From an uncultured Bacteroidales bacterium (GTDB lineage: Bacteria > Bacteroidota > Bacteroidia > Bacteroidales > VadinHA17): a stretch of 64,000 nucleotides of DNA. The notes beneath the pieces were generated by a model, which was not told where the DNA came from, searched no databases, and was given only the letters and a program-made list of their open reading frames with translations. The DNA lies in assembly GCA_963732435.1 (NCBI GenBank), contig CAVSZL010000018.1:24143-88142 (forward strand). Reading direction: 5' to 3'. The stretch's first letter is position 1. Every line of letters starts with the position of its first letter. The translations under genes were made by a program, and so were the position numbers. Of the stretch, positions 1 through 64,000 are shown piece after piece.

Positions 1-119
1 CTGTGGCAAGAACCACAGCTCAGAAGATTGAGATGAAAGGCGAGCCGGTAAATATCCACAATATAACAGAATCGGTTAAAAAGGAATTCAATGAAGTAAG
101 GAAGAACATGAAATTATGA
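1..119 (+). CDS. C-terminal fragment of a PspC-domain protein (partial, runs off the window start)
   Basis: Not in the ORF track. Frame from nt 3 reads VARTTAQKIEMKGEPVNIHNITESVKKEFNEVRKNMKL*, resembling the A-x-T-T-A-x-K-x-E-M-x-G-E-P-V-N segment that follows PspC domains in Bacteroidota proteins. Lies directly before padR. Confidence 0.55.
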   Translation, partial: VARTTAQKIEMKGEPVNIHNITESVKKEFNEVRKNMKL

Positions 120-170
120 GAAGTATTGATTATCAAAAAATTGAATTGTAACATATAAATTTTACATATC

Positions 171-497
171 ATGGATTTAGAAAATACAAAAGCCCAGATG
201 CGAAAAGGGATACTTGAGTACTGCATCCTTTCGGTACTATCAAGAAGTTCCTGTTATGCAAGCGACATAATAAAAGAATTGAAAGAAGCACAGGTAATTG
301 TGGTCGAGGGTACTCTCTACCCATTACTTACCCGGCAAAAGAATGCAGGATTACTCAGTTACCGCTGGGAGGAATCCCAGCAGGGACCTCCCCGCAAATA
401 CTATGAACTTACTGATGAAGGGCGGACTTATCTGGCCGATCTTGATAAATCGTGGCAGGAGCTGGTTGAATCAGTTAATCTTATCAGAACAAGGTAA
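171..497 (+). CDS. PadR-family transcriptional regulator
   Basis: 108 aa; MRKGILEYCIL...EGTLYPLL...W...GPPRKYYELTDEG winged-helix PadR signature. Confidence 0.95.
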   Translation: MDLENTKAQMRKGILEYCILSVLSRSSCYASDIIKELKEAQVIVVEGTLYPLLTRQKNAGLLSYRWEESQQGPPRKYYELTDEGRTYLADLDKSWQELVESVNLIRTR

Positions 498-527
498 TCC
501 GATTATTAACCATTTAAACTGAAAACG

Positions 528-2126
528 ATGGAAAAGACAATTAATATAAATCTAGGCGGCACACTCTTCCAGATTGATGACGATGCCTACCGGATTCTTC
601 GCGACTACCTTCAGGCTGTAAACAACCGGTTCAAAAATGTACAGGGGGGTTATGAAACTGTTGAGGATATAGAATCTCGTATAGCTGAAATATTTCAATC
701 TCAGAAAGGAGTTGGTGGAATTATTTCCCTCAGGAATGTTGTAGAAATGATCTCAATAATCGGCAAACCTGAAGATTTTGACATGAATAATGAAGCTGAG
801 CCTGAACCCGGGCTATACACCTCCCGGAGAAGAAGGATGTACCGTAATCCTGACGATTCAATAATCAGTGGCGTTTGTGGCGGCATAGGTGCTTATCTTA
901 ATACCGATCCTGTCCTGTTCAGGATCCTGTTTGTTCTCTCCGCACTATTTTTTGGAACCGGTTTTCTTCTGTATATTATACTTTGGATTGCCCTTCCATA
1001 TGCCCATACCGAGACACAGAAAAAGGAAATGTATGGAAGCGAATACCTTTCAGTGAAATCAAATCAAAGACAACCTGAAGGTACCAGTTCATCTGAGGCT
1101 CATTTATATGGTACAGGATACAACAAAACATCAAAGGCAGGTAATGCATTTAATGAGGTCTTCAGGGCAATCAGCAGAGCTTGCTATATCGTACTGCGTA
1201 TCTTCCTTATTATTTTTGGAATAGTATTTGTCCTTACCGGGACCCTGGCAATTTTAAGCTTTGTCATGATATTCATATTTAAATATCCCGGATCATTTTC
1301 AAGTGAGGCATTTGATATGAATCTGGCATACCTTCCCGATTTTTTAAATTATATTGTCAATCCCTCAGTTAAACCATGGATAATTGCCCTCGCCTCAGTT
1401 TCCTTTATTTTGCCAATGGTTGCGCTTATTTACTGGGGTGTAAAAATGATCTTCTGGTTTAAGGCAAAAGATGGTGTTGTAAGTCTGATTTTCTTTGTAA
1501 TCTGGGCTTTATCTATTGCATCTTTAACATATGTGCTTATAAATGAAGGGTTAGAATTTGCTGATTCAGGTAAAAGTATAACTCAAAACGTCATCTCACC
1601 TGTTCCTGATACTCTTTACATTAAGAGTCTGAAGGAATTATCAGACCTGCAATATGATGTTGAATTCAAATTGGATGGAGACGATTATGCTGTTCTGATA
1701 AATGATTCGAAGAAAGAACTGTACTTCAAACCTTGTGCAAACATATATAACTCCGGGGAAGGAGTTCCAAGAGTTGAAGTTAGAAAGCGTTCAGCAGGCC
1801 GCACAAAACCAGATGCTGCAAAGAAAGCTGAAGAGTTGATTTATAGTTGCAGTCTGACCGGTGATACACTTCAAATTGATGAATATTTCACAATTCCGGC
1901 CGGGCGCAAATGGTCTGCCGACAATGTGGGTGTCAATATATACGTTCCAAAAGGTACAATTGTGAAATTTGAGGGAACTGCTGATGATACTTTCGGATTA
2001 AATCCGGATTATGATGATGAAGAAAATTATTTGTCTTCAGGTAAGATGAATGCCAGCCAAAAGCTATGGATTCTTACCGATGATGGTCTCGAATCACTAA
2101 TCAGTCAGCCAGTCAGAAAAAAATAA
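528..2126 (+). CDS. PspC domain-containing membrane protein
   Basis: MEKTININLGG N-terminus; PspC motif MYRNPDDSIISGVCGGIGAYLNTDPVLFRILFV; several TM segments; follows padR. Confidence 0.9.
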   Translation: MEKTININLGGTLFQIDDDAYRILRDYLQAVNNRFKNVQGGYETVEDIESRIAEIFQSQKGVGGIISLRNVVEMISIIGKPEDFDMNNEAEPEPGLYTSRRRRMYRNPDDSIISGVCGGIGAYLNTDPVLFRILFVLSALFFGTGFLLYIILWIALPYAHTETQKKEMYGSEYLSVKSNQRQPEGTSSSEAHLYGTGYNKTSKAGNAFNEVFRAISRACYIVLRIFLIIFGIVFVLTGTLAILSFVMIFIFKYPGSFSSEAFDMNLAYLPDFLNYIVNPSVKPWIIALASVSFILPMVALIYWGVKMIFWFKAKDGVVSLIFFVIWALSIASLTYVLINEGLEFADSGKSITQNVISPVPDTLYIKSLKELSDLQYDVEFKLDGDDYAVLINDSKKELYFKPCANIYNSGEGVPRVEVRKRSAGRTKPDAAKKAEELIYSCSLTGDTLQIDEYFTIPAGRKWSADNVGVNIYVPKGTIVKFEGTADDTFGLNPDYDDEENYLSSGKMNASQKLWILTDDGLESLISQPVRKK

Positions 2127-2158
2127 GTTTTCATTTTCATTCCTTTTTCTTCTACGGC

Positions 2159-2193
2159 ATCCGGTATCCTTAATTGGGTACCGGATTTTTTTT
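2159..2193 (+). terminator. Rho-independent terminator
   Basis: ATCCGGTATCC-TTAATT-GGGTACCGGAT stem followed by a T run, 33 nt after the pspC stop. Confidence 0.85.
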
Positions 2194-2311
2194 ACAACAT
2201 TTCATGATAAATATATTCTTCCTGACTTCTGGCACTTTCAAGTTTTGATGTAGTTGCTATTATAAATTGATTGTACCACACTGACATCTCAAACAGAACT
2301 TTTTCTCAGCC

Positions 2312-2457
2312 GGCCTCTCCCCAAACCCCCCGACGCTTACGGTCGGGGCAGGCTCTCCCCCGAAGTGGGAGGGGCTTAAATAGAAAAATGTTAACTATAA
2401 CATCCTGAATAACTTCCCCCTCTCACACCGGGAGAGGGGGACTGAGGGGGAGAGGCC
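2312..2457. repeat. REP/MITE-like palindromic intergenic element
   Basis: Terminal inverted repeat GGCCTCTCCCC...GGGGAGAGGCC; internal hairpins CCCCGAC..GTCGGGG and CCCCCTCTC..GAGAGGGGG. Confidence 0.7.
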
Positions 2458-2615
2458 AGACTATACCAAATCCTTGAGATATCGGCTCTGGTGTCAGAGG
2501 TAGGTTCCAAAGAAAATACCTACACATAAAGTTCTAAAACCATTCGCAATTTAGAGCTCAATGAAATCATCTTACTTGAAATATTTATATATTTGAGAAA
2601 CATTAAATAAAAAGT

Positions 2616-3680
2616 ATGAAAAAGTTTATTCTTATTTTAGTTGGAATTTTCTTAATAGTCAATTTCGGTGCAAATGGGCAGGGATTTTTAAAGAATGTCA
2701 CAAAGTCAGTAACAGATGAAGTTTTAGGTAAACCAAAAGCGAGCACTCAGGAAGTACAGCCTGAACCATCCAGTGCATGTGATAATGCGGAACTTATATT
2801 TGAGATGTCTGATAAAATCATACTTGATTATACTGAAATGAATATCACCTCATCAGATGACGGAAGTTTATATATAAAGGATCGTGCATCGGGGAAAAGC
2901 TATATTGTTAAGAATGGAAAAACAGAAGGCCCATTTGAACCAGACGATCCAAAAATTGCACAATTCGAAACTTCAGGTCAGGGTAATAGTGATCAGGATG
3001 ATACTGATATCGAACGTTTTATCCGGGCTAACAAACCTTATATTTCCCGGTCAGGAGAAAAACTCCTTATAACCTTCGCCGGTAAAAAATACGGCCCATA
3101 TGCCCAGATCATGAGTTTTGCCGTAACAAAATCCAAAGAAAAGTTCGCTGCAATTATTATTGAGAATGTACTTATGAATGAATCACAGGGCAATGAGATG
3201 GAGAAGGCAATGGAAAACGCCAAGAATGACCAGGAGCGGATGGAACTGGCCATGCAGATGGCACAACAGATGCAGGAAAACATGATGAAAGGAGGCGATC
3301 CGACCAGCACTTCGCCAAAATTTGTGAGCAATATTTCCAATGCAACTTTCGATCCAATGAAATCAGGACTGGCCACACTTAACGGTAACGTAAAATATGA
3401 TGATATAGTAATAATTGATAATGGTAAAGTAACTGACCTTCAGGGCAAAACCCTGATTACCATAAAGCCTGAGCTTACATATGCTGAAAATTTATTTATC
3501 AATTCTTCAAATACCAGGTATGCAACATATCAGTATGGCACTCTTACCTTTAGTGACAATAAGACTCTTTCGGAGCTTTTTAATCTCCGCATGGTAAAAG
3601 CTGATGGGAAAACCTATCTGGCATATATGTATTTTTCTCCTAAGAGAAATGCAATTATGCAATGTAAAATTCCATTCTAG
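2616..3680 (+). CDS. Hypothetical exported protein
   Basis: 354 aa ORF with signal peptide MKKFILILVGIFLIVNFGANGQ; Met/Gln-rich helical middle; no family recognised. Confidence 0.8.
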   Translation: MKKFILILVGIFLIVNFGANGQGFLKNVTKSVTDEVLGKPKASTQEVQPEPSSACDNAELIFEMSDKIILDYTEMNITSSDDGSLYIKDRASGKSYIVKNGKTEGPFEPDDPKIAQFETSGQGNSDQDDTDIERFIRANKPYISRSGEKLLITFAGKKYGPYAQIMSFAVTKSKEKFAAIIIENVLMNESQGNEMEKAMENAKNDQERMELAMQMAQQMQENMMKGGDPTSTSPKFVSNISNATFDPMKSGLATLNGNVKYDDIVIIDNGKVTDLQGKTLITIKPELTYAENLFINSSNTRYATYQYGTLTFSDNKTLSELFNLRMVKADGKTYLAYMYFSPKRNAIMQCKIPF

Positions 3681-3699
3681 TCCGGTTAGTATTTGAAAC

Positions 3700-4422
3700 G
3701 TGTTATATAACCTTTTTGGGAAACTATTCCTGATCATTCTCCTTTTAACAGGATTGGAGAAACCATCCTGCTCCCAGCCATTAAACTACCAGAAGTTATT
3801 TGGCGATGACTGGATCACAGCCCAGAATTTTGTAAAAGAAAACAGGGTATGGATGGAACCGGTTCTTAAAAAAAATCACATCTCATATCCGCTGGCAATT
3901 GCTGTTATTTTTCCTGAGCTGGTTAGGTATTCCGCACTGCGTGATAAAATGGAGATATCAGTCCTGAAGGCATTGTATATTAACCTTGGCGAAAACTATG
4001 CCAATTTTTCCATAGGTCAGTTCCAGATGAAACCCTCTTTTGCAGAGATTATCCGCGTTGAATCTTCATCGGTTTTAAAACAGCGGTCGGGAATTAAATT
4101 TAAAAAACTTACTGAATTTGAAGATATAAAAGAATACAGGAAATCAATAGTTATGGATTTGGAAGATCCTGAAATTCAATTCAATTACCTGGTAGCCTTT
4201 ATTAAAATATGTGAAAAGAAATTTGACACTAATGGCAAAAATGAAACTGATAAGCTGAAATTCCTTGCCACTGCCTATAATTATGGTATCGATAAAAGTA
4301 TCCTTCAAATCAACAGTATGATTGATAAGAAGTTCTTCCACACTAAACTATTAAATTCTGAAAATTACTCATATGCTGAAGTATCACTCTTCTGGTATAA
4401 CCAGTATATTGAGGGGAAATAG
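3700..4422 (+). CDS. Exported protein with probable lysozyme-like / lytic-transglycosylase fold
   Basis: FPEL (candidate catalytic Glu), SIGQFQMKPSFAE (GxxQ hairpin) and ATAYNYG (cf. AAYNAG) in the SLT motif order. Confidence 0.55.
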   Translation: MLYNLFGKLFLIILLLTGLEKPSCSQPLNYQKLFGDDWITAQNFVKENRVWMEPVLKKNHISYPLAIAVIFPELVRYSALRDKMEISVLKALYINLGENYANFSIGQFQMKPSFAEIIRVESSSVLKQRSGIKFKKLTEFEDIKEYRKSIVMDLEDPEIQFNYLVAFIKICEKKFDTNGKNETDKLKFLATAYNYGIDKSILQINSMIDKKFFHTKLLNSENYSYAEVSLFWYNQYIEGK

Positions 4423-4554
4423 AACTCCTTATACAGTTGATATATATATTAATTTAAAAATTACCTGATCTTTCCTGTTACCGGCTTGCATTCATTTTTC
4501 AGATTTAATATCTTTATAGTCTTAACTTAAAACCAGAAAAAAATTACCCGACTA

Positions 4555-5475
4555 ATGGCAATACCAACATCAAGAACAAAAGAAAAAGGGGAAATACGGA
4601 TAAATGAGGAAAAGTGTATCGGTTGCGGCGATTGTGTTTCTGTTTGTAAAGATTACAGTCTTGAATTAAAAGACGGAAAGGTCAAAATCAGCAGTAACTC
4701 TGTTTTCGGATGTATTGCCTGCGGTCATTGCATGGCAATTTGTCCGACAGATACTATCGAAATTCATGGAAGGACTTTATCACCTGATGATCTGTTTGAG
4801 TTACCACCTGTCGAGAAAATTTCAAACTATGATCAGCTTTTGTCATTATACCAGAGAAGAAGAAGTGTAAGAGAGTTTATTGATAAAGACGTTGAACCGG
4901 AGAAAATTGAAAAAATATTAGATGCTGCCAAAACAGCCCCGATGGGTTTACCTCCTTCTGATGTTAACTTATTAGTCCTGGATAGCAAAAAGAAAGTAAG
5001 AGCATTCGCTGGTGATTTCTGTGAATATCTCGAAGGTATGAGATGGTTCGCTTCAGACTGGTTTCTTACAATTATGCGTCCCTTCTGGGGAAAAGAAAAT
5101 GATGAGCTTTTCAGGGGATTTATTAAACCTCTCTTCAGGATCTATCCGGGTGAGATGAAGAAAGGGATCAATGTTGTTAATTATGATGCTCCTCTGGCAA
5201 TATACTTTTATGGATCACCATATACTGATCCTGCCGACCCGATTGTAGCAGCAACGGCCGCAATGTATGCAGCAGAGTCTTTGGGTTTGGGAACATGTAT
5301 GCTGGGTGCTGTTCATCCTTTTATTCAGAATGGTAAAAAAGCAAGAAAATTCAGAGAAAAATATAATATCAGGTATAAAAGCCGTGAAGGATTATTCGTT
5401 ATTTTCGGATACCCGGCTGTTAAATACAGAAAAGGAATCAAAAGGACATTTGCTTCTGTAATTAGAATGAATTAA
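4555..5475 (+). CDS. Nitroreductase family protein with N-terminal 2x[4Fe-4S] domain
   Basis: CIGCGDCVSVC and CIACGHCMAICP; RRSVREF...AKTAP nitroreductase motif; AAESLGLGTC. Confidence 0.92.
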   Translation: MAIPTSRTKEKGEIRINEEKCIGCGDCVSVCKDYSLELKDGKVKISSNSVFGCIACGHCMAICPTDTIEIHGRTLSPDDLFELPPVEKISNYDQLLSLYQRRRSVREFIDKDVEPEKIEKILDAAKTAPMGLPPSDVNLLVLDSKKKVRAFAGDFCEYLEGMRWFASDWFLTIMRPFWGKENDELFRGFIKPLFRIYPGEMKKGINVVNYDAPLAIYFYGSPYTDPADPIVAATAAMYAAESLGLGTCMLGAVHPFIQNGKKARKFREKYNIRYKSREGLFVIFGYPAVKYRKGIKRTFASVIRMN

Positions 5476-5498
5476 TAATCAATTAAATACTTATCATT

Positions 5499-5978
5499 AT
5501 GAAAACTTTTTACTCTCTTTTAATCTTGGGTATGCTGGCTTTCTCATGTAACCAGGCACCTGAACAAACTACCACTTCTCATATGCAAATGCATACTGAA
5601 TCAGCTGCCCCTGCAGATTCAGTAAGGGATGGAATGTTTATCCATATAACTGAGTGCTATGATGATCCGCACAGGGTTCTGATGCCGTTAAAAATGGCAA
5701 CTATGATGGCAAAGGACAAAGATGTGATTGTTTACATGGATATTCATGCCGTTCTGCTTCTGGTAAAAGGAGCAAAGGACATCACATTCGCAGATTTTGA
5801 ATCAGCACATACATATATTAAACAACTGGTTGCCAATAATGTTGGAGTTTATGCCTGCCCTACCTGTCTTAAGATCGCGGGGTATGCTCCTGAAGATCTG
5901 ATGGAGGGTGTTCAGGTCGCTCAGAAAGACAAGTTCTTTAACTTCACTAAAGGAAGAATAATAACTCTTGATTACTAA
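5499..5978 (+). CDS. DsrE/DsrF-like family lipoprotein
   Basis: Lipobox LAFSC; DsrE-like VIVYMDIHAV..LVK and VYACPTCL. Confidence 0.75.
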   Translation: MKTFYSLLILGMLAFSCNQAPEQTTTSHMQMHTESAAPADSVRDGMFIHITECYDDPHRVLMPLKMATMMAKDKDVIVYMDIHAVLLLVKGAKDITFADFESAHTYIKQLVANNVGVYACPTCLKIAGYAPEDLMEGVQVAQKDKFFNFTKGRIITLDY

Positions 5979-6063
5979 CAATATTTCTTATTATACTTTC
6001 AAAGTATACCCAGTGTGTGCAAAGTAAATACATAGAATTTGTATTAGTTAATTATAAATTTAC

Positions 6064-7209
6064 ATGATTACGGACAGAATTAAAATTAACAGGAATGAAC
6101 TGTCCGGTGCTTTCGGCGACATTGGTACTGATTTGCCACTGATTATTGGGATGTTGCTGGCCACTGATCTTGAAATTTCAAACACCCTGATAGTATTCGG
6201 TGTTTTGCAAATAATGACTTCTTTGATATATGGTATCCCAATGCCTGTACAACCGCTGAAAGCAGTTGCCCTGATAGTCATTACGCAGAATATTCCGGGT
6301 GCGGTTATCTGGGGGGGCGGATTTGCCATCGGAATTATTATGCTGATCCTCACTTTAACCGGATTAATTGTATGGCTCAACAAGGTAATCCCAAAAACCG
6401 TTATCAGGGGTATTCAGCTTGGACTTGGCCTGCAGTTATGTCTTTTATCTCTCAAAGACTATATCCCTGCTGATGAAACCAGTGGCTATATTTTTGCACT
6501 CATTGCTTTCATTATAGGACTGATCCTCATAGGAAACCGCAAATATCCCCCGGCAATTTTCATTATGGGTTTAGGTCTGATCTACATGTTTATTTTCCAT
6601 TTTAATATTCTGTCTGATATCAGGTTTTCTGCTCCGACATTTACTATTCCGCAACTCTCATATCAGAATATTCTTTCGGGTTTGATCCTTCTGGGAATTC
6701 CACAAATTCCACTCTCTCTCGGAAATTCAATATTTGCTACTAATCAGATTGCACAGGACCTTTTCCCTGAGAAGAAAGTGACAGTAAGGAAAATCGGCCT
6801 TACCTATTCTGTTATGAATATAATAAGCCCCTTTCTCGGAGGTATTCCTGTTTGTCATGGTTCCGGAGGAATAGCAGGACATTACACCTTTGGAGGCAGA
6901 ACAGGAGGATCTACATTGATTTATGGATTATTTTACCTGATCCTTGGGATTTTATTCAGCGGAAATTCTGTCGAAACCCTGATGATATTTCCCAAACCTA
7001 TGTTAGGCGTAATCCTTCTTTTTGAAGGAATAACACTTATACTCCTGGTAAAAGATATTATTGTTGACAGAAATATGTTCTTTATAGCAATCGTTGTTGC
7101 AATATGCGCAATCGGACTCACTAACGGGTATCTGATTGGAATGGTAACAGGTACTGTAATTTATTATTTTACAAATAAAATATTCCTGAAAAGTTATGGA
7201 AAACAATAA
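6064..7209 (+). CDS. Putative molybdate/sulfate transporter (MOT1-like)
   Basis: ELSGAFGDIGT, PMPVQPLKA, PVCHGSGGIAGHY.FGGRTGG motifs; highly hydrophobic. Confidence 0.85.
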   Translation: MITDRIKINRNELSGAFGDIGTDLPLIIGMLLATDLEISNTLIVFGVLQIMTSLIYGIPMPVQPLKAVALIVITQNIPGAVIWGGGFAIGIIMLILTLTGLIVWLNKVIPKTVIRGIQLGLGLQLCLLSLKDYIPADETSGYIFALIAFIIGLILIGNRKYPPAIFIMGLGLIYMFIFHFNILSDIRFSAPTFTIPQLSYQNILSGLILLGIPQIPLSLGNSIFATNQIAQDLFPEKKVTVRKIGLTYSVMNIISPFLGGIPVCHGSGGIAGHYTFGGRTGGSTLIYGLFYLILGILFSGNSVETLMIFPKPMLGVILLFEGITLILLVKDIIVDRNMFFIAIVVAICAIGLTNGYLIGMVTGTVIYYFTNKIFLKSYGKQ

Positions 7210-7240
7210 TTCAACCTGCTGCTTTTATTAACTAATTCCA

Positions 7241-7627
7241 ATGAAAACACTTAAAACTCCGGGTAACATCGATGATTATATTGAAAGCTTTTCTCCACAC
7301 ATCCGGGAAATGCTGACAGAACTGAGAGCCACGATTAAGAGAGCTGCTCCTGATGCGGTAGAAAAAATCAGTTATCAGATGCCGACTTTTTTTCTGAAAG
7401 GAAATCTGGTTCATTTTGCCGCATATCCAAATCATATCGGATTCTATCCTGCTCCCTCTGCTGTTGAATTATTTAAGAAAGAATTATCCGTATATAAGAA
7501 TGCCAGGGGGTCAGTTCAGTTTCCTCTTGACAAGCCTCTTCCATTGGATCTGATTACCAGAATTGTAACCTTCAGGGTGAATGAAAATATTAAAAATGCA
7601 GAACGAAAGACAAAAAAAACCAGATAA
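7241..7627 (+). CDS. DUF1801 / YdhG-like protein
   Basis: IDDYI...LRATIKRAAPDAVEKISYQMPTF...HFAAY.NHIGFYP...KGS-type VQFPLDKPLP. Confidence 0.9.
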   Translation: MKTLKTPGNIDDYIESFSPHIREMLTELRATIKRAAPDAVEKISYQMPTFFLKGNLVHFAAYPNHIGFYPAPSAVELFKKELSVYKNARGSVQFPLDKPLPLDLITRIVTFRVNENIKNAERKTKKTR

Positions 7628-7872
7628 CAAAGAATTGAATTTCAGAATTTAAGCCTTAATGCTTAAATTTCAAAAAACATAAATTGTGACCTGATTATAT
7701 GTAAAAAATAAACTTGGTATCCCCAGAAACTTTTACAAACAATTGTTGTTATAATGCTAACAAAGATTAATATTAAGCTAGTTACAATGAAATACAGGGG
7801 GAGCCATTATTATTGTTACTTTAATAAATAGTACGAAAGCTTACCAGCTGTTTAAATTAAAACCTTTCAGAA

Positions 7873-8343
7873 ATGAAGTCTATACAAATCGGAGATATGA
7901 TCCCTGATTTTTCCTTAAAAGATCAGGATGGAAATCATTTCCACATAGGGACTTATCTTGGAAAGAAAAAACTGGTAATTTTCTTCTACCCTGAGGATGG
8001 AAGTCTTAATTGCACAAAAGAGGCCTGTTACTTCCGCGATCTGACAGATATATTCAACGAAGCTGATGCCGTACTGATTGGAATCAGCGAACAATCTGTG
8101 GAAAGTCATAAGAAATTTGCAGAAACAAACAACCTTACCTATACCTTGCTTAGTGATAACAAGAATGTGGTAAGAAAATTATTTGGCGTACCGAGCAGAG
8201 CTTTCGGTTTTATTCCCGGAAGGGTAACATATGTGGCCGACAGTACAGGAAAAGTAGTTTTTATTTTCGATTCACAGCTTGAAACCCAGCGGCACGCTGA
8301 TGAAGCTCTTAAGATCTGTCTTCTTCTGAAAAAACATGAATAG
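7873..8343 (+). CDS. Peroxiredoxin, BCP/PrxQ type
   Basis: FFYP....LNCTKEACYFRD (PxxxT/SxxC variant with second Cys); GRVTYV. Confidence 0.88.
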   Translation: MKSIQIGDMIPDFSLKDQDGNHFHIGTYLGKKKLVIFFYPEDGSLNCTKEACYFRDLTDIFNEADAVLIGISEQSVESHKKFAETNNLTYTLLSDNKNVVRKLFGVPSRAFGFIPGRVTYVADSTGKVVFIFDSQLETQRHADEALKICLLLKKHE

Positions 8344-8399
8344 CGTAAAAACCTGATCTTTTTTAACACTTTCCCCGGCAGCTCTGATAAAAACACTTA

Positions 8400-10169
8400 T
8401 TAAAATAACCTGCATGTACCCATGTAACAGTCTTGGTTTACACTCCCCCTTAACTGAACAGAATTTACGGGTATGCTGTCCCAGGAGATTGGTGTTTCAG
8501 AGGTAAAAACATGAAATAATCCATTGTTTAACAATGCATTAATGTTGTAAAAATCTGACTGAAACGGCCGCCGGTAATCTACTTTTTTGGGATCTTCTGA
8601 ATTTAATATTGCTACTCGTGTCAGACCCATTTCTGCAAGGCTTACACTTGAAGGGACAGGATGATCAAACCAGGAAGCATAAACAGTCTGAAAATCGTCA
8701 GCATTAGATTCTATCCATTTTTCATCCTTCCTAAATGATTTAACATAACCTGTCATTTTAAGCATCAGATCATTCCAGGATGCATCTGTCTCATTTAACA
8801 TACTTATTGCGGTAAGTGTTGCTCCTGCATCAAATAAAAAGCCCTGTTTTTGAAATACTCCCTTGTAATATGAATGACCGAGAGATGAGCCATCCCAGAA
8901 TTTATCAATATTATTATGCATGACAGAAGCCGCTTTATCAACCAGTTCAGACTTATTAAGCCATCGGCCTGCCTGCAGCAAAGCTATTACAATAAGTGAA
9001 TTTATTCCGCTGATAACCTTATCATCTTTTGAAGGTTGTTGCCTGTTATTCCTGACAGCCAGCAGTTTCCTTTCGATGTCATTCAGCGATCTGTCATGCC
9101 TCTTTATAAGGTGATTCAATCCCTCAAAATTGCCTTCCTTCCTGATATAATATGCATCAGAAAAAATCCTGTACTCATCCTCTGTAAGAATATTACTGAG
9201 TTGTTCCTGGCTCCAGAGATAGGTTGCCCCCTCCTCATGATCTGTATCAGCATCAAATGCTGAGATATATAATCCTTCATGTTCAAAGCACTCTTCAAGA
9301 CAGACAAGGATCTTCTCTGCCATAACCTTATACTCATTATTATCCAAAACCTTATATGCAATTGAGTAGTACCATAATGCCATAGCCTGATCGTAAAGCA
9401 TTTTTTCAAAATGAGGAATTGTCCATTCACGGTCGACACAATAACGATAAATTCCGCCCTGCAAATGATCATTAAGTCCCCGCATCCTGATAGCCTCAAG
9501 GGTTTTTGTGCAGATTTCCCTTATTTCAGGATCTTCTTCTATAGATAAATGATATAAAAGATATAGTAGCGTTGAATGTGGAGGGAATTTCTGACCAGAG
9601 CCAAATCCTCCGGATTCGTAATCGAAATAAGCTGTCAGCTCGCTAACAAGTGATCCTTCAACAGAAACCGGTGGCTCCTCTTCCCCAGAGATAAATGGAG
9701 TAATATCTTCACCATGAATACTATAGTAATCATATACTTTCCTGGCAATATCAAGAAATGATAACCGTCTGCCATCACTCCTCAGCGGAGCGTAAGTGAG
9801 TGCGAAAAAGGGCTTTAAGTCCGGCGTCAGAAACACATTCAAAGGCCATCCTCCGCTTCCACTCTGAGAATTGATGAAATGCATCATATACTGATCGATA
9901 TCCGGTCTTTGCTCCCTGTCAATTTTAATACAAATGAAATTGCTGTTAAGGTAATCAGCGGTTTCACCATCCGAAAAAGCTTCTCCGGCCATTACATGAC
10001 ACCAATGACAGGTTGAATAGCCGACCGAAACCAAAAGAGGTTTATTGGTTTTGACAGCCAGACCCAGAATATCAGAACTCCACTCCTGCCACCAAACCGG
10101 GTTATTGGTGTGCTGGAGCAGATAAGGGGAAGATGATTTATCGAGATTATTGCGGCTGGGATCAAACAT
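8400..10169 (-). CDS. Thioredoxin domain-containing protein (DUF255, YyaL/SPATA20 family)
   Basis: SPYLLQH..NPVWW, GYSTCHWCHVM, DREQRPDID, GGWPL, WTIPHFEKMLYDQA. Confidence 0.95.
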   Translation of the reverse strand: MFDPSRNNLDKSSSPYLLQHTNNPVWWQEWSSDILGLAVKTNKPLLVSVGYSTCHWCHVMAGEAFSDGETADYLNSNFICIKIDREQRPDIDQYMMHFINSQSGSGGWPLNVFLTPDLKPFFALTYAPLRSDGRRLSFLDIARKVYDYYSIHGEDITPFISGEEEPPVSVEGSLVSELTAYFDYESGGFGSGQKFPPHSTLLYLLYHLSIEEDPEIREICTKTLEAIRMRGLNDHLQGGIYRYCVDREWTIPHFEKMLYDQAMALWYYSIAYKVLDNNEYKVMAEKILVCLEECFEHEGLYISAFDADTDHEEGATYLWSQEQLSNILTEDEYRIFSDAYYIRKEGNFEGLNHLIKRHDRSLNDIERKLLAVRNNRQQPSKDDKVISGINSLIVIALLQAGRWLNKSELVDKAASVMHNNIDKFWDGSSLGHSYYKGVFQKQGFLFDAGATLTAISMLNETDASWNDLMLKMTGYVKSFRKDEKWIESNADDFQTVYASWFDHPVPSSVSLAEMGLTRVAILNSEDPKKVDYRRPFQSDFYNINALLNNGLFHVFTSETPISWDSIPVNSVQLRGSVNQDCYMGTCRLF

Positions 10170-10196
10170 TTCTAATTTTGAATTTACCGGGATTTA

Positions 10197-10790
10197 CTAA
10201 TTATCCCATTTAACTGATACAATTATTTCATTTCTTCTTCCAGTGATCCTGAAAGGAGAATCATATCCCAGGTAACGGAAGTTACCGTAATAGCTGATCT
10301 TGTTCTCATTAAGAAGTTTTCTTAGCTTTTCTGTATAAATTCTTATATCGTCATCGGAGGCGTAGCCGCCGAAACGGATAGCTGCCATGTATTCATCCCT
10401 GGTTGTCTCAATAATAACATTGCTGTCTTCAGGTTTCGGCAGGTTTTCCTTGTTATACGAAGAAGGCATCACAAAGCTCATTGAAGATTTTGTGCTGTTT
10501 ATATCCATGTGAACAGGAGAGGTCATTGAAATTTTTGTATCAGATTCATTTCCTCCGAAAATATAACCTGCAAGTTTTCTGAATCCACTCCCTGACAACT
10601 CTTTATAAGAGTCCGCATCGGAGTAAACCGTAGCCAGAGTTGTTGAAGGATAGAATCTGATCTCAAATTCTTTTTCAGACTTAATAACCCGGTATTTCTG
10701 TTCTTCTGTTTTAGCCACAGCAATATAAGTATGAGATTGAATAATAATCAGTAACAAAAAAAATGTGGTAAAAGTTTTATATAATCGCAT
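10197..10790 (-). CDS. SOUL heme-binding family protein
   Basis: FEIRFYP, GFRKLAGYIFGGN...ISMTSPV, MSFVMP, YDSPF...RRNEI. Confidence 0.92.
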   Translation of the reverse strand: MRLYKTFTTFFLLLIIIQSHTYIAVAKTEEQKYRVIKSEKEFEIRFYPSTTLATVYSDADSYKELSGSGFRKLAGYIFGGNESDTKISMTSPVHMDINSTKSSMSFVMPSSYNKENLPKPEDSNVIIETTRDEYMAAIRFGGYASDDDIRIYTEKLRKLLNENKISYYGNFRYLGYDSPFRITGRRNEIIVSVKWDN

Positions 10791-10854
10791 TTTTCAGAAT
10801 TGTTAATTGATTGAAAATATGTCTGAGATTCGGTAAGACCATTAATTCGGTCTG

Positions 10855-11727
10855 TCAGAAGTGTTCCTTCAGATCAATTACCGACCTGATTGCATAGATA
10901 TTCTTATACTTTTCTGTGACAGGTTCATTAGCAAGAGAACCTGAAACAAGAATCTTTTGTGACTTGAATGTTATACTCAGATTCTTAAGGTACTCTTCCG
11001 GTTTTGAAATTGAAAGATATGATAATGTACCTGTAAAAAGTATATCGGAATGCCATTTTTCATTTGCTTCCTCAAGGGCATAAAACGGAGTAGCCTGTCC
11101 CAGGTAAAGCACCTCATGTCCCAACCTGCGTATCAGATAGGAATAAAATAGAAGTCCCATTTCATGTAATTCATTTTCAGGAAGGAACATGATAACTCTC
11201 TTGCTCTTCGGATCATTGGATGGTGGAAGAGAGTCAATGGCTGAAATCAGTCTTCCCCGGAAAATGTTTGTTATAAAATGCTCTGCACCTATATTTACTG
11301 AACCTGTATGCCACATTATCCCGACCCTTCTGAGAAACGGGAAAACGACATTCGAAAAGCTTTCCTCAAATCCTATGTTTATTATTGACCTCAGGAGTAT
11401 CTCATTAACAGCATTCCCGTTAAATGTGAGCATAGCAACAATTAAAGAGTTAATCTGGGTATCAGAGCCTGTAGAATCCCTTGCAAGAAATTCTGCCTTC
11501 TCCTCCAGTTCTGTTTCAGAATACCTTGCAATTTTCGAGATCTTAATCCCACTGTGATAAAGGATCGAGATATTTATTAACCGCCTCAGGTCATCGTCGT
11601 CATACCATCTTCTGTTTGTTTCAGTGCGCTGTGGTTTGATTATGTTATAGCGCCTTTCCCATACCCTGATTGTGGCTGCAAGAATTCCGGTCAGCTTTTC
11701 AAGCTCATATAATGTATAATGTCCCAT
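10855..11727 (-). CDS. CarH/LitR-type MerR regulator with cobalamin-binding domain
   Basis: MerR HTH (TIRVWERRY...RWYDDDDL); W-x9-EH (WHTGSVNIGAEH) and E-x-H-x-x-G (ELHEMG) AdoB12 motifs. Start moved from 11808 to the ATG of MGHYTL. Confidence 0.88.
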   Translation of the reverse strand: MGHYTLYELEKLTGILAATIRVWERRYNIIKPQRTETNRRWYDDDDLRRLINISILYHSGIKISKIARYSETELEEKAEFLARDSTGSDTQINSLIVAMLTFNGNAVNEILLRSIINIGFEESFSNVVFPFLRRVGIMWHTGSVNIGAEHFITNIFRGRLISAIDSLPPSNDPKSKRVIMFLPENELHEMGLLFYSYLIRRLGHEVLYLGQATPFYALEEANEKWHSDILFTGTLSYLSISKPEEYLKNLSITFKSQKILVSGSLANEPVTEKYKNIYAIRSVIDLKEHF

Positions 11728-11860
11728 TCCAGGAGAAATTGCGTTGATAAATATAATTAAAATCAGAGTAATAATAGTTGGTAAACAAAAATCTGGTATG
11801 TATTGCAAGTACTCTGTGAAGTTTTGTGAATTTGGGGTGTTGAAAACGTTCTATGTGAAA

Positions 11861-11946
11861 CTCTGTGTTACCTCTGTGTCCTCTGTATAAGTTCTTAACT
11901 TATTGTTACACAGAGATCCACGGAGACGACACAGAGCGACACAGAG
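11861..11946. repeat. CTCTGTG/CACAGAG inverted-repeat (REP-like) element
   Basis: Three CTCTGT(G) units facing four CAC(A/G)GAG units across a ~25-nt loop. Confidence 0.7.
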
Positions 11947-12003
11947 AAATTCAGACTGCAGTTTCAGACTTCTGGTACAGTCTTATTTTAGTTGTTTAAA
12001 TTA

Positions 12004-13410
12004 TTACTTTCCTGCAGGCAAAAGAACCTTGTTTATTGTATGAATAATCCCGTTTGTTCCCAAAACATTTACCAGGGCTGCATTTGTGCTTATGTTAGCC
12101 ATTGTTCCGTTCCCGGAGGTAACGGTGCCTGCTGTTGCACTGATGCTTATATTACCATTCAGTGTAGGTACGCTTCCGGTAATGAGGTCACGTGAAAATA
12201 CGCGTCCCGTTGCTGTAGTCGGTGAAGATATTATATGATGTTGCAGAACGGCTGTTAATGTGTTAAGATTTATATCATTAATGCCAGCAACACCTAACGC
12301 AGTGTACAACGCACTGAAAGCTGCATCTGTCGGAGCAAAAACAGTAAGGTTTGAACCAGCTGCTGAAGCTGCAGTGAGCAATGCAGGCACTCTACCCAGG
12401 GCGGCTACAAGTTGTGTAAATTCTGCTCCCGGATTGGTTGTGGATAGTGCTGTTGCAATCTGAGCAATAGTTTGTGAAGGAGGCAATAAAGTGCGGTCAA
12501 TAACATGAACTACACCATTATCTGCCATTATATCTGTGGCTGTAACTTTTGTTTTTCCATTAATATAAACACCAGCTGAACCACGGTTACTCAGATAAAA
12601 CATTCCGCCTAAAGTAGTTATTGCAGTATTAGCAGGAGCAGCATTGGCCGGAAGCTGACTTGCCTTCACTTCACTGGCGAGAACATGATATGCGAGAACA
12701 GCATCAAGAGTTGCCCTTGCAGGTAATGTAGTTATACCGGCTGCTATAAAGGCATCATTGGTCGGTGCAAACAGTGTTTTCTTGGAAGAACTGAGCAAAG
12801 TTTCAAGAATCGAAGGACTTGCTGCTGTTACTGCTGCAATAAGTGTTGTAAAATTCTTATTGAAGTAAGCAGGCTCTACTATTGTATTTACAAAACGACC
12901 TATAGACGCAGGTACCAATACTTTATCTATAATATGTACAACACCGTTTGTGGATTTCACATCAGCTGTAAGTACTTTTGTTGATCCGTTTAAAGTAATA
13001 CCTCCTGTTGTTGTAACGGCAATATTTTCCATATTGGCAGTAGCAACATTACCTGCTGTTAACTGAGTTGAAAGAACTGTACCCGAAGTTATAACATGAT
13101 ACTGAAGAAGTGATTTAAGAACCGGTTCTGGTACATCATTAATACTGGTTTGTCCTATCGCACCCAGAAGGGCGGTAAAGGCATCATTCGTAGGAGCAAA
13201 AACAGTAAATTTTCCTGTTCCGCTGAGAGTAGTCACTAAATCGGGAAATTTAGTAAGAGCTGTTACAAGTGAAGTAAGGTTTGGCTGAGCCTGGGCAAGC
13301 TGCACAATGTTCTGTGTTGGTTGCATTTCTTCTTCATCTTTTTCACACCCTGAAAGGATAAACATCCCCATAAGTGCGATTAGTCCTAAAGTCAATTTTT
13401 GTGTTTTCAT
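12004..13410 (-). CDS. Fasciclin (FAS1) domain lipoprotein, three domains
   Basis: Lipobox ILSGC; three T(V/L)FAPT(N/D)xAF motifs and three NG(V/I)(V/I)HxI(D/N) motifs. Confidence 0.93.
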   Translation of the reverse strand: MKTQKLTLGLIALMGMFILSGCEKDEEEMQPTQNIVQLAQAQPNLTSLVTALTKFPDLVTTLSGTGKFTVFAPTNDAFTALLGAIGQTSINDVPEPVLKSLLQYHVITSGTVLSTQLTAGNVATANMENIAVTTTGGITLNGSTKVLTADVKSTNGVVHIIDKVLVPASIGRFVNTIVEPAYFNKNFTTLIAAVTAASPSILETLLSSSKKTLFAPTNDAFIAAGITTLPARATLDAVLAYHVLASEVKASQLPANAAPANTAITTLGGMFYLSNRGSAGVYINGKTKVTATDIMADNGVVHVIDRTLLPPSQTIAQIATALSTTNPGAEFTQLVAALGRVPALLTAASAAGSNLTVFAPTDAAFSALYTALGVAGINDINLNTLTAVLQHHIISSPTTATGRVFSRDLITGSVPTLNGNISISATAGTVTSGNGTMANISTNAALVNVLGTNGIIHTINKVLLPAGK

Positions 13411-13855
13411 GATCTCTGTTTTTTAAATTAATATTTAATATTTGAACATTAAACATCACAGAAATTATTTTGTTCATTTATTTGTTCTTTTATTGAGTCA
13501 TTTATTCTTGTTTTTTTATTACATATTTACATTTTATTATCTTAATCACCTGTTATTCAATTATTTAAATTATTTTAAATATTTTTACATTTTGTTCGCT
13601 TTTTATTCTTTTTATATGAACACTATTGAAACCCCTCATGTCAATACCGGATGTTTACAGTGGGATCAGAGAGCATAAAATATAAGGGAGAGAAGAACTG
13701 ACGATCATTTCTTTTGGGACAAGGCCGGCGCAGTCAAAATCAATTTACTTTCCACCAGCTGCAGGCTGGGGTAAACAAATTGATTTTATAGCGATACTCC
13801 GGATGTATTCATTTTGTATATTTGTATCAATATGCAAACAAATACATGTCGCAAA

Positions 13856-14938
13856 ATGAAAAAAATCATACCTTTGTTAATAGTTACTCTGTTATTGGTA
13901 ACATGCAAAAACAAAACAACTCCTGACAAATCAGTATCTGCTCAAATGACAACTCAATCAGTTGATTCCTCAGATCTGACAAATAATTTCTATGATAATG
14001 CTGAAACAATATCATTGCCTGTTCAGGAACTGACAATTGCCGGAGAAATTTTAAATCCGGGAACTGTTGATTTCAGCAGGCTCGAAAAACGTTCTGTAAT
14101 TGTAAAGGAAGCTCTCCTTGACGATACAGGAGGTAACAGATTCACCGGAGCCTTCAGGTATGACGGATATTCGTTGTTCGATATACTGAACGATAGGATC
14201 ATTAACAAAACTAATGAAAAAGAGTTTCAGCAGGTTATTGACCTGTTTGTTGAGATTGAGAACAGTGCCGGCGAGAAAGTTGTTTTCAGCTGGGGAGAGA
14301 TTTATTATCCTGCAAACCTTCACAGGATAATTATTGCCACAGATGTTGCCAGGATCGTCCCGTCAAAGACAAAAGAACTATGGACACTTCCTGTATCTGG
14401 CAGGATCGTTGCCGGAAATGATCTTGTAACGGAAAGGAATATTTCCGATCCTGTAAAAATAACTGTCAGGTCATACCCGAAATCCTTCGAAACAATTAAA
14501 GGTATGTCGCCAATGTACTCTGAAGTATTTTCACTTTTTACTGATACTAAAGCTTCTGTTAAAATAGCAGCAATCCCTTCTGGTTTGAATGAGAATACAT
14601 ATAACACTGTTTTTTATGGACGGGGAAAAGGTATACACAGCACCTCTCCTTTCAGTGGGGTTTTTCTGAAGTCCCTCCTTGAGAAATATTATCCTTCAAC
14701 AAGAGAAAACCTGAAGACCGGTTTGTTTTGTTTCGCAGCAAAAGACGGATACAGAATGACTGTTTCCTACTCCGAATTATTTAACAGGAATGATCAGCAG
14801 GAGTTCCTTCTGGTTAAATCGGAAAGCGGAGAAGACGGTGGCCTTTTCAGAATATTCCCTGCCCCGGATTTCTTCTCCGACAGGGCTATCAAGTCATTGA
14901 ATGAGGTTCATTTTGGGAATAGTGGCAAGAGTCTTTAG
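13856..14938 (+). CDS. Lipoprotein with tandem molybdopterin-oxidoreductase-like domains
   Basis: Lipobox LLVTC; FSGVFLKSLL and AKDGYRMTVSYSEL resemble the Oxidored_molyb fold; -7 box TATATTTG upstream. Start moved to MKKIIP. Confidence 0.55.
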   Translation: MKKIIPLLIVTLLLVTCKNKTTPDKSVSAQMTTQSVDSSDLTNNFYDNAETISLPVQELTIAGEILNPGTVDFSRLEKRSVIVKEALLDDTGGNRFTGAFRYDGYSLFDILNDRIINKTNEKEFQQVIDLFVEIENSAGEKVVFSWGEIYYPANLHRIIIATDVARIVPSKTKELWTLPVSGRIVAGNDLVTERNISDPVKITVRSYPKSFETIKGMSPMYSEVFSLFTDTKASVKIAAIPSGLNENTYNTVFYGRGKGIHSTSPFSGVFLKSLLEKYYPSTRENLKTGLFCFAAKDGYRMTVSYSELFNRNDQQEFLLVKSESGEDGGLFRIFPAPDFFSDRAIKSLNEVHFGNSGKSL

Positions 14939-15110
14939 TTCCCTCCCCGAATCACAGTAATAGTTTTCTTGCAATTTCCCTTTTTAAGTAAACACTATTT
15001 CATTCTTGTTTTCAGGCCGCATCATCCTGAAAAGAACTTCAGGGGATAATAGTCAAATTCAGCAAAGAAGTTCTGATAAAAGCTTAAATTAGCAAAGAAA
15101 TATTTTCTAT

Positions 15111-18100
15111 ATGTTAAACACGATATTGGATTTCAGTCTGAAGAATAAACTGATTGTTATTCTTTTTACAATTACTGTCGCATCATTTGGATTATATGCT
15201 GTTTTCCGGATACCTGTAGGTGCCGTTCCGGATATCACAAACAACCAGGTACAGGTTATAACAACATCTGGTAATCTGTCAACTCAGGAGATAGAGCAAT
15301 TCATAACTGCTCCAGTTGAGATGGAAATGGCGAATCTTCCGGGTGTATCTGAAATACGATCTATCTCAAAATTCGGTATTTCGGTGGTTACGGTTGTTTT
15401 TAACGACAGAATTGGTACTTACCTGCCACGTCAGTTAATTGCCGAAAAACTGAAAAGCGCCTCAGCAAAAATTCCTGAGGGGTTCGGGATACCTGAGATG
15501 GGGCCTATTACAACTGGCCTGGGAGAGATCTACCAGTACACACTGGATCTTAAACCCGGATATGAAAATAAATATACTGCCATGGACCTGAGAACAATAC
15601 AGGACTGGGTGATAAGACGAAGATTATCCGGCATTAACGGTGTCGTGGAAATCAACAGCTGGGGTGGATATCTGAAACAATATGAAATAGCAATCGATCC
15701 CTCACGTCTGAAAGGGATTAATATCACATTGCTTGATGTTTTTGATGCCATATCTGCAAACAACAGCATTTCCGGCGGAGCCTATATTGAAAAGACCAAT
15801 CAGAGTTTCTTTATAAGAGGGGACGGTCAGGTTAAATCGCTTGATGATATCGAAAATATTGTTGTTTCCTATAATAACGGATTCCCGGTATTGATCAGGG
15901 ATATTTCAAAAGTTCAGTTTGGATATGCAAACCGGTTCGGGGCAATAACAGCAAATGGCAAGGGAGAAACTGTACTCGGGCAGATAATGATGCTTAAAAA
16001 TGCAAATTCAAAAGAGGTTATTCAGGAGGTAAAGAACAGAGTGGAGGAGATCCAGAGTAATCTTCCCGAAGGTGTATTTATTAATCCTGTCCTTGAAAGA
16101 GGAGAATTGATTGCAAAGACTTCATTTACAGTAGCTGAAAACCTGTTACTGGGAGCAATTATTGTCCTGATAACAGTCGTCCTGTTACTTGGAAATATAA
16201 GATCTGCTCTTGTTATAGCATCAATGATTCCCCTGGCTCTGTTGTTCACAATTGCAATGATGTATATTTTCGGAATAGACGCAAACCTGATGAGTCTTGG
16301 TGCTCTTGACTTTGGAATTATAATAGATGGTGCAGTTATAATTGTCGAGTATATTGCTTTGAAAATTTTAATACAGAAGGATAATATTGGTGCAGTTTCG
16401 GGTGATGAGAAACAGGCTCTTATGGACCGCATTTCGCTGGAAGGGTCATCTAAAATGATGAATTCAGCCATTTTCGGACAAGTTATTATTCTTATAGTGT
16501 TTATTCCCATTCTTTCATTAAGCGGAGTTGAGGGAAAAATGTTCCGGCCTATGGCCATTTCATTTTCCTTTGCCATTATCGGGGCTATGATTTTTGGATT
16601 AACCTGGCTCCCTGTTGCCTCATCCCTCTTTTTAAGACCGGACAGAAAGAAAAAATTTGTTGTTTCCGAATGGATTATGGGATACGCCTATCGGTCATAC
16701 AGCCCGGTAATAGAATGGGCCTGCCGGCATAAAAGGGCAGTACTTGGAATTGCCTTTATTTCACTTCTGGCAACAATTTTTATTTTTTCAAGAATAGGGG
16801 GAGAATTTGTCCCTACCCTTGATGAAGGTGATTTTGTGATTCAACCGGTTCTGAAGACAGGAACGTCTCTTACAAAAACTATAGAAATGACAACCAGTAT
16901 GGAGAATATCCTTTTGTCACAATTCCGGGAAGTTGATCAGGTTGTAAGCCGTATTGGAGCTGCAGAAGTTCCTACTGACCCTATGTCGATGGAAGAAATA
17001 GATATGATTATAAAGCTTAAACCCAGGGAAGAATGGGTAAATGCTTCCAGTAAAGAGGAGCTTGCGGAAAAATTCAAAGAAGCCCTTCAGGTCTTGCCCG
17101 GAATTGATTATGAGTTCACACAGCCTATAGAAATGAGATTCAACGAGCTTATTACCGGTGTAAGATCAGATATTGCCATTAAAATTTTCGGTGAGGATCT
17201 CGATTACATAAACAAGAAAGCAATTGAAGTCAAAAACCTGGTATCAGAAATTCCCGGAGCAGGTGATGTGATTCTTGAAAAAACAGCTGGTCTGCCCCAG
17301 GTCAGAATTGATTATAACCGTGAGAAGATTGCTTACTACGGACTTGATATAGAAGTTCTTAACAGGTATCTTTCAACGGCTTTTGGAGGAGAAGTAGCAA
17401 GTGCTGTTTTTGAGGGAGAAAAGAGATTTGATATGGTGGTAAGGTTTCAGAAGGAAAGCAGGACAGATATTAGTGACATTAAACAGCTTTATGTTCCGTT
17501 AAAAAACGGACTTCAGATTCCTCTCGAAGAACTTGCCAGTATCAAATACTCCGAAGGTCCGGCTAAAATATCAAGGGAAAATACCCAAAGAAGAATTGTT
17601 GTGAGTGTTAATGTAAGGAATCGTGATTTGCAATCAGTTGTAAAAGATATACAATCAACTGTCGATAAGAATATAACTCTTGAACCGGGCAACTATATCT
17701 CATACGGAGGACAGTTTGAGAACCTGCAGAATGCCACCCGGCGGTTGCTTATTGCAGTTCCGATTGCTCTTTTGCTGATCTTCGTATTCCTCCATTTTGC
17801 TTTTGAGTCTTTCAGGGATGCTGCTTTGATATTCACGGCGATCCCTCTTGCCACTGTTGGTGGTGTATTTTTGTTATGGATCCGTGGCATGCCTTTCAGC
17901 GTTTCTGCAGGTGTTGGTTTTATTGCCCTGTTCGGGATTGCAGTACTTAATGGCATTGTGCTTATTGAACATCTTAAGGAGTTGCAGCATTCAGGTATTA
18001 AAAATATGAGGGAATTAATTTTAACAGGAACAAAAAACAGACTTCGTCCGGTGATGTTAACTGCCGGAGCTGCTGCAATGGGATTTTTACCCATGGCAAT

Positions 18101-19451
18101 TTCGCATGGGGCCGGAGCTGAAGTGCAGCGTCCGTTGGCTACTGTAGTCATTGGAGGACTTGTCACTTCCACAATGCTTACCATGATAGCCCTTCCCCTG
18201 CTTTTTGAAATATTTTATAATGTTAAAGGAATCAGGTTTTTCCCGTTCAGAGTTATCCGGTCCAAAGAGGTGCTGACAATTTTATTGCTGTTGATTTTAC
18301 CCGTGGCACTTTTTTCGCAGACAAAGACGATGAATCTGAATGAGTTGATGGATATTGCAATTGCAAATAACAGGGAAATAAGTGCTTATAAAATGAAGAT
18401 TGAGGAAAGCAGGGTCCTGAAATCAACCGCTTATAATATAGACAAGACTGTTATTTCCTATGGAACAGATCAGAATAATATTGCGGAAAACGGATTCCCT
18501 ATCAATGTGTGGAGCATTGAACAGAATTTTAATTTTCCGACCCTGTATGGTGCCGAGATGAATGCCCGTAAAATAGACATTTCAAAGGCCGAAACTGCCC
18601 TGGAGGTACAAAAACATAAACTGAAAAAAGAAATTTCACTTTGTTATTTTGAGATCCAGAACCTGCTGAATAAGGAGCAGATTTATTTAAGTATAGACAG
18701 CCTTTATACATCTCTTTTAAAAAGTGCACAAACCCGTAATGAAAAGGGTGATTTTAGTAATCTTGAACTGTTGAACATCATTGCAAAGCAAAAGCAGTCA
18801 CAACTGAGTCTGAAAAGCATAAAATACAGCATTGAGAATGCAAGGCAGAAAATGAAAACCCTTATGAATTACAATTCTGAATTTAACATTTCCAGGGATA
18901 TTGAGATATTGAATTCCTCTGAAAGCAGTGTAGATTCACTCCCTTCAGTTCAGATGTTGAAACTTCAGAATACATACAATGAAGCTGTTATCAGAATTGA
19001 GAAAAACAAGATTCTTCCGGATTTATCACTGAACTATTTCACAGGCACAAACTCATATGAAAATGCAAAATATTACCATGGTTTTCAGGTTGGCCTTGCT
19101 GTTCCCTTGTTTTTTGGAAGTCAGAGATCAAAAATAGAATCATCAAAAATATCTCTGAATGCACAGCAGTTAATATCAGAGAATGAAATTATTCTTCTCG
19201 AAAACAAAATTGCCGGCTATAAAAGGGAAGAACAGAAATATCGGGAGGCAATCGGTTTTTATGATTCATCAGGCAAGCAATTACATGATGAAATTCTAAG
19301 GGCATCTGTAAGAAGTTTTCAGCTGGGCGAAATCGATATTTTCAAGTTTACAACCAGCTATGAAAATGCTGTTCAGATTAAACTTGACTATCTTGACAAC
19401 GTGCTGCAATACAATATAATAATGATCGAACAACTCTATCTTACCAATTAA
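15111..19451 (+). CDS. czcA: CzcA/CusA-family heavy-metal RND efflux pump fused to a C-terminal TolC-like domain
   Basis: AVPDITNNQVQV, LGALDFGIIIDGAVIIVE (TMS4 D/D/E of divalent-cation pumps), RLRPVMLT; ~400 extra C-terminal aa resembling an outer-membrane factor. Confidence 0.92.
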   Translation: MLNTILDFSLKNKLIVILFTITVASFGLYAVFRIPVGAVPDITNNQVQVITTSGNLSTQEIEQFITAPVEMEMANLPGVSEIRSISKFGISVVTVVFNDRIGTYLPRQLIAEKLKSASAKIPEGFGIPEMGPITTGLGEIYQYTLDLKPGYENKYTAMDLRTIQDWVIRRRLSGINGVVEINSWGGYLKQYEIAIDPSRLKGINITLLDVFDAISANNSISGGAYIEKTNQSFFIRGDGQVKSLDDIENIVVSYNNGFPVLIRDISKVQFGYANRFGAITANGKGETVLGQIMMLKNANSKEVIQEVKNRVEEIQSNLPEGVFINPVLERGELIAKTSFTVAENLLLGAIIVLITVVLLLGNIRSALVIASMIPLALLFTIAMMYIFGIDANLMSLGALDFGIIIDGAVIIVEYIALKILIQKDNIGAVSGDEKQALMDRISLEGSSKMMNSAIFGQVIILIVFIPILSLSGVEGKMFRPMAISFSFAIIGAMIFGLTWLPVASSLFLRPDRKKKFVVSEWIMGYAYRSYSPVIEWACRHKRAVLGIAFISLLATIFIFSRIGGEFVPTLDEGDFVIQPVLKTGTSLTKTIEMTTSMENILLSQFREVDQVVSRIGAAEVPTDPMSMEEIDMIIKLKPREEWVNASSKEELAEKFKEALQVLPGIDYEFTQPIEMRFNELITGVRSDIAIKIFGEDLDYINKKAIEVKNLVSEIPGAGDVILEKTAGLPQVRIDYNREKIAYYGLDIEVLNRYLSTAFGGEVASAVFEGEKRFDMVVRFQKESRTDISDIKQLYVPLKNGLQIPLEELASIKYSEGPAKISRENTQRRIVVSVNVRNRDLQSVVKDIQSTVDKNITLEPGNYISYGGQFENLQNATRRLLIAVPIALLLIFVFLHFAFESFRDAALIFTAIPLATVGGVFLLWIRGMPFSVSAGVGFIALFGIAVLNGIVLIEHLKELQHSGIKNMRELILTGTKNRLRPVMLTAGAAAMGFLPMAISHGAGAEVQRPLATVVIGGLVTSTMLTMIALPLLFEIFYNVKGIRFFPFRVIRSKEVLTILLLLILPVALFSQTKTMNLNELMDIAIANNREISAYKMKIEESRVLKSTAYNIDKTVISYGTDQNNIAENGFPINVWSIEQNFNFPTLYGAEMNARKIDISKAETALEVQKHKLKKEISLCYFEIQNLLNKEQIYLSIDSLYTSLLKSAQTRNEKGDFSNLELLNIIAKQKQSQLSLKSIKYSIENARQKMKTLMNYNSEFNISRDIEILNSSESSVDSLPSVQMLKLQNTYNEAVIRIEKNKILPDLSLNYFTGTNSYENAKYYHGFQVGLAVPLFFGSQRSKIESSKISLNAQQLISENEIILLENKIAGYKREEQKYREAIGFYDSSGKQLHDEILRASVRSFQLGEIDIFKFTTSYENAVQIKLDYLDNVLQYNIIMIEQLYLTN

Positions 19452-19461
19452 AATCCGCTAT

Positions 19462-20577
19462 ATGAAACCAGTATATTTATTTTCGCTTACAATTTTATCC
19501 GTTCTGATATTTTCGTGCAGGAGCAATGTCCCTGAACAGAACAGCGAAGCAGATGATCAGTTGATACGCATCTCAAAGAAGCAGTTTGAAACAGGGAAAA
19601 TGCAACTTGGTGAAATGCAAAAATTAGTTTTTGATCAGACAATCCATTGTCATGGAAACATAATGTCAAAACCGGGAGGATCAGCCAAGATCAGCACTTT
19701 TGTGACAGGGCTGGTACACAAGATTTACTGCACGCCAGGGCAAAAGATAGAAAAGGGGCAGGCAATATTTGAAATTACAGGGAATGAACTCATTGAATTT
19801 CAGAAAGATTTTGCAGAAACATCCAGTTTGCTTGTACGAGTCAAAAGTGAATATGAAAGACTCAAATCCCTGTTTTCAGAAAATGTGGGAACCGAAAAAG
19901 AGCTGATTTTTGCTGAAAGCGAATACAAAGCAACCCAGGCCAATTATTCAGCCCTGAAAATTAAAATGCAATTACTGGGACTTAATTCTGAAAAAGTAGA
20001 GCTTGGCAGCTTTTATGAATCCTATATAATAAAATCACCAATCAGTGGCTATGTATCTCAGATAAATGTATCTCTGGGACAATATGCTGATCAGCAAACC
20101 ACAATAACTGAAGTAATTGACGTTTCACAATTCTGTATAAGAATTGCTGTTTTTGAAAAAGATATTCCGCCGCTGAAAGAAAAACAAAAAGTAAGGATCA
20201 GATTACTGGGAGATCCATCCGAATATATGGCTACGCTCAGTACAATAGGAAAGAATGTTGATAATGAGACCCGAACAATCATGTGCACAGCTGAAATTGA
20301 TGATCTGGGAGAGGCAAATTTTGTAAACAATGCATATGTGGAAGCCAGGATAATTACTTCAAGTGATACAGTAAATGCAATTACTGAAGAGGCCGTATTG
20401 AAATCAGGAGGTAACAGCTATTTCCTGGCATTGGAAGAACTCAGGGATGAAACATACTATATGAATAAAATACCGGTTGAAACAGGCAGAACAATGGATG
20501 GATTTATTGAAGTTTTAGGTAAACCAGAATTAAGAAAAATCCTTTGCAGGGGTGCTTACAATATCCCGATTGACTGA
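19462..20577 (+). CDS. RND efflux periplasmic adaptor (CzcB-like) lipoprotein
   Basis: Lipobox LIFSC; lipoyl/hairpin MFP pattern (G..IEKGQ, IKSPISGYV); follows czcA. Confidence 0.9.
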   Translation: MKPVYLFSLTILSVLIFSCRSNVPEQNSEADDQLIRISKKQFETGKMQLGEMQKLVFDQTIHCHGNIMSKPGGSAKISTFVTGLVHKIYCTPGQKIEKGQAIFEITGNELIEFQKDFAETSSLLVRVKSEYERLKSLFSENVGTEKELIFAESEYKATQANYSALKIKMQLLGLNSEKVELGSFYESYIIKSPISGYVSQINVSLGQYADQQTTITEVIDVSQFCIRIAVFEKDIPPLKEKQKVRIRLLGDPSEYMATLSTIGKNVDNETRTIMCTAEIDDLGEANFVNNAYVEARIITSSDTVNAITEEAVLKSGGNSYFLALEELRDETYYMNKIPVETGRTMDGFIEVLGKPELRKILCRGAYNIPID

Positions 20578-21068
20578 TCTGAATTTTATCAGCACATACT
20601 ATCTAATTGGTTACTGCCCCAGATTCGAACTGGAAGCACTGGAAAGAATATTAAAAAGATCTATTCCTATCCCATTTATTTCACAAGCTCCATTTAATTG
20701 TGCCATGACTTCAAAATTTAGTTCAACTCTGATTTACCTGACCATAATTTTATTTAACTTTAATTCAAATGTGATTGTTAAAAGTTGGGCATAAGTATAA
20801 GTCCTGTATAAATCAAGGTGTTGGTTTATTATGCTTGTGTGACTGACGGGGCGGTGTATTGGTAAGGGAGAATGCTCAGTACGCAGTGCGTAGATGGTGT
20901 GAGGTGTGAGGACAAGACAGAAGAGAAATAAGGTCGTTGTTTTACAGGGGTATACGCTTGACAATGATTTATACCCCTTAAAATATCAGGTTGACAAAGG
21001 AGTAAGGTTTAAGGCTTAATACAACTGTCTGATATCTAATCTACTAAGAAGATAATTTAAATAACACT

Positions 21069-22109
21069 ATGAAAACTTTGTATCAAACAATTATTTCAAT
21101 TGTTGGGATTCAACTCTTAACGACTATGGGAATATTTGCTCAAAATAGCATATCAGAACCATGGGAAAAATGGCTTAATGAGCGACAGCCATCAGACATT
21201 GTCTTTAAGACAATTGGTTTAAAAACTGGTATGACAATTGGTGAAATAGGTGCTGGTCGCGGCAGATATACTGTACTTCTCGCAAATGAAACAGGACCTA
21301 CAGGAAAAGTCATAGCTAATGATATAGATGAACCTTCACTCGCATACCTTAGAGGGCGATGCAGGAGATTGAACCTGAACAATGTAGAAACTATTGTTGG
21401 TGAAATGGACAATCCTTTATTCCCACATAATTCCCTTGATATGGCAATTATGGTTTTAGTTTACCATATGATTGAAAATCCGGATAATCTGTTGAAAAAT
21501 CTTAAAGGGAGTTTAAAACCGGGAGCTAAACTTGTGATTCTTGATCCGCGTGACGAAGAGATTGACAGGGAATTTGGAATAGACAGATCTAAATCCGGCT
21601 TAAAAATTCCAACTATAAAAGAACGTGTTCAAAAAAGCGCAAAAGCTGCAGGTTATGAACTAATTCAAGTTGACACTATCCTACCTCATGACTACATTTT
21701 TGTTCTTGAACCACAATCGAATGTTAATAAGAAATCAGCCATTGAGCTTATTCAAAAGACTTTGCTGCAGGACGGAATAGAAACCTCTAAAAAGCTGTTT
21801 AATACAATAAAAAATGATACAGCACAATATGATCTTTCTGAGAAAGTGTTCACAATCCTTGGAAATGAATTCCTTGGCGCAAAAAATTATCCTGAAGCAC
21901 TAGCAGTATTGAATATGGGTGCTGAATTATTTCCAAAATCCTCAAAATTATATGGTACAATCGGAGAAGTATATCTTCTTGTCGGAGATAAGGAAAAGGC
22001 AAGGACTTATTATAGACTTTTCCTTGAGAATGGCCCCGACAGCCTGAATGCCAGTACTATCATGCAAAATTTTGATGCAATGTATGAACAGATGCGTCAG
22101 CAAGATTAA
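21069..22109 (+). CDS. Class I SAM-dependent methyltransferase with C-terminal TPR
   Basis: GEIGAGRG motif I; VIANDID; C-terminal helices LGNEFL...EALAVL..GAELFP. Confidence 0.88.
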   Translation: MKTLYQTIISIVGIQLLTTMGIFAQNSISEPWEKWLNERQPSDIVFKTIGLKTGMTIGEIGAGRGRYTVLLANETGPTGKVIANDIDEPSLAYLRGRCRRLNLNNVETIVGEMDNPLFPHNSLDMAIMVLVYHMIENPDNLLKNLKGSLKPGAKLVILDPRDEEIDREFGIDRSKSGLKIPTIKERVQKSAKAAGYELIQVDTILPHDYIFVLEPQSNVNKKSAIELIQKTLLQDGIETSKKLFNTIKNDTAQYDLSEKVFTILGNEFLGAKNYPEALAVLNMGAELFPKSSKLYGTIGEVYLLVGDKEKARTYYRLFLENGPDSLNASTIMQNFDAMYEQMRQQD

Positions 22110-22123
22110 ATAAAAACCCTAAA

Positions 22124-22212
22124 CCTGACACGGACGGTGCTATGAAAAACTTCCCGTTTCACAGGACAATCAGTCCCGATTTATAGGGAGACTCCCGTTA
22201 AGTTAATGCCAT
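22124..22212 (+). repeat. Composite attC-like repeat, copy 1 of 4
   Basis: CCTGACACGGACGGTGCTATGAAAAACTTCCCG...TCCCGATTTATAGGGAGACTCCCGTTA; homologous to 36386, 37305, 39575. Confidence 0.85.
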
Positions 22213-22301
22213 CGGGCGCCAGCCACCATGACAAATTCATCTGGAAAATGGTCTAGCCATAACGGCTTTTTCAAGATTTCTGAAAATAATATGACAATTA
22301 G

Positions 22302-22332
22302 TTCCCGTTTTGGGAATTAAGTAATATCTTTG
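22302..22332 (+). promoter_or_regulatory. Candidate higBA promoter/operator
   Basis: Palindrome TTCCC-GTTTT-GGGAA (22302-22316) followed by Bacteroidota -7 box TATCTTTG (22325-22332), just before higB. Confidence 0.55.
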
Positions 22333-22346
22333 TTACAGATAACTAA

Positions 22347-22646
22347 TTGATGGAGCGGATTTTTGCGAAAAGTACTCTAAAACTGTTTTGGGAGAAACAC
22401 TCTGATACTGAACAGTACTTGAAAACATGGTATGACACGGCCATGAACTCAGACTGGGAAACTCCCAATGATGTTATGAAGTCTTATGCAAATGCAAGTA
22501 TTTTAAAAGACAGCAGGATTGTTTTTAACCTCAAAGGCAATTCCTACAGACTAGTAGCAAAATTCAACTTTGAAAAACAATGGACCTTCATAAGATTCCT
22601 TGGGTCTCATGCTGACTATGATAAAATTGATGCAAATACGATTTAA
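22347..22646 (+). CDS. higB: HigB-type toxin
   Basis: RIFAKSTLKLFWEKH...WY..A....WETP...NASIL...RIVFNLKGNSYRLVAKFNF...FIRFLGSHADYDKI. Confidence 0.9.
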   Translation: MMERIFAKSTLKLFWEKHSDTEQYLKTWYDTAMNSDWETPNDVMKSYANASILKDSRIVFNLKGNSYRLVAKFNFEKQWTFIRFLGSHADYDKIDANTI

Positions 22647-22657
22647 AAAGAAAAACA

Positions 22658-23026
22658 ATGAATATAAAACTGATCAAAACAGAAGCAGATTACCAGACAG
22701 CTCTCAAGAGACTTGAGGAAATCTTTGACGCCAGGATCGGTACAATTGAATGTGATGAGGCTGACATACTCGGATTATTTATTGATGAATATGAAAAGAA
22801 ACACTTCCAGATAGAAGCTCCGGATCCTATTGAGGCGATAAAGATCAGAATGGAGGAAATGCAGCTTAAACAGGTAGATCTTGCGGATGTTCTTGGTGGA
22901 AAAAACAGGGTTTCTGAGGTTCTTAATCGTAAACGTAAATTAACCGTTGAGATGATTCGTAAGCTTACAAAAAGACTAAACCTTTCACCTGGACTTTTAA
23001 TCCGGGACTATAAACTTGCCGTATAA
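22658..23026 (+). CDS. higA: HigA-type antitoxin (XRE HTH)
   Basis: IKTEADYQTAL...PDPIEAIKIRME...KQVDL...KNRVSEVLNRKRKLTVEMIR; follows toxin. Confidence 0.9.
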   Translation: MNIKLIKTEADYQTALKRLEEIFDARIGTIECDEADILGLFIDEYEKKHFQIEAPDPIEAIKIRMEEMQLKQVDLADVLGGKNRVSEVLNRKRKLTVEMIRKLTKRLNLSPGLLIRDYKLAV

Positions 23027-23059
23027 AACAGTCATATTGAACTGACAAACTGAACTCAT

Positions 23060-23126
23060 CCTGACAATCGGACGGTTGGGGAAATTTACTTTTACTCGCT
23101 CAACAACTGGGCCGTTATACATAATT
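23060..23126 (+). repeat. Short attC-like element
   Basis: CCTGACAATCGGACGG (same left end as the composite family) ... GCCGTTATACATAATT. Confidence 0.6.
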
Positions 23127-23158
23127 AAAAAACCAAATTATTGAAAATTAGTTAAGAA

Positions 23159-24076
23159 ATGAAAATAATATCAATTGCAACATTAGTATTCTGTTTCAGT
23201 TTGATTTATGAAGCAAAAGGACAGAGTGAATATCCTCCGCTTATTGTTGGAGCAGAGGAAATAACATATAAAACGGTTGACAAAATCAAATTGAATTTAT
23301 GGATCTTTACTCCGGAAAATCATAAATCAACGAATAATGCCCCTGCCATTATATTTTTCTTCGGAGGTGGTTGGAATACAGGAAGTCCTGCTCAATTTGT
23401 AAAACATTGCGAATACCTGTCAGCGAGGGGAATGGTTGCTATAGTTGCAGACTACCGGGTTAAGAGCAGGCATGGTGTCCCTGCCAGTATGTGTGTCTCT
23501 GATGCTAAATCAGCAATCCGTTGGGTTCGCGGGAATGCGTCTCAATTGGGTATAGATGGGAATAGAATTGCTGCAGGAGGTGGTTCTGCAGGAGGGCATT
23601 TAGCAGCATCATGTGCCACTTTGCCAAAATTCGACGATGAAAATGAAGACAAATCAATCAGTTCAAAACCCAATGCTCTGGTGCTTTTTAATCCTGCTCT
23701 GGTGCTTGCCCCTGTTGATAATCAAAAAATGGAAATAAATGAAAAAATGGCCGGTTTGGAAGAAAGACTGGGAACAAAACCAGAGAACATATCACCTTAT
23801 CATAATATAGTTGGCACATTGCCGCCAACAATTATTTTTCACGGAACAGGCGATGAAACCGTGCCATTTGTAACCGTACAATTGTTTACAAAAAGGATGC
23901 ATGAGTCCGGCAATAAATGTACATTGGTTGCTTACGGGGGAGAGCCACATGGTTTCTTTAATTACGGCAAAAACTCAAATGCAGTATTCTTTGATACTTT
24001 ACACAAAATGGATGAATTTCTGGTTTCACTGGGCTACCTTAAAGCACCACCGGAGATAGTCATTTCTACCAATTAA
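23159..24076 (+). CDS. Exported alpha/beta hydrolase (acetyl-esterase/lipase-like)
   Basis: FFGGGW oxyanion motif, GGSAGG nucleophile, HGTGD...V, HGFF catalytic His. Confidence 0.9.
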   Translation: MKIISIATLVFCFSLIYEAKGQSEYPPLIVGAEEITYKTVDKIKLNLWIFTPENHKSTNNAPAIIFFFGGGWNTGSPAQFVKHCEYLSARGMVAIVADYRVKSRHGVPASMCVSDAKSAIRWVRGNASQLGIDGNRIAAGGGSAGGHLAASCATLPKFDDENEDKSISSKPNALVLFNPALVLAPVDNQKMEINEKMAGLEERLGTKPENISPYHNIVGTLPPTIIFHGTGDETVPFVTVQLFTKRMHESGNKCTLVAYGGEPHGFFNYGKNSNAVFFDTLHKMDEFLVSLGYLKAPPEIVISTN

Positions 24077-24169
24077 AGTAAAATTACAATTCTGAATGAT
24101 ACAAGCGATTTGTTTCCAGGGGCATATCCGGATAAACGGCCTGCAACAAATAAAAATAATGACAATAGT

Positions 24170-24304
24170 ATGAAAAGAAGATCTTTTGTACAGACAGTTG
24201 GATTATCCTCAGTTATGATGCCACTGGCTTTCAGGAAACCTCTGTATAAAAATGAAGGCAGTTTTTTCACCGTTACGAAGGTTAAGGGACGATCTTTCCT
24301 ATAG
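24170..24304 (+). pseudogene. N-terminal remnant of a Tat-signal exported protein
   Basis: MKRRSFVQTVGLSSV twin-arginine leader then GSFFTVTKVKGRS, stop after 44 aa. Confidence 0.4.
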
Positions 24305-24381
24305 TTCAATTGTCGATTTTCTGAATTCGAAAAATATTGAGATAAAAGGTAACCAGTTTGAAATGATTAAAAAAATATAGT

Positions 24382-25494
24382 ATGAATAATTCAGGAAAAA
24401 GATTAATGTCGCATTTAAGAAAATACATGCTATTTTATGTGGTACTTTTTAGTACTGCTGTACCGGTCGGTTTTATTAATGCCCAAAATCCGGATAGTCC
24501 GCATCTGAAAAATCTTGCCATCAAACACAATCTGTTAATTGGTGGTGCAACTGATTTGAATCATAATGACAGCAATGAAGAGCAATTAATTATTAATGAA
24601 TTCAGTATATTATCCAATGAAAACTGTCTTAAACCGAATAAGACACAACCATCCCGGAATGTATTTGATTTCAGGCAGTCCGATTACTTTGTCGGTTTTT
24701 GTAAGAAAAATAATATTGTTGCAAAAGGACATAAATTAATCGCACGGGACTTCTACTTGCCGAAATGGATGCTTGACCCCGGCTTAACCGATAAAGAGCT
24801 TCACGATATTTTAGTGGATCATATTAAAAATGTTATGGGGCGATACAGGCAGGGAAGTGAATATGGTGAGATAAAATACTGGGATGTCCTTAATGAAGTG
24901 ATTTCCGACGCCAAAATATATGAAAGTGTTTTTAAGAGGTTAGGAAAAAACAGTGACGGTGATTATAACTATTGGGAATTAGCTTTTCGTACCGCACGCG
25001 CCGTTGATCCGAATTGTGTATTGATCTGGACTGAGGATAATATAGAGTTTGATTATCCAAAGGCGGATAAGCTTTATGAGACCATAAAACGATTAAAGAC
25101 AAAAGGCGTACCTATAGATGCGGTGGGCTTTCAGTGTCATATTGGCTTCCATGGACAACCCGTTCCGGATTTTACAAAACTGGCAGAATACTTCAGGAAA
25201 TTTGCAGATTTGGGGCTTTATATTGCCATCACAGAGCTGGATGTGTCTGAAAAACTAAATCAGGTTGAAATTTACAAAAATATGATGCAGGTATGCCTTG
25301 ATCAACCAAAATGTATAAGTTGGAGCACCTGGAATGTTGTTGATAAGTACAGCTGGCGCAGAAATTTAAAAGATGCAGAAACTCCTTTGCTGTTTGATGA
25401 TAATTACCAGCCGAAATCAACATATTTTGGAGTACAGGAAATACTAAGAAAACCAAACATCAATTCTAAAAACAGGATTTTACCACATTATTAA
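24382..25494 (+). CDS. GH10 endo-1,4-beta-xylanase
   Basis: ENCLKP, KGHKL, WDVLNE (acid/base Glu), DAVGFQCH, ITELD (nucleophile), PLLFD..YQPK. Confidence 0.92.
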   Translation: MNNSGKRLMSHLRKYMLFYVVLFSTAVPVGFINAQNPDSPHLKNLAIKHNLLIGGATDLNHNDSNEEQLIINEFSILSNENCLKPNKTQPSRNVFDFRQSDYFVGFCKKNNIVAKGHKLIARDFYLPKWMLDPGLTDKELHDILVDHIKNVMGRYRQGSEYGEIKYWDVLNEVISDAKIYESVFKRLGKNSDGDYNYWELAFRTARAVDPNCVLIWTEDNIEFDYPKADKLYETIKRLKTKGVPIDAVGFQCHIGFHGQPVPDFTKLAEYFRKFADLGLYIAITELDVSEKLNQVEIYKNMMQVCLDQPKCISWSTWNVVDKYSWRRNLKDAETPLLFDDNYQPKSTYFGVQEILRKPNINSKNRILPHY

Positions 25495-25509
25495 ACCTGA
25501 AAGAATTAT

Positions 25510-25650
25510 ACGGTTGCTAAAACACTGACATAAAACATTGGAGGTTAAGTTGTTATTTAAGCATTCTGTTACATATCAGGTTCGGTGTAACCGAAAGAGA
25601 ATGTAGCAAGTAATCCACATAGATTTAATGCAGCCAACCGTTACCGTATG
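25510..25650 (+). repeat. Degenerate attC-like element
   Basis: ACGGTTGCTAAAAC ... CCAACCGTTACCG flanking the intergenic space. Confidence 0.45.
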
Positions 25651-25682
25651 CGAAAACACATTCTGCAAAAACATAAACTAAA

Positions 25683-26168
25683 TTGATAAATATGGACTTT
25701 ACACATATAACAAGCGGAATTTTACTGGGATTAGAAAAATGGATGCCAAAGCTTTCTGAATTACCCGAAGATCTGATTATGAATAAACGTAACACTCAGG
25801 GCAGAACGATCAAACAGATACTTGGACACATGGTTGATTCTGCTTCAAATAATACTCATCGGATTGTTCACTTACAGTATCAGGATAGTCCGCTTAAATT
25901 TCCGAATTATGCTGCAAATGGAAATAATGACAGGTGGATTGCAATCCAAAATTACCAGAATGAGAACTGGAATGATTTAATTCAGCATTGGAAGTATAGC
26001 CATTTACATTGGATTCATATTGTAAAAAATGTAAATCAGAATAAATTAGATAATGAGTGGATTTCAGAATCGAAATATGGCAGTATTTCGCTTCAGGACA
26101 TGATTACCGATTTTTTAAGACATTTTCATTTACATCTCGGAGAAATTCAGGAATTAACTGACAAATAG
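25683..26168 (+). CDS. DinB/YfiT-family protein
   Basis: RTIKQILGHMVDSASNN..R; W......H; D...HFHLHLGEI metal-binding His. Confidence 0.88.
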   Translation: MINMDFTHITSGILLGLEKWMPKLSELPEDLIMNKRNTQGRTIKQILGHMVDSASNNTHRIVHLQYQDSPLKFPNYAANGNNDRWIAIQNYQNENWNDLIQHWKYSHLHWIHIVKNVNQNKLDNEWISESKYGSISLQDMITDFLRHFHLHLGEIQELTDK

Positions 26169-26180
26169 ATAAAAATGCAC

Positions 26181-26417
26181 AACTGAGCAACAAGGTATAT
26201 ACAATAAGGCGTGATAGTAGTAAATTAAAGGGGGGTGTCCCTTTCCATTCTCCATTCTCAATTCTCAATTCTTTATTCTTCTGCCAGCCAGGGACCGTTT
26301 CATGATTTTTGAACGAAAAGGGAGGAAAGTATTAAGCATACAAAAAGTCCACAATAGTATCCAAATAGGTAAATTTTGCGTACTTTTTGCCCACATATAA
26401 CAAGTTGTGTGGTATTT
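26181..26417 (+). repeat. Degenerate long attC-like element
   Basis: GCAACAAGGTATATACAATAAGGCG ... CACATATAACAAGTTGTGTGGTATT; internal heptamer tandem CCATTCT/CAATTCT. Confidence 0.45.
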
Positions 26418-26463
26418 AATGAAAAAATGGAATTATGCGAAACTTAAGAAAAAGGAACAACCT

Positions 26464-27972
26464 ATGAAATTGAAAATATTGCTTATTATTTTTTTCTCAT
26501 TAACAATTACTGATGGTATTGCACAGAGGGATTACTCTGATTCCGATACAACAAAGGTAATTTTGCTGGGAACGGGCAATCCAAATCCATCTCCATCTCA
26601 ATCGGGTTGTTCAGTTGCTATCGTTGTAAATGATACTCCCTATATTGTTGATTTTGGCCCGGGATTAATTCGTCAGGCTGCAGCTATGAGTCCGCAATAT
26701 GGAGGGAATGAACAAAAAATAATGATATTGCATACTCTAAAAAGAGTATTTCCTTATTAGTCTGCATAGCCTAGTAGCCTTATCTATAAGAGTAGCTTAT
26801 TATGCATCAAGTGGCAGTTTCAATGATCCTTTTATCCCAAAGCATTCCAAAAAAACAGTATCCTCTTATGTGTCATTTCTTGAAAAACAGCAAGATGCAA
26901 AAGACTACATCTTTAAATTATTTGAAATGAATGATTTCGTGATCTTGTGCGAGAAGAACATCCAGAAATGACACAATACGATTTCTTATTGATCTGATAT
27001 CAGATGAGAGATTTAGATAGAGGAATGTCTTAGATGTTAAAACATATTAAACATGCTTTTCTTACCCATTTACATTTTGGCTGACCATAACAACCGGTAT
27101 AAACTATCCGGACCTTATTTTTACTCCCTGGGTAATGGGAAGAGACAAACCTCTTGAAGTATATGGTCCTGTATAAATGATATGACAAACCATAACTGAA
27201 AGCCTACGAAGAAGATATTCGATACCGTTTATTGGAATCTGAACCAACTAAGTAATCAGGGATGGCGGGTAAACATCATGAAATTACAGGGAAAGAAAGG
27301 CGGAGTTAACAATTACAAAGATGAAAATATCTAAAGTCAGATCAAAAACGAAGAAAGCCTTGGTAATAAGAACTTCGGCACGGAACCTGGCGACAAAAAT
27401 AAAATTAGGAGATACCTCCTGTGCCACATATATTATGAGGAAATACCCAGAAAAAGCTGCCAACGTATTGATAAATACTGTTAAAGTAAGTTTTGGAATT
27501 TCAAAACCGGGATCACTAATTTTTCACCAGCCAAAAAACTCCAATAAAAAGTGGAATATGGGACAATTCATTTGAAAAAATAGGAAATAATGCATTGGGA
27601 TTCCGTTTTACAACAGTCCATTTGGTGACGATGATTTTGATTTATATTTTACCGGATAAAATTATTGTAATATCAGGTGATGCTTCACCTTCAGAAAAAA
27701 TTACTGAATACGCTTCAGGAGCAGATATTCTGATTCATGAAGTCTATTACAAAAAAGCCTTTGATACGAAAACTGAATTATGGAAGAACTACCACGCACG
27801 TCATCATACATCAACAATTGAACTGGCTGACATTGCTGACAAAGCACAACCTAAATTGGTCGTATTATATCACATATTATTCTGGGGAGCCACTGATGAA
27901 GATATGATTAACGAAATTTCGACAAAATATAAGGGAAAAGTTATTGTTGCGAAAGACTTAGATATATATTAA
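26464..27972 (+). pseudogene. Disrupted MBL-fold metallo-hydrolase (RNase Z/AtsA-like)
   Basis: N-term ILLGTGNPNP...VDFGPG (26464-~26707); middle HAFLTHLH..DH, PWVMGRDKPLEVYGP (~27030-27290); C-term ISGDASP..GADILIHEV..HHTS..LYH (to 27972). Pieces are separated by foreign stretches and many indels. Confidence 0.8.
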
Positions 27973-27999
27973 ATGAAACCGTATGAAGCAATAGCAAAA

Positions 28000-28140
28000 C
28001 ACCACTCAACACTTGGAATAGTCTAATCGGGTTTAAGGGTTTGCGGGCGTTAGTAACACCCAAATAAGCTGGAGTAAACTGATAAGAAATCACTTCGAAA
28101 TCCCGCACAACACAATACCATCAAACGTTGGTTGCTATTT
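28000..28140 (+). repeat. attC-like element
   Basis: CACTCAACA ... GCGGG ... CCCGC ... AAACGTTGGTTGCTATTT (CAAC/GTTG ends, internal arms). Confidence 0.6.
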
Positions 28141-28159
28141 TTAGGAACATTATAAATGA

Positions 28160-28420
28160 TTGAAAATGAAATATTGTATTGTAATTTTAATTGGTATAGC
28201 TTTTTCTTCCCAATCATTAATTTCTTTCGGACAGGAATTAGAAAAACTAAATCGCATCAAATCTGCCAGAAGCCTGGTAGCTCTTTGGGATTTTAGAGAA
28301 GAGGAAGGACAACCGAGAAAAGCATTTGGTAAAGGAGAATACCCTTTAAGTGAATCTGACGGTACAATTGTACGCATCAACGATGGACCCTTGTCAGGTT
28401 TTTCGGCAAAATATATGTAA
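28160..28420 (+). pseudogene. Truncated exported protein (possible LamG/jelly-roll N-terminus)
   Basis: Signal peptide then LVALWDFREEEG; ends at 86 aa. Confidence 0.4.
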
Positions 28421-28438
28421 TATTGAGTATTATTAAAC

Positions 28439-30823
28439 ATGAAAACTATGAAAAGAACAGGCATTTATTTTAACGCGTTTGCCCTATTAACCATAGTAGG
28501 CTGTAATGAATCGAACCAGACTTTGGAAACAAAGTCATTGGGCTCAGACGGATTGGATCGCACTGTGCTTCCCATCAAAGAGCCAATTTATCCGGCAATC
28601 ACGGAGTTGGATGCCCGCAACGCAACAGCTCCCTCCCGATTTGAGGTGAAAGCGCCCGAAAAAGCGCCAAATGTTGTGGTTGTGCTAATTGACGACATTG
28701 GCTTTGGTCATTCCAGTGCATTTGGCGGTCCTATCAACATGCCCACCCTGGAGAAGCTTGCTGCCAATGGATTGAAATATAACCGGTTTCACACCACTGC
28801 ATTGAGCTCGCCAACCCGTACAGCGTTGCTCACGGGTTATAATCATCATTCCAATAATGCCGGGGCAATCATGGAAATAGGAACGGCCTTTCCGGGTAAC
28901 ACCGGAATTCGTCCGCAATCCATAACTCCCGTTGCTGAGGTGTTGAGATTAAACGGATACAGCACTGCTGCTTTTGGAAAATATCATGAAACTCCACCCT
29001 GGGAGGCTTCAGTATCCGGTCCGTATGACCGCTGGCCAACAGGTTCAGGCTTCGATAAATTTTATGGATTCATTGGTGGAGAAACCAATCAATGGCACCC
29101 TATGATATACGATGGAACCACCCGTGTATATCCTGATGTTGACGATCCAAACTATCACTTTACTAATGACATGACCGATCAGGCACTGGCATGGATGAAT
29201 ACCCAGCAGTCGCTCACACCCGATAAGCCTTTCTATATTTATTTTGCTACGGGTGCAACCCATGCTCCGCATCATGCTCCAAAGGAATATACTGATAAGT
29301 ACAGGGGGAAATTTTCTCAGGGCTGGGATAAAGTACGTGAAGAGACACTGGAAAGACAAAAAGCACTGGGTGTAGTCCCTCCAAATACGGTTCTGGCTCC
29401 CAAACCTGCCGACATCAAAGACTGGGACAAACTCACTTCCGATGAGAAAAAAGTGTTTGAAAGACAGATGGAAATATTCGCAGGTTTTGCCGAACACACA
29501 GATGATCAGGTAGGACGATTGATTGATGCCCTGGAAGCGCGTGGTGAATTAGACAATACTCTGATTTTCTACATTGTTGGCGATAATGGCTCCAGTGCAG
29601 AAGGTGGCATGCAGGGACTCTATAATGAGAATACATTTTTTAACGGTGTACCTGAAACCCTGGAGATGCAGCTGGCTAAGCTTAATGAGTTGGGAACTGA
29701 ACATACCTATAATCATTTTGCGGCAGGATGGGCCATTGCAGGCAATACTCCTTTCACCTGGGCAAAGCAGATTGCTTCCAATTTTGGAGGAACGCGCAAT
29801 GGTATGGTGACCCATTGGCCCGCAGGTCTCAAGTCAAAAGGAGAGGTACGCTCACAATTTCATCATGTAATTGATGTTGCGCCTACCATTTATGAGGCTG
29901 TGGGAGTACCCGCACCGAGAATGGTGAATGGTATTGAGCAGCGACCTATTGAAGGGGTAAGCATGGTTTATTCTTTCGACAATGCAGCAGCACCCGACAT
30001 GCGCAAAACACAATACTTTGAAATGACAGGCAACAGAGCAATTTATGACGATGGCTGGTTTGCGGCTACCATTCATCGTGCGCCCTGGGAAACACAACCG
30101 AGACGTGCATTATCAGATGATATTTGGGAGCTCTACAACATCAACGAAGATTTCAGCCTTGCCAGTAATCTTGCCGATAAAAATCCGGAGAAGCTGGAAG
30201 CGATGAAAAAGAAATTCATGGAAGAGGCTGTGAAATATAATGTACTGCCGATAGACGATCGCAGCATTGAACGCTTTGATCCGGCTATTGCAGGCCGCCC
30301 TGACCTTATGAACGGAAGGACCAAACTTACGTTGTATGAAGGAGCAACGGGTATTCCTGAAAATGCCTTTATCAATGTAAAAAATACTTCCCTCACCATT
30401 ACGGCAGATGTGGAGGTCCCGGTAAATGCCAGCGGAGTTATTGTATGTCAGGGTGGTGACTTTGGCGGGTGGACATTGTATATGACAGACGGAAAACCTG
30501 CTTATACGTACAATTGGGTGGGCCTTGAAAGTTATACAATATCTTCCACTCAGAAAGTTTCTCCCGGAAAACACACCATCACCTTTGATTTTGCATACGA
30601 AGGTGGACGCGGAGCCGGAGGTACCGGAATGCTTTCGCTGGATGGAAATAAAATCGGTGAAGGAAAAATTGCAAATACCAACGCGAACACATTTGGTATT
30701 GATGAGTCTGCCGATATAGGAACGGATGAAAACACTCCTGTAAACCCGGCCTATGCAAAAAAAGAAGATTTCACGGGTAAAATTCATTCTGTGACCATAG
30801 AAACAAAACCTGCAGGCAATTGA
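28439..30823 (+). CDS. Arylsulfatase (family S1), Ser-type, lipoprotein
   Basis: PNVVVVLIDD; TALSSPTRTALLTG (S-x-P-x-R); GYSTAAFGKYH; GDNG; lipobox IVGC. Confidence 0.93.
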   Translation: MKTMKRTGIYFNAFALLTIVGCNESNQTLETKSLGSDGLDRTVLPIKEPIYPAITELDARNATAPSRFEVKAPEKAPNVVVVLIDDIGFGHSSAFGGPINMPTLEKLAANGLKYNRFHTTALSSPTRTALLTGYNHHSNNAGAIMEIGTAFPGNTGIRPQSITPVAEVLRLNGYSTAAFGKYHETPPWEASVSGPYDRWPTGSGFDKFYGFIGGETNQWHPMIYDGTTRVYPDVDDPNYHFTNDMTDQALAWMNTQQSLTPDKPFYIYFATGATHAPHHAPKEYTDKYRGKFSQGWDKVREETLERQKALGVVPPNTVLAPKPADIKDWDKLTSDEKKVFERQMEIFAGFAEHTDDQVGRLIDALEARGELDNTLIFYIVGDNGSSAEGGMQGLYNENTFFNGVPETLEMQLAKLNELGTEHTYNHFAAGWAIAGNTPFTWAKQIASNFGGTRNGMVTHWPAGLKSKGEVRSQFHHVIDVAPTIYEAVGVPAPRMVNGIEQRPIEGVSMVYSFDNAAAPDMRKTQYFEMTGNRAIYDDGWFAATIHRAPWETQPRRALSDDIWELYNINEDFSLASNLADKNPEKLEAMKKKFMEEAVKYNVLPIDDRSIERFDPAIAGRPDLMNGRTKLTLYEGATGIPENAFINVKNTSLTITADVEVPVNASGVIVCQGGDFGGWTLYMTDGKPAYTYNWVGLESYTISSTQKVSPGKHTITFDFAYEGGRGAGGTGMLSLDGNKIGEGKIANTNANTFGIDESADIGTDENTPVNPAYAKKEDFTGKIHSVTIETKPAGN

Positions 30824-30861
30824 TGCTTGAAAAGCTTATGAATTAATTTATAAGCTGTAAC

Positions 30862-30937
30862 TGGCTGCAAAAATGGGGATTGTGGAAAAAGTCGATTTTG
30901 ACTTTTTCCACACCTCCACATGCGGTTGGTGGTCATT
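30862..30937 (+). repeat. attC-like / hairpin element
   Basis: Perfect 13-bp stem TGTGGAAAAAGTC-N6-GACTTTTTCCACA (30881-30912) followed by CGGTTGGTGGTCATT. Confidence 0.55.
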
Positions 30938-30976
30938 GTAAACAGACAACCCAATCAACAACATTTCATATAAGAA

Positions 30977-31546
30977 ATGAAAAATTTAATTAAGCGAAAT
31001 TTAAGCGGAAAGAAAATCCTGATTCTGTTTATCCTGACAAGCATCGTGTATGCAGTTATGCTGACAATAACAATTCCTAAGGTTATGAACTTTGCAGGCG
31101 GAATGAAATTGTTAGATATGTTACCAACTGGCTACACTGCTGATTACGTAAATTCCCTTTTAAATGCCCTGGGTTCAGACGGCAGAAATGCATATTTGTT
31201 TCAACAAATCCCGTTAGACTTAATTTATCCTGGTTTGTTCGGAGTGACTTATTGTTTGATTTTTGCATTTATCATAAAGAAACTTGGCAAAGAAGACAGC
31301 TTTTTATTCTATCTCTGTTTTATACCTGTTTTTGCGGGCATCTTTGACTATTTGGAAAACATCGGAATAATTACAATTCTGAAAAGTTATCCCGACAATT
31401 CTGCAACACTTTCGCAAGTCACAAATGTGTTTTCAATTTCCAAAAGCTTATTGACGACAATATATTTTATTATTCTACTATTCGCATTATTGGCCCTCCT
31501 GACAAAATACATAGCAACGAAAAACAGGAAAACAACAAACCGCTGA
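30977..31546 (+). CDS. Hypothetical membrane protein
   Basis: Four hydrophobic segments; LDM...GY, DYLEN motifs; stop TGA lies in the left core of the next repeat. Confidence 0.8.
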   Translation: MKNLIKRNLSGKKILILFILTSIVYAVMLTITIPKVMNFAGGMKLLDMLPTGYTADYVNSLLNALGSDGRNAYLFQQIPLDLIYPGLFGVTYCLIFAFIIKKLGKEDSFLFYLCFIPVFAGIFDYLENIGIITILKSYPDNSATLSQVTNVFSISKSLLTTIYFIILLFALLALLTKYIATKNRKTTNR

Positions 31547-31673
31547 CAAAATGTTTGCGCAATGGTGTGGTGACGTGTAGGTTCATAGTGTTATTTTCCT
31601 TCAACGATTGGTCACATGGGACAAATACGTTTTCAAAAGCCCGCCACTGCTCAAAAACAACGTTTTGTGGTAT
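31538..31673 (+). repeat. attC-like element overlapping the upstream stop codon
   Basis: AACCGCTGACAAAATGTTTGCGCAATGGTG ... CCCGCCACTGCTCAAAAACAACGTTTTGTGGT; the two ends are imperfectly complementary. Confidence 0.7.
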
Positions 31674-31688
31674 AAAAAAAGAAACGAC

Positions 31689-32015
31689 ATGATAGCAGAA
31701 ACTCCAAAACCTCCATATTATGCTGTGATTTTTAGTTCAACAAGAACCACAGGTGACAATGGCTATTCTGAAATGGCTGATAAAATGGTAGAATTAGCAA
31801 AACAACAGGAGGGATTTCTTGGAGTTGAAAGTGCGAGAAATGAAATCGGAATTACAGTTTCATACTGGAAAGATCTGAATTCAATAAGGCAATGGAGGGA
31901 AAATACTGAACATTCTATTGCCAGGGAAAGAGGTCGGAAGGAATGGTATAAGAATTTTAAAACCAGAATTGCAAAAGTTGAACGGGATTACGAATTTGAT
32001 AAGGAGATTGACTGA
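31689..32015 (+). CDS. Antibiotic biosynthesis monooxygenase (ABM) family protein
   Basis: PPYYAVIFSS...GFLGVESAR...ITVSYW...W....H..A...G...WY. Start moved to MIAETP (the upstream extension lies in the repeat). Confidence 0.88.
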   Translation: MIAETPKPPYYAVIFSSTRTTGDNGYSEMADKMVELAKQQEGFLGVESARNEIGITVSYWKDLNSIRQWRENTEHSIARERGRKEWYKNFKTRIAKVERDYEFDKEID

Positions 32016-32225
32016 AAATGAATTAAATGACCTGAATATGGAACTCAAAAAAATAAATCAGTCTTTTGGTCGTGATTGAAGATCCTGCCAGATAGCAACA
32101 AGGAACCGTCCCGACAGCAATCAGGAGTTAAGATATATAGACCGCTTCAACTTTCGTGTAAATTGACAGGAAAGTGCACGCAGTAGGCTACAATTCTTTT
32201 ATTAACCGCTGACTGTAATGAAGAA

Positions 32226-33173
32226 ATGAACGAAAAACAAATCATAGAATGGTTACTTAAAGGTGATGTTTCAATACAGTACCAGGGTTACCGTGATTTG
32301 CTTGGAACTGACAGAAAAGATTTACAAAACACAATTTCCAATGAAGGTTGGGGAAAACAATTCTTATCCAGAAGAAAATCAAATGGACATTGGGGAGATA
32401 AGTTTTATCAGCCCAAGTGGATTTCAACCCATTATACGCTTCTCGACCTTCGCAATTTAAATCTGAGCCCAAACAACAAACTTGTAAAAGAAACAATTGA
32501 TCAGGTTTTGATTACTTCAAAAGCTGAAGATGGGGGAATTCAACTGGGACCATCAACAACTAACCATAGTGATGTTTGTGTAAATGGAATGTTTCTAAAC
32601 TATGCATCTTATTTCAGGACACCTGAAAAGGAATTGCACTCGATTGTTGATAGTCTCCTTAATGAAATAATGCCTGATGGCGGATTCAATTGCAGAACGA
32701 TAAGAAGCGGAGCAAAACATAGTTCACTGCATACCACACTCTCGGTACTTGAAGGACTTCACGAGTTCAAAAAGTCGGGATACAAATATCGGTTAAATGA
32801 TATTTCAGGAGCCATAGAAAGTGCAGAAGAGTTTATTCTGATTCACCGATTTTTCCTCTCCGACAGAACAGGTGCAATCATTCGTAAGGAGTTTTTAAAT
32901 CTAACGTTTCCGGGTCGGTGGAAATATGATATCCTTAGAGCACTTGATTATTTTCAATTTGTTAATAGTAAATGGGATGATAGAATGAATGAGGCGATTG
33001 CCGTAATTCTTAAAAAAAGAAATAAAAACGGAACCTGGAATATGCAGGCAGCACATCCCGGCGAGTTGCACTTTGTAATGGAAATGGCAGGTAAACCAGG
33101 CAGATGGAATACCTTGAGAGCTTTACGGATATTGAAACATTTTAAAAAGATAAATAACTACAGACAGCAATAG
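32226..33173 (+). CDS. Prenyltransferase/squalene-oxidase-repeat-like hypothetical protein
   Basis: WLL.GD.SIQY, YQPKWISTHYTLLDL, DVCVNGM, DGGFNC, RWKYDILRALDY, RWNTLRALRIL. Confidence 0.7.
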   Translation: MNEKQIIEWLLKGDVSIQYQGYRDLLGTDRKDLQNTISNEGWGKQFLSRRKSNGHWGDKFYQPKWISTHYTLLDLRNLNLSPNNKLVKETIDQVLITSKAEDGGIQLGPSTTNHSDVCVNGMFLNYASYFRTPEKELHSIVDSLLNEIMPDGGFNCRTIRSGAKHSSLHTTLSVLEGLHEFKKSGYKYRLNDISGAIESAEEFILIHRFFLSDRTGAIIRKEFLNLTFPGRWKYDILRALDYFQFVNSKWDDRMNEAIAVILKKRNKNGTWNMQAAHPGELHFVMEMAGKPGRWNTLRALRILKHFKKINNYRQQ

Positions 33174-33219
33174 ATTTAGTGCATTAAAACGCACCATAGC
33201 CAGACCGTTGTGTACAATT
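33158..33219 (+). repeat. Short attC-like element overlapping the upstream stop
   Basis: ...CAGACAGCAATAGATTTAGTGC-ATTAAAAC-GCACCATAGCCAGACCGTTGTGTACAATT. Confidence 0.65.
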
Positions 33220-33229
33220 AAATTGAGAA

Positions 33230-33736
33230 GTGGTGAATTTGGAAGAAGTAATTCAGGCAACCTGGGAAAAGGTTAAAAACATAGATGACAAAGGGCTTTT
33301 GGCATCTTATATTCCTGAGTTGGTTAACGTTGATTCAGAAAGTTTTGGAGTACATATATCAACAATTGACCACACAAATTTTGGTATTGGTAATTACAGG
33401 GAAAGATTTTCGGTTCAGAGTATTGCAAAAGTACTTTCACTAAGCCTGGCATATAGTTTGCTTGGCGAGAATATCTGGACAAGAGTTGGAGTAGAACCGT
33501 CCGGAACATCATTTAATTCTCTGGTTCAGCTTGAAGCAGATAAAGGCATACCCCGGAATCCCTTTATAAATGCCGGAGCAATGGTTATTTCAGACATTCT
33601 GCTTAGCAATCTGGAAAACCCAAAAGAAGAATTTTTATCATTTATCAGAAACATATCCAATAATCCGGAATTAAATTATTCAGGTAAAATAGCTGCCTCA
33701 GAAAAAAGCGTGGGATTTCGAAATGTGGCATGCTAA
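33230..33736 (+). pseudogene. glsA: Glutaminase, 3'-truncated
   Basis: ASYIPEL, FSVQSIAKV (S-x-x-K), VGVEPSG..FN, PRNPFINAGA; stops at 168 aa, about half a typical ~300-aa glutaminase. Confidence 0.85.
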
Positions 33737-33825
33737 AAAACCCACTTCGCAGATATATTTCCCTGTTGACACAGGGTTGACACTTTGATAAAATAAATTT
33801 GATAAATTATTTAAAACATAAAGCA

Positions 33826-34305
33826 ATGACTAAGCCAATCTTTATTTCGATTATTTTCCTTCTTTCATTTGGATTTATTAACCAATCAGAAGGTCAAACT
33901 CTTTCTGCAAGTCAATCAGGATTAATACAAAGTCAGGTAGACTCAATATTTCAAAAAATGTTACTCCTTGCCGAAAATCTTGAATTTGATAAATTAAGCT
34001 CAGGTGTTAATGATATACATGCAGCAGGATTCATTTCAAATGGCAAATATTATGCTTCTTATTCTGCTTTGATTGATGATGTGAAATCATTTGCACAGGG
34101 AATAAACAAGCAAAATATTTCTATAAAAGAAAAAAGAATTACCGTTTTATCCGATAAAATAGTTCTTTTGACAGCTTCAGGAACCTCAAAAGCTATTATA
34201 AATGATGGAAGAGAATTGTCGGTTGATTTTCATTGGTCCTTTATATATGAAAAAATTGATAATAGTTGGAAAGTTATATACTCCCATCAATCAACTACAA
34301 GGTAA
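33826..34305 (+). CDS. Exported NTF2-like (SnoaL/DUF4440) protein
   Basis: Signal peptide; C-terminal W.FIYEKIDNSWKVIYSHQS; start moved to MTKP. Confidence 0.8.
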   Translation: MTKPIFISIIFLLSFGFINQSEGQTLSASQSGLIQSQVDSIFQKMLLLAENLEFDKLSSGVNDIHAAGFISNGKYYASYSALIDDVKSFAQGINKQNISIKEKRITVLSDKIVLLTASGTSKAIINDGRELSVDFHWSFIYEKIDNSWKVIYSHQSTTR

Positions 34306-34372
34306 TCAGTTATTGGACACTCAATGAAATAGAAAATTGAATTAAAACATAAAAATAAAAGAAGGAAATTCC

Positions 34373-34870
34373 ATGCAGAAAAAGTCTTTAGTGGTAATTG
34401 ACATTCAGAATGACATTACCAAAAACTACAAAGAAATCATTGACAATGTTAATCGGTCAATAGATTGGGCAGTGGAAAATGAAATTCATGTCGTTTACAT
34501 AAGGCATTATAACTTATCTGACGGCACAAGGACTTTCAAACCTGATACTCGTGGGTCTGAATTAGTTTCGGACATGAAATTGGTTTCCAAAAACATTTTT
34601 GAAAAATCCAAAGGCAACGCATTGACCAGCGAAGATTTTGCTGACTTTATCAGGAAAAATGAAATAAGCGAATTTTATATTACAGGAGCAGACGCCATTG
34701 CCTGCGTGAAATCAACCGTATTTAATATGTGCAAGGAAAACTACAAAGTTACAGTCTTATCAGATTGTATTACGAGTTATGATAAAAGGAAAATTGACGA
34801 AATGCTGAATTATTACGAAAAAAATGGCAGTAAAATAATTAATTTGAATGACTTGTTACATTCTAAATAA
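34373..34870 (+). CDS. Cysteine hydrolase / isochorismatase family
   Basis: LVVIDIQND, FEKSKGNA, ITGADAIACVKST. Confidence 0.9.
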   Translation: MQKKSLVVIDIQNDITKNYKEIIDNVNRSIDWAVENEIHVVYIRHYNLSDGTRTFKPDTRGSELVSDMKLVSKNIFEKSKGNALTSEDFADFIRKNEISEFYITGADAIACVKSTVFNMCKENYKVTVLSDCITSYDKRKIDEMLNYYEKNGSKIINLNDLLHSK

Positions 34871-34968
34871 AAATGCCAGCGGCTGGCAAGCGGTATAGCC
34901 AATAAGGGTTTAGCTTCGCTGAGCTCGTCCTTCGTCCTCGGTTGCCTTCGGCGAGCTCATGTCGAAGC
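34871..34968 (+). repeat. attC-like left end followed by a REP-like hairpin
   Basis: AAATGCCAGCGGCTGGCAAGCGGTATAG then GCTTCG..GAGCTC...GAGCTC..CGAAGC palindrome (34913-34968). Confidence 0.55.
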
Positions 34969-35001
34969 CAGCGGGAACAATCCTTTGACTAGATTTACAA
35001 G

Positions 35002-36159
35002 ATGAAACTTACACGTTTATTTAACGAATTTTTTACCAGCGAGAAAGCCGGAGGATTTATCCTAATTTTCGCGACTATATTATCGCTAGGACTTGCAAAC
35101 TCACCCCTGCAGACTGATTTTATTAAGTTTTGGCATTTCGATCTTGGAGGACAAAGTATTGTTCACTGGATCAACGATGGACTCATGGCAATATTCTTTC
35201 TTCTTATTTGTTTGGAGTTAGAACGTGAAATTTATATTGGTGAGTTATCAAACATTAAAAATGCATCACTACCAATATTTTGTGCATTTGGTGGTATGCT
35301 AGTACCCGCCGGAATATTTTTATTATTTAACTATGGTACGGATACTCAAGCGGGAGCAGGTATCCCGATGGCAACAGACATTGCATTTGCCATTGGCATC
35401 TTATCTCTCCTCGGTAATCGTGTCCCTTCTTCATTAAAAATATTTTTAATTGCCTTGTCAATTATTGATGATTTGGGGGCAATACTAGTTATCGCAATTT
35501 TTTATTCATCTACATTGTCATTTCTAAACCTATTCATTGCCCTTGGTATTTTTGGAATCCTGCTTATTCTGAACAGACTTAAAGTTCACAATTTGATTCC
35601 TTATTTAATTGGTGGTGTAGTAATGTGGTATTTTATGCAACATTCAGGTATTCACGCTACTACAACCGGAGTATTGCTGGCTTTCGCAGTTCCATTTAGT
35701 GATGGGAGCGAAAAATCGCCCTCATTTATTCTTCAACATCTATTACACAAACCTGTTGCATTCTTTATCCTGCCACTGTTTGCCCTCGCTAATACATGCA
35801 TACCCATTGACAATAATTTACATAGTATTATGACTCAAACATATAGTTTGGGAATTATTATTGGTCTGGTTCTTGGAAAACCCCTGGGAATTTGGCTCTT
35901 CTCATTTATTGCAGTCGGTTTGGGAATATCTGTATTACCTCCTGATTTAAAATGGAAAAACATAATCGGGACTGGAATATTAGGAGGAATCGGATTCACA
36001 ATGTCAATCTTTATTACACTACTTGCATTTGACGATCCAACAATTGTAAATTATTCAAAAATTGCTATCCTTCTTGCTTCTCTTATTGCTGGTACAGTTG
36101 GATTTATATGGCTAAAACTGACACTAAAGCCAGAAATAAGAGATGACGAATTACCTTGA
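35002..36159 (+). CDS. nhaA: Na+/H+ antiporter NhaA
   Basis: WINDGLMAIFF, IPMATDIAFA, SIIDDLGAI, SGIHAT, GIGFTMSIFI. Confidence 0.95.
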   Translation: MKLTRLFNEFFTSEKAGGFILIFATILSLGLANSPLQTDFIKFWHFDLGGQSIVHWINDGLMAIFFLLICLELEREIYIGELSNIKNASLPIFCAFGGMLVPAGIFLLFNYGTDTQAGAGIPMATDIAFAIGILSLLGNRVPSSLKIFLIALSIIDDLGAILVIAIFYSSTLSFLNLFIALGIFGILLILNRLKVHNLIPYLIGGVVMWYFMQHSGIHATTTGVLLAFAVPFSDGSEKSPSFILQHLLHKPVAFFILPLFALANTCIPIDNNLHSIMTQTYSLGIIIGLVLGKPLGIWLFSFIAVGLGISVLPPDLKWKNIIGTGILGGIGFTMSIFITLLAFDDPTIVNYSKIAILLASLIAGTVGFIWLKLTLKPEIRDDELP

Positions 36160-36213
36160 TAATAAAAAATGTCTGCCTGTAATGTATAAACGGTAATGCT
36201 TCCCTATTACATA

Positions 36214-36366
36214 ATGAGATATGGATTCTATGAAGGTCACACCGGATACCGAACTGATCCAATTTCAATATCATTCATTTTTGGACTTAAGAGTCTTGAA
36301 CAATTAGACAAAGACCTTGGAGGACAACTTTATAACGCCTTATTTAACCATTTCGTTTCACAATAA
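36214..36366 (+). CDS. Small ORF / gene remnant (50 aa)
   Basis: Not in the ORF track. MRYGFYEGHTGYRTDPISISFIFGLKSLEQLDKDLGGQLYNALFNHFVSQ*, lying between two attC-like ends. Confidence 0.4.
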   Translation: MRYGFYEGHTGYRTDPISISFIFGLKSLEQLDKDLGGQLYNALFNHFVSQ

Positions 36367-36385
36367 TACAAATAACAAAACTCAA

Positions 36386-36471
36386 CATAACACTGATGGT
36401 GCTATGAAAGACTTCCCGTCTTACGGGACAAGTAGTCCCGATTTATCGGAAGACTCCCGTTAGTCGCCATC
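36386..36471 (+). repeat. Composite attC-like repeat, copy 2 of 4
   Basis: CATAACACTGATGGTGCTATGAAAGACTTCCCGTCTTACGGGAC...TCCCGATTTATCGGAAGACTCCCGTTAGT. Confidence 0.85.
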
Positions 36472-36505
36472 TATCGTGCTCCCGAACAAATTAGTACAAC
36501 TCTAT

Positions 36506-37309
36506 ATGAATAAAAACTACCGGTTTCAAAATATCGTCCGATCGAGAATAGCAACCTTTGACATCTTTGATGTTGGTTTGCGCAAACATCATATAAATGC
36601 AATGCTTGAATTCGATGTCACAGAAAGCAGGGCAAAACTGCGAGACCTTAGAAAAAAAGGGACAGTTGTTTCATTTAATGCATGGCTTATCAAGGTTATC
36701 GGAAGTGTCCTGCAAAAACATCCGGAAGCAGCAGCATATTTCTACAACAAAAAAAGGCTCATAATCTTCAATGACATCAACGTTTCAATGATAGTAGAAA
36801 AGAAAATAGGAGATTCAAAAGTTCCGATCCCGCTCGTCATTGAAAGAACAAATGAAAAATCTGCTGAAGAAATAACTAAGGAAATAGAAAGTGCTAAAAG
36901 TCAGCAATTAAATCCTGATGACATTGTATTAAAAAAACAATCAAACACATATCAAAGATTTTATTACCACCTGCCGGGATTCCTCAGAAGACTTTTCTGG
37001 ATCTTACTGCTGAAAAATCCGAAAGCAGCTTACAAAACAATGGGGAATGTAGCAATAACTTCAATCGGGATGATTGGCAAAATTAATGGTTGGTTTATTC
37101 ACAAATCAGTTCATCCTGTTTCCTTTGGCATTGGATCCATCCTTAAAAAGCCTGTAGTCATTGACAATGAAATAAAGATCAGAGAGATTTTAAACATGAC
37201 CATTCTGGTTGACCATGATGTAATAGATGGTGCACAAATGGTTAGATTACTGGATGACCTGACAAACTACCTGGAAACCGGAAAAGATATAAATAACACG
37301 AATGCCTGA
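36506..37309 (+). CDS. Stand-alone 2-oxo-acid dehydrogenase E2 catalytic-domain protein
   Basis: SFNAWLIK, GNVAITSIG, DHDVIDGAQ (cf. DHRxxDG); no lipoyl domain; stop TGA inside the next repeat. Confidence 0.85.
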   Translation: MNKNYRFQNIVRSRIATFDIFDVGLRKHHINAMLEFDVTESRAKLRDLRKKGTVVSFNAWLIKVIGSVLQKHPEAAAYFYNKKRLIIFNDINVSMIVEKKIGDSKVPIPLVIERTNEKSAEEITKEIESAKSQQLNPDDIVLKKQSNTYQRFYYHLPGFLRRLFWILLLKNPKAAYKTMGNVAITSIGMIGKINGWFIHKSVHPVSFGIGSILKKPVVIDNEIKIREILNMTILVDHDVIDGAQMVRLLDDLTNYLETGKDINNTNA

Positions 37310-37409
37310 CACGGATGGTGCTATGAAAAACTCATCGTCTTATGGGACTACTTGTCCCGTGAAACGGGAAGTTGTTCCAATCTATCGGGAGACTCCCGTT
37401 AGAAATAAT
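37305..37409 (+). repeat. Composite attC-like repeat, copy 3 of 4
   Basis: GCCTGACACGGATGGTGCTATGAAAAACT...TCCCGTGAAACGGGA...TCCAATCTATCGGGAGACTCCCGTTAG. Confidence 0.85.
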
Positions 37410-37501
37410 TTATGCTGTTATCTGCCTGACAGATATTTTCTTACATTTCTTATCTTTATAGTACAAATTCAATTTACAGCTTCGATAATATTAATAGTAT
37501 T

Positions 37502-38833
37502 ATGGAAACAAGAAAGTTAAACAGGCGTGATTTCGTGACTAAATCATCGATCGGTTTAGTCGGTGTTGGGGCAGGACTTATTAGTAATGAACCAATTAAT
37601 CAGAATTCTTATCTTAAAAACATCCAGGAACAAACCAGAATAAAAGAATATAGAGCACTGGGGCGAACAGGTTTTAAAGTTTCGGATATTGGGTGTGGTA
37701 CAATAAGCATTTCCAATGAAAATGTTTTAAAATCAATTCTGACAGCAGGAGTAAATTTTATTGATACAGCTGATGCTTATAGTAATGGGAATAATGAAAT
37801 AATGGTTGGAAGAGCCATTAAAGACTTCAATAGGAGTTCTTTATTTATTAACACAAAAATATCTGTCTCGGAAAGTGACACCAAAGATAGTATTGTATTA
37901 CGGGCAAGAAAGTGTCTGGAAAGACTAGATACTGACTATCTGGATGGACTGATGCTCTGGAATGTTAAGTCGGTAAATGAGACTAAGAATAAAGCTTTTC
38001 ATCAGGCTGTTAAACAATTGAAAAGTGAGGGCCGGGTTAAATTTTGCGGTGTTTCATGCCACGGATCAAATTATGTCGATGAGCCAAAAGAAACCATGGA
38101 CAAGATAATCGGCACAGCAGCTGAGAGTGGTCGATTTGATTTAGTGATGTTTGTATATAATTATGTTCAACAGAAGATGGGTGAAAATATTCTGAAGGCG
38201 TGCGCAAAAAAGAATATTGGTACTACACTCATGAAGACAGATCCCTTTGGAGGATATTTCTTGAATATTGTAGAACTTGTTAACAATTCTAAAAGGGATA
38301 ATAAAACTATACCTGAGAATCAGCAGAAAGTATATGATAAGATTTTAAAAAAACAGGCAGAAGCAAAACCTTTTTTGCAAAAATACGGCTATTCAAACAA
38401 TGATACCTTTAGAGAGGCAGCTATTGGTTTTGGATTAAATAATCAATCTGTGAATTCTGTCCTTATAACATTCAGGAATTTCAATGATGTAAATGATTAT
38501 ATTAATTTGTCGGGGTCCAGACTGACGGAGCAAAATCTATCCATGATTGATTCTTTAAAAAATACATTCGGGAGTTTATATTGCCGCCATGCGTGTGGAC
38601 AATGTGAAAATCTTTGCCCCCATGCTGTGCCAATAAACACAATTATGAGATATAACCATTATTTTATGGCACAATCCCGCGAGAAATATTCTATCAAAAA
38701 ATATTTAAAATTATCTGGAGAAAAAGCTGACAAATGCTCAGATTGCGAGGGATTCTGTGAGCAGGCATGTCCGCATAATGTATCAATACAAGCTCTTTTA
38801 TCCATTGCTCACCAAAATTTAAGTCTTTCATAG
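37502..38833 (+). CDS. Aldo/keto reductase with Tat leader and C-terminal 4Fe-4S domain
   Basis: LNRRDFV leader; RALGRTGFKVSDIG, FIDTADAY; CRHACGQCENLCP and CSDCEGFCEQACP. Confidence 0.9.
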   Translation: METRKLNRRDFVTKSSIGLVGVGAGLISNEPINQNSYLKNIQEQTRIKEYRALGRTGFKVSDIGCGTISISNENVLKSILTAGVNFIDTADAYSNGNNEIMVGRAIKDFNRSSLFINTKISVSESDTKDSIVLRARKCLERLDTDYLDGLMLWNVKSVNETKNKAFHQAVKQLKSEGRVKFCGVSCHGSNYVDEPKETMDKIIGTAAESGRFDLVMFVYNYVQQKMGENILKACAKKNIGTTLMKTDPFGGYFLNIVELVNNSKRDNKTIPENQQKVYDKILKKQAEAKPFLQKYGYSNNDTFREAAIGFGLNNQSVNSVLITFRNFNDVNDYINLSGSRLTEQNLSMIDSLKNTFGSLYCRHACGQCENLCPHAVPINTIMRYNHYFMAQSREKYSIKKYLKLSGEKADKCSDCEGFCEQACPHNVSIQALLSIAHQNLSLS

Positions 38834-39007
38834 GTAATTGGAATTATTATAAGAGTATATCCTTACGATTGTATATGCAATTAGTAAATATATTGTGACT
38901 GAATACAAACTTTTATTTCATCAATTTTTTGACACCGGACTGTAACCTGACATCATTAAATAAATTTCCTGATTTAACTGTTGTATACAAAACTAAATTT
39001 GTCAATT

Positions 39008-39511
39008 ATGAAAAAATTTCTGGTTATTCTATTTACAATTGCAATCGTTGGTTGTACCAATCAGGCAAACGATTTGACTGAAGCAGAAAAAGAATCCATT
39101 ATCAAAGAAGTTAAACAGGACTTTTATGCTATGGTGGAGGCATGCAATACTGCAGATCTTAACAATGCCCTCAAACTTTATTGGAACTCGCCGGAATTCC
39201 TGGGGATTGGATCTGACGGATCAATAGTTGATTACCCGCAATTTAAAAAGGCTAACGAAGAATATTTTGGATCGATTTCTTCTCAGAAATTTGTTACTGT
39301 AAAAGAGAGTTTCAAATTTCTTGATGTCAATCATATTCTTTCATCATGGCAAGGAACAAATGAGGCGATACTAAAATCTGGAGAAAAAATGACCTTTAGT
39401 TCTTTTGGAGTCACTAGCATATTCAAAAAAGTTGATGGCAGTTGGAAAATAATCTATTTTCATGAGTCTGGAATTCCTCCAACAGTGACTAATTCCGAAG
39501 CAGACAATTAG
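39008..39511 (+). CDS. NTF2-like (SnoaL/DUF4440) lipoprotein
   Basis: Lipobox IVGC; FKKVDGSWKIIYFHES. Confidence 0.8.
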   Translation: MKKFLVILFTIAIVGCTNQANDLTEAEKESIIKEVKQDFYAMVEACNTADLNNALKLYWNSPEFLGIGSDGSIVDYPQFKKANEEYFGSISSQKFVTVKESFKFLDVNHILSSWQGTNEAILKSGEKMTFSSFGVTSIFKKVDGSWKIIYFHESGIPPTVTNSEADN

Positions 39512-39574
39512 TTGAATTCACTCTTTACACCAGGAATATTACTGACTATTAAGAAATAATAAAATACACCTAAT

Positions 39575-39680
39575 CCTGACATGAACGGGGCAATGAAAAA
39601 CTTCCCATCTTACGGGTCTACTTGTCCCGTGAAACGGGAAGTTGTTCCGATTTATCGGGAGACTCACATTATCAGTAATT
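39575..39680 (+). repeat. Composite attC-like repeat, copy 4 of 4
   Basis: CCTGACATGAACGGGGCAATGAAAAACTTCCCATCTTACGGG...TCCCGTGAAACGGGA...TCCGATTTATCGGGAGACTC. Confidence 0.8.
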
Positions 39681-39732
39681 TTAGAGAATAGTCAGTATAT
39701 TTAAGAATTAAATGGAAAAATAAAATAAGAAG

Positions 39733-40521
39733 ATGAAGCAGAAAATTTATCAGGTAGATGCATTTACTGACAAGGTTTTTTCGGGTAATCCGGCAGCAGT
39801 TTGTCCACTTGACCAATGGTTGAGTGATGATATTATGCAAAAGATAGCTAATGAAAACAACCTTTCTGAAACAGCATTTTATGTTAAGCAGGATAATCAA
39901 TATCTAATAAGGTGGTTTACTCCTTCAGTTGAAGTTGACCTCTGCGGACACGCCACTTTGGCGTCAGCTTATGTTTTATTCAATTACGAAAACCATAATG
40001 AAAATATAATCAATTTTTATTCTCATCGAAGCGGAGCATTAAGTGTAACCAAAAAACATGATTTACTTACACTAAATTTCCCTGCTGATATATATAAAGA
40101 AACAGAATTGACAGAGGAAATAACCAAATGTTTTAATATTAAACCAAAATCAGCATTTAAGGGAAAGACAGACATCATGCTTGTTTTTGACAATGAGGAA
40201 GATATCAGGAATACAATTCCGAAGTTTGAATTGATTTCTGAATTAAAAGTGCGTGGAATTATTATCACAGCCAAAGGCAAAGATGTTGATTTCGTTTCCA
40301 GATTTTTTGGTCCTCAATCAGGTGTTAATGAAGATCCGGTAACAGGTTCGGCTCATACAACATTAACTCCGTATTGGGCAAAACAACTTGGCAAAACAGA
40401 GTTAAAAGCAATACAACTTTCAGAACGGATGGGATATTTGAAGTGTACTTATCTGAATGACAGAGTGGAAATTAGTGGTCAGGGAAAATTGTATTTAACC
40501 GGCGAAATATTCATTGAATAG
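39733..40521 (+). CDS. PhzF-family epimerase/isomerase
   Basis: VDAFT...GNPAAV, NLSETAF, RWFTP..EVDLCGHATLAS, EDPVTGSAH. Confidence 0.95.
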   Translation: MKQKIYQVDAFTDKVFSGNPAAVCPLDQWLSDDIMQKIANENNLSETAFYVKQDNQYLIRWFTPSVEVDLCGHATLASAYVLFNYENHNENIINFYSHRSGALSVTKKHDLLTLNFPADIYKETELTEEITKCFNIKPKSAFKGKTDIMLVFDNEEDIRNTIPKFELISELKVRGIIITAKGKDVDFVSRFFGPQSGVNEDPVTGSAHTTLTPYWAKQLGKTELKAIQLSERMGYLKCTYLNDRVEISGQGKLYLTGEIFIE

Positions 40522-40559
40522 AAGAACTACAGGAAAATCCCTTTAGAACTCAAATCTCT

Positions 40560-41318
40560 CTAATCACTCTTATTAGTATACTTATACATGAAAGTTGTTA
40601 CTAGCTTCTTTCCCGGATTCCCGTTAAAATATGTTGAGGTGCTTGTCCTTTGAGTCACCAGTCCTTCCTGGTTTAAAACATATTGAAAATGAGTTTCCAC
40701 CCTGCTTGATGCCATAGGAAACTGAAAGACCTCTTCCATTATAAGATTTTTGTTCAGGCGACCAAAATAAGGTCCTTTAAAGTAACGGATATCGATAATG
40801 TTATTAATCGAATTATACTCATAATAGATTTTATTCGAACCGATCTTTGTCATCGTTCTGTTGCCATTTGAGTAGGTATGGACTTCCTTCATGGGATTAT
40901 CTGAATCATCAGATATAAAATATCCATTTGCATCATATTTGAATTTCAGTCCATTGCTGGCACTATCAACAAGTCCTGCTTCATTAAGGAAATAGGTAAT
41001 TATCAGTGATCCGTCATCAGAATATTTCTTAACGGTTATATCCGAATACTCGTAAGAGAATTTATCAGTCAAATTGTGATCATCAGTATGAGCGACACTT
41101 AGAATGTTATTTGAATTATCAATCTCAATGATATAGCTGTCCTCATAACTTTCACTATCATCTTTTGAACATGATACCGGAAACAAGATTATCATGAACA
41201 GGGAAAGGATTATCCTGAAATGCAATGAGTTCAGTTTTTTTTGTGATCCCTCCATCTGTTTGCTGGCTATTAGCTTTTTTATATGTACAAAGTTATTAAA
41301 CAGAGAAACATAAGTCAA
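40560..41318 (-). CDS. Hypothetical lipoprotein with YD-like short beta repeats
   Basis: Lipobox PVSC; Y-x-Y-D/N repeats; true start probably downstream of 41318. Confidence 0.65.
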   Translation of the reverse strand: MTYVSLFNNFVHIKKLIASKQMEGSQKKLNSLHFRIILSLFMIILFPVSCSKDDSESYEDSYIIEIDNSNNILSVAHTDDHNLTDKFSYEYSDITVKKYSDDGSLIITYFLNEAGLVDSASNGLKFKYDANGYFISDDSDNPMKEVHTYSNGNRTMTKIGSNKIYYEYNSINNIIDIRYFKGPYFGRLNKNLIMEEVFQFPMASSRVETHFQYVLNQEGLVTQRTSTSTYFNGNPGKKLVTTFMYKYTNKSD

Positions 41319-41349
41319 AAAAAAAGGAAAAGAAGCCCGCAGTACTTAG

Positions 41350-41433
41350 AGAATGACACGTAGTAAATGACGGCGCAGCCCAATGACAACAGAATGACAT
41401 GCAGTAAATGACGCGCGCAGCGCAAATGACACC
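41350..41433. repeat. Tandem ~41-bp duplication built of AATGAC units
   Basis: AGAATGACACGTAGTAAATGACGGCGCAGCCCAATGACAAC / AGAATGACATGCAGTAAATGACGCGCGCAGCGCAAATGACACC. Confidence 0.75.
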
Positions 41434-41444
41434 AGATTTTCCAA

Positions 41445-42407
41445 TTACTTCTTCAGTCCCCCCATCCATTCTACGATAGTCCCTGCTCCATTAATCACAG
41501 TCGATTTCCCATGTGAGCCTCCCCTGACTGTTAAATAACTCTTATTTATCCCTTTCCACGCAGAATAGATCTCATCACATCCGGATTTATCAACAATATT
41601 GTCATTTTCGCCATACAGCAGAAGTAACGGAACGTTTACCATCCGGGCATTTTCAGTCATTGCATCCATTATTTTTTTTGATGCAGACATACTGCGCATG
41701 CTGAAGTATTTAACCAGAAGAGAATCTCTATTCCTTTGTTCCGATTCAAGGCTGTCAGTTTCATCTGCTATTAATGCTGGATCTCCGGCCATGTTTACAA
41801 CAGGGGCATGAGGAGCAAAAATATAATATCCAATATACTTCAGGTAATCGGAGAAGCCAGGACTCATCCCCTTTGCAGGCTTAAGTTTGTATGGAGGATT
41901 TACAAGTATCAGGCCATCTGATCCGGGTAGTTTCACCGCTACTTCAATGGCAAATGCACACGACATGCTGTGACCAAACAGGAAAATCTTCTTATTCTCA
42001 TCTGAGTAAGAGCTGTCTCTTTTGATAATTTCACAATAATCTTCAATAATATCCCCCGGGTCAGTGTCTCCCCTTTCACCTTCAGAGTAACCTGTTCCCC
42101 GCGGGTGAACGACAACAACACGGTTTTCATTATTGCTTAATAATTCAATAATATCCTTCTCACTTATATGATTTATTCCGGTTATTCCGGATATAATAAA
42201 TATTGTATTCTTAAAATCACCAACAGGAACATACTCATAAACAAAGATTTTTATTCCATCTCTCACAGTGATAAAGGTGTCAGCCTGGTTCTCCACTTGC
42301 ATCGGACGATCAGGGTTCTTCTTTCCGGTACAGAAGTTTAGCAACATAAATACTGAAAACATTGTTGTTATTAATATCAGAGATATTCTCAGATAAGTCT
42401 TCGTCAT
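41445..42407 (-). CDS. Alpha/beta hydrolase (lysophospholipase/S33-like)
   Basis: RGTGYSEG, FGHSMS (GxSxS nucleophile elbow), LLYGENDNIV, GGSH. Confidence 0.85.
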   Translation of the reverse strand: MTKTYLRISLILITTMFSVFMLLNFCTGKKNPDRPMQVENQADTFITVRDGIKIFVYEYVPVGDFKNTIFIISGITGINHISEKDIIELLSNNENRVVVVHPRGTGYSEGERGDTDPGDIIEDYCEIIKRDSSYSDENKKIFLFGHSMSCAFAIEVAVKLPGSDGLILVNPPYKLKPAKGMSPGFSDYLKYIGYYIFAPHAPVVNMAGDPALIADETDSLESEQRNRDSLLVKYFSMRSMSASKKIMDAMTENARMVNVPLLLLYGENDNIVDKSGCDEIYSAWKGINKSYLTVRGGSHGKSTVINGAGTIVEWMGGLKK

Positions 42408-42411
42408 AGTA

Positions 42412-43341
42412 TTATGTTTTTCTTTTCCTTGCCTTCATTTCCATTGGCAGAATACTATGATATACAAATCTGTTGACAGGGGTATCAACTCCAAATTTCT
42501 CCCCAAGCCTCACTACAGTGCCATTTTGATATTCAATTTCTGATGGTTTCCCTTCCCACACATCCCTTGTTAATGATGATGTCGATCCGTATGGGTAGGA
42601 ATCGATTACCGAAACAGTTTTTTCTACGAAGCCGGGTTCTATTTTTATTCCGACTTTTTGTGATAACAGATATATTTCATTCAGTAATTCAATCATAAGT
42701 TGCCTGGTCTCCTCTAATTCCCTTAATTCACCATATGTTGTTTTCGTAATAGCCAGTAATCCGCTGACACAAATTCCGATGAATTTTTTCCAAAGATCGC
42801 TGGTTATATCCTTTGAGATTTTTGAACTGATCCCCGCCTTATCAAACATTGCTTTTATATTACTGACCCTTTCTGTTATAGTATTGTCCATCTCACCGAA
42901 AAGGATTGATGGTTCCATCCCAAAATGATTTATTACTCCCGGGGCTTCAATTTTGCTTATTATCCGGCATAATCCTCCGATAATATTCTCATTTCTGATA
43001 TTCTTTATAAGTTCCTCAGCAGCCATTACACCGTTTTGTAATGGTATAATTGTTGAATCATTTTTCAAAAGAGGAATTAACTCTTTGGAAATGTCTCCAA
43101 CCTGCCATGCCTTAACACAAAGGATTACAAGATCAGTTAAACCAATTGTATCCATTCGGTCGGTAATTTTAACATTATCAAGAGTAAAATCACCTTGAAT
43201 ACTCTTGACTGTCAGCCCATTTTCCTTAATTGCTTTCAGATGTGCTCCTCTTGCAAGAAAAGTAACATCATATCCGGCCTTAGCCAGCTTTCCGCCGAAA
43301 TAACCTCCGACACCGCCGGTTCCGATTATTGCTATTTTCAT
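42412..43341 (-). CDS. panE: 2-dehydropantoate 2-reductase
   Basis: IGTGGVGGYFG, ILCVKAW, LQNG, LWKKF, SSLTRD...KPSEIE..NG. Confidence 0.9.
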   Translation of the reverse strand: MKIAIIGTGGVGGYFGGKLAKAGYDVTFLARGAHLKAIKENGLTVKSIQGDFTLDNVKITDRMDTIGLTDLVILCVKAWQVGDISKELIPLLKNDSTIIPLQNGVMAAEELIKNIRNENIIGGLCRIISKIEAPGVINHFGMEPSILFGEMDNTITERVSNIKAMFDKAGISSKISKDITSDLWKKFIGICVSGLLAITKTTYGELRELEETRQLMIELLNEIYLLSQKVGIKIEPGFVEKTVSVIDSYPYGSTSSLTRDVWEGKPSEIEYQNGTVVRLGEKFGVDTPVNRFVYHSILPMEMKARKRKT

Positions 43342-43392
43342 GATAGAAATATCAATTCATTTATAATTACAATTGGTGTTCGAAGAAGACTT

Positions 43393-44352
43393 TTATTTAT
43401 TGAAATATCTGTCAACCGAGTGTTTATATTCTTTAAACACCTTCATTTTTTCAATAGAGTTTTTACAATAATCATAAAGAGTACTATACATAACTTCCAT
43501 TTCGTCGGGCGAAGATTTTATATGACCCTCAAACATTATCCTCATAGCCTCTTGTTTATAAAGTATTTTCGAGTATATGGCTAATGATAACGAGGGAAGG
43601 TGGTATATGTAGTAAGGATAGACAGTTCTGCTGTTTATTCCCTCTTTCCTGAAATGAGAAAAACATTCTCTCATTGCCCTGTATGAGTCCTGAATAACAC
43701 TGATTTTACAGAAGTCTTCATAGCTCTTTCCTGTTAAATACGATGCCAGTGCACATGCAGCCCATACATAGTGGAGCTTGAGGTAGGCAACTATATTTTT
43801 CGAATATGAGGGTTTAAGTTTACTAAATTTCAGTTCACGGAAAATGTCCTTCTCTACTTGTTTTTCAGCATTACCAATATTACCGATAACCATACTGTTT
43901 ATAAAACTATTGAAAATTGAACATTCAATCTTATTGCCACTTCTGCCTCCTCCCATTATGAATGGATATAAAAAAGATACATTCTTCCCGAGCAGACTTT
44001 CTATTTCATCATAATCATAAAGGCCGATATTTTGCATTATAAACACCGGGATCCTTTTAAAATACTCATTATACTCCTTCAGTAAACTGATTAGCTGATT
44101 CGATTTTACGGAAAGCAGAAGTGCGTCATAATTATCAATGTTGTTCAATGAATCGATAAAGCCGGGCATATACCTGACTGTTGATGTCCCGTTTTTTCTT
44201 TTCCTTAAATCACAACAGGTGATCTCTATTCCTTTTAGTTTAAAGTCGCCTATTTTATCTCTTCTGACGAAATGTGTAATGTCATTTCGGTTTTGTAATT
44301 GCCAGCCTGTTATGCTGCCAATTACCCCCGTACCAAATATTAATATTTTCAT
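43393..44352 (-). CDS. Ketopantoate-reductase-family protein (divergent)
   Basis: IFGTGVIGS Rossmann motif, LSVKSNQ, MQN. Confidence 0.75.
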   Translation of the reverse strand: MKILIFGTGVIGSITGWQLQNRNDITHFVRRDKIGDFKLKGIEITCCDLRKRKNGTSTVRYMPGFIDSLNNIDNYDALLLSVKSNQLISLLKEYNEYFKRIPVFIMQNIGLYDYDEIESLLGKNVSFLYPFIMGGGRSGNKIECSIFNSFINSMVIGNIGNAEKQVEKDIFRELKFSKLKPSYSKNIVAYLKLHYVWAACALASYLTGKSYEDFCKISVIQDSYRAMRECFSHFRKEGINSRTVYPYYIYHLPSLSLAIYSKILYKQEAMRIMFEGHIKSSPDEMEVMYSTLYDYCKNSIEKMKVFKEYKHSVDRYFNK

Positions 44353-44360
44353 AACTGTAT

Positions 44361-44633
44361 TTATCTATAATTTACCAAAGGAAGTGCTTTAGGAGTATTA
44401 ACCGGAGGGATTTGCCCAGAGAAGTAATCTGCTCCCGGCATTGTTTGCGAAAAACCTTCAGTTACCAGTAGCATAAAAAAAGGGGACATTGCATTATCCC
44501 TTTCAATATAATTGGTAAACCCGGTATACAAAGAAAAAATATGAACTTTATCTGATTGAATAGTATCAATAACCTGAGCCTGTGTCAGTCCCGGGTTAAA
44601 AAACAGCATAAGAATTGCAATGTTAAGTCTCAT
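44361..44633 (-). pseudogene. Short exported-protein fragment
   Basis: Signal peptide plus ~30 aa, then drifts; probably a truncated outer-membrane protein gene. Confidence 0.35.
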
Positions 44634-44670
44634 TAACTTTGTCAGGATCAGGGTTTGTACTTCTGTATTC

Positions 44671-45333
44671 CTATCTTATTATCTCAGTACTTTTATTTTC
44701 AAACAATGCATGAGGTTTTTCAATAAAACGATCATTCATTAAATTGAAAACAAGAAAACCGAAGGCTATAAATACCATCAAAATAAGTATTTGGTATTTC
44801 GACGTTTTCTGAATATCCTGCCTTTGCTTTACATCACATACTTCGCCCGGGCAATATTGTACTTTATCTTTAAAAAAGAGGGGATAGAACAAACAGCCCA
44901 GACAAATCCCAAAAGCCGATTCAAAGAACAGAAATACCAGGCAGATCAGACAAATAATTCCTGTTATAGGGCTATAGGCATTTACTATAATAAAAAAGTA
45001 AAACATTATGGCCGATAATACTACGCCAATAATCCAGGCAAACTTTTTTTGGGCAGCTCCAACATATTCAGGATTTTGATTCCGGACAATCAAGCGTGCA
45101 AGAATCAGAGTTGGTGAAAATATTGGATTAATAAAAACCCGGATGAGGAAATCTGCCAGAAAAAAAGTAATCACATACTTTATTGGAACAAAGTTTTCTT
45201 TAAAAAGGATAAACATTAATGATGTGAAGGTGGCCAGAAACAGTAATCCTGCAGCTGCTCTGATTTCCCGTTCGTTTAAAACCGGGATATTATATCCTTC
45301 CACATCCTCTCCGAACTTTACTATTTTTTTCAT
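44671..45333 (-). CDS. DUF4395-family membrane protein
   Basis: NEREIRAAAG, QKKFAW.IG, FFESAFGICLGC. Confidence 0.85.
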   Translation of the reverse strand: MKKIVKFGEDVEGYNIPVLNEREIRAAAGLLFLATFTSLMFILFKENFVPIKYVITFFLADFLIRVFINPIFSPTLILARLIVRNQNPEYVGAAQKKFAWIIGVVLSAIMFYFFIIVNAYSPITGIICLICLVFLFFESAFGICLGCLFYPLFFKDKVQYCPGEVCDVKQRQDIQKTSKYQILILMVFIAFGFLVFNLMNDRFIEKPHALFENKSTEIIR

Positions 45334-45380
45334 TTTTGTTATTATTTTATAGAATTATGTGTATTGTAATATATATATAA

Positions 45381-46350
45381 TTAATGCACTACTGTTAAAA
45401 CAACATTTCCTTTTTTATGACCTTTTTCAACATAGGCATGAGCTTCCCGTAATTCCTCTAATTGAAAATGTTTGTCAATTACAGTTTTTAATTTTCCTTC
45501 TTCAATCAGCTTTCTGATAAAATTAAGCGATTCAGTTTTATTAAGAGACATTGCAAAAATCACCCTCTTCTTATTTCCCGGTTTTGTCAGAAGTGATTGG
45601 AAAATCAGCTTAAGAGTCATTACCGTGGCAACATATTTGCCATTGCTTGAAAGAGCTTTCTTACAGTGGGAAAAAGAGCTTTTTCCCACTGTATCAAATA
45701 TTATATCGTAAATATCGCCGGTTTTTGTAAGATCTTCTTTTGTATAATCCACAACCTTATCGGCTCCCAGTGACTTAACCAACTCAATATTATTTGTGCT
45801 GCATACTCCTGTAACCTCTGCTCCGAAATATTTAGCAAGTTGCACAGCAAACGTTCCGATACTACCTGATGCCCCATTAATAAGAACTTTCTGCCCTTTT
45901 TGAATATTGGCTTTCTCTTTAAGAAAGAACAGGGCAGTTGTTGCACCATCAACAACTGAGGCAGCTTCCTCAAAAGTCATATTAGTCCGGTTTTACAGCC
46001 AGCGACCCATTTTCATTCATACATTTATACTGTGCATAACAACCCGTACCAAAGCCTCTGAATGCAAAAACTTCATCTCCGGGTTTGAACTTTTCTACCT
46101 TTCCCCCCACTGCTTCAATTATACCAGAGAATTCAGTTCCCAAGATTTGAAACTTTACTTTTGGTTTAAAGAGCCCCAATAATATTCTGCTCAGAAAGGT
46201 GTCCCCTCTTCGCATCATGCAATCGGCAGATGTAACTGAAGTCGCAAGAACTCTGATCAGAACTTCATTAGGTTCAGGTGCAGGTTTTACCCCCTCAGCA
46301 GGTTCAAGCACATTTGGAGGGCCATACTTTTTGTATACAATTGCTTTCAT
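45381..46350 (-). pseudogene. NAD(P)-dependent MDR oxidoreductase (alcohol-dehydrogenase-like) split by a +1 frameshift
   Basis: MKAIVYKKYGPP...LAVKPD* then MTFEEAA..GASGSIG; one extra base near 45983-45985 (normal reading [11 protein letters not shown]). Could be a sequencing error. Confidence 0.8.
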
Positions 46351-46484
46351 CCTATTTTTTATCAATTGGGTTTATAATAATTCCCTTAAATGACAACCAA
46401 ATCCCGAATATTATCTGAAAAATGCTGACAGGTAAACTACCGATCAGTTGAATGAATAATAAACCTGCATTTTAATCAGACTTT

Positions 46485-47387
46485 TTACGCTACTCTGAAT
46501 TCTGTTGGTGATACACCAGCTTTTTTTCTGAAGAATTTACTAAAGCTTTGAGGGTATTCAAACCCAAGTTCATATGCTACTTCACTTATGCTTTTGTCGG
46601 AACCAATCAGGATGTTTTTTGCTTTCTCCAATAAATAATAATGAATATGTTCCTGGGTACTTTTCCCTGTTTCGCTTTTAAGCAAATCACTGAAATAATT
46701 TGAAGAGAGGTTCATTGCTTCTGCACAATACTTAACTGTTGGAATACCCTTTTCTTTCAGTTTGTCAGAGTTAACATAATCCATCATAAATTCTTCAAAC
46801 CTCATTATGATGTCTTTATTATGATTGGTCCGGGTAATAAACTGACGGCCGTAGAAACGTCTGCAATAATTTAACAGAAGTTCAATATTTGATATTATGA
46901 GGTCGTGAGAATAATGATCTATATTGGTATTATATTCATTCTCCATTTGTTTTAAAAGGGAGAGTAGAATTTGTTCTTCCTGTTCAGAAAGATGAAGGGC
47001 TTCATTTTCGGCATATGAGAAAAAGGAATACTCATTAATTTTCTTTCCCAAAGGAGATTTTCGTATTAGTTCGGGATGAAAAAATAAACCCCATCCTTCG
47101 GTGCTCTTTGTTTCTTTTTTCCTGTTGAAAGTAAGAACCTGTTCAGGAGCAGTACACAGCAAGGTTCCTTCCTGATGGTCAAAAGCCTGCCGGCCATAAA
47201 TAAAATCGCAATTCTTTTTAAAATTAACTGAATAAAAACTGCATATAAAACTACCCGATTCGGGACCCTTATTTACATCTACTTTTGAAAAGTCAATAAC
47301 TGTAATCAATGGATGTTTAGGTTTTTCGAACCCTGCAATTGCGTGTAGTTGCGCGATTGTCTGAACTCTGTAAGCTATATCTTTCAT
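46485..47387 (-). CDS. AraC-family transcriptional regulator
   Basis: HPLITVID N-domain; LSSNYFSDLLK..TG...VAYELGFEYPQSFSKFFRKKAGVSP. Confidence 0.95.
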   Translation of the reverse strand: MKDIAYRVQTIAQLHAIAGFEKPKHPLITVIDFSKVDVNKGPESGSFICSFYSVNFKKNCDFIYGRQAFDHQEGTLLCTAPEQVLTFNRKKETKSTEGWGLFFHPELIRKSPLGKKINEYSFFSYAENEALHLSEQEEQILLSLLKQMENEYNTNIDHYSHDLIISNIELLLNYCRRFYGRQFITRTNHNKDIIMRFEEFMMDYVNSDKLKEKGIPTVKYCAEAMNLSSNYFSDLLKSETGKSTQEHIHYYLLEKAKNILIGSDKSISEVAYELGFEYPQSFSKFFRKKAGVSPTEFRVA

Positions 47388-47604
47388 AACTGTTCTGATG
47401 TTTCATAATACAAAGTAAGTCAACATTTATGAACTGATTATATCCGGATTACAGGTTGTTGTATCCAAATTACCTGATCATCAGATTTTTTAACCATAAT
47501 CAGGATATTGATGCAAGTTTTAAAAATAATTTTCAACCTCTGATAAGTTTATTTATAATTTCATTGCAAACAGATTCGGCTACACCAAAATCCCGTTAAT
47601 CAGG

Positions 47605-49083
47605 TTATTTTCCATTCAAATCAAATTTCCAGATACAATTGGCCCACGATTTGTCCGGTTCGTGGTATCTGAATGTTGCAGGGAAATCCGGAGCAACACA
47701 CATGGATGTTATAATCAACTTACCTTCTTTTAAAAAACTGACAGTTGGATCCATAATCCGTTGCTTTGAGCCCCCTCCGAAAGTTGAATATTCAATTGTC
47801 TTCAAACTATTGTCAAGTATTAGTACCACCAAATCCAATCCGGAATCAATTGACTGGTCCGGAGCATCTTTTGTCAAAGGAAAATCTTTGGATGCTGATG
47901 TTCCAACCAATACATATTGTTGCTTTTCGGTTTTTGCTACGTATCTTAACTGATCGGTTTTTGCACCTCCAATGAAAGTCGAATATACCGGCTTATTCGA
48001 TTTCAGATTAAATCTTGTAATAAAACCATCAGTATTACCCCCGATATACTTTTTACTTATTGCGTCTGAAGTGACCGGGAAATCGGGTGATTTTGTTTCA
48101 CCGGCGAGAATAATATTATCTGCATCTTCAAAAAAGATATAATTGACCACATCAGTTGAATCCCCTCCGAAATATGTGGAGTATTTAATCTCAGAGAGTT
48201 TTTGATTGAGGATTGTAAGAAAACCATCCTCTTTCCCCGACCTGGAATTTTGATAAGCATTTTTTGTTGTCGGGAAATTTTCAGAAATAGTCTGACCTGC
48301 GAGAATAAGTTCTCCTTTTGAGCCGAATGAAAATGACCTAATGAAGTCCATGGAATTTCCTCCCAGATAAGTAGAGTATAAAACCTTATCAAGATTTAAA
48401 GATAAAGATGTAATTGTTATGTCTCCTGTTATGTAACGGTTATTATAATCAGGTGGAGCAGAATTATCATATTCCTTTTGAATGACGTCTTTAGTAGTGG
48501 GATAATCCTGAGATTTGGTTTTACCAATTAAATAAAGGCTCTTTTTATTGACAGATAATCTTGTCCAGTGATCACCTCCTGAACCTCCCAGGTAGGTAGA
48601 TGAGATGTATTTGCAATCATTGGAGAACTTGATAATATAATGATCATTTTCACCCTTAATTGTTTTTTGGTAAGCATTATCAGAGACCGGCAAATCCTTT
48701 GAATCGGTTGTAAAGCCAACATACACATTACCAAAATCATCAAGGGCCATCTGTAAACAGTAGTATTCTGACCCTGATCCGCCAATATATGTTGAGTAAA
48801 TTAATTCTCCGCCTGGTGAAAGTTTCATTAAAAATGCATCACCTCCGGTAACATCATCAGGAGTATATCCTTTATAGCTTTTTTGGAAAGCATCTGCAGT
48901 AGTCTTTAATCCTTCTCTTGCACCACCGGCAACAAATATATTTCCATTTTTGTCCACTACAGATGGAGTAGAGGTGTGGGCTCCACCACTGGAAGCTAAA
49001 TAGCCTGAAAAATCTATTTTCCGGGCAAAAGTGCCTGTTATGATTCCCATAAAAAGCAAAGAGGTGATAATAATTGTTTTCAT
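47605..49083 (-). CDS. SBBP (beta-propeller) repeat exported protein
   Basis: Repeated YSTY(I/L/F)GG and G.T.S.DFP.T..A.Q motifs. Confidence 0.85.
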   Translation of the reverse strand: MKTIIITSLLFMGIITGTFARKIDFSGYLASSGGAHTSTPSVVDKNGNIFVAGGAREGLKTTADAFQKSYKGYTPDDVTGGDAFLMKLSPGGELIYSTYIGGSGSEYYCLQMALDDFGNVYVGFTTDSKDLPVSDNAYQKTIKGENDHYIIKFSNDCKYISSTYLGGSGGDHWTRLSVNKKSLYLIGKTKSQDYPTTKDVIQKEYDNSAPPDYNNRYITGDITITSLSLNLDKVLYSTYLGGNSMDFIRSFSFGSKGELILAGQTISENFPTTKNAYQNSRSGKEDGFLTILNQKLSEIKYSTYFGGDSTDVVNYIFFEDADNIILAGETKSPDFPVTSDAISKKYIGGNTDGFITRFNLKSNKPVYSTFIGGAKTDQLRYVAKTEKQQYVLVGTSASKDFPLTKDAPDQSIDSGLDLVVLILDNSLKTIEYSTFGGGSKQRIMDPTVSFLKEGKLIITSMCVAPDFPATFRYHEPDKSWANCIWKFDLNGK

Positions 49084-49203
49084 AATAAATAAAAATGATT
49101 AAAAATAACAAAGTAAGTAATGCAACATGTTCAGCAAAAGTAAAATATGATAAGTGGTCAGATCCATTGATAAGTGGTTTTGTTGCTATTGAAAAGGGGG
49201 ATT

Positions 49204-50121
49204 TTATATCCTTATAGAATGCTGAAGTTTCTCAGCGATCCGGATAGTTTTTTCGTTCCTGCATAGCTCAAGGCTGGTTTTCCATAGCCTCTCCTGCATA
49301 TCATGGTCAAAAACGATTTTGTCTTCGACTAGTTCAATAAAACCATTCCTTTTCCATGTGATAAACTTCCCTGACCTCTTCATACTTTCCTCCTGGTTTT
49401 CAGTGAATAAAGGAGCCATTATCTTCCCGCATTCCTCTATTGAAATAAATGTGCCAAAAAACTTCATTATGGATGCCATCGTTTTCATTGAAACCGGAAT
49501 AATATTAACCTGATTGCTCCACACGGTTTTGGATATTTCGAATCCGATAAAGGATACTTTAGATCCCTGCGATCCTCTGTACAGATCATTTAACTTAACA
49601 AGGAACATTCTCTTGGCAAGCATTGCCTGATGGATCCCCTTTTCGAAACTCCAGTTTCTTTTCATCTGGATGTCGTCCCAGAATATTTTGCCCCCCCGGG
49701 TGACATTGAATATTACTCTTCCTGCAGTCTCCGAGTTTTCAAGAAGGTTCAATAAATTTAAAGTCAGCATAAATTGAGACAAATAATTTACCTGAAAATG
49801 TGGATCCATTCCATCTTCAGTTTCTACTCGTTTTGCAGCATAACCCAAGCCTGCATTTATAAATATACAATCCAGAAACTTATGTTTATTTTGAATTTCG
49901 CTGATTGCAGCCCTTACATCAGAAAGTTTAGCCAGGTCGCATAAGATTACTGATATCTTTTTATTTGTTGTGGCACTTTCAAATTCCCTGATTGTTGCCT
50001 CACCAAGTTCTTTAGATCTGCACAGCAAAATAACTTCATGAATCTGGTTGTCAATTCCAGCCAAAACTTTGGCGACTCCTTTTCCCATTCCGTTAGTGCC
50101 ACCAGTTATTAGTATTTTCAT
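49204..50121 (-). CDS. Short-chain dehydrogenase/reductase (retinol-dehydrogenase-like, atypical active site)
   Basis: ITGGTNGMG, CDLAKL, INAG, FQVNYLSQF; the usual YxxxK position reads HQAMLAK. Confidence 0.85.
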   Translation of the reverse strand: MKILITGGTNGMGKGVAKVLAGIDNQIHEVILLCRSKELGEATIREFESATTNKKISVILCDLAKLSDVRAAISEIQNKHKFLDCIFINAGLGYAAKRVETEDGMDPHFQVNYLSQFMLTLNLLNLLENSETAGRVIFNVTRGGKIFWDDIQMKRNWSFEKGIHQAMLAKRMFLVKLNDLYRGSQGSKVSFIGFEISKTVWSNQVNIIPVSMKTMASIMKFFGTFISIEECGKIMAPLFTENQEESMKRSGKFITWKRNGFIELVEDKIVFDHDMQERLWKTSLELCRNEKTIRIAEKLQHSIRI

Positions 50122-50144
50122 AGCTTTTCCTCCCGCATTACCTG

Positions 50145-50789
50145 TTAAAAATTGATCCCTATATACAAGTTTGGTTCAAAGAGAAGGTAGTTATTCCAGT
50201 TGCTTTCCATCTCTTCAAAACCCTGGGGGCCTTCACTGTCAACGGGCCAGTAATTGCAATGAAATTGCGGTTCAATATATAATCTGTTTTTAAACAGGGG
50301 AATATGATAACCAAGATGATAGGAGGTATATAATTTGAAACCATTATCTATTTCTTCATCGTTCTCATCAAGGTATGTCTTCTTTAATGGCAATAGCTCA
50401 ACGGCGACAAACAAGCCTTTCCATAGCAGGCGTTGATAAGTAACTCCAATTCCACTTTCTTTGATTCTGCCGGGATAGAAATTATTCTCATCGAACTTTA
50501 GCTGCTCCTGCATTGGCATACCCATTGGAGCGAATAGTTTCCATGTAGCCACTTTGAGTCCGAATTTGTCTTTGGGTGTAAGTTTATATCCAAAATGGAA
50601 CTCGTAATGGTGTGTATTTGTTTCCTCTGGACCAAAATTCATAAACATCAGATAAGTGGTGCCTGCTGAAAATTTGTAATAAGGAGTAGCCTTCCGGGCA
50701 AGCCCATTCCTGGTTTTCGAATCGTTCTGGCAGAATGCCATTGAAGCAATAGTGCCAAAGATTAATGCGGTTGAAATCATCCTTTTCAT
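50145..50789 (-). CDS. Hypothetical outer-membrane beta-barrel protein (paralog B)
   Basis: Signal peptide, amphipathic strands, C-terminal YIGINF; similar to 51196-51786. Confidence 0.75.
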   Translation of the reverse strand: MKRMISTALIFGTIASMAFCQNDSKTRNGLARKATPYYKFSAGTTYLMFMNFGPEETNTHHYEFHFGYKLTPKDKFGLKVATWKLFAPMGMPMQEQLKFDENNFYPGRIKESGIGVTYQRLLWKGLFVAVELLPLKKTYLDENDEEIDNGFKLYTSYHLGYHIPLFKNRLYIEPQFHCNYWPVDSEGPQGFEEMESNWNNYLLFEPNLYIGINF

Positions 50790-50804
50790 TTTTTTTGTTT
50801 TTAG

Positions 50805-51032
50805 TTATTTAATGCACTTTTTATTTTCATCGTTATCAGCAGGATTTATGGAGATCAGCTTAAGGTTTAAATCCCTGATTATATTTAATATCCCGTGTAA
50901 CTGAGCCTCATCCTTAATCTGCCCCGTCAGTATGGTATTATTTCCTTCGTAACTGATATTCATACCCTCAAAACTGTTTTTCCAGTTTTTATCAAGCTGC
51001 CCCTGAATTGATATTTTAATTCTTCCTTTCAT
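50805..51032 (-). CDS. Small conserved ACT-like protein, copy 3
   Basis: IQGQLDKNW...FEGMNISYEGNNTILTG..KDE..LHGILNIIRDLNLKLISIN; start moved to MKGRIK. Confidence 0.85.
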   Translation of the reverse strand: MKGRIKISIQGQLDKNWKNSFEGMNISYEGNNTILTGQIKDEAQLHGILNIIRDLNLKLISINPADNDENKKCIK

Positions 51033-51084
51033 ATAATTATTTGTTTTGTTCTCAGCAAAGGTCGGGTACTCTCGACCGGTAAAA

Positions 51085-51118
51085 ATCACCCCCAGGGGTG
51101 ATATTGAGGGTGATTTTT
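51085..51118. promoter_or_regulatory. Candidate MalT-like operator, copy 3
   Basis: ATCACCC-CCAG-GGGTGAT-ATTGA-GGGTGATTTT upstream of the small gene. Confidence 0.7.
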
Positions 51119-51195
51119 ATTACAGAGATTTTTTGAATTGTATTTCGGCATACCCCTTTTTAAGTTGCAATTGCAGATAATGAATCAAAGCGGGA

Positions 51196-51786
51196 TCAGA
51201 ATCTGAATCCAAAATTCAGTGCCGGTTCAAATTTATATTCAGGTGCTCCGCTTTCAATTTCTGCAAAGGCTTCAGGAAAGTTTGTATTTACAGGCCAGTA
51301 TTTAAGAGCAATAGCAGGTTCGACAAAAATCCTTTTATTAAAAAATTCAAAGCGGTAACCTGCTATAAATTGAAGATACAACTGGAATCCATTCTGTATT
51401 TTTGTGCCATTGGGATCATAGAATTGCTGAAGAAAAAAGGTTGGCTCGAAGGTTGCATATGCGTTCTTCCAAAGGAACCTCTGATAGCCCAATCCAATTC
51501 CGTAGGCAGTTACTTTACCCGGATAAAATTCTTCAGAGGATCCATATGTGCCTACTGGTTCATAGTATGTCCAGGTTATAGCTTCGGCAATAAGATTATC
51601 CTTTGGGGTTAACCGGTAACCGTAGTTTAATTGAAAGAAGTTGACCGAATCTCCGATATTACCAAGCAGGAAAAGTGAACTTCCGACTGAATGTCGGTTG
51701 AAATCAGCTTCTTTATTTGCAGTTTGACATAATGCTATTGTTGAAAATAGCACAATCATTAATGTTGTTGAGATAAAATTTTTCAT
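51196..51786 (-). CDS. Hypothetical outer-membrane beta-barrel protein (paralog A)
   Basis: MKNFISTTLMIVLFSTIALCQ leader; GYRLTPKD, G.GYQRFLWK, C-terminal NFGFRF; start moved from 51849. Confidence 0.75.
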   Translation of the reverse strand: MKNFISTTLMIVLFSTIALCQTANKEADFNRHSVGSSLFLLGNIGDSVNFFQLNYGYRLTPKDNLIAEAITWTYYEPVGTYGSSEEFYPGKVTAYGIGLGYQRFLWKNAYATFEPTFFLQQFYDPNGTKIQNGFQLYLQFIAGYRFEFFNKRIFVEPAIALKYWPVNTNFPEAFAEIESGAPEYKFEPALNFGFRF

Positions 51787-51875
51787 TTTTGGTGCTTTAT
51801 TAGTCAGTTTATTAATCCTTTCTGTTTTCTTTTGGTTTTCTTTCAGCAAAGATCAGGTACAACCAAAAAAGAAAA

Positions 51876-51909
51876 ATCACCCATGCGGGTGATTTACAGG
51901 GTGATTTTT
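51876..51909. promoter_or_regulatory. Candidate MalT-like operator, copy 2
   Basis: ATCACCC-ATGC-GGGTGAT-TTACA-GGGTGATTTT immediately after the regulator stop. Confidence 0.7.
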
Positions 51910-51927
51910 ATGATTGCTTTGCTGGTT

Positions 51928-54612
51928 TCAGATCAAACTGAGCTCTTTAGCTTTCTTCACAGCCATAATGCGGTTCTCAACACCAAGCTTCAGATAAATA
52001 CTCTTCAGGTGAGTTTTAACGGTATTCTGGGAAATAAATAATTTTTCGGCAATTTCCAGATTCGACAGATCAAGGGCAATAAGTTTTAAAGTATCAAGCT
52101 CACGGGAACTTATTATTGTTTCAAAATTTGTCTTTCTCAGGCAGTTTTTGCTTTCCAGAGCCTGTTTCAGGTTTTCTATGAACTTCCCGGAGATATTGGT
52201 TTTAGTTGTAGCATGTATTTTAAATACATCTTCTAATAAATCGTTGATATTGACATAGCTGAATACAAAGAAACCTAGTAAATTCTCAGCAGAAGCAATT
52301 TCCATGGCTTCAATTAAATTTTGAATTGCATTTTTACGATCGCTTCTCCTGATAAAGTAATCAGCAGACAGTAATTTTAGCTCAATCATTCTTTCAATCC
52401 TTTTTCCTTCACTTACCGAGGTATAAAGCTCCATAATTAAAGCTTCAGCCTCATCCAGTTTTCCCTGTGCAAGTAATAGTTTAGCATATGAAACAAAGTA
52501 CGTTTCATAAATATGCGTTTTCTTATTTTCTAACCCTATTCCATGATCCGAAAAAAGTTGGCTTGCCTCCTCAATTTTGTTATGATCTAAAAAGTATTGT
52601 GTTTTCACTGATATATACAATGAAACTAAAAATGGAGGAACTTTGTTTTGTCTTATTAATTCATCCAATTCAAACCTTCTCTTTTCTGCCTCAATATCTC
52701 CGCGCTGGTCGAGCAGAGATGCGTAAATCATTAATGCCATTGTCTTTATATAGACATCATTACCACATTTGGTTAGATTATAAGCAATCTGAATATTATT
52801 AAAAGCCTTATCCATTTGTACCCACATCGATTCTGTTATCCCCAGAATAAGGTAAAGTGCAGCAAACGTCCATTCGGTTTCAGCTAGCTTACCATATCCC
52901 CTGTTTTTAATATAGGCCTGGAGTTCGGTACATTTTTTATACGCCAGCTTATAATGCCCCAACTGTTGTTCGTTTTCAGCCATTCGAATAATAATAGTTG
53001 AGATAAGATAAATATTACCTGATTTTTTGGCATAATCAAGTGCATTACTGAATGCTTTGCTACCCATCTGTAATTCGCCAGCAGAAAAATATGACACACC
53101 GTATGAAAACCATGCCCAGCTATTCCAGAATGGATCATCCTCTGATATGTTTTCCATGGCTGTTTCGCAATATTTTAATGTCTGCTCAGATTTTCCTTCA
53201 CTGGAATGCATATAAGCAAAGGCAACGCAAATTTTCCCGAGTAGTTTTTTGTGGTAGTGGATATCTTCCTTAGAAAAACTTTTATTCTGAATAATATTTT
53301 TTATCCTGAGTTCAGCACTTATCAAAAAAGGTTCTGCTTTCTGAATCTGACCATTTGAAATCAATATCCATGCATAGTATAAACAGAATTCCGGATTCGT
53401 TTTAATCAGCTCATCGGGCAGCATATCACCATATTTCAAAATGGCAGAATGCATTCCTTTTTGCCACATATCGCCGGCTACCTTACCCAGTAGCTGAATG
53501 CATTTATCATAATTCTGAATTGCCAGTGCATGCTCAATTGCAAATTCATTCATATTGTTTATCTCGAACCAGTCGCTGGCTTTATTATGAAGGTTATTTG
53601 TTGCATCCCGTCCCCGATATTGAAGTTTTTGTTTTAATACCTGTGCAAACAGATGATGATATCGGTACCAGGTCCTTTCATTATCCAAAGGAATAACAAA
53701 CATGTTATTTTTTTCAAGTGATTCAATAATCTGCTGACTGTCATTTCTGTTAAAAACAGCATCACATAAAGGAGCTGACATTTGTTCCAGTAAAGATGTT
53801 TGAAGCAGAAATTCTTTTACGTCATCGGTTTGAATCTTTAATACTTCCTCCACAAGATAATCCATTATATAGCGGTTATCTCCCTTTAAATCCTGAATGA
53901 ATTTGGAAATATCTTCACGGCCCTGCATAGAAAGAGCTGTTATTTGCAATCCTGCAATCCACCCTTCTGTTTTAGTTTCAAGAGAATAAACATCATCAAT
54001 TGATAAGCCTATTTTTAACCTTTTATTAAACAATATTGAAATATCATTTGCCGAAAAACTAAGATCTGAAGAGCGTAACTCGACCACCTGGTGTTGACTT
54101 CTTAATCGTGAAATTGACAGAGCCGGATCTGATCGTGTAATTATTATTATATGGATATTGTCAGGAATACGATCTATTAAATATGTAACCAGTTTAAGGA
54201 TTTCGCTATTCCCGATTAAATGAAAATCGTCGAGAACCAAAAAGAAGTGTTGGTTGAGACTTATTAATTCGTTGATCAGTAAGCCCGCAATAGATTCGAC
54301 AGACGGTGAATTGGGTGAATTTATCAGATGAAGGGCATTCTGCCCGTATTCGCGGTGAATAGTCTGAATTCCTGCAATTATATAGCTTAAAAAGACCGCC
54401 GGGTCGTTATCGCCATTGTCAAGTGAAAGCCATGCAGCAGGAATTTTGTTTAGCCTTATCCAATCGCTTATTAACGTTGTTTTACCGTACCCGGCAGGTG
54501 CTGAAACAAGAATTAATTTCCGGCTCAGACCTGTGTTTAATTTTTCACACAGATCAGGCCGGGAAACAGTATTCTTTCCGGTCGCAGGAATATGAAGTTT
54601 CGTTAAAAGCAT
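51928..54612 (-). CDS. MalT-like STAND ATPase / TPR / LuxR-HTH regulator, copy 2
   Basis: LLTKLHIP, SAPAGYGKTT (Walker A), LVLDDFH (Walker B), TEGWIAGLQ, WYRYHHLF, C-terminal SSRELDTL...NLEIAEKLFISQNTVKTH. Confidence 0.93.
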   Translation of the reverse strand: MLLTKLHIPATGKNTVSRPDLCEKLNTGLSRKLILVSAPAGYGKTTLISDWIRLNKIPAAWLSLDNGDNDPAVFLSYIIAGIQTIHREYGQNALHLINSPNSPSVESIAGLLINELISLNQHFFLVLDDFHLIGNSEILKLVTYLIDRIPDNIHIIIITRSDPALSISRLRSQHQVVELRSSDLSFSANDISILFNKRLKIGLSIDDVYSLETKTEGWIAGLQITALSMQGREDISKFIQDLKGDNRYIMDYLVEEVLKIQTDDVKEFLLQTSLLEQMSAPLCDAVFNRNDSQQIIESLEKNNMFVIPLDNERTWYRYHHLFAQVLKQKLQYRGRDATNNLHNKASDWFEINNMNEFAIEHALAIQNYDKCIQLLGKVAGDMWQKGMHSAILKYGDMLPDELIKTNPEFCLYYAWILISNGQIQKAEPFLISAELRIKNIIQNKSFSKEDIHYHKKLLGKICVAFAYMHSSEGKSEQTLKYCETAMENISEDDPFWNSWAWFSYGVSYFSAGELQMGSKAFSNALDYAKKSGNIYLISTIIIRMAENEQQLGHYKLAYKKCTELQAYIKNRGYGKLAETEWTFAALYLILGITESMWVQMDKAFNNIQIAYNLTKCGNDVYIKTMALMIYASLLDQRGDIEAEKRRFELDELIRQNKVPPFLVSLYISVKTQYFLDHNKIEEASQLFSDHGIGLENKKTHIYETYFVSYAKLLLAQGKLDEAEALIMELYTSVSEGKRIERMIELKLLSADYFIRRSDRKNAIQNLIEAMEIASAENLLGFFVFSYVNINDLLEDVFKIHATTKTNISGKFIENLKQALESKNCLRKTNFETIISSRELDTLKLIALDLSNLEIAEKLFISQNTVKTHLKSIYLKLGVENRIMAVKKAKELSLI

Positions 54613-54817
54613 GCGTGAAATTAAGAAATATTTTGATTGTGGAAATATTTTTTTCTTATGAAAATCAGCAGCTTGGAGATAAATTCATGAGATTTGCCGG
54701 CAGGCCGGACTCCATTTCCCTGAGTAGTTGTTTTGCAAAATTTACTCAAAAAGAAAACGATGCAGTTTATTCAATCAATGAAGTATATATTAAGCTGTCG
54801 CATAAAATGATAAGTGG

Positions 54818-55624
54818 TTATGACTTTCTTACACGAAGCAGGTTGATTAAGATTCCTGTTAAGAATGTCAATATTGACCAGATCCAAAAACGTGGCTGAG
54901 ATACATTCTCTTGCAGAACTAATGTTGGTAATAGGGGAATAAAAGCATTTGCAAGTCCATGGGCATAAAGTCCTGAGAATGGTCTGTTGCCTGAGATTTT
55001 CCTGATCCATGAAAGAATGAAGGAATAACCGACTATAAGGAGAACAAAACCTCCGAAATTCATATAGGTCTGACTTGAACCTGTAATAAACCATAAAGGC
55101 AGATGCCAGAAAGCATGTATGATCCCTAAAATAATGTTTGCATACCAAATTCCGAACTTACTTTCAAGAATAGGAAGAGCATAGCCCCTCCAGCCAAATT
55201 CTTCCTGTCCTCCGCCAAGAAGAATCATAATGAATAAATAAGGAATAAATAACCACACCGAAGGCAGTAACATTGGCAATCGTTCTTCCCCGAATAATTC
55301 AGGAAGAAACCATGCAATAAATGTACTACCTCCGAATATAAATATCGGAAGAAGGTAAGCTTTCCATCCTAAACGAAAATCAAGAAAACTCCGCAGATAC
55401 TTTCTTGCAGAACCCTTGCCATTTTCCTTATTTAGAGCAAAGAGTGCACCTGCAAGCGGACCAAAGACACCTATCATAATTCCGGGTATTGTCAGGATTG
55501 ATAATAATTTATCTGAAACAGGAATGATCCTGTAGCTTGCAAGGATAATCGGAGTCCAGATTATCCACGACCAAACAAAGGTCATTATAAAGAACCGGAA
55601 AGGGAAGCGAACATTACTTTTCAT
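54818..55624 (-). CDS. CPBP (CAAX/Abi) family intramembrane metalloprotease
   Basis: GGQEEFGWRGY, FWHLPL, LYAHGLAN. Confidence 0.92.
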   Translation of the reverse strand: MKSNVRFPFRFFIMTFVWSWIIWTPIILASYRIIPVSDKLLSILTIPGIMIGVFGPLAGALFALNKENGKGSARKYLRSFLDFRLGWKAYLLPIFIFGGSTFIAWFLPELFGEERLPMLLPSVWLFIPYLFIMILLGGGQEEFGWRGYALPILESKFGIWYANIILGIIHAFWHLPLWFITGSSQTYMNFGGFVLLIVGYSFILSWIRKISGNRPFSGLYAHGLANAFIPLLPTLVLQENVSQPRFWIWSILTFLTGILINLLRVRKS

Positions 55625-55662
55625 AATCAGGGTATAATTTTGTATTATGATGTGATGTCATA

Positions 55663-56622
55663 CTATTTAGTACTATGACTTACAGTTATTGCCACACCAC
55701 CTTTTTTGTGGCCTCTGCCCACATAGGAATGTGCTTCCACAATTTGTTCCAGTGGAAATATTCTGTCGATGACTGGCTTAATATGTCCTGTTTCAACCAA
55801 CTCTTTGAGTGATGAAAGTCGATTTGAGTCTAACATAAGGTTTCCATCATCGATTGATACATATTTCCCTCCCGCAGCAAGTGCTTTTTTGCAGGCATCT
55901 TTTAATTTTGAAGATTTACTTTTACCAACCGCATCAAGAATAAAATCGTATTTCACTCCCTGGCTAAGCGTATCCTCTTTGGTGTAATCAATTACTTTAT
56001 CAGCCCCCAGTGATTTCACCAATTCTAAATTTGCTGTACTGCAGACAGCAGTTACTTTCGCCCCCAGGTACCTGGCATATTGGATTGCTGTTGTTCCTGT
56101 TGTTCCGGAAGCTCCATAAATAAGCACTTCCTGTCCGGGCCTGATATTTCCCTTTTCCATATATTGAAATGCCAGAAGGCCTCCATAGGCTGCCACAGTT
56201 GCTTCTTCAAAGGATATGTTATCTGGCTTAATAGCCAAACACCCATTCGTAGAATCTGTCTCTTTCATGCATTTGTACTCAGCATAAGCGCCAAGTCCAA
56301 ATCCGGTAAGCCCATAAACCTTATCCCCTGGTTTAAATCTCTTTATATTTTTACCTGTTGACTCAATTTCTCCAGCCAGCACTAATCCGATTATTGACTT
56401 TCTTGGTTTTGTCAATCCTATCGCCAGTCGCATCAGGATCCAATATTTAATGGGTATTTGTGAACCCCGGATGAAGATGTCGCTGGCTGTAACAGCTGTT
56501 GCAAATATTTTTATAAGTACCTCATCATCTTTGGGAGAAGGTTTCGCTACTTCCTTTAGTTTAAGAACCTCAGGCGGACCATATCTTGTGCATACAATGG
56601 CTTTCATTCTGTCAGAGTTCAT
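55663..56622 (-). CDS. NAD(P)-dependent MDR oxidoreductase (alcohol-dehydrogenase-like)
   Basis: MKAIVCTRYGPPEVL, GAYAEY, IYGASGTTG, VIDYTKED, PVIDRIFPL; paralog of 45381-46350. Confidence 0.92.
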   Translation of the reverse strand: MNSDRMKAIVCTRYGPPEVLKLKEVAKPSPKDDEVLIKIFATAVTASDIFIRGSQIPIKYWILMRLAIGLTKPRKSIIGLVLAGEIESTGKNIKRFKPGDKVYGLTGFGLGAYAEYKCMKETDSTNGCLAIKPDNISFEEATVAAYGGLLAFQYMEKGNIRPGQEVLIYGASGTTGTTAIQYARYLGAKVTAVCSTANLELVKSLGADKVIDYTKEDTLSQGVKYDFILDAVGKSKSSKLKDACKKALAAGGKYVSIDDGNLMLDSNRLSSLKELVETGHIKPVIDRIFPLEQIVEAHSYVGRGHKKGGVAITVSHSTK

Positions 56623-56936
56623 TTTTTAAGCTTTAGATTTGAAAAAATTCTCGATACAGTATTAGATCTTTCCTCCGGATTTATCGAAATAAGTATCAGG
56701 TTATAATCCCTTATGATATTTAAAACTTTATGCATATGTGATTCATCCTTAAGTGTTCCTGTAAAAATTGTATTGTTTCCTTCATAGCTTATCTCCATAC
56801 CCTCAAAGCATTCCTGCCATTTGCCATTCAGATGCCCCTGAATTTTTATTATAGTCATGCCCCGTAATTTTAATTTTCGTTTCATTATTGCCAGGGTTGA
56901 AACTATTCCAATAACTATCCACATGGTCTCAGACAT
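56619..56936 (-). CDS. Small conserved ACT-like protein, copy 2
   Basis: IQGHLNGKW...FEGMEISYEGNNTIFTG..KDE..MHKVLNIIRDYNLILISIN; stop overlaps the downstream ATG (ATGA); start uncertain. Confidence 0.8.
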   Translation of the reverse strand: MSETMWIVIGIVSTLAIMKRKLKLRGMTIIKIQGHLNGKWQECFEGMEISYEGNNTIFTGTLKDESHMHKVLNIIRDYNLILISINPEERSNTVSRIFSNLKLKK

Positions 56937-57632
56937 TTAAAATCCTGATCCTTTTTAGTGTCATATATCGGACAGGCTGTTGAGGAGCATTTCATCCTGC
57001 CCTGAAGGATTCTTACCCCCCAGGGAATATATCCGGCACACATTAACAAAGCACCGGTTGCACTTATTAATTCTATATCAGGATTGTTAAGTAACAGAAG
57101 GCCTGTTATGATGCATACTGCCTGCCATTTGCTTATATACCTTTCTTTTAATAGTCCAAGTGCCTGTATTGCTGCACCTACCGTTAATAATGGCAGTAAC
57201 CAGACTATCCAGAGTAATCCTTCCTTGTTTACAATTACACTCAGAAAAGGAACAAACGCCTGAAACTGATCCTCAGGCAAAGTGTCGAATGCTGACAGTA
57301 CCAGGCATAAGGCACCCTTATCGACAGCCAGAATGAATGCTCCGAATAAACCAATAATGCCACCCCAAAAACCCAGGCTTTTACCTTTTCCCTGCAATAC
57401 ATTCATAAAACTAATGAGCGCTATCATAATTACCGGGACAGCAAACATTACTATTAAATGTCCGATATGGTAATATGGGCTGATTATGAAACCTTCCAAC
57501 CAGCTGTTCTACAGTATGAAGTGCCTCAAGTTTCAGGAGATTAGGGTGCATTAAAAAGCCAACCAGCAACATTACAGGGAATGCAATAATTGATAATGCA
57601 AAACTCTTCTTTTTAATTTCTTCAATTTTCAT
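56915..57632 (-). pseudogene. Membrane protein (DUF4386-like, tentative) split by a +1 frameshift
   Basis: ORFs 57411-57632 and 56915-57499 join as ...VGRFHNQPYYHIGHL... if one C of a CCC run near 57477-57480 is removed. Confidence 0.7.
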
Positions 57633-57655
57633 GATTTTATAATTTCAATTTTTTG

Positions 57656-60091
57656 TTAAAAATATACCCGGTACATTAAGTTTGGAAAAAATCCAAACGC
57701 AGTATTATAGCCGACTTTACCCGGCTTACTCTCATCGTAATATTCAGCCAATCTGGCCTGATTGTTTGTAAGGTTCATCAGGTCCAGGAAAATTTCGTGT
57801 GTAGCCATTGGTTTGTTGAACTTATAGCTAACCGATAAATTCAGGCGAAAAATATTGTCAAGTTTATTGTTATATGCTTTGCTATAGTCAAAATATCTGT
57901 CGTTTTCGGGTTCAACAGCTACATTTCCCTGAGAATCTCTTATTAAAGGAATATACCGCTGGCCGCCTTCAAAGAAAATTTTTGTATTCAATGCCAGGGT
58001 CTGGTTTTGTTTTTTACCAAGACTTTTAAACTCTTTCCCAAATAAAAAATTCACAATATATTTGTTATTATACCGGGTATTTCGCCATACCCCTTCCAAC
58101 GATTTGTATTTCGAATCGAATAGAGAACTATTCACTAAAAAGTAGAAATTCTTATCAAAAAACCGTTCGAGGGAAATTTCCAGCCCGTAGTTCTTACCAA
58201 TGCCTTTATTAACCAGTTCAACATATTTATAATCTATGCCTTCGTTAATAGTGGAATAAAAACTGGTGTCGTTGTTTTCAACTGGTAAATTGTAAAGAGA
58301 CTGGTAGTATACTTCAATTTTCCCCACTAAATTTTCCGTAATGCGTTTTTCATAACCTAATACATAATGATGGGCCTTTAACAATCCGAGATTTTTATTA
58401 GGTTCAATGTAACTGCCATCGTTTTGCGGGATTTTGGTAAAATAGTTATGTACACTTTCTGTTGTGCTGTGCATACCGTATCCTGCATGCAATGAATTGG
58501 TTTTATTAATATTCCAGTTTATGCTTAATCGGGGTTCAAGTGTGTTTATATTATTGCTTAAAATATTCAGGTTATGTAAACCGGCCACAATAATAATTTT
58601 CTCATTAAAGCTGTGTTTCCAGCTTATATAATTATTTATTGTACTTAAATTATTTTTAAAGTCATTAACATTTATTAAAGAAGCTTCTTCATTACTATAG
58701 ATGTTTTGATTGTAATTGAAGTTATAAAGTGTGTATTTTGTGCCAATTTGAATTTTGTTTTTTGCATTGATTTTATTACTGTAAGTAATTGCCCCTCTGA
58801 TTGCTGAATTCACAATCCTGCTTTGAATCATATGCATTCTTGGAGAAAGGGAATCGTATACTGACTCTCCTTCGTTGGTGTATGTCCTTATTGTATCCGT
58901 CTCATATATATCATCGTTGGCGTTAGTTCCTGAATAGTTAATTGACGTTTTAACAAAGCTTTTTTCGTTAAGTGACAAGACATGGTTCATTCCAAGATTA
59001 GCCAAAGAATTTGCCTTGTAAAAATCTTTACTGGTAAGAGCATTGGATGTTGGTCTGCCTGGTGTGGAAAGACCCTCTGGCCCCATATTATCCATTGAAA
59101 AACCACTTAAACCTCCCAATCCGTAGAAGGAAAAAGTACCTGTTTTTTTAGTAGGCAGAAGTATTTTAAAGGTAGCATCCTGGTAATTCACAACTCCGGG
59201 AACATCCACCAGGCCCATTTTATTAATCAGCGAAATTGTAGAATACCTGTAATTAAAAAGGTATGACCCCGCATAGCCATTTTTAAAAGGACCTTCCAGG
59301 GTAAGTTCTGTCCCCATTAAGCCAATCCCTCCGGTTGCTTCAAACTTTTCGTTATTTCCCGGCCTGAGTTTTACATCGTAAACACAGGATATTACATCAC
59401 CAAATTCTGATGAAAAGGCTCCGGTATAAAAATCAGAAGTGGCTAATAAATTATTATTAAGAGCTGTAAGCGCTCCAAAAGAGGAGTTTTGATCATCCAT
59501 ATGGTACGGACTTGAAATTTCTGCTCCTTCCAAACGCCATTGCATATATTTGGGTGAGTTTCCCCTTGCAATTATGTCACTGCTTCCAGATGGCGTACTT
59601 GCCACACCTGCAAAAGATGATACTACACGTGCAGGATCGTCCATCCCGCCGGTAAAACGCTTGGTTTCTTCAAGTGTGATGGAATGTGTACTTAGCTGCG
59701 ACATGTCGTTTATTGCTTCGCCTTTTTTCTTGTAAGCTTTAATAACGATTTCATCCATTTTTAAAACAGATTCCTGCATTGTTAAATCCAGCACTACTTC
59801 CTTGCCGGAATTTACCAAAATATCTGATATTGACCTTGTTTCATAACCCAGGTAAGATATTTTTATCGCTATTCTGCCTATAGGGATGTTGTCAAATCTA
59901 AAGATCCCATTCATGTCTGTTGCAGTACCAATTAATGGATCGGTTCCAATTATTATCACTGTCGCACCTATGAGCGGCCATTTGTTATCATTGTCAATTA
60001 TGGTTCCCCGCACTGTTTGTTTGAGGTTTTGACTAAAAGCCAATGTTGTTAACATAGCAATTATTAATGTCGTTGAAATAATCCTTTTCAT
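57656..60091 (-). CDS. TonB-dependent receptor with CarboxypepD_reg-like N-terminal domain
   Basis: TVRGTIID...PLIGATV, SYLGY, DDPARVVSSFAGV, RGNSP, LEG.EI..P.H plug; C-terminal YRVYF. Confidence 0.9.
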   Translation of the reverse strand: MKRIISTTLIIAMLTTLAFSQNLKQTVRGTIIDNDNKWPLIGATVIIIGTDPLIGTATDMNGIFRFDNIPIGRIAIKISYLGYETRSISDILVNSGKEVVLDLTMQESVLKMDEIVIKAYKKKGEAINDMSQLSTHSITLEETKRFTGGMDDPARVVSSFAGVASTPSGSSDIIARGNSPKYMQWRLEGAEISSPYHMDDQNSSFGALTALNNNLLATSDFYTGAFSSEFGDVISCVYDVKLRPGNNEKFEATGGIGLMGTELTLEGPFKNGYAGSYLFNYRYSTISLINKMGLVDVPGVVNYQDATFKILLPTKKTGTFSFYGLGGLSGFSMDNMGPEGLSTPGRPTSNALTSKDFYKANSLANLGMNHVLSLNEKSFVKTSINYSGTNANDDIYETDTIRTYTNEGESVYDSLSPRMHMIQSRIVNSAIRGAITYSNKINAKNKIQIGTKYTLYNFNYNQNIYSNEEASLINVNDFKNNLSTINNYISWKHSFNEKIIIVAGLHNLNILSNNINTLEPRLSINWNINKTNSLHAGYGMHSTTESVHNYFTKIPQNDGSYIEPNKNLGLLKAHHYVLGYEKRITENLVGKIEVYYQSLYNLPVENNDTSFYSTINEGIDYKYVELVNKGIGKNYGLEISLERFFDKNFYFLVNSSLFDSKYKSLEGVWRNTRYNNKYIVNFLFGKEFKSLGKKQNQTLALNTKIFFEGGQRYIPLIRDSQGNVAVEPENDRYFDYSKAYNNKLDNIFRLNLSVSYKFNKPMATHEIFLDLMNLTNNQARLAEYYDESKPGKVGYNTAFGFFPNLMYRVYF

Positions 60092-60139
60092 GTCTGTCAG
60101 ATATATTTAATTATTGAAAAACTTATTATTATGTTATTC

Positions 60140-60337
60140 TTATACCGAATTAATCGATATCAGTTTCAGGTTTAAATCCCTTATGATATTTAAAACTCCG
60201 TGCATATGAGCTTCGTCTTTTAGATTTCCAGAAAGAATTGTATTGTCTCCTTCATAGCTAATCTCCATACCTTCAAATCTGTTCTTCCATTTTTTATCAA
60301 GGTGTCCCTGAATTATTATGTTAGTCTTACCTCTCAT
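60140..60337 (-). CDS. Small conserved ACT-like protein, copy 1
   Basis: IQGHLDKKW...FEGMEISYEGDNTILSG..KDE..MHGVLNIIRDLNLKLISIN; start at MRGKTN (60358 also possible). Confidence 0.85.
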   Translation of the reverse strand: MRGKTNIIIQGHLDKKWKNRFEGMEISYEGDNTILSGNLKDEAHMHGVLNIIRDLNLKLISINSV

Positions 60338-60372
60338 GTTCTGATTGATTAAATTCACTGGTAAAATTCGGT

Positions 60373-60424
60373 ATCACCCGACAAAAAAAAATCACCCTCG
60401 CGGGTGATTTGATGGAGTGATTTT
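60373..60424. promoter_or_regulatory. Candidate MalT-like operator, copy 1
   Basis: ATCACCC (60373) ... ATCACCC-TCGC-GGGTGAT-N6-GAGTGATTTT between regulator stop and small gene. Confidence 0.7.
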
Positions 60425-60446
60425 GAAACGATAAGTTATAATTAAA

Positions 60447-63128
60447 CTAAATCAGGCCTATATTTTTTGCTTTAGAAACAGCTTTTACCCGGCTGTCAAC
60501 TTCCAGTTTCAGAAAGATATTCTTTAAATGTGTTTTAATGGTATTTAACGAGATAAAAAGCTTATCCGCAATTTCCTGATTTGACAAATTACTTGCTATA
60601 TACTTAATTATCTCTATTTCCCTGCTGCTCAGCACATCTATATTAGTCATTTTCAAAACTTTCCTATGCCTTTCAATAGCAACCTTAATATTTTCGATAA
60701 ATTGAGGCGGTATTTTTTCGATATAAGCAGGTTTCTTAAAGATTACTGTGAGTAAATCTTCAATTTCACCGATATTATGTATAAAAAACATAACCAGCTT
60801 CTCTGCCGCAGCGTGTTCTAATGCATCGATCAGCTTCTCGTATGCTTTATCGAAGTCGTTTGTCACTTTATAATAAATTGCATAGATAACTTTTACGGCA
60901 ATTAATCTTTCTACTCTTTTGCTGGTATATGTAATTTCATGTAATTGAAAAAGGATGCTACCCGCTTCTTTATTTTGTCCCTGTACAAGAAGATAATAAG
61001 CATATGCCAGGTATACTGCCTCATTTAGGTGATCAATTTTATCTGTTGGGCAGAGTTTTAATTTATTGACAATTAATTTTGCCTTTTCTTCTTGCTTCCT
61101 GTTAAGATAAAACATCAATTTTAAAGATTGTAACATATTATACAGATAGGGCAAAAGTTGATTGTTCTCGCAAAGTTTCTCCGCTTCAAGAATCATCAGT
61201 TCTGATTCCTTTTCTTCACCCCGTGTACTCAATACCATAGAATTGAGCAGGAGTACTGATATTCCAAGCATAATATCTTTACTTTCTTTGTACATCCTGT
61301 AAGCTATCTGCGCAGATTCATATGCTTCATCAGTGTTGCCCCACATATAATGAGTATTGCCAATGGTGACATGTAACCCGGCATATGACCAATCCGAATT
61401 GACAATGTCAGAATAGCCATTATCATTCATATATGTAATAAATTCTGCGCATTTCTCATAAGCTGAGCGATAATGCCCAAGCTGTTGTTCGCTATCTGAC
61501 ATCCGTTGTGCAACAGTGGAGATAAGATGTATGTTATGCGATTGTTTGCCAAATTTGAAAGCTTCATTGAAGGAATTTATACTTTCTGACAGATCACCCA
61601 GACTAAATTGAGCCATGCCAAATGCAAACCATCCCCATCCCAGCCATGATGATTCTTCAGTTCTCAGGTTGTCAAGTGCAATTTTAAAATATTCAATTGT
61701 CTTAGCAGGATTATTTAACTGGGAATGTAAATATGCAGAAGCAACTGTAATTTTACCCCATAAATTCTTTTTATCAGAGCTGCTGTTGTTCAGAATATTA
61801 TTATCGTAATTGCTGTCAAAAAATGTTTCAGCATCATTTAAAAAGATTGCTCCTTTCTGAACCTGCCCTGAAATGATCAAGACCCATGCATAGTATAAAC
61901 AAAAGTTTACATTTTTCTTTATTAACTCTTCCGGCAATATGCTTCCATAGTTCAAAATCGCTACATGATGCCCTTTCTCCCACATTTCTTCAACCACACT
62001 ACCAATCAGTTGTATGCTTTTTTCATGATTTTGAATAGCAATTGCATGTCTAATGGCAAAAACAAACATTTTGTTATTGACAAACCAGTTACAAGCTTTA
62101 TTGTGAAGTTCAATAATGACTTCTTTATATCTCAATTGAAGTCTTTGTTTTAGTAAATCGGCAAACAGATGATGATATCTATACCAATTTCTTTCATCAT
62201 CTAAAGGAATAACAAACATGTTATTTTTTTTCAGTACCTCAAGAGTCTGCTGACTGTCATTTCTATTCAAAACAGTGTTGCATAAAGGAGCCGACATTTG
62301 CTCGAGTATTGATGTCTGTAATAAGAATTCTTTGATGTCGTCGGGTTGAATTTTCAGTACCTCTTCCATCAAATAATCCATGATATAGCTGTTATCTCCC
62401 TTTAAGTCCTGAATAAATTTAGAAGTATCTTCACGACCTTGCATTGATAAGGCCGTTAACTGAAGGCCTGCAATCCAGCCTTCGGTTTTGCTTTCGAGCA
62501 AATTAGCATCCTCAATCGATAATTTTAATTTTAGTTTTTTATTAAAAAGTATTGAAATATCATTTACTGAAAAACCAAGGTCTGATGAACGTATTTCTAT
62601 TAATTGATGTTGACTTCTTAGCTTTGAAATAGAAAGTGCAGGGTCGGAGCGGGAAAGGATTACAATATGGATATTAACAGGAATACGTTCTAATAAAAAA
62701 GTTACTAATTCCAATATATCACTGTTTGTGATTAGTTGAAAATCGTCGAGAACTAATAAAAAATTTAGTTTAATCTGGAGTAAATCGTTTATCAATAAAC
62801 TAACAATTGATTGGTTCGGGGGTTTGTTGGGAGAATTTAAAAGTGTGATTGCGCTTTGTCCAAATGCTGAATGAATACTTTGTATCCCGGCAATAATATA
62901 GTTAAGAAATTCTACCGGGTCATTATCGGCTTTATCAATAGAAAACCAGGCGGTTGGAATTTTATTTTGTTCAATCCAGTCACTCACCACAGTGGTTTTA
63001 CCAAATCCGGCAGGAGCAGAGAGAAGAATCAGCTTTCGACTTAGTCCGGTGTTCAGTTTTTCAAACAACTCTGACCTGTGAACTGTGTTATTTCCTGCAG
63101 GAGGAATATGTAGTTTTGTTAATAGCAT
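60447..63128 (-). CDS. MalT-like STAND ATPase / TPR / LuxR-HTH regulator, copy 1
   Basis: SAPAGFGKTT, LVLDDFQ, TEGWIAGLQ, WYRYHHLF, LSSREIEI...NQEIADKLFISLNTIKTH. Confidence 0.93.
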   Translation of the reverse strand: MLLTKLHIPPAGNNTVHRSELFEKLNTGLSRKLILLSAPAGFGKTTVVSDWIEQNKIPTAWFSIDKADNDPVEFLNYIIAGIQSIHSAFGQSAITLLNSPNKPPNQSIVSLLINDLLQIKLNFLLVLDDFQLITNSDILELVTFLLERIPVNIHIVILSRSDPALSISKLRSQHQLIEIRSSDLGFSVNDISILFNKKLKLKLSIEDANLLESKTEGWIAGLQLTALSMQGREDTSKFIQDLKGDNSYIMDYLMEEVLKIQPDDIKEFLLQTSILEQMSAPLCNTVLNRNDSQQTLEVLKKNNMFVIPLDDERNWYRYHHLFADLLKQRLQLRYKEVIIELHNKACNWFVNNKMFVFAIRHAIAIQNHEKSIQLIGSVVEEMWEKGHHVAILNYGSILPEELIKKNVNFCLYYAWVLIISGQVQKGAIFLNDAETFFDSNYDNNILNNSSSDKKNLWGKITVASAYLHSQLNNPAKTIEYFKIALDNLRTEESSWLGWGWFAFGMAQFSLGDLSESINSFNEAFKFGKQSHNIHLISTVAQRMSDSEQQLGHYRSAYEKCAEFITYMNDNGYSDIVNSDWSYAGLHVTIGNTHYMWGNTDEAYESAQIAYRMYKESKDIMLGISVLLLNSMVLSTRGEEKESELMILEAEKLCENNQLLPYLYNMLQSLKLMFYLNRKQEEKAKLIVNKLKLCPTDKIDHLNEAVYLAYAYYLLVQGQNKEAGSILFQLHEITYTSKRVERLIAVKVIYAIYYKVTNDFDKAYEKLIDALEHAAAEKLVMFFIHNIGEIEDLLTVIFKKPAYIEKIPPQFIENIKVAIERHRKVLKMTNIDVLSSREIEIIKYIASNLSNQEIADKLFISLNTIKTHLKNIFLKLEVDSRVKAVSKAKNIGLI

Positions 63129-63294
63129 GCGTGAAATTAAGAAATATTATGATAGCAAGATTATTTCTTCCATGAAAATCAGCAGTTTGAGGTATGTAAA
63201 GGAGAGAGGTAATTGAAACAATATCTATTCCGAAATAAGATAGAATTAAGAATACTACTTAAACTCCATTGAAATGCCAGCCACTTAAAAATAC

Positions 63295-63326
63295 AAAGCC
63301 TCGATATAATCATATATCAAGGCTTT
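63295..63326 (-). terminator. Hairpin/terminator downstream of tRNA-Arg
   Basis: AAAGCC-TCGATATA-ATCA-TATATCAA-GGCTTT; a T run follows on the minus strand. Confidence 0.7.
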
Positions 63327-63343
63327 CTCTTGTTTTATTTATG

Positions 63344-63415
63344 TAGCCCCACCAGGAATCGAACCTGAATCTAAGGTTTAGGAAACCTCCATTCTATCCA
63401 TTGAACTATGGGGCC
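63344..63415 (-). tRNA. tRNA-Arg (anticodon CCT)
   Basis: GGCCCCATAGTTCAATGGATAGAATGGAGGTTTCCTAAACCTTAGATTCAGGTTCGATTCCTGGTGGGGCTA folds as a cloverleaf; CCA not encoded. Confidence 0.96.
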
Positions 63416-63500
63416 AGTTTGAAGCGCAAAAGTATACTAATTTTTCCTTATTACAAACCTTAGGGTGTTGCGAAGAGTTACGACGAAGCGATTCTTTGAC

Positions 63501-64000
63501 CTACACCAGCTTCTTATATTTTATTCTTACCGGAGTTGTATCTGCAACGCGCTTTTTATAGTTTTCTTCGTAATCGGAATAGTTCCCTTCGAACCACACT
63601 ACCTTTGAGTTGCCTTCAAACGCAAGCATGTGTGTTGCAACCCTGTCGAGGAACCACCTGTCGTGTGATATTATCACTGCACATCCTGCAAAGTTCTCGA
63701 GACCTTCCTCAAGTGCTCTCAGAGTATTTACATCTATATCGTTTGTTGGTTCGTCGAGAAGCAGAACATTTGCACCCGATTTAAGTGTTAAAGCAAGATG
63801 AAGCCTGTTTCTTTCACCACCCGATAGTACACCGCATTTCTTCTCCTGATCGGCTCCTGTGAAAGTTAAACCTTGCAACATAGGCCCTTGCATTTACAAG
63901 CCTGTTGCCAACCATTATATCGTTCTGACCGCCTGAAATAACCTCATATACTGTTTTTGCAGGATCAATTTCAGAATGCGCCTGATCAACATAACCCAGG
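63501..64000 (-). CDS. ettA: ABC-F translational throttle EttA, 3' part (partial), with an apparent +1 frameshift
   Basis: [16 protein letters not shown]...[11 protein letters not shown] / [22 protein letters not shown]...[11 protein letters not shown]...[13 protein letters not shown]; extra T at 63862-63864. Confidence 0.9.

What the first reader, a model, noticed from the sequence alone, without database searches (positions are those of the whole stretch)
21069..40521. Integron-like cassette array with attC-like palindromes, no integrase in view
Seen: about 20 functionally unrelated genes lie on one strand for 19.5 kb (methyltransferase, HigBA, esterase, xylanase, DinB, sulfatase, ABM, NhaA, AKR, PhzF and others). 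At least 11 spacers carry imperfect palindromes with ends of the form (C/G)CT(A/G)AC or CAAC on the left and CGTTA or CGTTG on the right: 22124, 23060, 25510, 26181, 28000, 30862, 31538, 33158, 36386, 37305, 39575. Two stop codons (31544, 37307) fall inside the left core, and a third (33171) falls just inside the element. Established: integron attC sites have R''=RYYYAAC and R'=GTTRRRY, often overlap the cassette stop codon, and superintegrons accumulate TA cassettes such as higBA. Inference: this is a gene-capture array of a kind not well characterised in Bacteroidota, probably mobilised by a tyrosine recombinase encoded elsewhere, and now partly decayed.
Basis: partly seen in the sequence, partly recalled or inferred. 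Interest (0 to 1): 0.85.

Follow-up and report, generated by a model that had tools for sequence, protein, structure and literature searches.

The report
Orphan integron-like gene-cassette array, Bacteroidales
This 19.5-kb run of unrelated same-strand genes is most likely a worn, recombinase-less cassette array of the integron-like platform of Bacteroidales (rAID-1 type), whose Xer/IntI-related recombinase lacks the domain that defines integron integrases.

Summary
The co-directional run of about 20 unrelated genes is real. It is absent from the matching locus of a same-genus genome.

Of the 11 claimed attC-like spacers:
- Four are one true repeat family (R1; 22115, 36377, 37296, 39566).
- 23060 shares both cores with elements of a larger array on another contig.
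- 25518-25650 is present or absent between strains.
- The other five rest on short motifs that chance explains. None folds as a canonical attC.

No IntI exists in this genome or in 41 genomes of the genus. A 510-aa Xer/IntI-related recombinase on another contig lacks the IntI insertion. In dozens of Bacteroidales MAGs its orthologues sit just upstream of arrays with the same core ends (…TAAC-ACGGAC … CCGTTAG). Contigs break just downstream of the gene.

Window 20746-20915 is a second copy of the conserved leader found upstream of that recombinase, here without the gene. Metagenome contigs show a strain lacking the HigBA module between two cores. They also show two genes (higBA, isochorismatase) far more abundant than their neighbours.

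The closest known systems are rAID-1 clusters (Ross et al. 2019) and integrons/CALINs.

The parts
20746..20915 (+). X': recombinase-less copy of the conserved leader that precedes the array recombinase elsewhere. It has GAAAGTYRG...TGTGACTGACGGGGCGG cores followed by a G-rich GGTGTGAGG repeat.
   Evidence: It is 73% identical over 160 nt to C12:411531-411688, which ends 38 nt before the 510-aa recombinase gene. These are the only two copies in the genome. The same element lies upstream of the recombinase in at least 18 other loci.
20926..20945 (+). Possible right-core remnant (AAATAAGGTCGTTGTTTTAC) between X' and the first gene.
   Evidence: Read from the sequence. It resembles the recombinase-proximal site end ...CTATAAACGAGTTA. 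This is inference only.
21069..22109 (+). Gene 1: SAM methyltransferase with TPR tail.
   Evidence: Pfam. A metagenome contig at 98% identity joins this gene through 22141 directly to 23111.
22115..22206 (+). R1a element: left core CCTGACACGGACGGTGCTATG, right core GACTCCCGTTAAG.
   Evidence: 100 bits.
22347..23026 (+). higB-higA module; strain-variable and over-abundant.
   Evidence: Pfam. It is 75-83% identical to copies in four other genomes, one of them flanked by canonical ~127-nt attC sites. Depth in run X1 is ~65 against ~5 for the neighbours, and the module is absent from an X2 contig.
23060..23119 (+). Element b: CCTGACAATCGGACGGTTGGGG...CAACTGGGCCGTTATAC.
   Evidence: Both cores match elements of C14 and C12 (ACACGGACGGTTGGGGTAATAA...GGCCGTTAGAT). 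Its right core is the right edge of the HigBA indel. It has no significant fold.
23159..25494 (+). BD-FAE esterase (23159-24076), a gene remnant, and GH10 xylanase (24382-25494).
   Evidence: Pfam.
25518..25650 (+). 130-nt gene-less element (AAAACACTGAC...CCAACCGTTACCGTATG), present or absent between strains and flanked by AAAACAC direct repeats.
   Evidence: X2 contigs join 25517>25651 and 25524>25654.
25683..34305 (+). DinB_2, split gene remnants (26407-27972), sulfatase, 189-aa membrane protein, ABM, 315-aa unknown, truncated glutaminase, SnoaL. The spacers here show no verified element.
   Evidence: Pfam. No repeat or model hits. Folds are not better than shuffles.
34322..34883 (+). Isochorismatase gene module, recently mobile.
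   Evidence: It is 97%, 96% and 89% identical to copies in three genomes, one from another family, each with different flanks. Depth is 75-360 against 2-20 for the neighbours in four metagenomes.
34875..34974 (.). MITE-like palindromic insertion bounded by the 8-bp direct repeat GCCAGCGG.
   Evidence: Copies occur in five other genomes.
35002..36159 (+). NhaA antiporter; probably an older resident of the locus.
   Evidence: In same-genus genome G008, PhzF and NhaA follow the orthologous efflux operon directly.
36377..36468 (+). R1b element.
   Evidence: 101 bits.
36476..37309 (+). 2-oxoacid_dh-family acyltransferase. Its stop codon lies inside the left core of R1c.
   Evidence: Pfam. Homologues in five relatives all end ...ACGAAYGYCTGAC / GCATAAC and then diverge.
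37296..37407 (+). R1c element (long form with an inner palindrome).
   Evidence: 89 bits.
37502..39511 (+). AKR-Fer4 oxidoreductase and SnoaL-like protein.
   Evidence: Pfam. One weak metagenome joint, 37287>39558, removes exactly this R1c-to-R1d unit (side only 24 nt).
39566..39677 (+). R1d element.
   Evidence: 84 bits.
39733..40521 (+). PhzF-family gene; last gene of the run and probably an older resident.
   Evidence: Pfam. G008 synteny.

Best explanation
Window 20746-40521 is a secondary, recombinase-less and partly decayed cassette array of the integron-like platform common in Bacteroidales.

The intact platform, as shown in other loci:
- a conserved leader (X);
- a ~500-aa Xer/IntI-related tyrosine recombinase transcribed towards the array;
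- a proximal site (...ACATAACAC...AAACGAGTTA);
- co-directional genes, each followed by an imperfect inverted-repeat element. The element starts YTAAC/CTGAC-ACGGAC and ends (G/C)CCGTTA(G/T), and is 60 to 410 nt long.

Inferred mechanism: the recombinase, acting in trans from the copy on contig C12, inserted, excised or exchanged single-gene modules at these cores. This filled the gap between an efflux operon and the older PhzF/NhaA genes.

Inferred present state: the local recombinase gene is missing, several genes are broken, and most sites have lost their pairing. The array is now largely frozen and changes mainly by deletion and small-element insertion.
For: Locus history and gene mobility:
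- The array is absent from the orthologous locus of G008, where the efflux MFP gene is followed directly by PhzF and NhaA.
- The array genes are scattered across relatives.
- higBA and isochorismatase recur at 75-97% identity in arrays of other genomes, with different flanks.
- Both are 10-100 times deeper than their neighbours in metagenomes.
- An X2 contig lacks everything between the left core of R1a and the right core of element b.

Elements:
- R1 has 6 full copies per genome, 4 of them here, all gene-then-element. It was found in none of 340 other genomes.
- The left-core motif clusters on C14, with 8 copies on one strand, and occurs at the C12 and C6 contig ends.

Recombinase link:
- Downstream of the recombinase in 24 loci, left cores are 27(+):2(-) and right cores 38:8. 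Upstream they are 6:8 and 18:9.
- The median contig remainder is 1.9 kb downstream against 10 kb upstream.
- Regular arrays follow the recombinase in G018 and L096.
- Dozens of order-wide homologues lie 100-300 nt from a contig end.
- Cognate element ends pair better than non-cognate ends: -13.4 against -8.8 kcal/mol, with 0 of 20000 random draws reaching the cognate sum.
- X' in the window is homologous to the leader of the recombinase gene.
- No IntI is found in 41 genus genomes.
Against: - No recombination event was observed directly.
- The window's own elements (R1, 23060) show no cognate end pairing and no significant fold.
- Five of the 11 claimed sites are unsupported.
- The HigBA joint (22141|23111) and the ends of gene-linked homology fall just after the left core or 2-5 nt before GTT. 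They do not fall at one consistent crossover point.
- Two small elements carry direct repeats at their ends, as transposition or slippage would give.
- The genome is a 19-contig MAG, so the recombinase contig (C12) and the window contig (C18) are linked only by binning.
- PhzF and NhaA are in reversed order relative to G008, which simple insertion does not explain.
Confidence: 0.6

Rival explanations
1. This is an ordinary plasticity zone. Unrelated genes accumulated by generic horizontal transfer and illegitimate recombination. R1 and the other spacer elements are small non-autonomous repeats (MITE/REP-like) or 3' structural elements, with no site-specific cassette recombination at this locus.
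For: - Two spacer elements have terminal direct repeats: GCCAGCGG at 34875/34967, and AAAACAC at 25518/25651.
- The window elements fold no better than shuffles and lack cognate end pairing.
- The motif enrichment in the array is modest: R+ 5 against 1.3 expected, and 4(+) against 3(-) motif pairs.
- The indel boundaries are not at one fixed position.
Against: - This reading does not explain the X' leader copy.
- It does not explain the identity of the core ends with arrays behind the recombinase.
- It does not explain the strict gene-then-element orientation.
- It does not explain the sharing of single genes with other cassette arrays.
Confidence: 0.25
2. This is a canonical CALIN: the cassettes were delivered by a true integron integrase (IntI) that has since been lost or is unassembled, and the sites are degraded ordinary attC sites.
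For: - True IntI genes exist in 5 of 301 genomes of the order, all at contig ends, next to a classical 57-nt attC.
- The higBA and isochorismatase homologues in G025 and G027 are flanked by canonical 125-140-nt attC sites.
- Contig C14 holds at least one canonical-looking 60-nt site.
Against: - No IntI is found in this genome or in any of 41 genomes of the genus, although the arrays are common there.
- The window sites fail the canonical fold test.
- The R-to-L spacers are 7-10 nt rather than 5.
- The arrays sit behind the non-IntI recombinase with strong strand bias.
Confidence: 0.1
3. R1 elements are transcription terminators or 3'-UTR regulatory RNAs, and the gene run is a set of independently regulated genes.
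For: The elements always follow a co-oriented gene and contain short GC hairpins.
Against: - There are no T-runs after the hairpins.
- There is no Rfam match.
- Only 6 copies exist per genome and none in 340 relatives.
- This reading does not explain the variable gene content.
Confidence: 0.05

Closest known systems
rAID-1 (recombinase-associated acquired interbacterial defence) clusters of Bacteroidales; Ross et al. 2019, bioRxiv 10.1101/471110 (published in Nature 2019)
   Same: [quoted passage not shown] - rAID-1 is present in about half of Bacteroidales genomes: 226/423 in the paper. Here the recombinase family is in 122/301 genomes and 104/208 genera of the order.
   Different: - The window array has no adjacent recombinase, only its leader.
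- The cargo is metabolic or hydrolytic genes plus a toxin-antitoxin pair, not recognisable orphan immunity genes.
- The host is an environmental MAG.
- GC content is not clearly skewed.
- Identity of this recombinase to BF9343_RS08045 could not be measured here.
- The paper did not define the site architecture or the crossover point.
Integrons, especially sedentary chromosomal integrons and CALINs (Cury et al. 2016, PMC4889954; Néron et al. 2022, PMC9024848)
   Same: - Same-strand arrays of unrelated small genes, including toxin-antitoxin cassettes.
- After each gene there is an imperfect inverted repeat bounded by ..AAC and GTT...
- The recombinase belongs to the Xer/IntI clade: 32-34% identical to true IntI, with a shared C-terminal VRSP(I/L)(D/E) motif.
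- Assemblies break at the array.
- Cassettes are shared with true attC arrays.
   Different: - The recombinase lacks the IntI-specific extra domain (ALER region).
- It carries a ~235-aa N-terminal extension with no Pfam match.
- It is transcribed towards the array.
- The sites have 7-10-nt R-L spacers and reach 300-410 nt.
- The window sites do not fold as attC.
XerC/D-dependent pdif modules of Acinetobacter plasmids (from my own knowledge, not tested)
   Same: Xer-type recombination sites bracket single-gene or toxin-antitoxin modules that move between replicons.
   Different: - pdif sites are 28-bp duplex sites in alternating orientation.
- They are served by the housekeeping XerCD.
- They have no dedicated recombinase and no long co-directional chromosomal array.

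Membership tests
Integron (IntI/attI/attC) | An integron integrase with the IntI-specific additional domain around patch III (Messier & Roy 2001, cited in PMC9668308). | tested here: not met
   - TIGR02249 is below its cut-off in the own genome: best 188 bits against 265.
- It is also below cut-off in all 41 genus genomes.
- The positive control worked: 5 of 301 order genomes exceed the cut-off.
- PF00589 spans 160 aa in the array recombinase against 201 aa in a true IntI, and the alignment shows the missing segments.
Integron (IntI/attI/attC) | attC sites with R''=RYYYAAC and R'=GTTRRRY, paired R and L boxes, ~5-nt unpaired spacers and extrahelical bases. | tested here: not met
   - My constrained-fold scan recovers attC sites of G025, G027 and G096, with dG from -11 to -29 kcal/mol.
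- No window spacer passes at the claimed ends; 4/19 pass anywhere against a 6.3% background.
- The left cores are mostly CTGAC, not AAC.
- The R-L spacers are 9-10 nt.
- IntegronFinder's own model was not available.
Integron (IntI/attI/attC) | Cassette boundaries at G|TT of R', with the attC travelling with the upstream gene. | tested here: not met
   - Homology of the isochorismatase copies ends at or just after the left core, and the element beyond it differs in each genome.
- The acyltransferase homologues behave the same way.
- The HigBA indel joins 22141 to 23111, which is not G|TT.
- The examples are few.
CALIN (cluster of attC sites lacking an integrase) | At least two attC sites called by the IntegronFinder covariance model, with no intI within 4 kb. 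| not testable with these tools
   IntegronFinder and HattCI are not installed. My proxy test is negative for the window.
rAID-1 cluster | A 5' XerD-like recombinase at least 44% identical to BF9343_RS08045. | not testable with these tools
   - The reference sequence is not held here.
- The family's order-wide prevalence (122/301 genomes) and the naming of its members as XerD fit.
- The window itself has no recombinase, only the leader X'.
rAID-1 cluster | Two or more co-directional downstream genes with repetitive intergenic sequences. | tested here: met
   About 20 co-directional genes lie in the array, with four R1 copies and related cores. The same holds behind the recombinase in G018 and L096.
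rAID-1 cluster | Low or skewed GC (41% or less) relative to the recombinase, and orphan immunity-gene content. | tested here: inconclusive
   - Array GC is 34-38%, against 33-42% in the flanks. The sulfatase gene is 42-47%.
- No immunity family is recognised by Pfam.
- Immunity-specific profiles were not searched.

The most novel reading that the evidence does not exclude
The rAID-1-type recombinase family of Bacteroidales may run a second class of integron that does not depend on the IntI-specific domain.
- It would be a general gene-capture platform, not only an immunity-gene store.
- It would be present in about half of the genera of the order.
- Its folded attC-like sites are 60-410 nt long, and their cognate ends co-vary.
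- A conserved leader (X) with inverted GTYRG/CTGAC cores and a proximal attI-like site would flank the recombinase gene.
- Orphan arrays such as this one would keep the leader after losing the gene and could be serviced in trans.
Probability: 0.45. Interest if true: 0.85.

Novelty: new variant of a known kind. Interest (0 to 1): 0.66.

Why it matters
Integrons are held to be nearly absent from Bacteroidota, and IntI's extra domain is held to be essential for cassette recombination. This locus and its relatives suggest a widespread parallel platform. Until now it has been noticed only as rAID-1 immunity clusters in gut species.

The platform would capture ordinary metabolic, hydrolytic and toxin-antitoxin genes in environmental Bacteroidales, using a recombinase without that domain. 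If so:
- standard integron finders would miss a large share of cassette-borne gene flow in sediments, sludge and soils;
- MAG assemblies would systematically break at, and lose, these arrays;
- the determinants of folded-site recombination could be compared across two independent solutions.

For this window alone the value is smaller. It is a decayed, orphan example, useful mainly for the leader-without-recombinase arrangement and the strain-level HigBA indel.

Tried and rejected
- Rfam scan of 20000-42000 at E up to 1: no hits.
- Covariance model R1 against 300 order genomes and 40 genus genomes: no copies outside this genome, so R1 itself is species-private.
- Generic constrained-fold attC scans, in two versions: weak or no separation of the array from background.
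- Strict end-motif pairs: as frequent on the wrong strand.
- Reading the conserved ATG in R1 as a small ORF: rejected. The frame and stop are not conserved, and the 20-nt insertion in copies c and d is not a multiple of three.
- Searching for the window's efflux genes next to recombinases of other genomes, to show an ancestral platform at this locus: none found. L096 has an RND operon beside its recombinase, but it is only 24-37% identical at the protein level, so it is not orthologous.
- Reading the HigBA joint as a duplex core-site exchange with a 6-bp overlap: the two junction spacers differ (GGTGCT against AACTGG), so rejected.
- N-terminal domain of the recombinase: no Pfam family even at E=1. 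Structure prediction was not attempted.
Full report
**1. What is in the window**

From 21069 to 40521 there are about 20 ORFs, all on the + strand. Their Pfam assignments are unrelated:
- methyltransferase-TPR, HigB plus an HTH antitoxin, BD-FAE esterase, GH10, DinB_2;
- a 794-aa sulfatase, ABM, a glutaminase truncated to 168 aa, two SnoaL-like proteins;
- isochorismatase, NhaA, a 2-oxoacid_dh-type acyltransferase, AKR-Fer4 and PhzF.

Several stretches are gene remnants (24110-24304, 26407-27972, 28160-28420, 36170-36365). Upstream lies an RND efflux operon: an AcrB-OEP fusion at 15111-19451 and an MFP at 19462-20577. Downstream the genes turn to the - strand. The window is C18:24143-88142 of a 19-contig, 92%-complete MAG of an uncultured Bacteroidales.

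**2. The claimed palindromes**

One real repeat family, R1, has four copies at 22115, 36377, 37296 and 39566.
- The left ~30 nt (CCTGACACGGAYGGTGCTATGAAAAAC) and the right ~30 nt (CCCGATTTATCGGGAGACTCCCGTTAG) are conserved.
- The centre is variable and partly palindromic.
- A covariance model finds only these four copies in the window.
- Elsewhere in the genome it finds two full copies (C8:280541, C9:184986) and a few fragments. Every copy lies just after a co-oriented gene.
- It finds nothing in 300 genomes of the order or 40 of the genus.

The other seven spacers do not match R1 and have no BLAST-level repeats. Five of the seven spacers fold no better than shuffled sequence; 30862 is the exception among these and holds only a plain hairpin.

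So the motif by itself carries little information.

**3. Test against true attC sites**

True integron integrases (TIGR02249 above its cut-off) occur in 5 of 301 genomes of the same order. All are at contig ends, and there is a conserved attI-like stretch ending ...ATATGTT.
- One (G096) is followed by a textbook 57-nt attC.
- Arrays in G025 and G027 carry 125-140-nt canonical sites.

A constrained-fold scan (AAC paired to GTT, DNA parameters) recovers these controls with dG from -11 to -29 kcal/mol and the expected R box / short loop / L stem shape.

Applied to the window and to 1198 control gene-downstream regions, it passes 4/19 array spacers against 6.3% of controls at dG of -5 or lower. 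None of the passes is at the claimed ends. Strict membership as attC is therefore not met.

**4. The array is not ancestral and its genes move singly**

BLASTN of the array against 30 relatives gives only scattered single-gene matches.

In same-genus genome G008, the orthologous efflux operon (75% nucleotide identity) is followed directly by PhzF, a small gene and NhaA, with 40-70-nt spacers. So about 17 kb has been added in this lineage around two older residents.

The isochorismatase module (34322-34883) is 97% identical to a copy in a genome of another family, and 96% and 89% identical to copies in two same-genus genomes. Each copy has different flanks and each lies in a same-strand run of small genes. 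In G027 the copy is followed by a canonical ~125-nt attC. The window copy is followed by a MITE-like insertion with an 8-bp direct repeat, and then directly by NhaA.

higBA is 75-83% identical to copies in four genomes. In G025 it is a cassette between two canonical attC sites.

In four metagenomes, the isochorismatase gene has a depth of 75-360 against 2-20 for its neighbours. higBA has ~65 against ~5 in run X1.

**5. Strain-level variation at the cores**

- A 1114-nt contig of run X2, 98% identical over the methyltransferase gene, runs to 22141 and continues at 23111. It reads ...CCTGACACGGACGGTGCT|GCCGTTATAC.... This strain therefore lacks the rest of R1a, higBA and most of element b.
- X2 contigs also lack 25518-25650, a gene-less element with a CACTGAC left end and a CCGTTACC right end, flanked by AAAACAC.
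- A weak X1 joint (side 24 nt) removes exactly the R1c-to-R1d unit.

So gains and losses do map to the elements, though not to a single G|TT point.

**6. The wider family and its recombinase**

The left-core motif CCTAAACATAACACGGAC(R)(R)T, allowing up to 5 substitutions, clusters on contig C14. There are eight copies between 83.7 and 124 kb, all on one strand. It also occurs near the ends of C12 and C6.

C14 is a large same-strand array. Its elements share this architecture:

R''(YTAAC) - ~7-9 nt (ACGGACRRT) - L'' ... L' - ~8-9 nt GC-rich - R'(GTTAK)

The array includes a canonical-looking 60-nt site and ~290-nt sites. The window's 23060 element matches the C14 type at both ends.

The genome's best IntI-like protein is a 510-aa tyrosine recombinase at C12:411726-413258.
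- It has SAM_4 and Phage_integrase domains and the full catalytic set.
- It is 32-34% identical to true IntI and shares the C-terminal VRSP(I/L)(D/E) motif.
- It lacks the IntI-specific segments and adds ~235 N-terminal residues with no Pfam match.
- Its best NCBIfam hits are XerA_Arch (214 bits against a cut-off of 220) and integron integrase (188 against 265).

Orthologues at 53-64% identity occur in 13 of 41 genus genomes and in 36 loci of GTDB representatives, almost all labelled Bacteroidales/Bacteroidia or Rikenellaceae MAGs. There are more than 120 clusters in metagenomes, named only 'XerD'.

In 24 loci, the DNA downstream of the gene carries left cores 27(+):2(-) and right cores 38:8 in 94 kb. 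The 214 kb upstream carries 6:8 and 18:9. Contigs end a median of 1.9 kb downstream but run the full 10 kb upstream.

Just after the gene there is a conserved site, AAAACATAACACTATC...(~45)...CTACTCCTATAAACGAGTTA. One contig ends at ...AAACGA.

G018 and L096 show regular arrays behind the recombinase. Their 300-410-nt elements read TATAACACGGACGGTTTAATTAATTGCC ... CTAATTAAACCGCCGGGCCGTTAGC.

Across 14 elements from eight sub-families (5 of them R1), cognate left and right ends pair better than non-cognate ends. The means are -13.4 against -8.8 kcal/mol, and 0 of 20000 random assignments reach the cognate sum. This is the signature expected of folded recombination sites. The window's R1 and 23060 elements do not show it, which fits decay.

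No canonical IntI exists in any of 41 genus genomes. The recombinase family at E of 1e-50 or lower is found in 122 of 301 genomes and 104 of 208 genera of the order. In dozens of these its 3' end lies 100-300 nt from a contig end.

**7. The link to the window**

Window 20746-20915, directly upstream of the first array gene, is 73% identical to C12:411531-411688, the stretch that ends 38 nt before the recombinase start. These are the only two copies in the genome.

The same element, X, has the form GAAAGTYRG ... TATGTGACTGACGGGGCGG followed by a G-rich microsatellite. It lies upstream of the recombinase in at least 18 other loci.

In the window, X' is followed by GGTGTGAGG repeats, a CGTTG core and then the array, with no recombinase. 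This is either a platform that lost its gene or a duplicated leader.

**8. Mechanism**

Shown:
- the anatomy of the platform;
- its association with the recombinase and the strand bias of the cores;
- co-variation of element ends in intact arrays;
- single-gene mobility;
- one strain-level indel at the cores.

Inferred:
- the recombinase catalyses cassette insertion and excision at the cores;
- it can act in trans on the window array;
- the window array is now mostly inert.

Unexplained:
- gene-linked homology ends just after the left core rather than at the right core;
- two small elements carry terminal direct repeats;
- the PhzF/NhaA order differs from G008.

**9. Comparison with what is known**

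Ross et al. (bioRxiv 10.1101/471110) described rAID-1 clusters in 226 of 423 Bacteroidales genomes. [quoted passage not shown] That is the closest known system, and very probably the same platform.

Its sites, crossover point and non-immunity cargo were not characterised. Néron et al. 2022 found only In0 and a single complete integron in Bacteroidetes. Ghaly et al. 2022 restate that IntI is defined by the additional domain.

Earlier notes of this scan, read after my own analysis, reach the same reading in other genomes. They are not independent evidence.

**10. Verdict**

- The locus is a new variant (orphan, decayed, metabolic cargo, leader without recombinase) of a known but mechanistically unexplored kind.

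Noticed in passing
window 34875-34974: A ~92-nt palindromic element is bounded by the 8-bp direct repeat GCCAGCGG and inserted 5 nt after the isochorismatase stop. Copies at 86-94% identity occur in G004, G012, G025, G028 and G030. It looks like a MITE with a target-site duplication.
   Followed up: partly
window 15111-19451: A single 1446-aa ORF fuses a complete AcrB-type RND transporter (residues 5-1035) to an outer-membrane efflux protein (OEP) domain. The same fusion is present in G008 (L028 3821-8161).
   Followed up: no
window 28062-28130: An intergenic stretch between the gene remnants and the sulfatase is 75-86% identical to intergenic stretches in G004, G022, G028 and G029. This is a second dispersed spacer element of unknown nature.
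   Followed up: no
window 26407-27972: Two short ORFs and the ~830 nt between them match one continuous region of G007 (L034 9820-10735). A single gene has been broken up here.
   Followed up: partly
L060, L067, L078, L088, L059 (just after the recombinase stop); window 20903-20918: Long G-rich or T-rich 7-9-nt microsatellites (CAGGCTT, GGTTTCA, GGTGTGAGG, GGATTTC) directly follow the recombinase stop codon in several MAGs. Similar G-rich repeats end the leader X. They could cause slippage-prone regulation or assembly breakpoints.
   Followed up: no
G000 C14 (rc 1-46 kb), L096 12000-15600, L052 10864-11236: The long array elements contain many copies of a short motif, (T)ACCG(N)GAC / GTACCGCGA(C/T), between their paired ends. 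R1's inner ACGGGAC/GTCCCGT palindromes resemble it. These may be binding sites for an accessory protein.
   Followed up: no
window 36476-37309 and homologues in L026, L027, L031, L036: All homologues of the acyltransferase gene end with ...ACGAAYGYCTGAC or GCATAAC. The stop codon is embedded in a left-core-like heptamer whatever follows, so the core travels with the gene.
   Followed up: partly
L096 11524-11997: The recombinase gene in this MAG is followed by a 157-aa duplicate of its own C-terminal third before the proximal site. This is a partial tandem duplication at the array junction.
   Followed up: no

Follow-up and report, generated by a model that had tools for sequence, protein, structure and literature searches.

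Elements of the IS1111 group home to the ends of other mobile elements, as IS4321/IS5075 do in the inverted repeats of the Tn21 family, and the IS1111-attC group targets integron attC sites. The latter are imperfect palindromic sites of 60–140 nt that lie 3′ of co-oriented genes and have ..AAC / GTT.. borders. MITEs of the IS1182 family are internal-deletion derivatives that keep the left and right inverted repeats (IRL and IRR) as hairpin-forming ends. MITEPpu9, the MITE associated with the IS110-family element ISPpu9 of Pseudomonas putida KT2440, contains the sRNA gene ssr9 and is located within REP sequences (PMC12288879). It is short and transposase-less, has IS110-like left and right ends, occurs as solo chromosomal copies and is thought to be mobilised in trans; it inserts at specific sites and in a fixed orientation, the junctions sharing only a conserved dinucleotide (PMC12288879).

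We analysed a 64,000-nt stretch of DNA (the window) from an uncultured Bacteroidales bacterium that contains four copies of a short repeat. The original prediction regarded this repeat as a modular hybrid of a cassette site and a REP element; the layered, modular build is confirmed, but both identities have to be replaced. It is probable that each repeat is a transposase-less, MITE-like relic of the ends of two nested insertion sequences, in which tips of an IS110-family element surround inverted repeats of an IS1182-family element. The repeats share with MITEPpu9 the traits listed above; unlike it, they have no sRNA gene, their interior corresponds to two IS1182 inverted repeats, of the IS110 left end just 4 nt and the core are retained, and the partner IS is not in the assembly. 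The inner part (hairpins H1 and H3) resembles an IS1182-family MITE of the IRL+IRR type, yet it never occurs alone in this genome, being always enclosed by IS110 tips, and the flanks match the IS110 target pattern and not that of IS1182 (..GCCGT|TAG..). As in IS1111-group homing, there is an oriented association of an IS110/IS1111 element with the end of another element, and the nesting resembles recombination sites. The direction is reversed here, with a DDE element (IS1182) inside an IS110 tip, as indicated by the direct CCGT repeat and by the outer flank, which keeps the IS110 target pattern.

Copies of the repeat and their layout

All four predicted copies are real and lie on the + strand of the window, but their right borders had been drawn 9–12 nt too far, into unrelated flank. 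Features with refined limits are listed below, with parts named after the IS ends that they match.

22124–22200, + strand: composite copy c1, two hairpins; 68/77 identity to joined IS pieces
22126–22148, + strand: reversed IS110 right-end tip of c1 (layout: 2 flank nt, core TG, tip)
22149–22167, + strand: H1 of c1, IS1182 IRL hairpin
22173–22194, + strand: H3 of c1, IS1182 IRR hairpin with tip AGACTC
22195–22200, + strand: CCGT + TA of c1
23061–23117, + strand: candidate fifth relic, IS110-derived, no IS1182 part (CTGACAATCGGACGG...CAACAACTGGGCCGTTA)
36386–36462, + strand: composite copy c2, two hairpins; 71/76 identity to joined IS pieces
36388–36410, 36411–36429 and 36435–36455, + strand: IS110 right-end tip, H1 and H3 of c2
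36451–36462, + strand: tip of c2, AGACTCCCGTTA
37305–37401, + strand: composite copy c3, three hairpins
37307–37329, 37330–37348 and 37354–37372, + strand: IS110 right-end tip, H1 and H2 of c3
37349–37369, + strand: position in c3 of the extra 21 nt of c3 and c4 (TACTTGTCCCGTGAAACGGGA), inverted duplicate of H1 + spacer
37374–37394 and 37390–37401, + strand: H3 and tip of c3
39575–39671, + strand: composite copy c4, three hairpins
39577–39599, 39600–39618, 39624–39642 and 39644–39664, + strand: IS110 right-end tip, H1, H2 and H3 of c4
39660–39671, + strand: tip of c4, AGACTCACATTA

Copy c1, which would be on the minus strand if read in IS110 orientation, starts 15 nt past the stop codon of a methyltransferase-TPR gene (21069–22109), c2 is flanked by nhaA (35002–36159) and a 2-oxoacid_dh-like gene, and the core TG of c3 falls within the TGA stop codon of the gene at 36476–37309. 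The end of c4 is 61 nt before the ATG of a phzF-like gene, at the right border of the 19.2 kb lying between MFP and phzF; in one relative (G008) these two genes are neighbours. The candidate relic at 23061–23117 lies between higA and an esterase gene; in a by-eye comparison with IS110 left ends, made without statistics, its right end agrees with the IS110 left tip (..GGGCCGT+TA) of relatives.

A profile HMM trained on the four copies recovered them at E = 7e-35 to 1e-23, values that rule out a chance match. When the 4.8-Mb draft assembly of the genome (G000, 92% complete) was searched with it, further full or partial composite copies were found at C8:280539–280623, C8:291008–291073, C9:184991–185054 and C9:184255–184312, while C6:1317910–1317953 and C9:187145–187184 contain the right module without the rest. 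This gives eight composite copies on three contigs, with a common internal structure and unrelated flanks, in a whole family of ~8–10 members in the 4.8-Mb genome. The copies are 77–97 nt long and non-coding, and their pairwise identity is now 60–83%. Short, non-coding copies with ends like those of autonomous insertion sequences, dispersed among unrelated flanks, are what is expected of MITEs.

The hairpin counts are as predicted: two in copies 1–2 (H1, H3) and three in copies 3–4 (H1, H2, H3), so that the number of inner hairpins varies by a whole step. This step is due to the extra 21 nt, in which H2 with its spacer reads as an inverted copy of H1 with its spacer. The quoted palindromes are present, but some are imperfect in single copies (e.g. 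TCCCGTTTCACAGGA in copy 1, TCATCGTCTTATGGGA in copy 3). Where copies differ, hairpin pairs are broken and no compensating change is seen, which makes the copies decaying repeats, with no conserved fold.

Outer arms match the tips of an IS110-family element

Sequence comparison identifies the left arm with the right-end terminus (~23–25 nt) of an IS110-family element, reverse-complemented (ACACGGATGGTGCTATGAAAA). In seven genomes of the same genus the arm is the terminal sequence of a 1.57–1.73-kb element encoding an IS110-family transposase (PF01548+PF02371 / NF033542, 204 bits at a cut-off of 140 bits). Homology among six to seven copies of this element breaks off precisely at ..CCGTGTTA (right) and (C)TAACGGCCCGG (left), and the G000 copies match its right-end tip over 21–22 nt at 95–100% identity. 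Consistent with IS110 ends, the parent has a DEDD recombinase, the target is sequence-specific, and a core dinucleotide is present at both junctions (left T(A/G), right TA). The left side of IS110 is reduced in the copies to CCGT + TA (6 nt), a donor that a bridge RNA may no longer recognise, and this counts against the proposed origin. The parent element carries a left non-coding region of ~360–420 nt; no Rfam family matched the element.

Insertion sites of the IS110 elements have a common left-flank pattern, A-rich...CC(T/A)A.(A)CC. We scored the flanks of the G000 copies against an intergenic null with a weight matrix derived from the IS110 left flanks of relatives only. The left flanks fell in the top 1e-5 (c1), 9e-5 (c4), 6e-4 (c3), 0.012 (c2) and 0.018 (C8a) of the null; the right flanks fit the IS110 pattern more weakly (0.007–0.05 for five out of seven). 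Alternatively, the left-flank pattern could mean that the element reaches a few nt beyond the border as drawn.

Inner hairpins match the inverted repeats of an IS1182-family element

The hairpins together with "GGGAGACTC" correspond, by the same kind of comparison, to the terminal inverted repeats, with their hairpins, of an IS1182-family element (CAGACTGTCTAATAACC and GGTTATTAGACAGACTG), whose transposase was found on a metagenome contig (NF033551, 337.5 bits at a cut-off of 270 bits). Full-length copies in relatives have 17-nt inverted repeats matching at 16/17 positions and a 4-bp CCGT duplication; what remains of IS1182 in the G000 copies is the inverted repeats only. A ~20-nt hairpin is present or absent independently in the left repeat (present in L096) and in the right one (present in L091, L092, L066, C9b and C6), and therefore behaves as an add-on unit. 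Growth by addition of inner units, as originally proposed, thus survives in modified form, with the add-on hairpin belonging to the IS1182 repeats and not to a REP element. Partial IS1182 ends also occur in G000 (C9b and C6), and contig C6 ends within an IS1182 right end.

In the relatives examined, the usual position of the IS1182 element is 4 nt into the IS110 left tip, with the CCGT duplication on both sides. Of the ten full-length IS1182 copies examined, eight come directly after the IS110 left end ..GCCGGGCCGT and have CCGT-TA on their other side; one further copy (L095) is the downstream partner in a tandem pair in G018, with the junction GACAGACTG-CCGT-CAGACTGTC. CCGT can accordingly be read both as the 4-bp target duplication of IS1182 and as the outermost 4 nt of the IS110 left end, with TA as the IS110 core. 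This preference of the same-genus IS1182 element for the last 4 nt of the IS110 element looks like homing to an IS110-made junction.

Four literal pieces taken from G004, G010 and the metagenome contig and placed end to end agree with c2 at 71/76 and with c1 at 68/77 positions (88–93% identity). The junction between the IS110 right end and IRL, GA(A/T/G)A(A/G)(A/G)CTTCCC, is common to all eight G000 copies; the two deletion junctions that they share read GAAAA|ACTTCCC and GGGAC-AAGTA-GTCCC. The shared deletion junctions indicate that a single derivative has spread.

Proposed origin of the repeats

Composition, nesting, the shared junction and the left-flank likeness are direct observations; from these we infer the order of events as follows. 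An IS1182-family DDE element would have inserted 4 nt within the left tip of an IS110-family (DEDD, bridge-RNA-guided) element, and an internal deletion would then have removed both transposase genes in one derivative; this derivative then reached eight or more sites in the lineage. The mobiliser would most likely be an IS110-type recombinase with its guide RNA, acting in trans, and copies 3 and 4 would have acquired the inverted H1 duplicate afterwards. Mobilisation in trans by the IS110 recombinase is suggested by the fit of the G000 left flanks to the insertion-site pattern of IS110 in relatives; the IS110 route is also favoured because whole copies, IS110 tips included, travelled as one, and because they sit in the orientation and flank pattern typical of full IS110 elements.

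The copies are probably inactive fossils, given their mutual identity of 60–83% and the lack of a cognate transposase in the assembly. No cognate IS110 or IS1182 transposase was found in the 92%-complete draft, which counts against the two-IS origin; IS copies may have been lost in assembly, as contig C6 breaks off in the right end of an IS1182 element. A search of 60 other species-representative genomes recovered no full composite form, so that there is no independent lineage for comparison. No orthologous pair of filled and empty sites was recovered either: proteins of the nearest relatives share only ~80% identity with those of G000, and although the G004 orthologue of the gene at 36476–37309 has no element, the DNA downstream is non-homologous.

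Alternative explanations

On a more speculative extension, which we regard as rather unlikely, the cluster of co-oriented mini-elements would be what remains of a decayed "expanded IS110 locus", an integron-like shuffling platform run by a bridge-RNA recombinase instead of IntI. The 19.2 kb between MFP and phzF would have grown through repeated RNA-guided insertions, mini-end pairs (right-end tip/left-end tip) would bracket accessory genes that the IS110 recombinase excises and moves as circles, and IS1182 would home to the junction created by each IS110 insertion.

There is a small chance that the copies are now host RNA or DNA signals at gene ends (3′-UTR hairpins, attenuators or protein-binding sites) kept by selection. 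All eight composite copies lie just downstream of a co-oriented gene, within about 250 nt, and are clustered, a placement for which target preference accounts only partly. Two of them, c2 and c3, fold better than shuffled sequences (z = –3.5), and orthologues of the gene at 36476–37309 in G008 and G030 retain a decayed left arm past the stop codon. Against selection for a signal, the breaks in hairpin pairs are uncompensated, the folds of c1 and c4 are not better than those of shuffled sequences (z = –0.4 and –1.2), the hairpins are not followed by a U-tract and have no match in Rfam, and the strand bias is explained by IS110 insertion in a specific orientation, with no need for a host function.

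It is still less probable that no small element spread and that each copy decayed independently from a full IS110::IS1182 composite once present at its site. Full composites are indeed common in the genus, and G000 has both the partial IS1182 ends C9b and C6 and an IS110-only relic (23061–23117). Eight separate deletions would not, however, repeat the same two junctions found in 8/8 copies.

The two readings combined in the original prediction fare worst. Spread of REP/BIME extragenic palindromes by a RAYT (Y1 transposase), with the hairpins as REP units, is highly improbable. The palindromes are short, GC-rich, variable in number and alternating in orientation (H1 vs H2 inverted), the genome has 11 Y1_Tnp genes, and three solitary H3-like hairpins lie near tRNA genes. 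Yet there are only about 8–10 copies in 4.8 Mb, against tens to hundreds for REP, and ~8 occurrences of the H3-type hairpin; TCCCG-N4-7-CGGGA occurs 36 times genome-wide, mostly in other repeats; and the hairpins sit inside IS1182-family inverted repeats. Proximity of inner units to a RAYT/TnpA-REP gene, which the prediction had suggested as a check, was not observed either: the 900 nt around each of the 11 Y1_Tnp genes contain no such palindrome and no HMM match. Low copy number and the lack of a RAYT flanked by palindromes led us to reject this candidate.

Equally improbable are attC-like sites of an integron or of an integrase-less cassette array (CALIN), with the intervening genes as cassettes exchanged by IntI: although the copies are co-oriented and each directly follows a gene, with border letters ..TAAC...GTTA.., unrelated accessory genes and a HigBA pair nearby on one strand, and different neighbours of gene 36476–37309 in each of 11 relatives, we reject this candidate for want of IntI, of an R''-L''...L'-R' stem (RYYYAAC...GTTRRRY, closing a bulged hairpin) and of sites spaced by one, mostly promoterless, cassette. 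No match to TIGR02249 reached the cut-off (265 bits, IntI-specific insert required) in G000 or 36 relatives; the best in G000, C12:412431–413243, lies on another contig, consists of two pieces (102 + 88 bits) and omits model positions ~180–238, thus matching without the IntI-specific insert. DNA folds of both strands of the four copies gave local hairpins only and no conserved arm-arm closing stem (z from –0.05 to –3.6), with arm complementarity limited to TAAC/GTTA (4 nt), letters that stem from the IS110 core TA and two tip letters per side. Spacings of 14,262, 919 and 2,270 nt, with about 17, one and two genes between successive copies, are irregular and not cassette-like, and IS110 and IS1182 ends account for every segment of the repeat. 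Of the predicted shell, the origin from recombination-site ends survives, as these are IS110 tips; its cassette-site identity does not. Shell and inner units essentially occur together as a fixed MITE with no integron link, the outcome that the prediction had itself named as speaking against it.

Implications

The preferred reading, a relic of two nested insertion sequences, does away with the false lead of integron sites or REP units in this uncultured Bacteroidales genome, and a checkable anatomy takes its place. This is no new kind of system but an unusual form of known selfish DNA. A single MITE can combine two IS families, the tips of one being placed around the inverted repeats of the other, and pipelines that seek only inverted-repeat MITEs or attC-like folds will misread such chimeras. 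If a left end of 6 nt suffices for mobilisation, this would bear on the minimal donor requirement of bridge-RNA recombinases, the same question as raised in a 2026 preprint (10.64898/2026.08.14.744561).

Distribution of the repeat in the source genome

All four copies of the repeat named in the original prediction are present in the window, on the + strand throughout, and were grouped as one family by the repeat finder. A profile made from these copies (c1-c4) recovered them at E = 7e-35 to 1e-23, and a search of the whole 4.8-Mb, 19-contig assembly, of which the window is C18:24143-88142, with this profile revealed only a small family. Composite copies combine the tips of an IS110 element with the inverted repeats of an IS1182 element; others retain the right module only.

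Copies of the repeat in the source genome (H1-H3, hairpins inside the repeat; C6, C8 and C9, contigs)
22124-22200, + strand, composite copy c1, two hairpins (H1, H3), refined limits
36386-36462, + strand, composite copy c2, two hairpins (H1, H3), refined limits
37305-37401, + strand, composite copy c3, three hairpins, refined limits
39575-39671, + strand, composite copy c4, three hairpins, refined limits
C8:280539-280623, composite copy, profile match
C8:291008-291073, composite copy, profile match
C9:184991-185054, composite copy, profile match
C9:184255-184312, composite copy, profile match
C6:1317910-1317953, right module only, at the contig end
C9:187145-187184, right module only, profile match

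Read from the sequence, the extra 21 nt of c3 and c4 (TACTTGTCCCGTGAAACGGGA) repeat H1 and its spacer in inverted form. Where copies differ, hairpin pairs are broken with no compensatory change, and just two of the four window copies fold better than shuffled sequence. The window repeats are therefore decaying DNA repeats rather than a conserved RNA or DNA fold. A scan of the whole window with Rfam at the gathering threshold returned one tRNA only and no match in the repeat.

The left arm is the tip of an IS110 element

When c3 was used as a query against 60 related genomes, the left arm alone was matched, in seven genomes of the same genus, where it forms the end of a 1.57-1.73-kb element. 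The product of this element (356 aa, PF01548 and PF02371) matches NF033542 'IS110 family RNA-guided transposase' with 204 bits (cut-off 140). In 6-7 aligned copies from four genomes the right limit of homology is ...TGCTTTTCATAGCACCATCCGTGTTA and the left limit (C)TAACGGCCCGGC.... The window left arm corresponds to the right-end tip on the opposite strand (21-22 nt, 95-100% identity). T(A/G) sits at one junction and TA at the other, which fits the expected IS110 core dinucleotide. Guide-like segments tracking the flanks were inconsistent on by-eye inspection of the ~400-nt left non-coding region, and Rfam at E<=1 gave no match on one full copy.

The source assembly holds no copy of the transposase of this element; its sole IS110-family gene (C9:341577-341999) was considered as a parent and rejected, as it has no similarity to the repeat. 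By BLAST against full IS110 elements, the copies of the source genome matched the right-end tip only and their interior was unmatched. This interior has another source, which pointed to a second IS. Two attempts to derive more of the repeat from IS110 proved wrong: CTAACGG at the right border is not a diverged IS110 left end, and the right-module-only copies (C9b, C6 and L066) are not longer IS110 derivatives, being the 3′ end of IS1182.

IS1182 as the source of the hairpins and the right arm

Pattern scans located the right module in one uncultured Rikenellaceae MAG and two metagenome contigs. On one of these contigs (L091) it lies 3′ of a 523-codon open frame, whose product, scanned as 517 aa counted from the first ATG, contains DUF772 and DDE_Tnp_1_6 and scores 337.5 bits against NF033551 'IS1182 family transposase' (cut-off 270). 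The element is present in 12 of the 41 genomes searched, and alignment of ten full copies gave 17-nt terminal inverted repeats, CAGACTGTCTAATAACC and GGTTATTAGACAGACTG. In a subset of copies a hairpin of ~20 nt sits 6 nt inside the inverted repeat: in the left repeat of L096 (CAGACT-CCCGATAAATCGGGACAAGT-TATCTAAAAACC), and in the right repeat of L091, L092, L066 and both right-module-only places of the source genome (GGTTTTGAGACGACTTGTCCCGATTTATCGGG-AGACTC). H1 is the left hairpin form of the IS1182 repeats, and H3 with AGACTC is the right one.

The IS1182 hairpin behaves as an independent presence/absence character, found on the left only in L096 (G010:C43), on the right only in L091 and on neither side in most copies. 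It could have arisen as a nested mini-insertion or as a palindromic extension of the end.

IS1182 is nested within IS110

Of the ten full-length IS1182 copies examined, eight have an IS110 left end (...TTTATTGCCGGGCCGT or ...AAACCGCCGGGCCGT) before them and CCGT-TA after them. Copies of IS110 free of the insert terminate in ...GCCGGGCCGT-TA, and the junction of a tandem pair in G018, one of the related genomes, reads GACAGACTG-CCGT-CAGACTGTC. Taken together, these flanks, ends and junction place IS1182 within the left tip of IS110, 4 nt from its end and flanked by a direct duplication of 4 bp; copies in this position are L093, L105, L094, L118, L114, L097 and L108 (genomes G001, G008, G018, G007, G010) and that on metagenome contig L091. 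The DNA past CCGT-TA shows a G-n-(T/G)-G-(G/C)-C-A tendency, like the flanks of insert-free IS110 copies. On this evidence, that is, the direct repeat and the flank tendency, IS1182 is the guest and IS110 the host element. The opposite nesting, with IS110 inserted into the IS1182 left repeat, was rejected: the 4 nt flanking IS1182 form a direct and not an inverted repeat, and the outer right flank retains the IS110 target pattern.

Two copies of IS1182 outside IS110 (L096, L098) also occupy ..GCCGT|TAG..-like sites, which argues for a target preference. The single insertion position in eight of the ten copies may reflect either homing to an IS110-made junction or co-mobilisation of the pair as a unit.

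The repeat is a collapsed IS110::IS1182 composite

We joined four pieces in silico: the IS110 right-end tip (from G004), a hairpin-bearing left repeat (G010), a hairpin-bearing right repeat (a metagenome contig) and CCGTTAG (the same contig). The joined sequence matched c2 at 71/76 positions and c1 at 68/77. The window repeat is thus what remains of the relatives' full IS110::IS1182 composite once both interiors are deleted. The point at which the IS110 tip meets the IS1182 left repeat (GAAAA|ACTTCCC) is shared by all eight composite copies of the source genome, which therefore represent one derivative of single origin that was later multiplied. A covariance model of the composite found this form in none of the 60 related genomes.

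The repeat had been proposed to be a hybrid of an integron cassette site (attC) and a REP element. Its modular, layered build and a shell made of recombinase ends were borne out, but neither of the two identities was. In 37 of 37 genomes the cut-off of the integron-integrase model TIGR02249 was unreached, with matches lacking the IntI-specific segment; the arms were unpaired with each other in every fold; and the spacing of the copies (14.3, 0.9 and 2.3 kb) is unlike that of cassettes. The proposed link to REP/RAYT fared no better, since neither these palindromes nor a profile match turned up within 900 nt of any of the 11 Y1-transposase genes of the genome. The TCCCG-N4-7-CGGGA pattern occurs only 36 times genome-wide, mostly inside unrelated repeats. 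We conclude that the repeat is a two-family chimeric MITE-like relic, neither attC nor REP.

Two further small repeat families of the source genome, unrelated to the composite repeat, are built on TCCCGC....GCGGGA hairpins: AACCTGTCATCCCGA-TCCCGCTTTAGCGGGA-GAGGGATCTCCTTCT (C1:139879, C1:231897, C5:79609, C7:158680) and a local series ..TTGCTTCG-TCCCGC....GCGGGA-CTCGCAATGAC.. (C6:1198725-1199387). Upstream of tRNA-Val(TAC), at C9:503860-504090, lie two tandem repeats of its first 21 nt (GGGGGTTTAGCTCAGCTGGTT); a 57-nt insert that opens with the same hairpin, TCCCGATAAATCGGGAC, follows each of them. The same 24-mer, GGAGCCTGTCCCGATTTATCGGGA, recurs at a distance of ~75 nt from a tRNA-Pro gene (C6:625599). 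The hairpin unit is therefore also present outside IS ends, beside tRNA genes.

Genomic setting of the copies

Each composite copy follows a co-oriented gene, 0-250 nt past its stop codon, in an accessory gene neighbourhood. Neighbours in the window include HigB/HigA, an esterase, a GH10 enzyme, a sulfatase-sized ORF, a 2-oxoacid_dh-like acyltransferase, an aldo-keto reductase and PhzF; on C8 and C9, neighbouring products have N-terminal motifs that we take to be TIR-like and MazF-like. Four large genes occupy C8:280668-290456, between both C8 copies; their products start MAHDVFLSYSS../..YDIFISYRQK, presumably a TIR-like motif, and the region may be a defence-type island.

The RND/MFP genes, phzF and nhaA lie side by side in the relative G008, and the MFP-to-phzF gap in the source genome is 19.2 kb (20578-39732). 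All four window copies fall within this stretch, c4 ending 61 nt ahead of phzF, as does a candidate IS110-only relic (23061-23117), surfaced by a loose shell-only pattern (CTGACA..CCGTTA) that was otherwise uninformative. In 11 relatives the gene at 36476-37309 has a different set of neighbours every time, and a decayed left arm still trails it in G008 and G030. The locus facts allow, without showing it, that the cluster is an IS110 locus that carried cargo and has decayed; this seems to us improbable.

Other features of the region were noted. Where the 19.2-kb stretch that is absent between MFP and phzF in G008 has its left edge, CTGACGGGGCGGTGTATTGGTAAGG (20847-20872) resembles an IS110 left end, which reads CTGACGGCTCGGTGGTATAGTTAGG in G004, and is oriented opposite to the other relics; the match is weak and could be due to chance. 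Three short same-strand ORFs (26407-26760, 27321-27575, 27595-27972) resemble fragments of one gene, so that 26407-27972 may be a broken gene within the accessory stretch. A short repeat with TTGACACCGGACTGT occurs at 38909-38943 and 43389-43423. Its motif (TTGACACCGGACTTTT) is also found ~30 nt ahead of the IS110 right end in G012 (L009/L071), with related GACAGTTTTAAAATTA motifs ahead of other IS110 copies, and may be part of a preferred IS110 landing region.

Spread of the repeat

The IS110 machinery would be a more likely motor than the IS1182 transposase, because whole copies, IS110 tips included, have moved. We scored left flanks with a weight matrix trained on IS110 left flanks of the relatives only, taking all intergenic 20-mers of the source genome as the null. 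The fraction of null scores at least as high was 1e-5 for c1, 9e-5 for c4, 6e-4 for c3, 0.012 for c2 and 0.018 for one C8 copy (C8a); right flanks fit the IS110 pattern weakly. Across both flanks this pattern reads CC(T/A)A.(A)CC | TA | G.(T/G)G(G/C)CA. Oriented, sequence-specific insertion would also account for the uniform facing of the copies relative to the upstream gene, and full IS110 elements in G004 and G010 face it the same way. A MITE linked to an IS110-family element, MITEPpu9, is known (PMC12288879), and IS110 loci are reported to expand through repeated local insertion and to accept half-matching ends (preprint 2026, 10.64898/2026.08.14.744561).

Unoccupied multi-copy target sites were looked for in the source genome and none was found, and the methyltransferase gene 5′ of c1 has no orthologue among 40 relatives; even the nearest relatives are too divergent to yield an empty site. 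Both parent transposases are missing from the draft assembly, in which contig C6 breaks inside an IS1182 end. The value of the chimeric relic lies chiefly in annotation and in the small natural experiment that it offers on IS110 donor requirements.

Follow-up and report, generated by a model that had tools for sequence, protein, structure and literature searches.

A MalT-box-like operator-promoter module predicted next to MalT-like STAND regulators in Bacteroidales

The window, that is the whole 64,000-nt stretch of DNA that was analysed, carries two genes for large paralogous regulators. All genes at the locus considered here lie on the minus strand, on which features are given below unless stated otherwise. 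Regulator 1 (60447..63128, 893 aa) is a STAND protein combining a Walker A NTPase, a MalT-type TPR sensor and a C-terminal LuxR/GerE helix-turn-helix (HTH) domain (Pfam TPR_MalT, 1.5e-25; GerE, 3e-19), and regulator 2 (51928..54612, 894 aa) is a MalT-like STAND protein 54% identical to it; the regulator also matches the Pfam models AAA_22/AAA_16. The combination of a P-loop NTPase, a helical-repeat sensor and a LuxR/GerE HTH in one protein of ~900 aa is the architecture of the MalT/LAL-type STAND regulators, and the NCBIfam MalT model NF003420 aligns end to end with both regulator 1 (residues 4-890 of 893, 405 bits) and regulator 2 (425 bits), its cutoff being 537. Identity to E. coli MalT is 25% over 852 aligned residues for regulator 1 and 25-27% for the regulators overall, with a Walker A motif of the form SAPAG[FY]GKTT as against SPAGYGKTT in MalT. 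Since both scores fall below the equivalog cutoff and no maltose (mal) genes were found in the islands that hold these regulators, the two window proteins are members of the MalT family and not MalT orthologs. MalT-like (LAL/STAND) regulators are common in Bacteroidota; to our knowledge, they are almost unstudied there and their operators undescribed.

Near these genes lie three exact copies of the palindrome ATCACCC-N4-GGGTGAT, at 51085-51102 (site A), 51876-51893 (site B) and 60391-60408 (site C), just where the initial annotation had placed them. As it had also noted, sites B and C are found directly downstream of the MalT-like genes, 34 and 38 nt past the stop codons of regulators 2 and 1 respectively, and all three copies stand 5' of small or cargo genes, whose starts are at 51032, 51786 and 60337. 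Site C precedes a gene for a 65-aa protein (60140..60337), the first of its operon, for which the AF2 model (pLDDT 90) displays a ferredoxin-like fold, followed by an 811-aa outer-membrane receptor-like cargo gene with a CarboxypepD_reg domain (57656..60091). Site B precedes a 196-aa outer-membrane-like gene (51196..51786) with a signal-peptide-like N-terminus and no Pfam match. This gene, rather than a regulator, lies upstream of site A, which heads a 75-aa paralog of the small gene (50805..51032), a 214-aa outer-membrane-like gene (50145-50789), an SDR (49204-50121) and a beta-propeller protein (47605-49083).

The spacer, previously described as identical in the three copies, is so in length, being 4 nt in each case; its letters differ (CCAG, ATGC and TCGC on the forward strand at sites A, B and C). 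A third half-site is present next to every copy, as had been claimed. On the forward strand it reads GGGTGA at sites A and B (51108-51113 and 51899-51904; TCACCC on the minus strand) and, with one mismatch, GAGTGA at site C (60415-60420; TCACTC on the minus strand), and it is separated from the palindrome by N5, N5 and N6 respectively. In the working orientation of the minus strand this half-site is the one farthest upstream. The TCACTC form with the spacer CATCAA is common to the whole clade of regulator 1; the spacing of the first two half-sites (12 or 13 nt, start to start) showed no clean relation to regulator clade or to helix residue 191.

The motif is specific to this setting. No further match to the palindrome occurs in the 64,000-nt window, even when two mismatches are allowed, upholding the earlier impression that it is absent elsewhere there, and shuffled sequence yields a mean of 0.23 matches, with three or more copies in none of 100 shuffles. 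The 4.8-Mb genome contains four copies in total, each at a member of the small-gene family. Wide occurrence at unrelated loci, which the initial annotation had named as telling against its reading, is thus not what is seen. The fourth copy (C19:3236-3265) lies on another contig, 5' of a small-gene paralog and with no regulator gene before it. A whole-genome scan recovered neither direct-repeat nor inverted-repeat half-site pairs elsewhere, and none 5' of either regulator gene that would speak for autoregulation.

Examination of the sequence between the motif and the downstream start codons revealed a fixed layout, which on the minus strand reads AAATCAC(C/T)C-N5/6-ATCACCC-N4-GGGTGAT-T run, 21 nt, a Bacteroidetes sigma-A -7 box (GACCTTTG / TAnnTTTG type), ~25 nt and ATG, the 21 nt being counted from the end of the palindrome to the -7 box. 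At site C the palindrome ATCACCC-GCGA-GGGTGAT is directly followed by a run of eight T (60383..60390), which is a candidate for both a weak -33 region and a terminator U tract, and the -7 box is GAATTTTA (60362..60369; TAnnTTTG type). The corresponding boxes are GATCTTTG (51847..51854) behind ATCACCC-GCAT-GGGTGAT at site B and GACCTTTG (51056..51063) behind ATCACCC-CTGG-GGGTGAT at site A, in each case 21 nt past the palindrome. Across 98 unique sites, [TG]AnnTTT[GA] occurs 21-22 nt past the hexamer in 87, its first letter being mostly G as against T in the consensus. In Flavobacterium the sigma-A box TAnnTTTG occupies positions -12 to -5 (PMC9723704). With these coordinates borrowed, the hexamer, which ends 22 nt before the TAnnTTTG-type box, would reach to -35. 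Because the -7 box stands at a fixed 21-nt distance, the palindrome would then span about -51 to -34, with its centre near -42.5, and would abut a poor -33 element, as expected of a class-II activator; the upstream half-site of site C would fall at about -63 to -58. The extra half-site suspected near 60373 is real in sequence (60373-60379), and at site C its GGGTGA (60374..60379) is flanked by the T run and the -7 box. In relatives this fourth element is moderately kept as GGGTG, with no covariation with half-site class; since it does not change from GGGTG even where, as described below, the half-sites are of the GGATGA or GAGTGA class, it is unlike a regulator half-site, and we rejected it as such.

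To gauge conservation by means independent of the motif, upstream regions were picked from other, mostly Bacteroidales, genomes by homology of the small protein. The full tripartite motif, comprising two direct repeats and one inverted half-site and thus several boxes per promoter, is present in 71 of these 77 unique regions, so that the proposed check of homologous upstream regions, like that of the genome as a whole, came out in favour of the motif. In the usual arrangement a MalT-like regulator gene has its stop codon 14-50 nt before the motif; sites lacking an upstream regulator gene include site A, C19:3248, L009, L019 and others. Within the family, a survey of 201 genomes recovered the regulator (at least 50% identity) in 16, a well-formed motif in 16 and both in 15, and 32 sites in 16 genomes have the full layout in common. 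Five of the 21 palindrome matches of the family scan (L002, L003, L005, L017 and L021) lack third half-site, box and regulator, and were set aside as chance matches. The half-sites and the -7 box are rich in information content, the N4 loop and the spacer poor.

We then compared the half-sites with the recognition helices of the adjacent regulators. These are encoded at 60522..60545 (NTIKTHLK) in regulator 1 and at 52003..52026 (NTVKTHLK) in regulator 2, the Asn and the second Lys being the apparent specificity positions. In a gap-free alignment the Asn of regulator 1 corresponds to Ser185 of NarL and the second Lys to Lys192; the base contacts of NarL helix alpha9 are made by Lys188, Val189 and Lys192 (PMC10853779), and both covarying positions map to the base-contacting face of this helix. 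All 53 unique Asn/Lys regulators have GGGTGA as the right arm. Replacement of Asn by Gln or His at the first position goes with TCACTC/GAGTGA (L045, L046, L118, L060, L063) and replacement of Lys by Arg at the second with TCATCC/GGATGA (L038, L042, L068, L076, L074), each association having a Fisher p of ~8e-7. When the HTH is left out of the tree, the variants do not group together and have Asn/Lys regulators as nearest neighbours, pointing to at least three origins per change. A metagenome scan for the GGATGA form, set beforehand as a test, recovered ten tripartite sites with an identifiable upstream regulator, and all ten regulators have Arg. The same test of the GAGTGA class in a thin sample, 401 genomes of the order, yielded one match, a chance palindrome in unrelated sequence. 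These patterns suggest that the two helix positions set specificity, such that Asn/Lys would read GGGTGA, Gln/His GAGTGA and Arg GGATGA.

Some sites depart from the general pattern: the left arm is TCACTC for two Asn/Lys regulators (L039 and L061), the arms are C·A-mismatched at three sites, and L032 (Asp/Arg) has a degenerate GAGTGAA arm next to a decayed gene. The arms of the palindrome mostly change in concert, and the right arm also has its complement in the upstream half-site; concerted change of the arms is ambiguous, because an RNA hairpin would demand the same. With only ~150-200 bp separating the motif from the HTH codons, recombinational co-transfer could have led to too many independent events being counted. 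Import of a variant HTH together with its operator as one recombined cassette was also considered and finds no support, since the variant C-termini have Asn/Lys types as their nearest neighbours.

Taken together, specificity, promoter position, copies without a regulator gene and, above all, helix covariation favour the view, already put forward in the initial annotation, that the motif is the regulators' binding site. We consider it very likely that the motif serves as operator within a compact operator-promoter module, where it is read by the adjacent MalT-like STAND regulators through their C-terminal LuxR-type HTH. Because both window regulators hold the same Asn/Lys pair, a site common to the two paralogs, as was first proposed, is the expected reading, and by the same token both should share all four genomic sites. 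By analogy with MalT, binding of a ligand and ATP would cause the regulator to multimerise, the inverted pair holding two protomers and the upstream direct repeat a third; RNA polymerase would then be recruited in class-II fashion, switching on an operon that nearly always begins with the ferredoxin-fold protein of 65-75 aa and continues with variable outer-membrane and oxidoreductase cargo. Two sediment metatranscriptomes contained only short contigs of relatives, whose ends are uninformative for transcription start or 3' end.

The most obvious alternative is that the motif is only an intrinsic, RNA-level terminator of the upstream gene, seemingly conserved because regulator 3' end, hairpin and small gene were copied as one. 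It does have the shape of one, with a stable G+C-containing hairpin (7-9-bp stem, 4-nt loop) that runs into a U tract (T5-T9) on the coding strand, beyond a stop codon. A scan of the coding strand for terminator-like elements listed two of the three sites (60410-60389(-) for site C and 51895-51874(-) for site B; the run at site A is T5 only), the RNA folds score as stable, with z-scores between -3.4 and -4.7, stop codons precede most copies by 14-50 nt and the changes in the arms are compensatory. However, over ~100 sites the stem either does not vary or takes one of three discrete forms while loop and flanks drift, and terminators require no particular stem sequence. Termination also provides no rationale for the upstream half-site or for the fixed 21-nt distance to the -7 box, and distant relatives of the regulators have direct repeats with no hairpin after them. 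Moreover, the stem letters track the amino acids of the DNA-reading helix, also in the prospective test, and the motif is present where no regulator gene precedes it, and so it is not merely the regulator's terminator; a terminator-only role was among the outcomes that the initial annotation had named as refuting its proposal. We hence regard a terminator-only role as improbable. A dual role is a different matter: whether the hairpin and T run of the predicted operator might also end the transcript of the upstream gene, insulating the regulated operon, appears to us an evenly balanced question.

Scarcely more probable is that the site serves another factor, such as the small ferredoxin-fold protein, an alternative sigma factor or a host regulator, while the MalT-like proteins act elsewhere. 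The motif is indeed bound more tightly to the small gene, as seen in the 71 of 77 regions, than to regulator adjacency; yet the small protein lacks a DNA-binding fold (no PDB match at E < 1e-3), no sigma factor gene was found with the islands, the half-site class goes with the residues of the regulator HTH and the half-site resembles known MalT boxes. That the palindrome was instead left by a mobile or recombination element moving cargo between islands, for instance as a MITE end or a site of cassette recombination, might be thought of from the differing cargo behind the small gene and from islands that hold several copies along with pseudogenised regulators. We hold this to be highly improbable: orientation and distance to promoter box and ATG are constant, no target duplications or terminal inverted repeats were found around a unit, the genome's four copies are all at one gene family and the HTH covariation would be left unexplained.

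Understood as an operator, the motif is a further example of the known MalT-box kind and introduces no new regulatory principle. We found no relevant literature describing a MalT-like operator from Bacteroidetes, and the analysis supplies a precise operator and promoter layout for such regulators in Bacteroidota, together with a likely regulon of four promoters in the genome, heading operons that encode the conserved small ferredoxin-fold protein and, with it, outer-membrane and redox cargo. It also points to a simple recognition code, in which two helix residues would read two bases and which E. coli MalT fits too, and offers candidate orthogonal activator/operator pairs as genetic tools for Bacteroidales. 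More speculatively, and with rather less than an even chance of being right, the paralog sets of Bacteroidales may have diverged into at least three helix-operator specificities (Asn/Lys with GGGTGA, Gln or His/Lys with GAGTGA, and Asn or Thr/Arg with GGATGA), with the palindrome doubling as terminator of the regulator gene. Different classes do occur within one island (L063 with L069; L045 with L049, L058 and L061). If true, coexisting specificities would insulate parallel circuits from cross-talk, and the unit would be a natural, compact terminator-operator-promoter cassette that could be rewired through the two-residue code.

Among known elements, the motif shares with Rho-independent terminators a 7-9-bp stem closed by a 4-nt loop and a coding-strand T run just past a stop codon, but differs in that its stem is fixed over ~100 sites, is coupled to an additional half-site and a promoter box and tracks a recognition helix. 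The lux box is centred at -42.5. With it and the other NarL/FixJ-LuxR operators, such as the 7-2-7 heptamers of NarL, the motif would have in common a dimer of LuxR-type HTHs on an activating inverted repeat centred near -42 to -44, NarL activating from one centred at -43.5 (PMC10853779); their proteins, however, are response regulators or autoinducer receptors and not STAND ATPases, and half-site sequences and spacings differ. Closer is the MalT box of E. coli and Klebsiella, GGGGA(T/G)GAGG with the core GGA(T/G)GA (PMC7567727). The one-base difference from GGATGA that had been remarked upon holds for GGGTGA, while the Arg variants use GGATGA exactly, and E. coli MalT, with Thr/Arg at the two specificity positions, shares their Arg at the second. 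The end-to-end architecture of Walker A NTPase, arm, TPR-like sensor and LuxR HTH is the same, as is the presence of several sites per promoter including a direct repeat; the promoter-proximal site of the MalT promoters abuts the -35 region (PMC7567727, PMC4381067), as predicted for the module. In contrast to the MalT promoters, the core described here pairs two perfectly inverted half-sites across a 4-nt spacer, with a single direct repeat farther upstream, its promoter belongs to the Bacteroidetes -33/-7 type, the site can lie directly behind the regulator's own stop codon, and the likely regulon comprises genes for the small ferredoxin-fold protein, outer-membrane proteins and oxidoreductases, with no mal genes nearby. 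The other close parallel is MalT of Actinoplanes sp. SE50/110 (ACSP50_3915), whose motif TCATCC-N5-GGATGA, with its end 34.4 nt ahead of the transcription start, activates a gene region unrelated to maltose (PMC7567727). There, and by prediction here, a palindromic pair of MalT-type hexamers overlaps the -35 region, the 3' end at 34.4 having been measured in that organism and the -35 inferred in ours, and the motif is repeated at many promoters of one maltose-unrelated island with more than one MalT-like regulator gene. The two differ in spacer and hexamer (N5 and TCATCC there, N4 and mainly TCACCC here), in the extra upstream half-site, T run and hairpin-terminator shape found here, and in phylum and promoter type; the function of the Actinoplanes motif comes from deletion and overexpression transcriptomics, that of the Bacteroidales module from comparative inference.

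The initial annotation reported three ATCACCC-N4-GGGTGAT palindromes, and all three were recovered, at 51085 (site A), 51876 (site B) and 60391 (site C), with no further match in the window when up to two mismatches were allowed; shuffled sequence gave a mean of 0.23 palindromes and never reached three. The 4-nt spacer, described as identical, is constant in length but varies in sequence. The third half-site ascribed to each palindrome is GGGTGA at 51108 and 51899 but GAGTGA at 60415, and the fourth half-site claimed beside site C was found at 60373-60379. The whole 4.8-Mb assembly contains a single additional copy (contig C19, 3236-3265) and no direct- or inverted-repeat half-site pairs beyond these copies.

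All genes in this part of the window are on the minus strand. Read in that direction, the module comprises an upstream half-site, AAAATCAC(C/T)C, 5-6 nt ahead of the palindrome ATCACCC-N4-GGGTGAT, which is followed by a T run; a -7 box (GACCTTTG, GATCTTTG or GAATTTTA) exactly 21 nt past the palindrome; and an ATG 23-60 nt past the box. As had been stated, sites B and C lie just downstream of MalT-like genes, 34 and 38 nt past the respective stop codons, and all three copies precede cargo or small genes: A and C a gene of a 65-75-aa family, and B a 196-aa outer-membrane-like gene. Site A and the C19 copy have no regulator gene upstream, and the latter lies ahead of a paralog of the small gene.

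The two regulators (60447..63128 and 51928..54612, both minus strand; 893/894 aa) carry a LuxR/GerE HTH (about residues 825-893) together with a P-loop NTPase and a MalT-type TPR region. Each aligns with the NCBIfam MalT model from end to end, with a score under its ortholog cutoff, and they share 25-27% identity with E. coli MalT over ~855 residues. Since the recognition helices of both are of the Asn/Lys type at two specificity positions (NTIKTHLK and NTVKTHLK; Asn862 and Lys869 in regulator 1, at 60447..63128), the paralogs should, as judged from sequence, share the four GGGTGA sites of the genome. A third paralog with 53% identity lies outside the window (C8:294080-296719); it ends at residue 881 with contig C8 itself, and any downstream operator is absent from the assembly.

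The palindrome was detected in 21 of 201 genomes of the same family, and a reversed control pattern in none of the 201. Sixteen of the 21 display the complete layout; the other five were set aside as bare chance matches. Close regulator homologs occur in 16 of the 201 genomes, 15 of which also have the complete layout. One genome (G199) retains a regulator with a degenerate site and a decayed adjoining small gene, and another (G135) has the motif, no regulator and frameshifted downstream genes. The locus in G135 (L033/L012, C4:277831) looks like the remnant of a decaying module, with an intact motif, a frameshifted small gene, a truncated outer-membrane gene and a split SDR. The islands contain one to four regulator genes with the motif after each, and additional copies at internal operon heads, always oriented with the genes. 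Starting from the small protein, a search that made no use of the motif recovered 79 loci, mainly from uncultured Bacteroidales; among 77 unique upstream regions of the small gene, 71 contain the full tripartite motif and five the palindrome alone. Near-identical modules with the same motif (L047, L091, L105 and L115; small protein 69-83% identical) are found on short contigs of MAGs labeled Desulfobacterales, Ignavibacterium, Chlorobiota and Saccharibacteria, for which mis-binning is more likely than inter-phylum transfer. A Draconibacterium isolate is among the cultured carriers of the module.

Across 98 unique sites the half-sites, T run and box are strongly conserved and the N4 loop and spacer are not; a [TG]AnnTTT[GA] box is positioned 21-22 nt past the hexamer in 87 of the 98, in some as a perfect TAATTTTG, the Bacteroidetes sigma-A -7 element, which occupies -12 to -5 in Flavobacterium (PMC9723704). 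Because the -7 element lies at -12 to -5, the palindrome would span about -51 to -34 with its center near -42.5. With the start so placed, the hexamer is predicted to end at -35, abutting the poor -33 region, in a class-II activator position. Between the T run and the box there is a fourth element, GGGTG, which shows moderate conservation and does not covary. In one sub-clade (L063, L069, L081, L082 and L095) one to four tandem ~24-nt units (TTTTCTCATGACCGAAGGGAATAAC) separate the -7 box from the ATG, lengthening the leader of the small gene up to ~150 nt.

The proposal that the motif is the binding site of these regulators is supported, at the level of sequence comparison, above all by covariation between recognition helix and half-site. 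The half-sites fall into three classes, TCACCC/GGGTGA, TCACTC/GAGTGA and TCATCC/GGATGA, which track the helix of the regulator gene directly upstream: the right arm is GGGTGA with all 53 unique regulators of the type ...N-T[VI]K[TS]H-x-K..., GAGTGA where the Asn is replaced by Gln or His, and GGATGA where the second Lys is replaced by Arg (Fisher p ~8e-7 for each association). In a gap-free alignment the two positions correspond to NarL Ser185 and Lys192; on the major-groove face of alpha9, these lie one and two turns of the helix away from Lys188/Val189, which contact bases (PMC10853779). E. coli MalT, with a box core of GGA(T/G)GA (PMC7567727), has Thr/Arg at these positions, and the same pair in locus L074 accompanies a GGATGA operator. 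As a prospective test, metagenome contigs were scanned for AATCATCC-N4-GGATGATTTT: Arg was present in 10 of 10 tripartite matches with an identifiable upstream regulator, from several sub-lineages, and two non-tripartite matches belong to unrelated proteins. Asymmetry or mismatches occur at a small number of sites (L039, L061, L062 and L102), and an Asp/Arg regulator adjoins a degenerate site in L032. Two islands, each on one contig (L063 and L069; L045, L049, L058 and L061), combine two specificity classes, regulators with His or Gln (GAGTGA) next to others with Asn (GGGTGA), each regulator adjoining its matching operator class.

In a tree of the regulator protein without its last 75 columns, and thus without the HTH, the variants are scattered and adjoin Asn/Lys relatives (L060 and L075 are 82% identical, L068 and L048 86%, and L118 is the sister of L113), and the closest matches of the variant C-termini are likewise Asn/Lys types. 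Therefore each change appears to have at least three origins, a count based on FastTree topologies and nearest-neighbor identities. Import of a variant as a cassette was considered and is countered by the same Asn/Lys affinity of the C-termini.

The palindrome and T run resemble an intrinsic terminator on the coding strand, sites B and C pass a terminator-like scan with stable folds, and arm changes are mainly compensatory. Yet a terminator alone fails to account for the fixed stem sequence, the additional half-site, the fixed distance to the promoter box or the HTH covariation; the upstream half-site, which is outside the hairpin, is usually changed as well in the GGATGA and GAGTGA classes. 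Moreover, distant regulators (29% identity) are followed by direct repeats that form no hairpin. A dual role is plausible, whereby the hairpin would end the regulator transcript and double as the operator of the next unit.

The small protein (60140-60337 and 50805-51032, minus strand) yields a confident model (pLDDT 90) whose ferredoxin-like fold (HMA/ACT/PII-like) has the order beta-alpha-beta-beta-alpha-beta; it belongs to no Pfam or NCBIfam family and has no PDB match at E < 1e-3. It remains paired with MalT-like regulators down to 29% identity (L034), and may therefore modulate the regulator, in the way that MalY, MalK and Aes modulate MalT. The operon downstream of site C also includes a third paralog, of 105 aa with an N-terminal extension (56619-56936, minus strand), which lacks its own motif; elsewhere (L026 and L028, in other genomes) 67-72-aa versions of it are the first gene past a motif. 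Elsewhere in the window, a zinc-type alcohol dehydrogenase (45381-46365, minus strand) occurs as two adjacent ORFs, ADH_N (45982-46365) and ADH_zinc_N (45381-45980), probably an interrupted gene.

In the same family, L034 and L036 (genus g18) encode distant regulator homologs (29% identity; helix EATVKRHTIT) followed by direct repeats, ACACCTT-N4-ACACCTT, then a TAGTTTTA box and a gene for a distant small-protein homolog; these repeats are probably a different operator in the same circuit design. As read from its sequence, the motif itself is very probably a new operator of the known MalT-box kind and no new kind of element; what it adds is a natural recognition code and a compact, terminator-like operator-promoter layout. 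MalT multimerises when it binds its inducer, and its binding to the boxes is cooperative (PMC4381067). In Actinoplanes, MalT switches on a 51-gene region with no relation to maltose by way of TCATCC-N5-GGATGA sites; these overlap the -35 region, and their ends lie 34.4 nt ahead of the transcription start (PMC7567727). The Bacteroidales module appears from sequence comparison to follow the same logic, and differs from these precedents in its 4-nt spacer, the G at half-site position 3, the added upstream direct repeat and the Bacteroidetes-type promoter.
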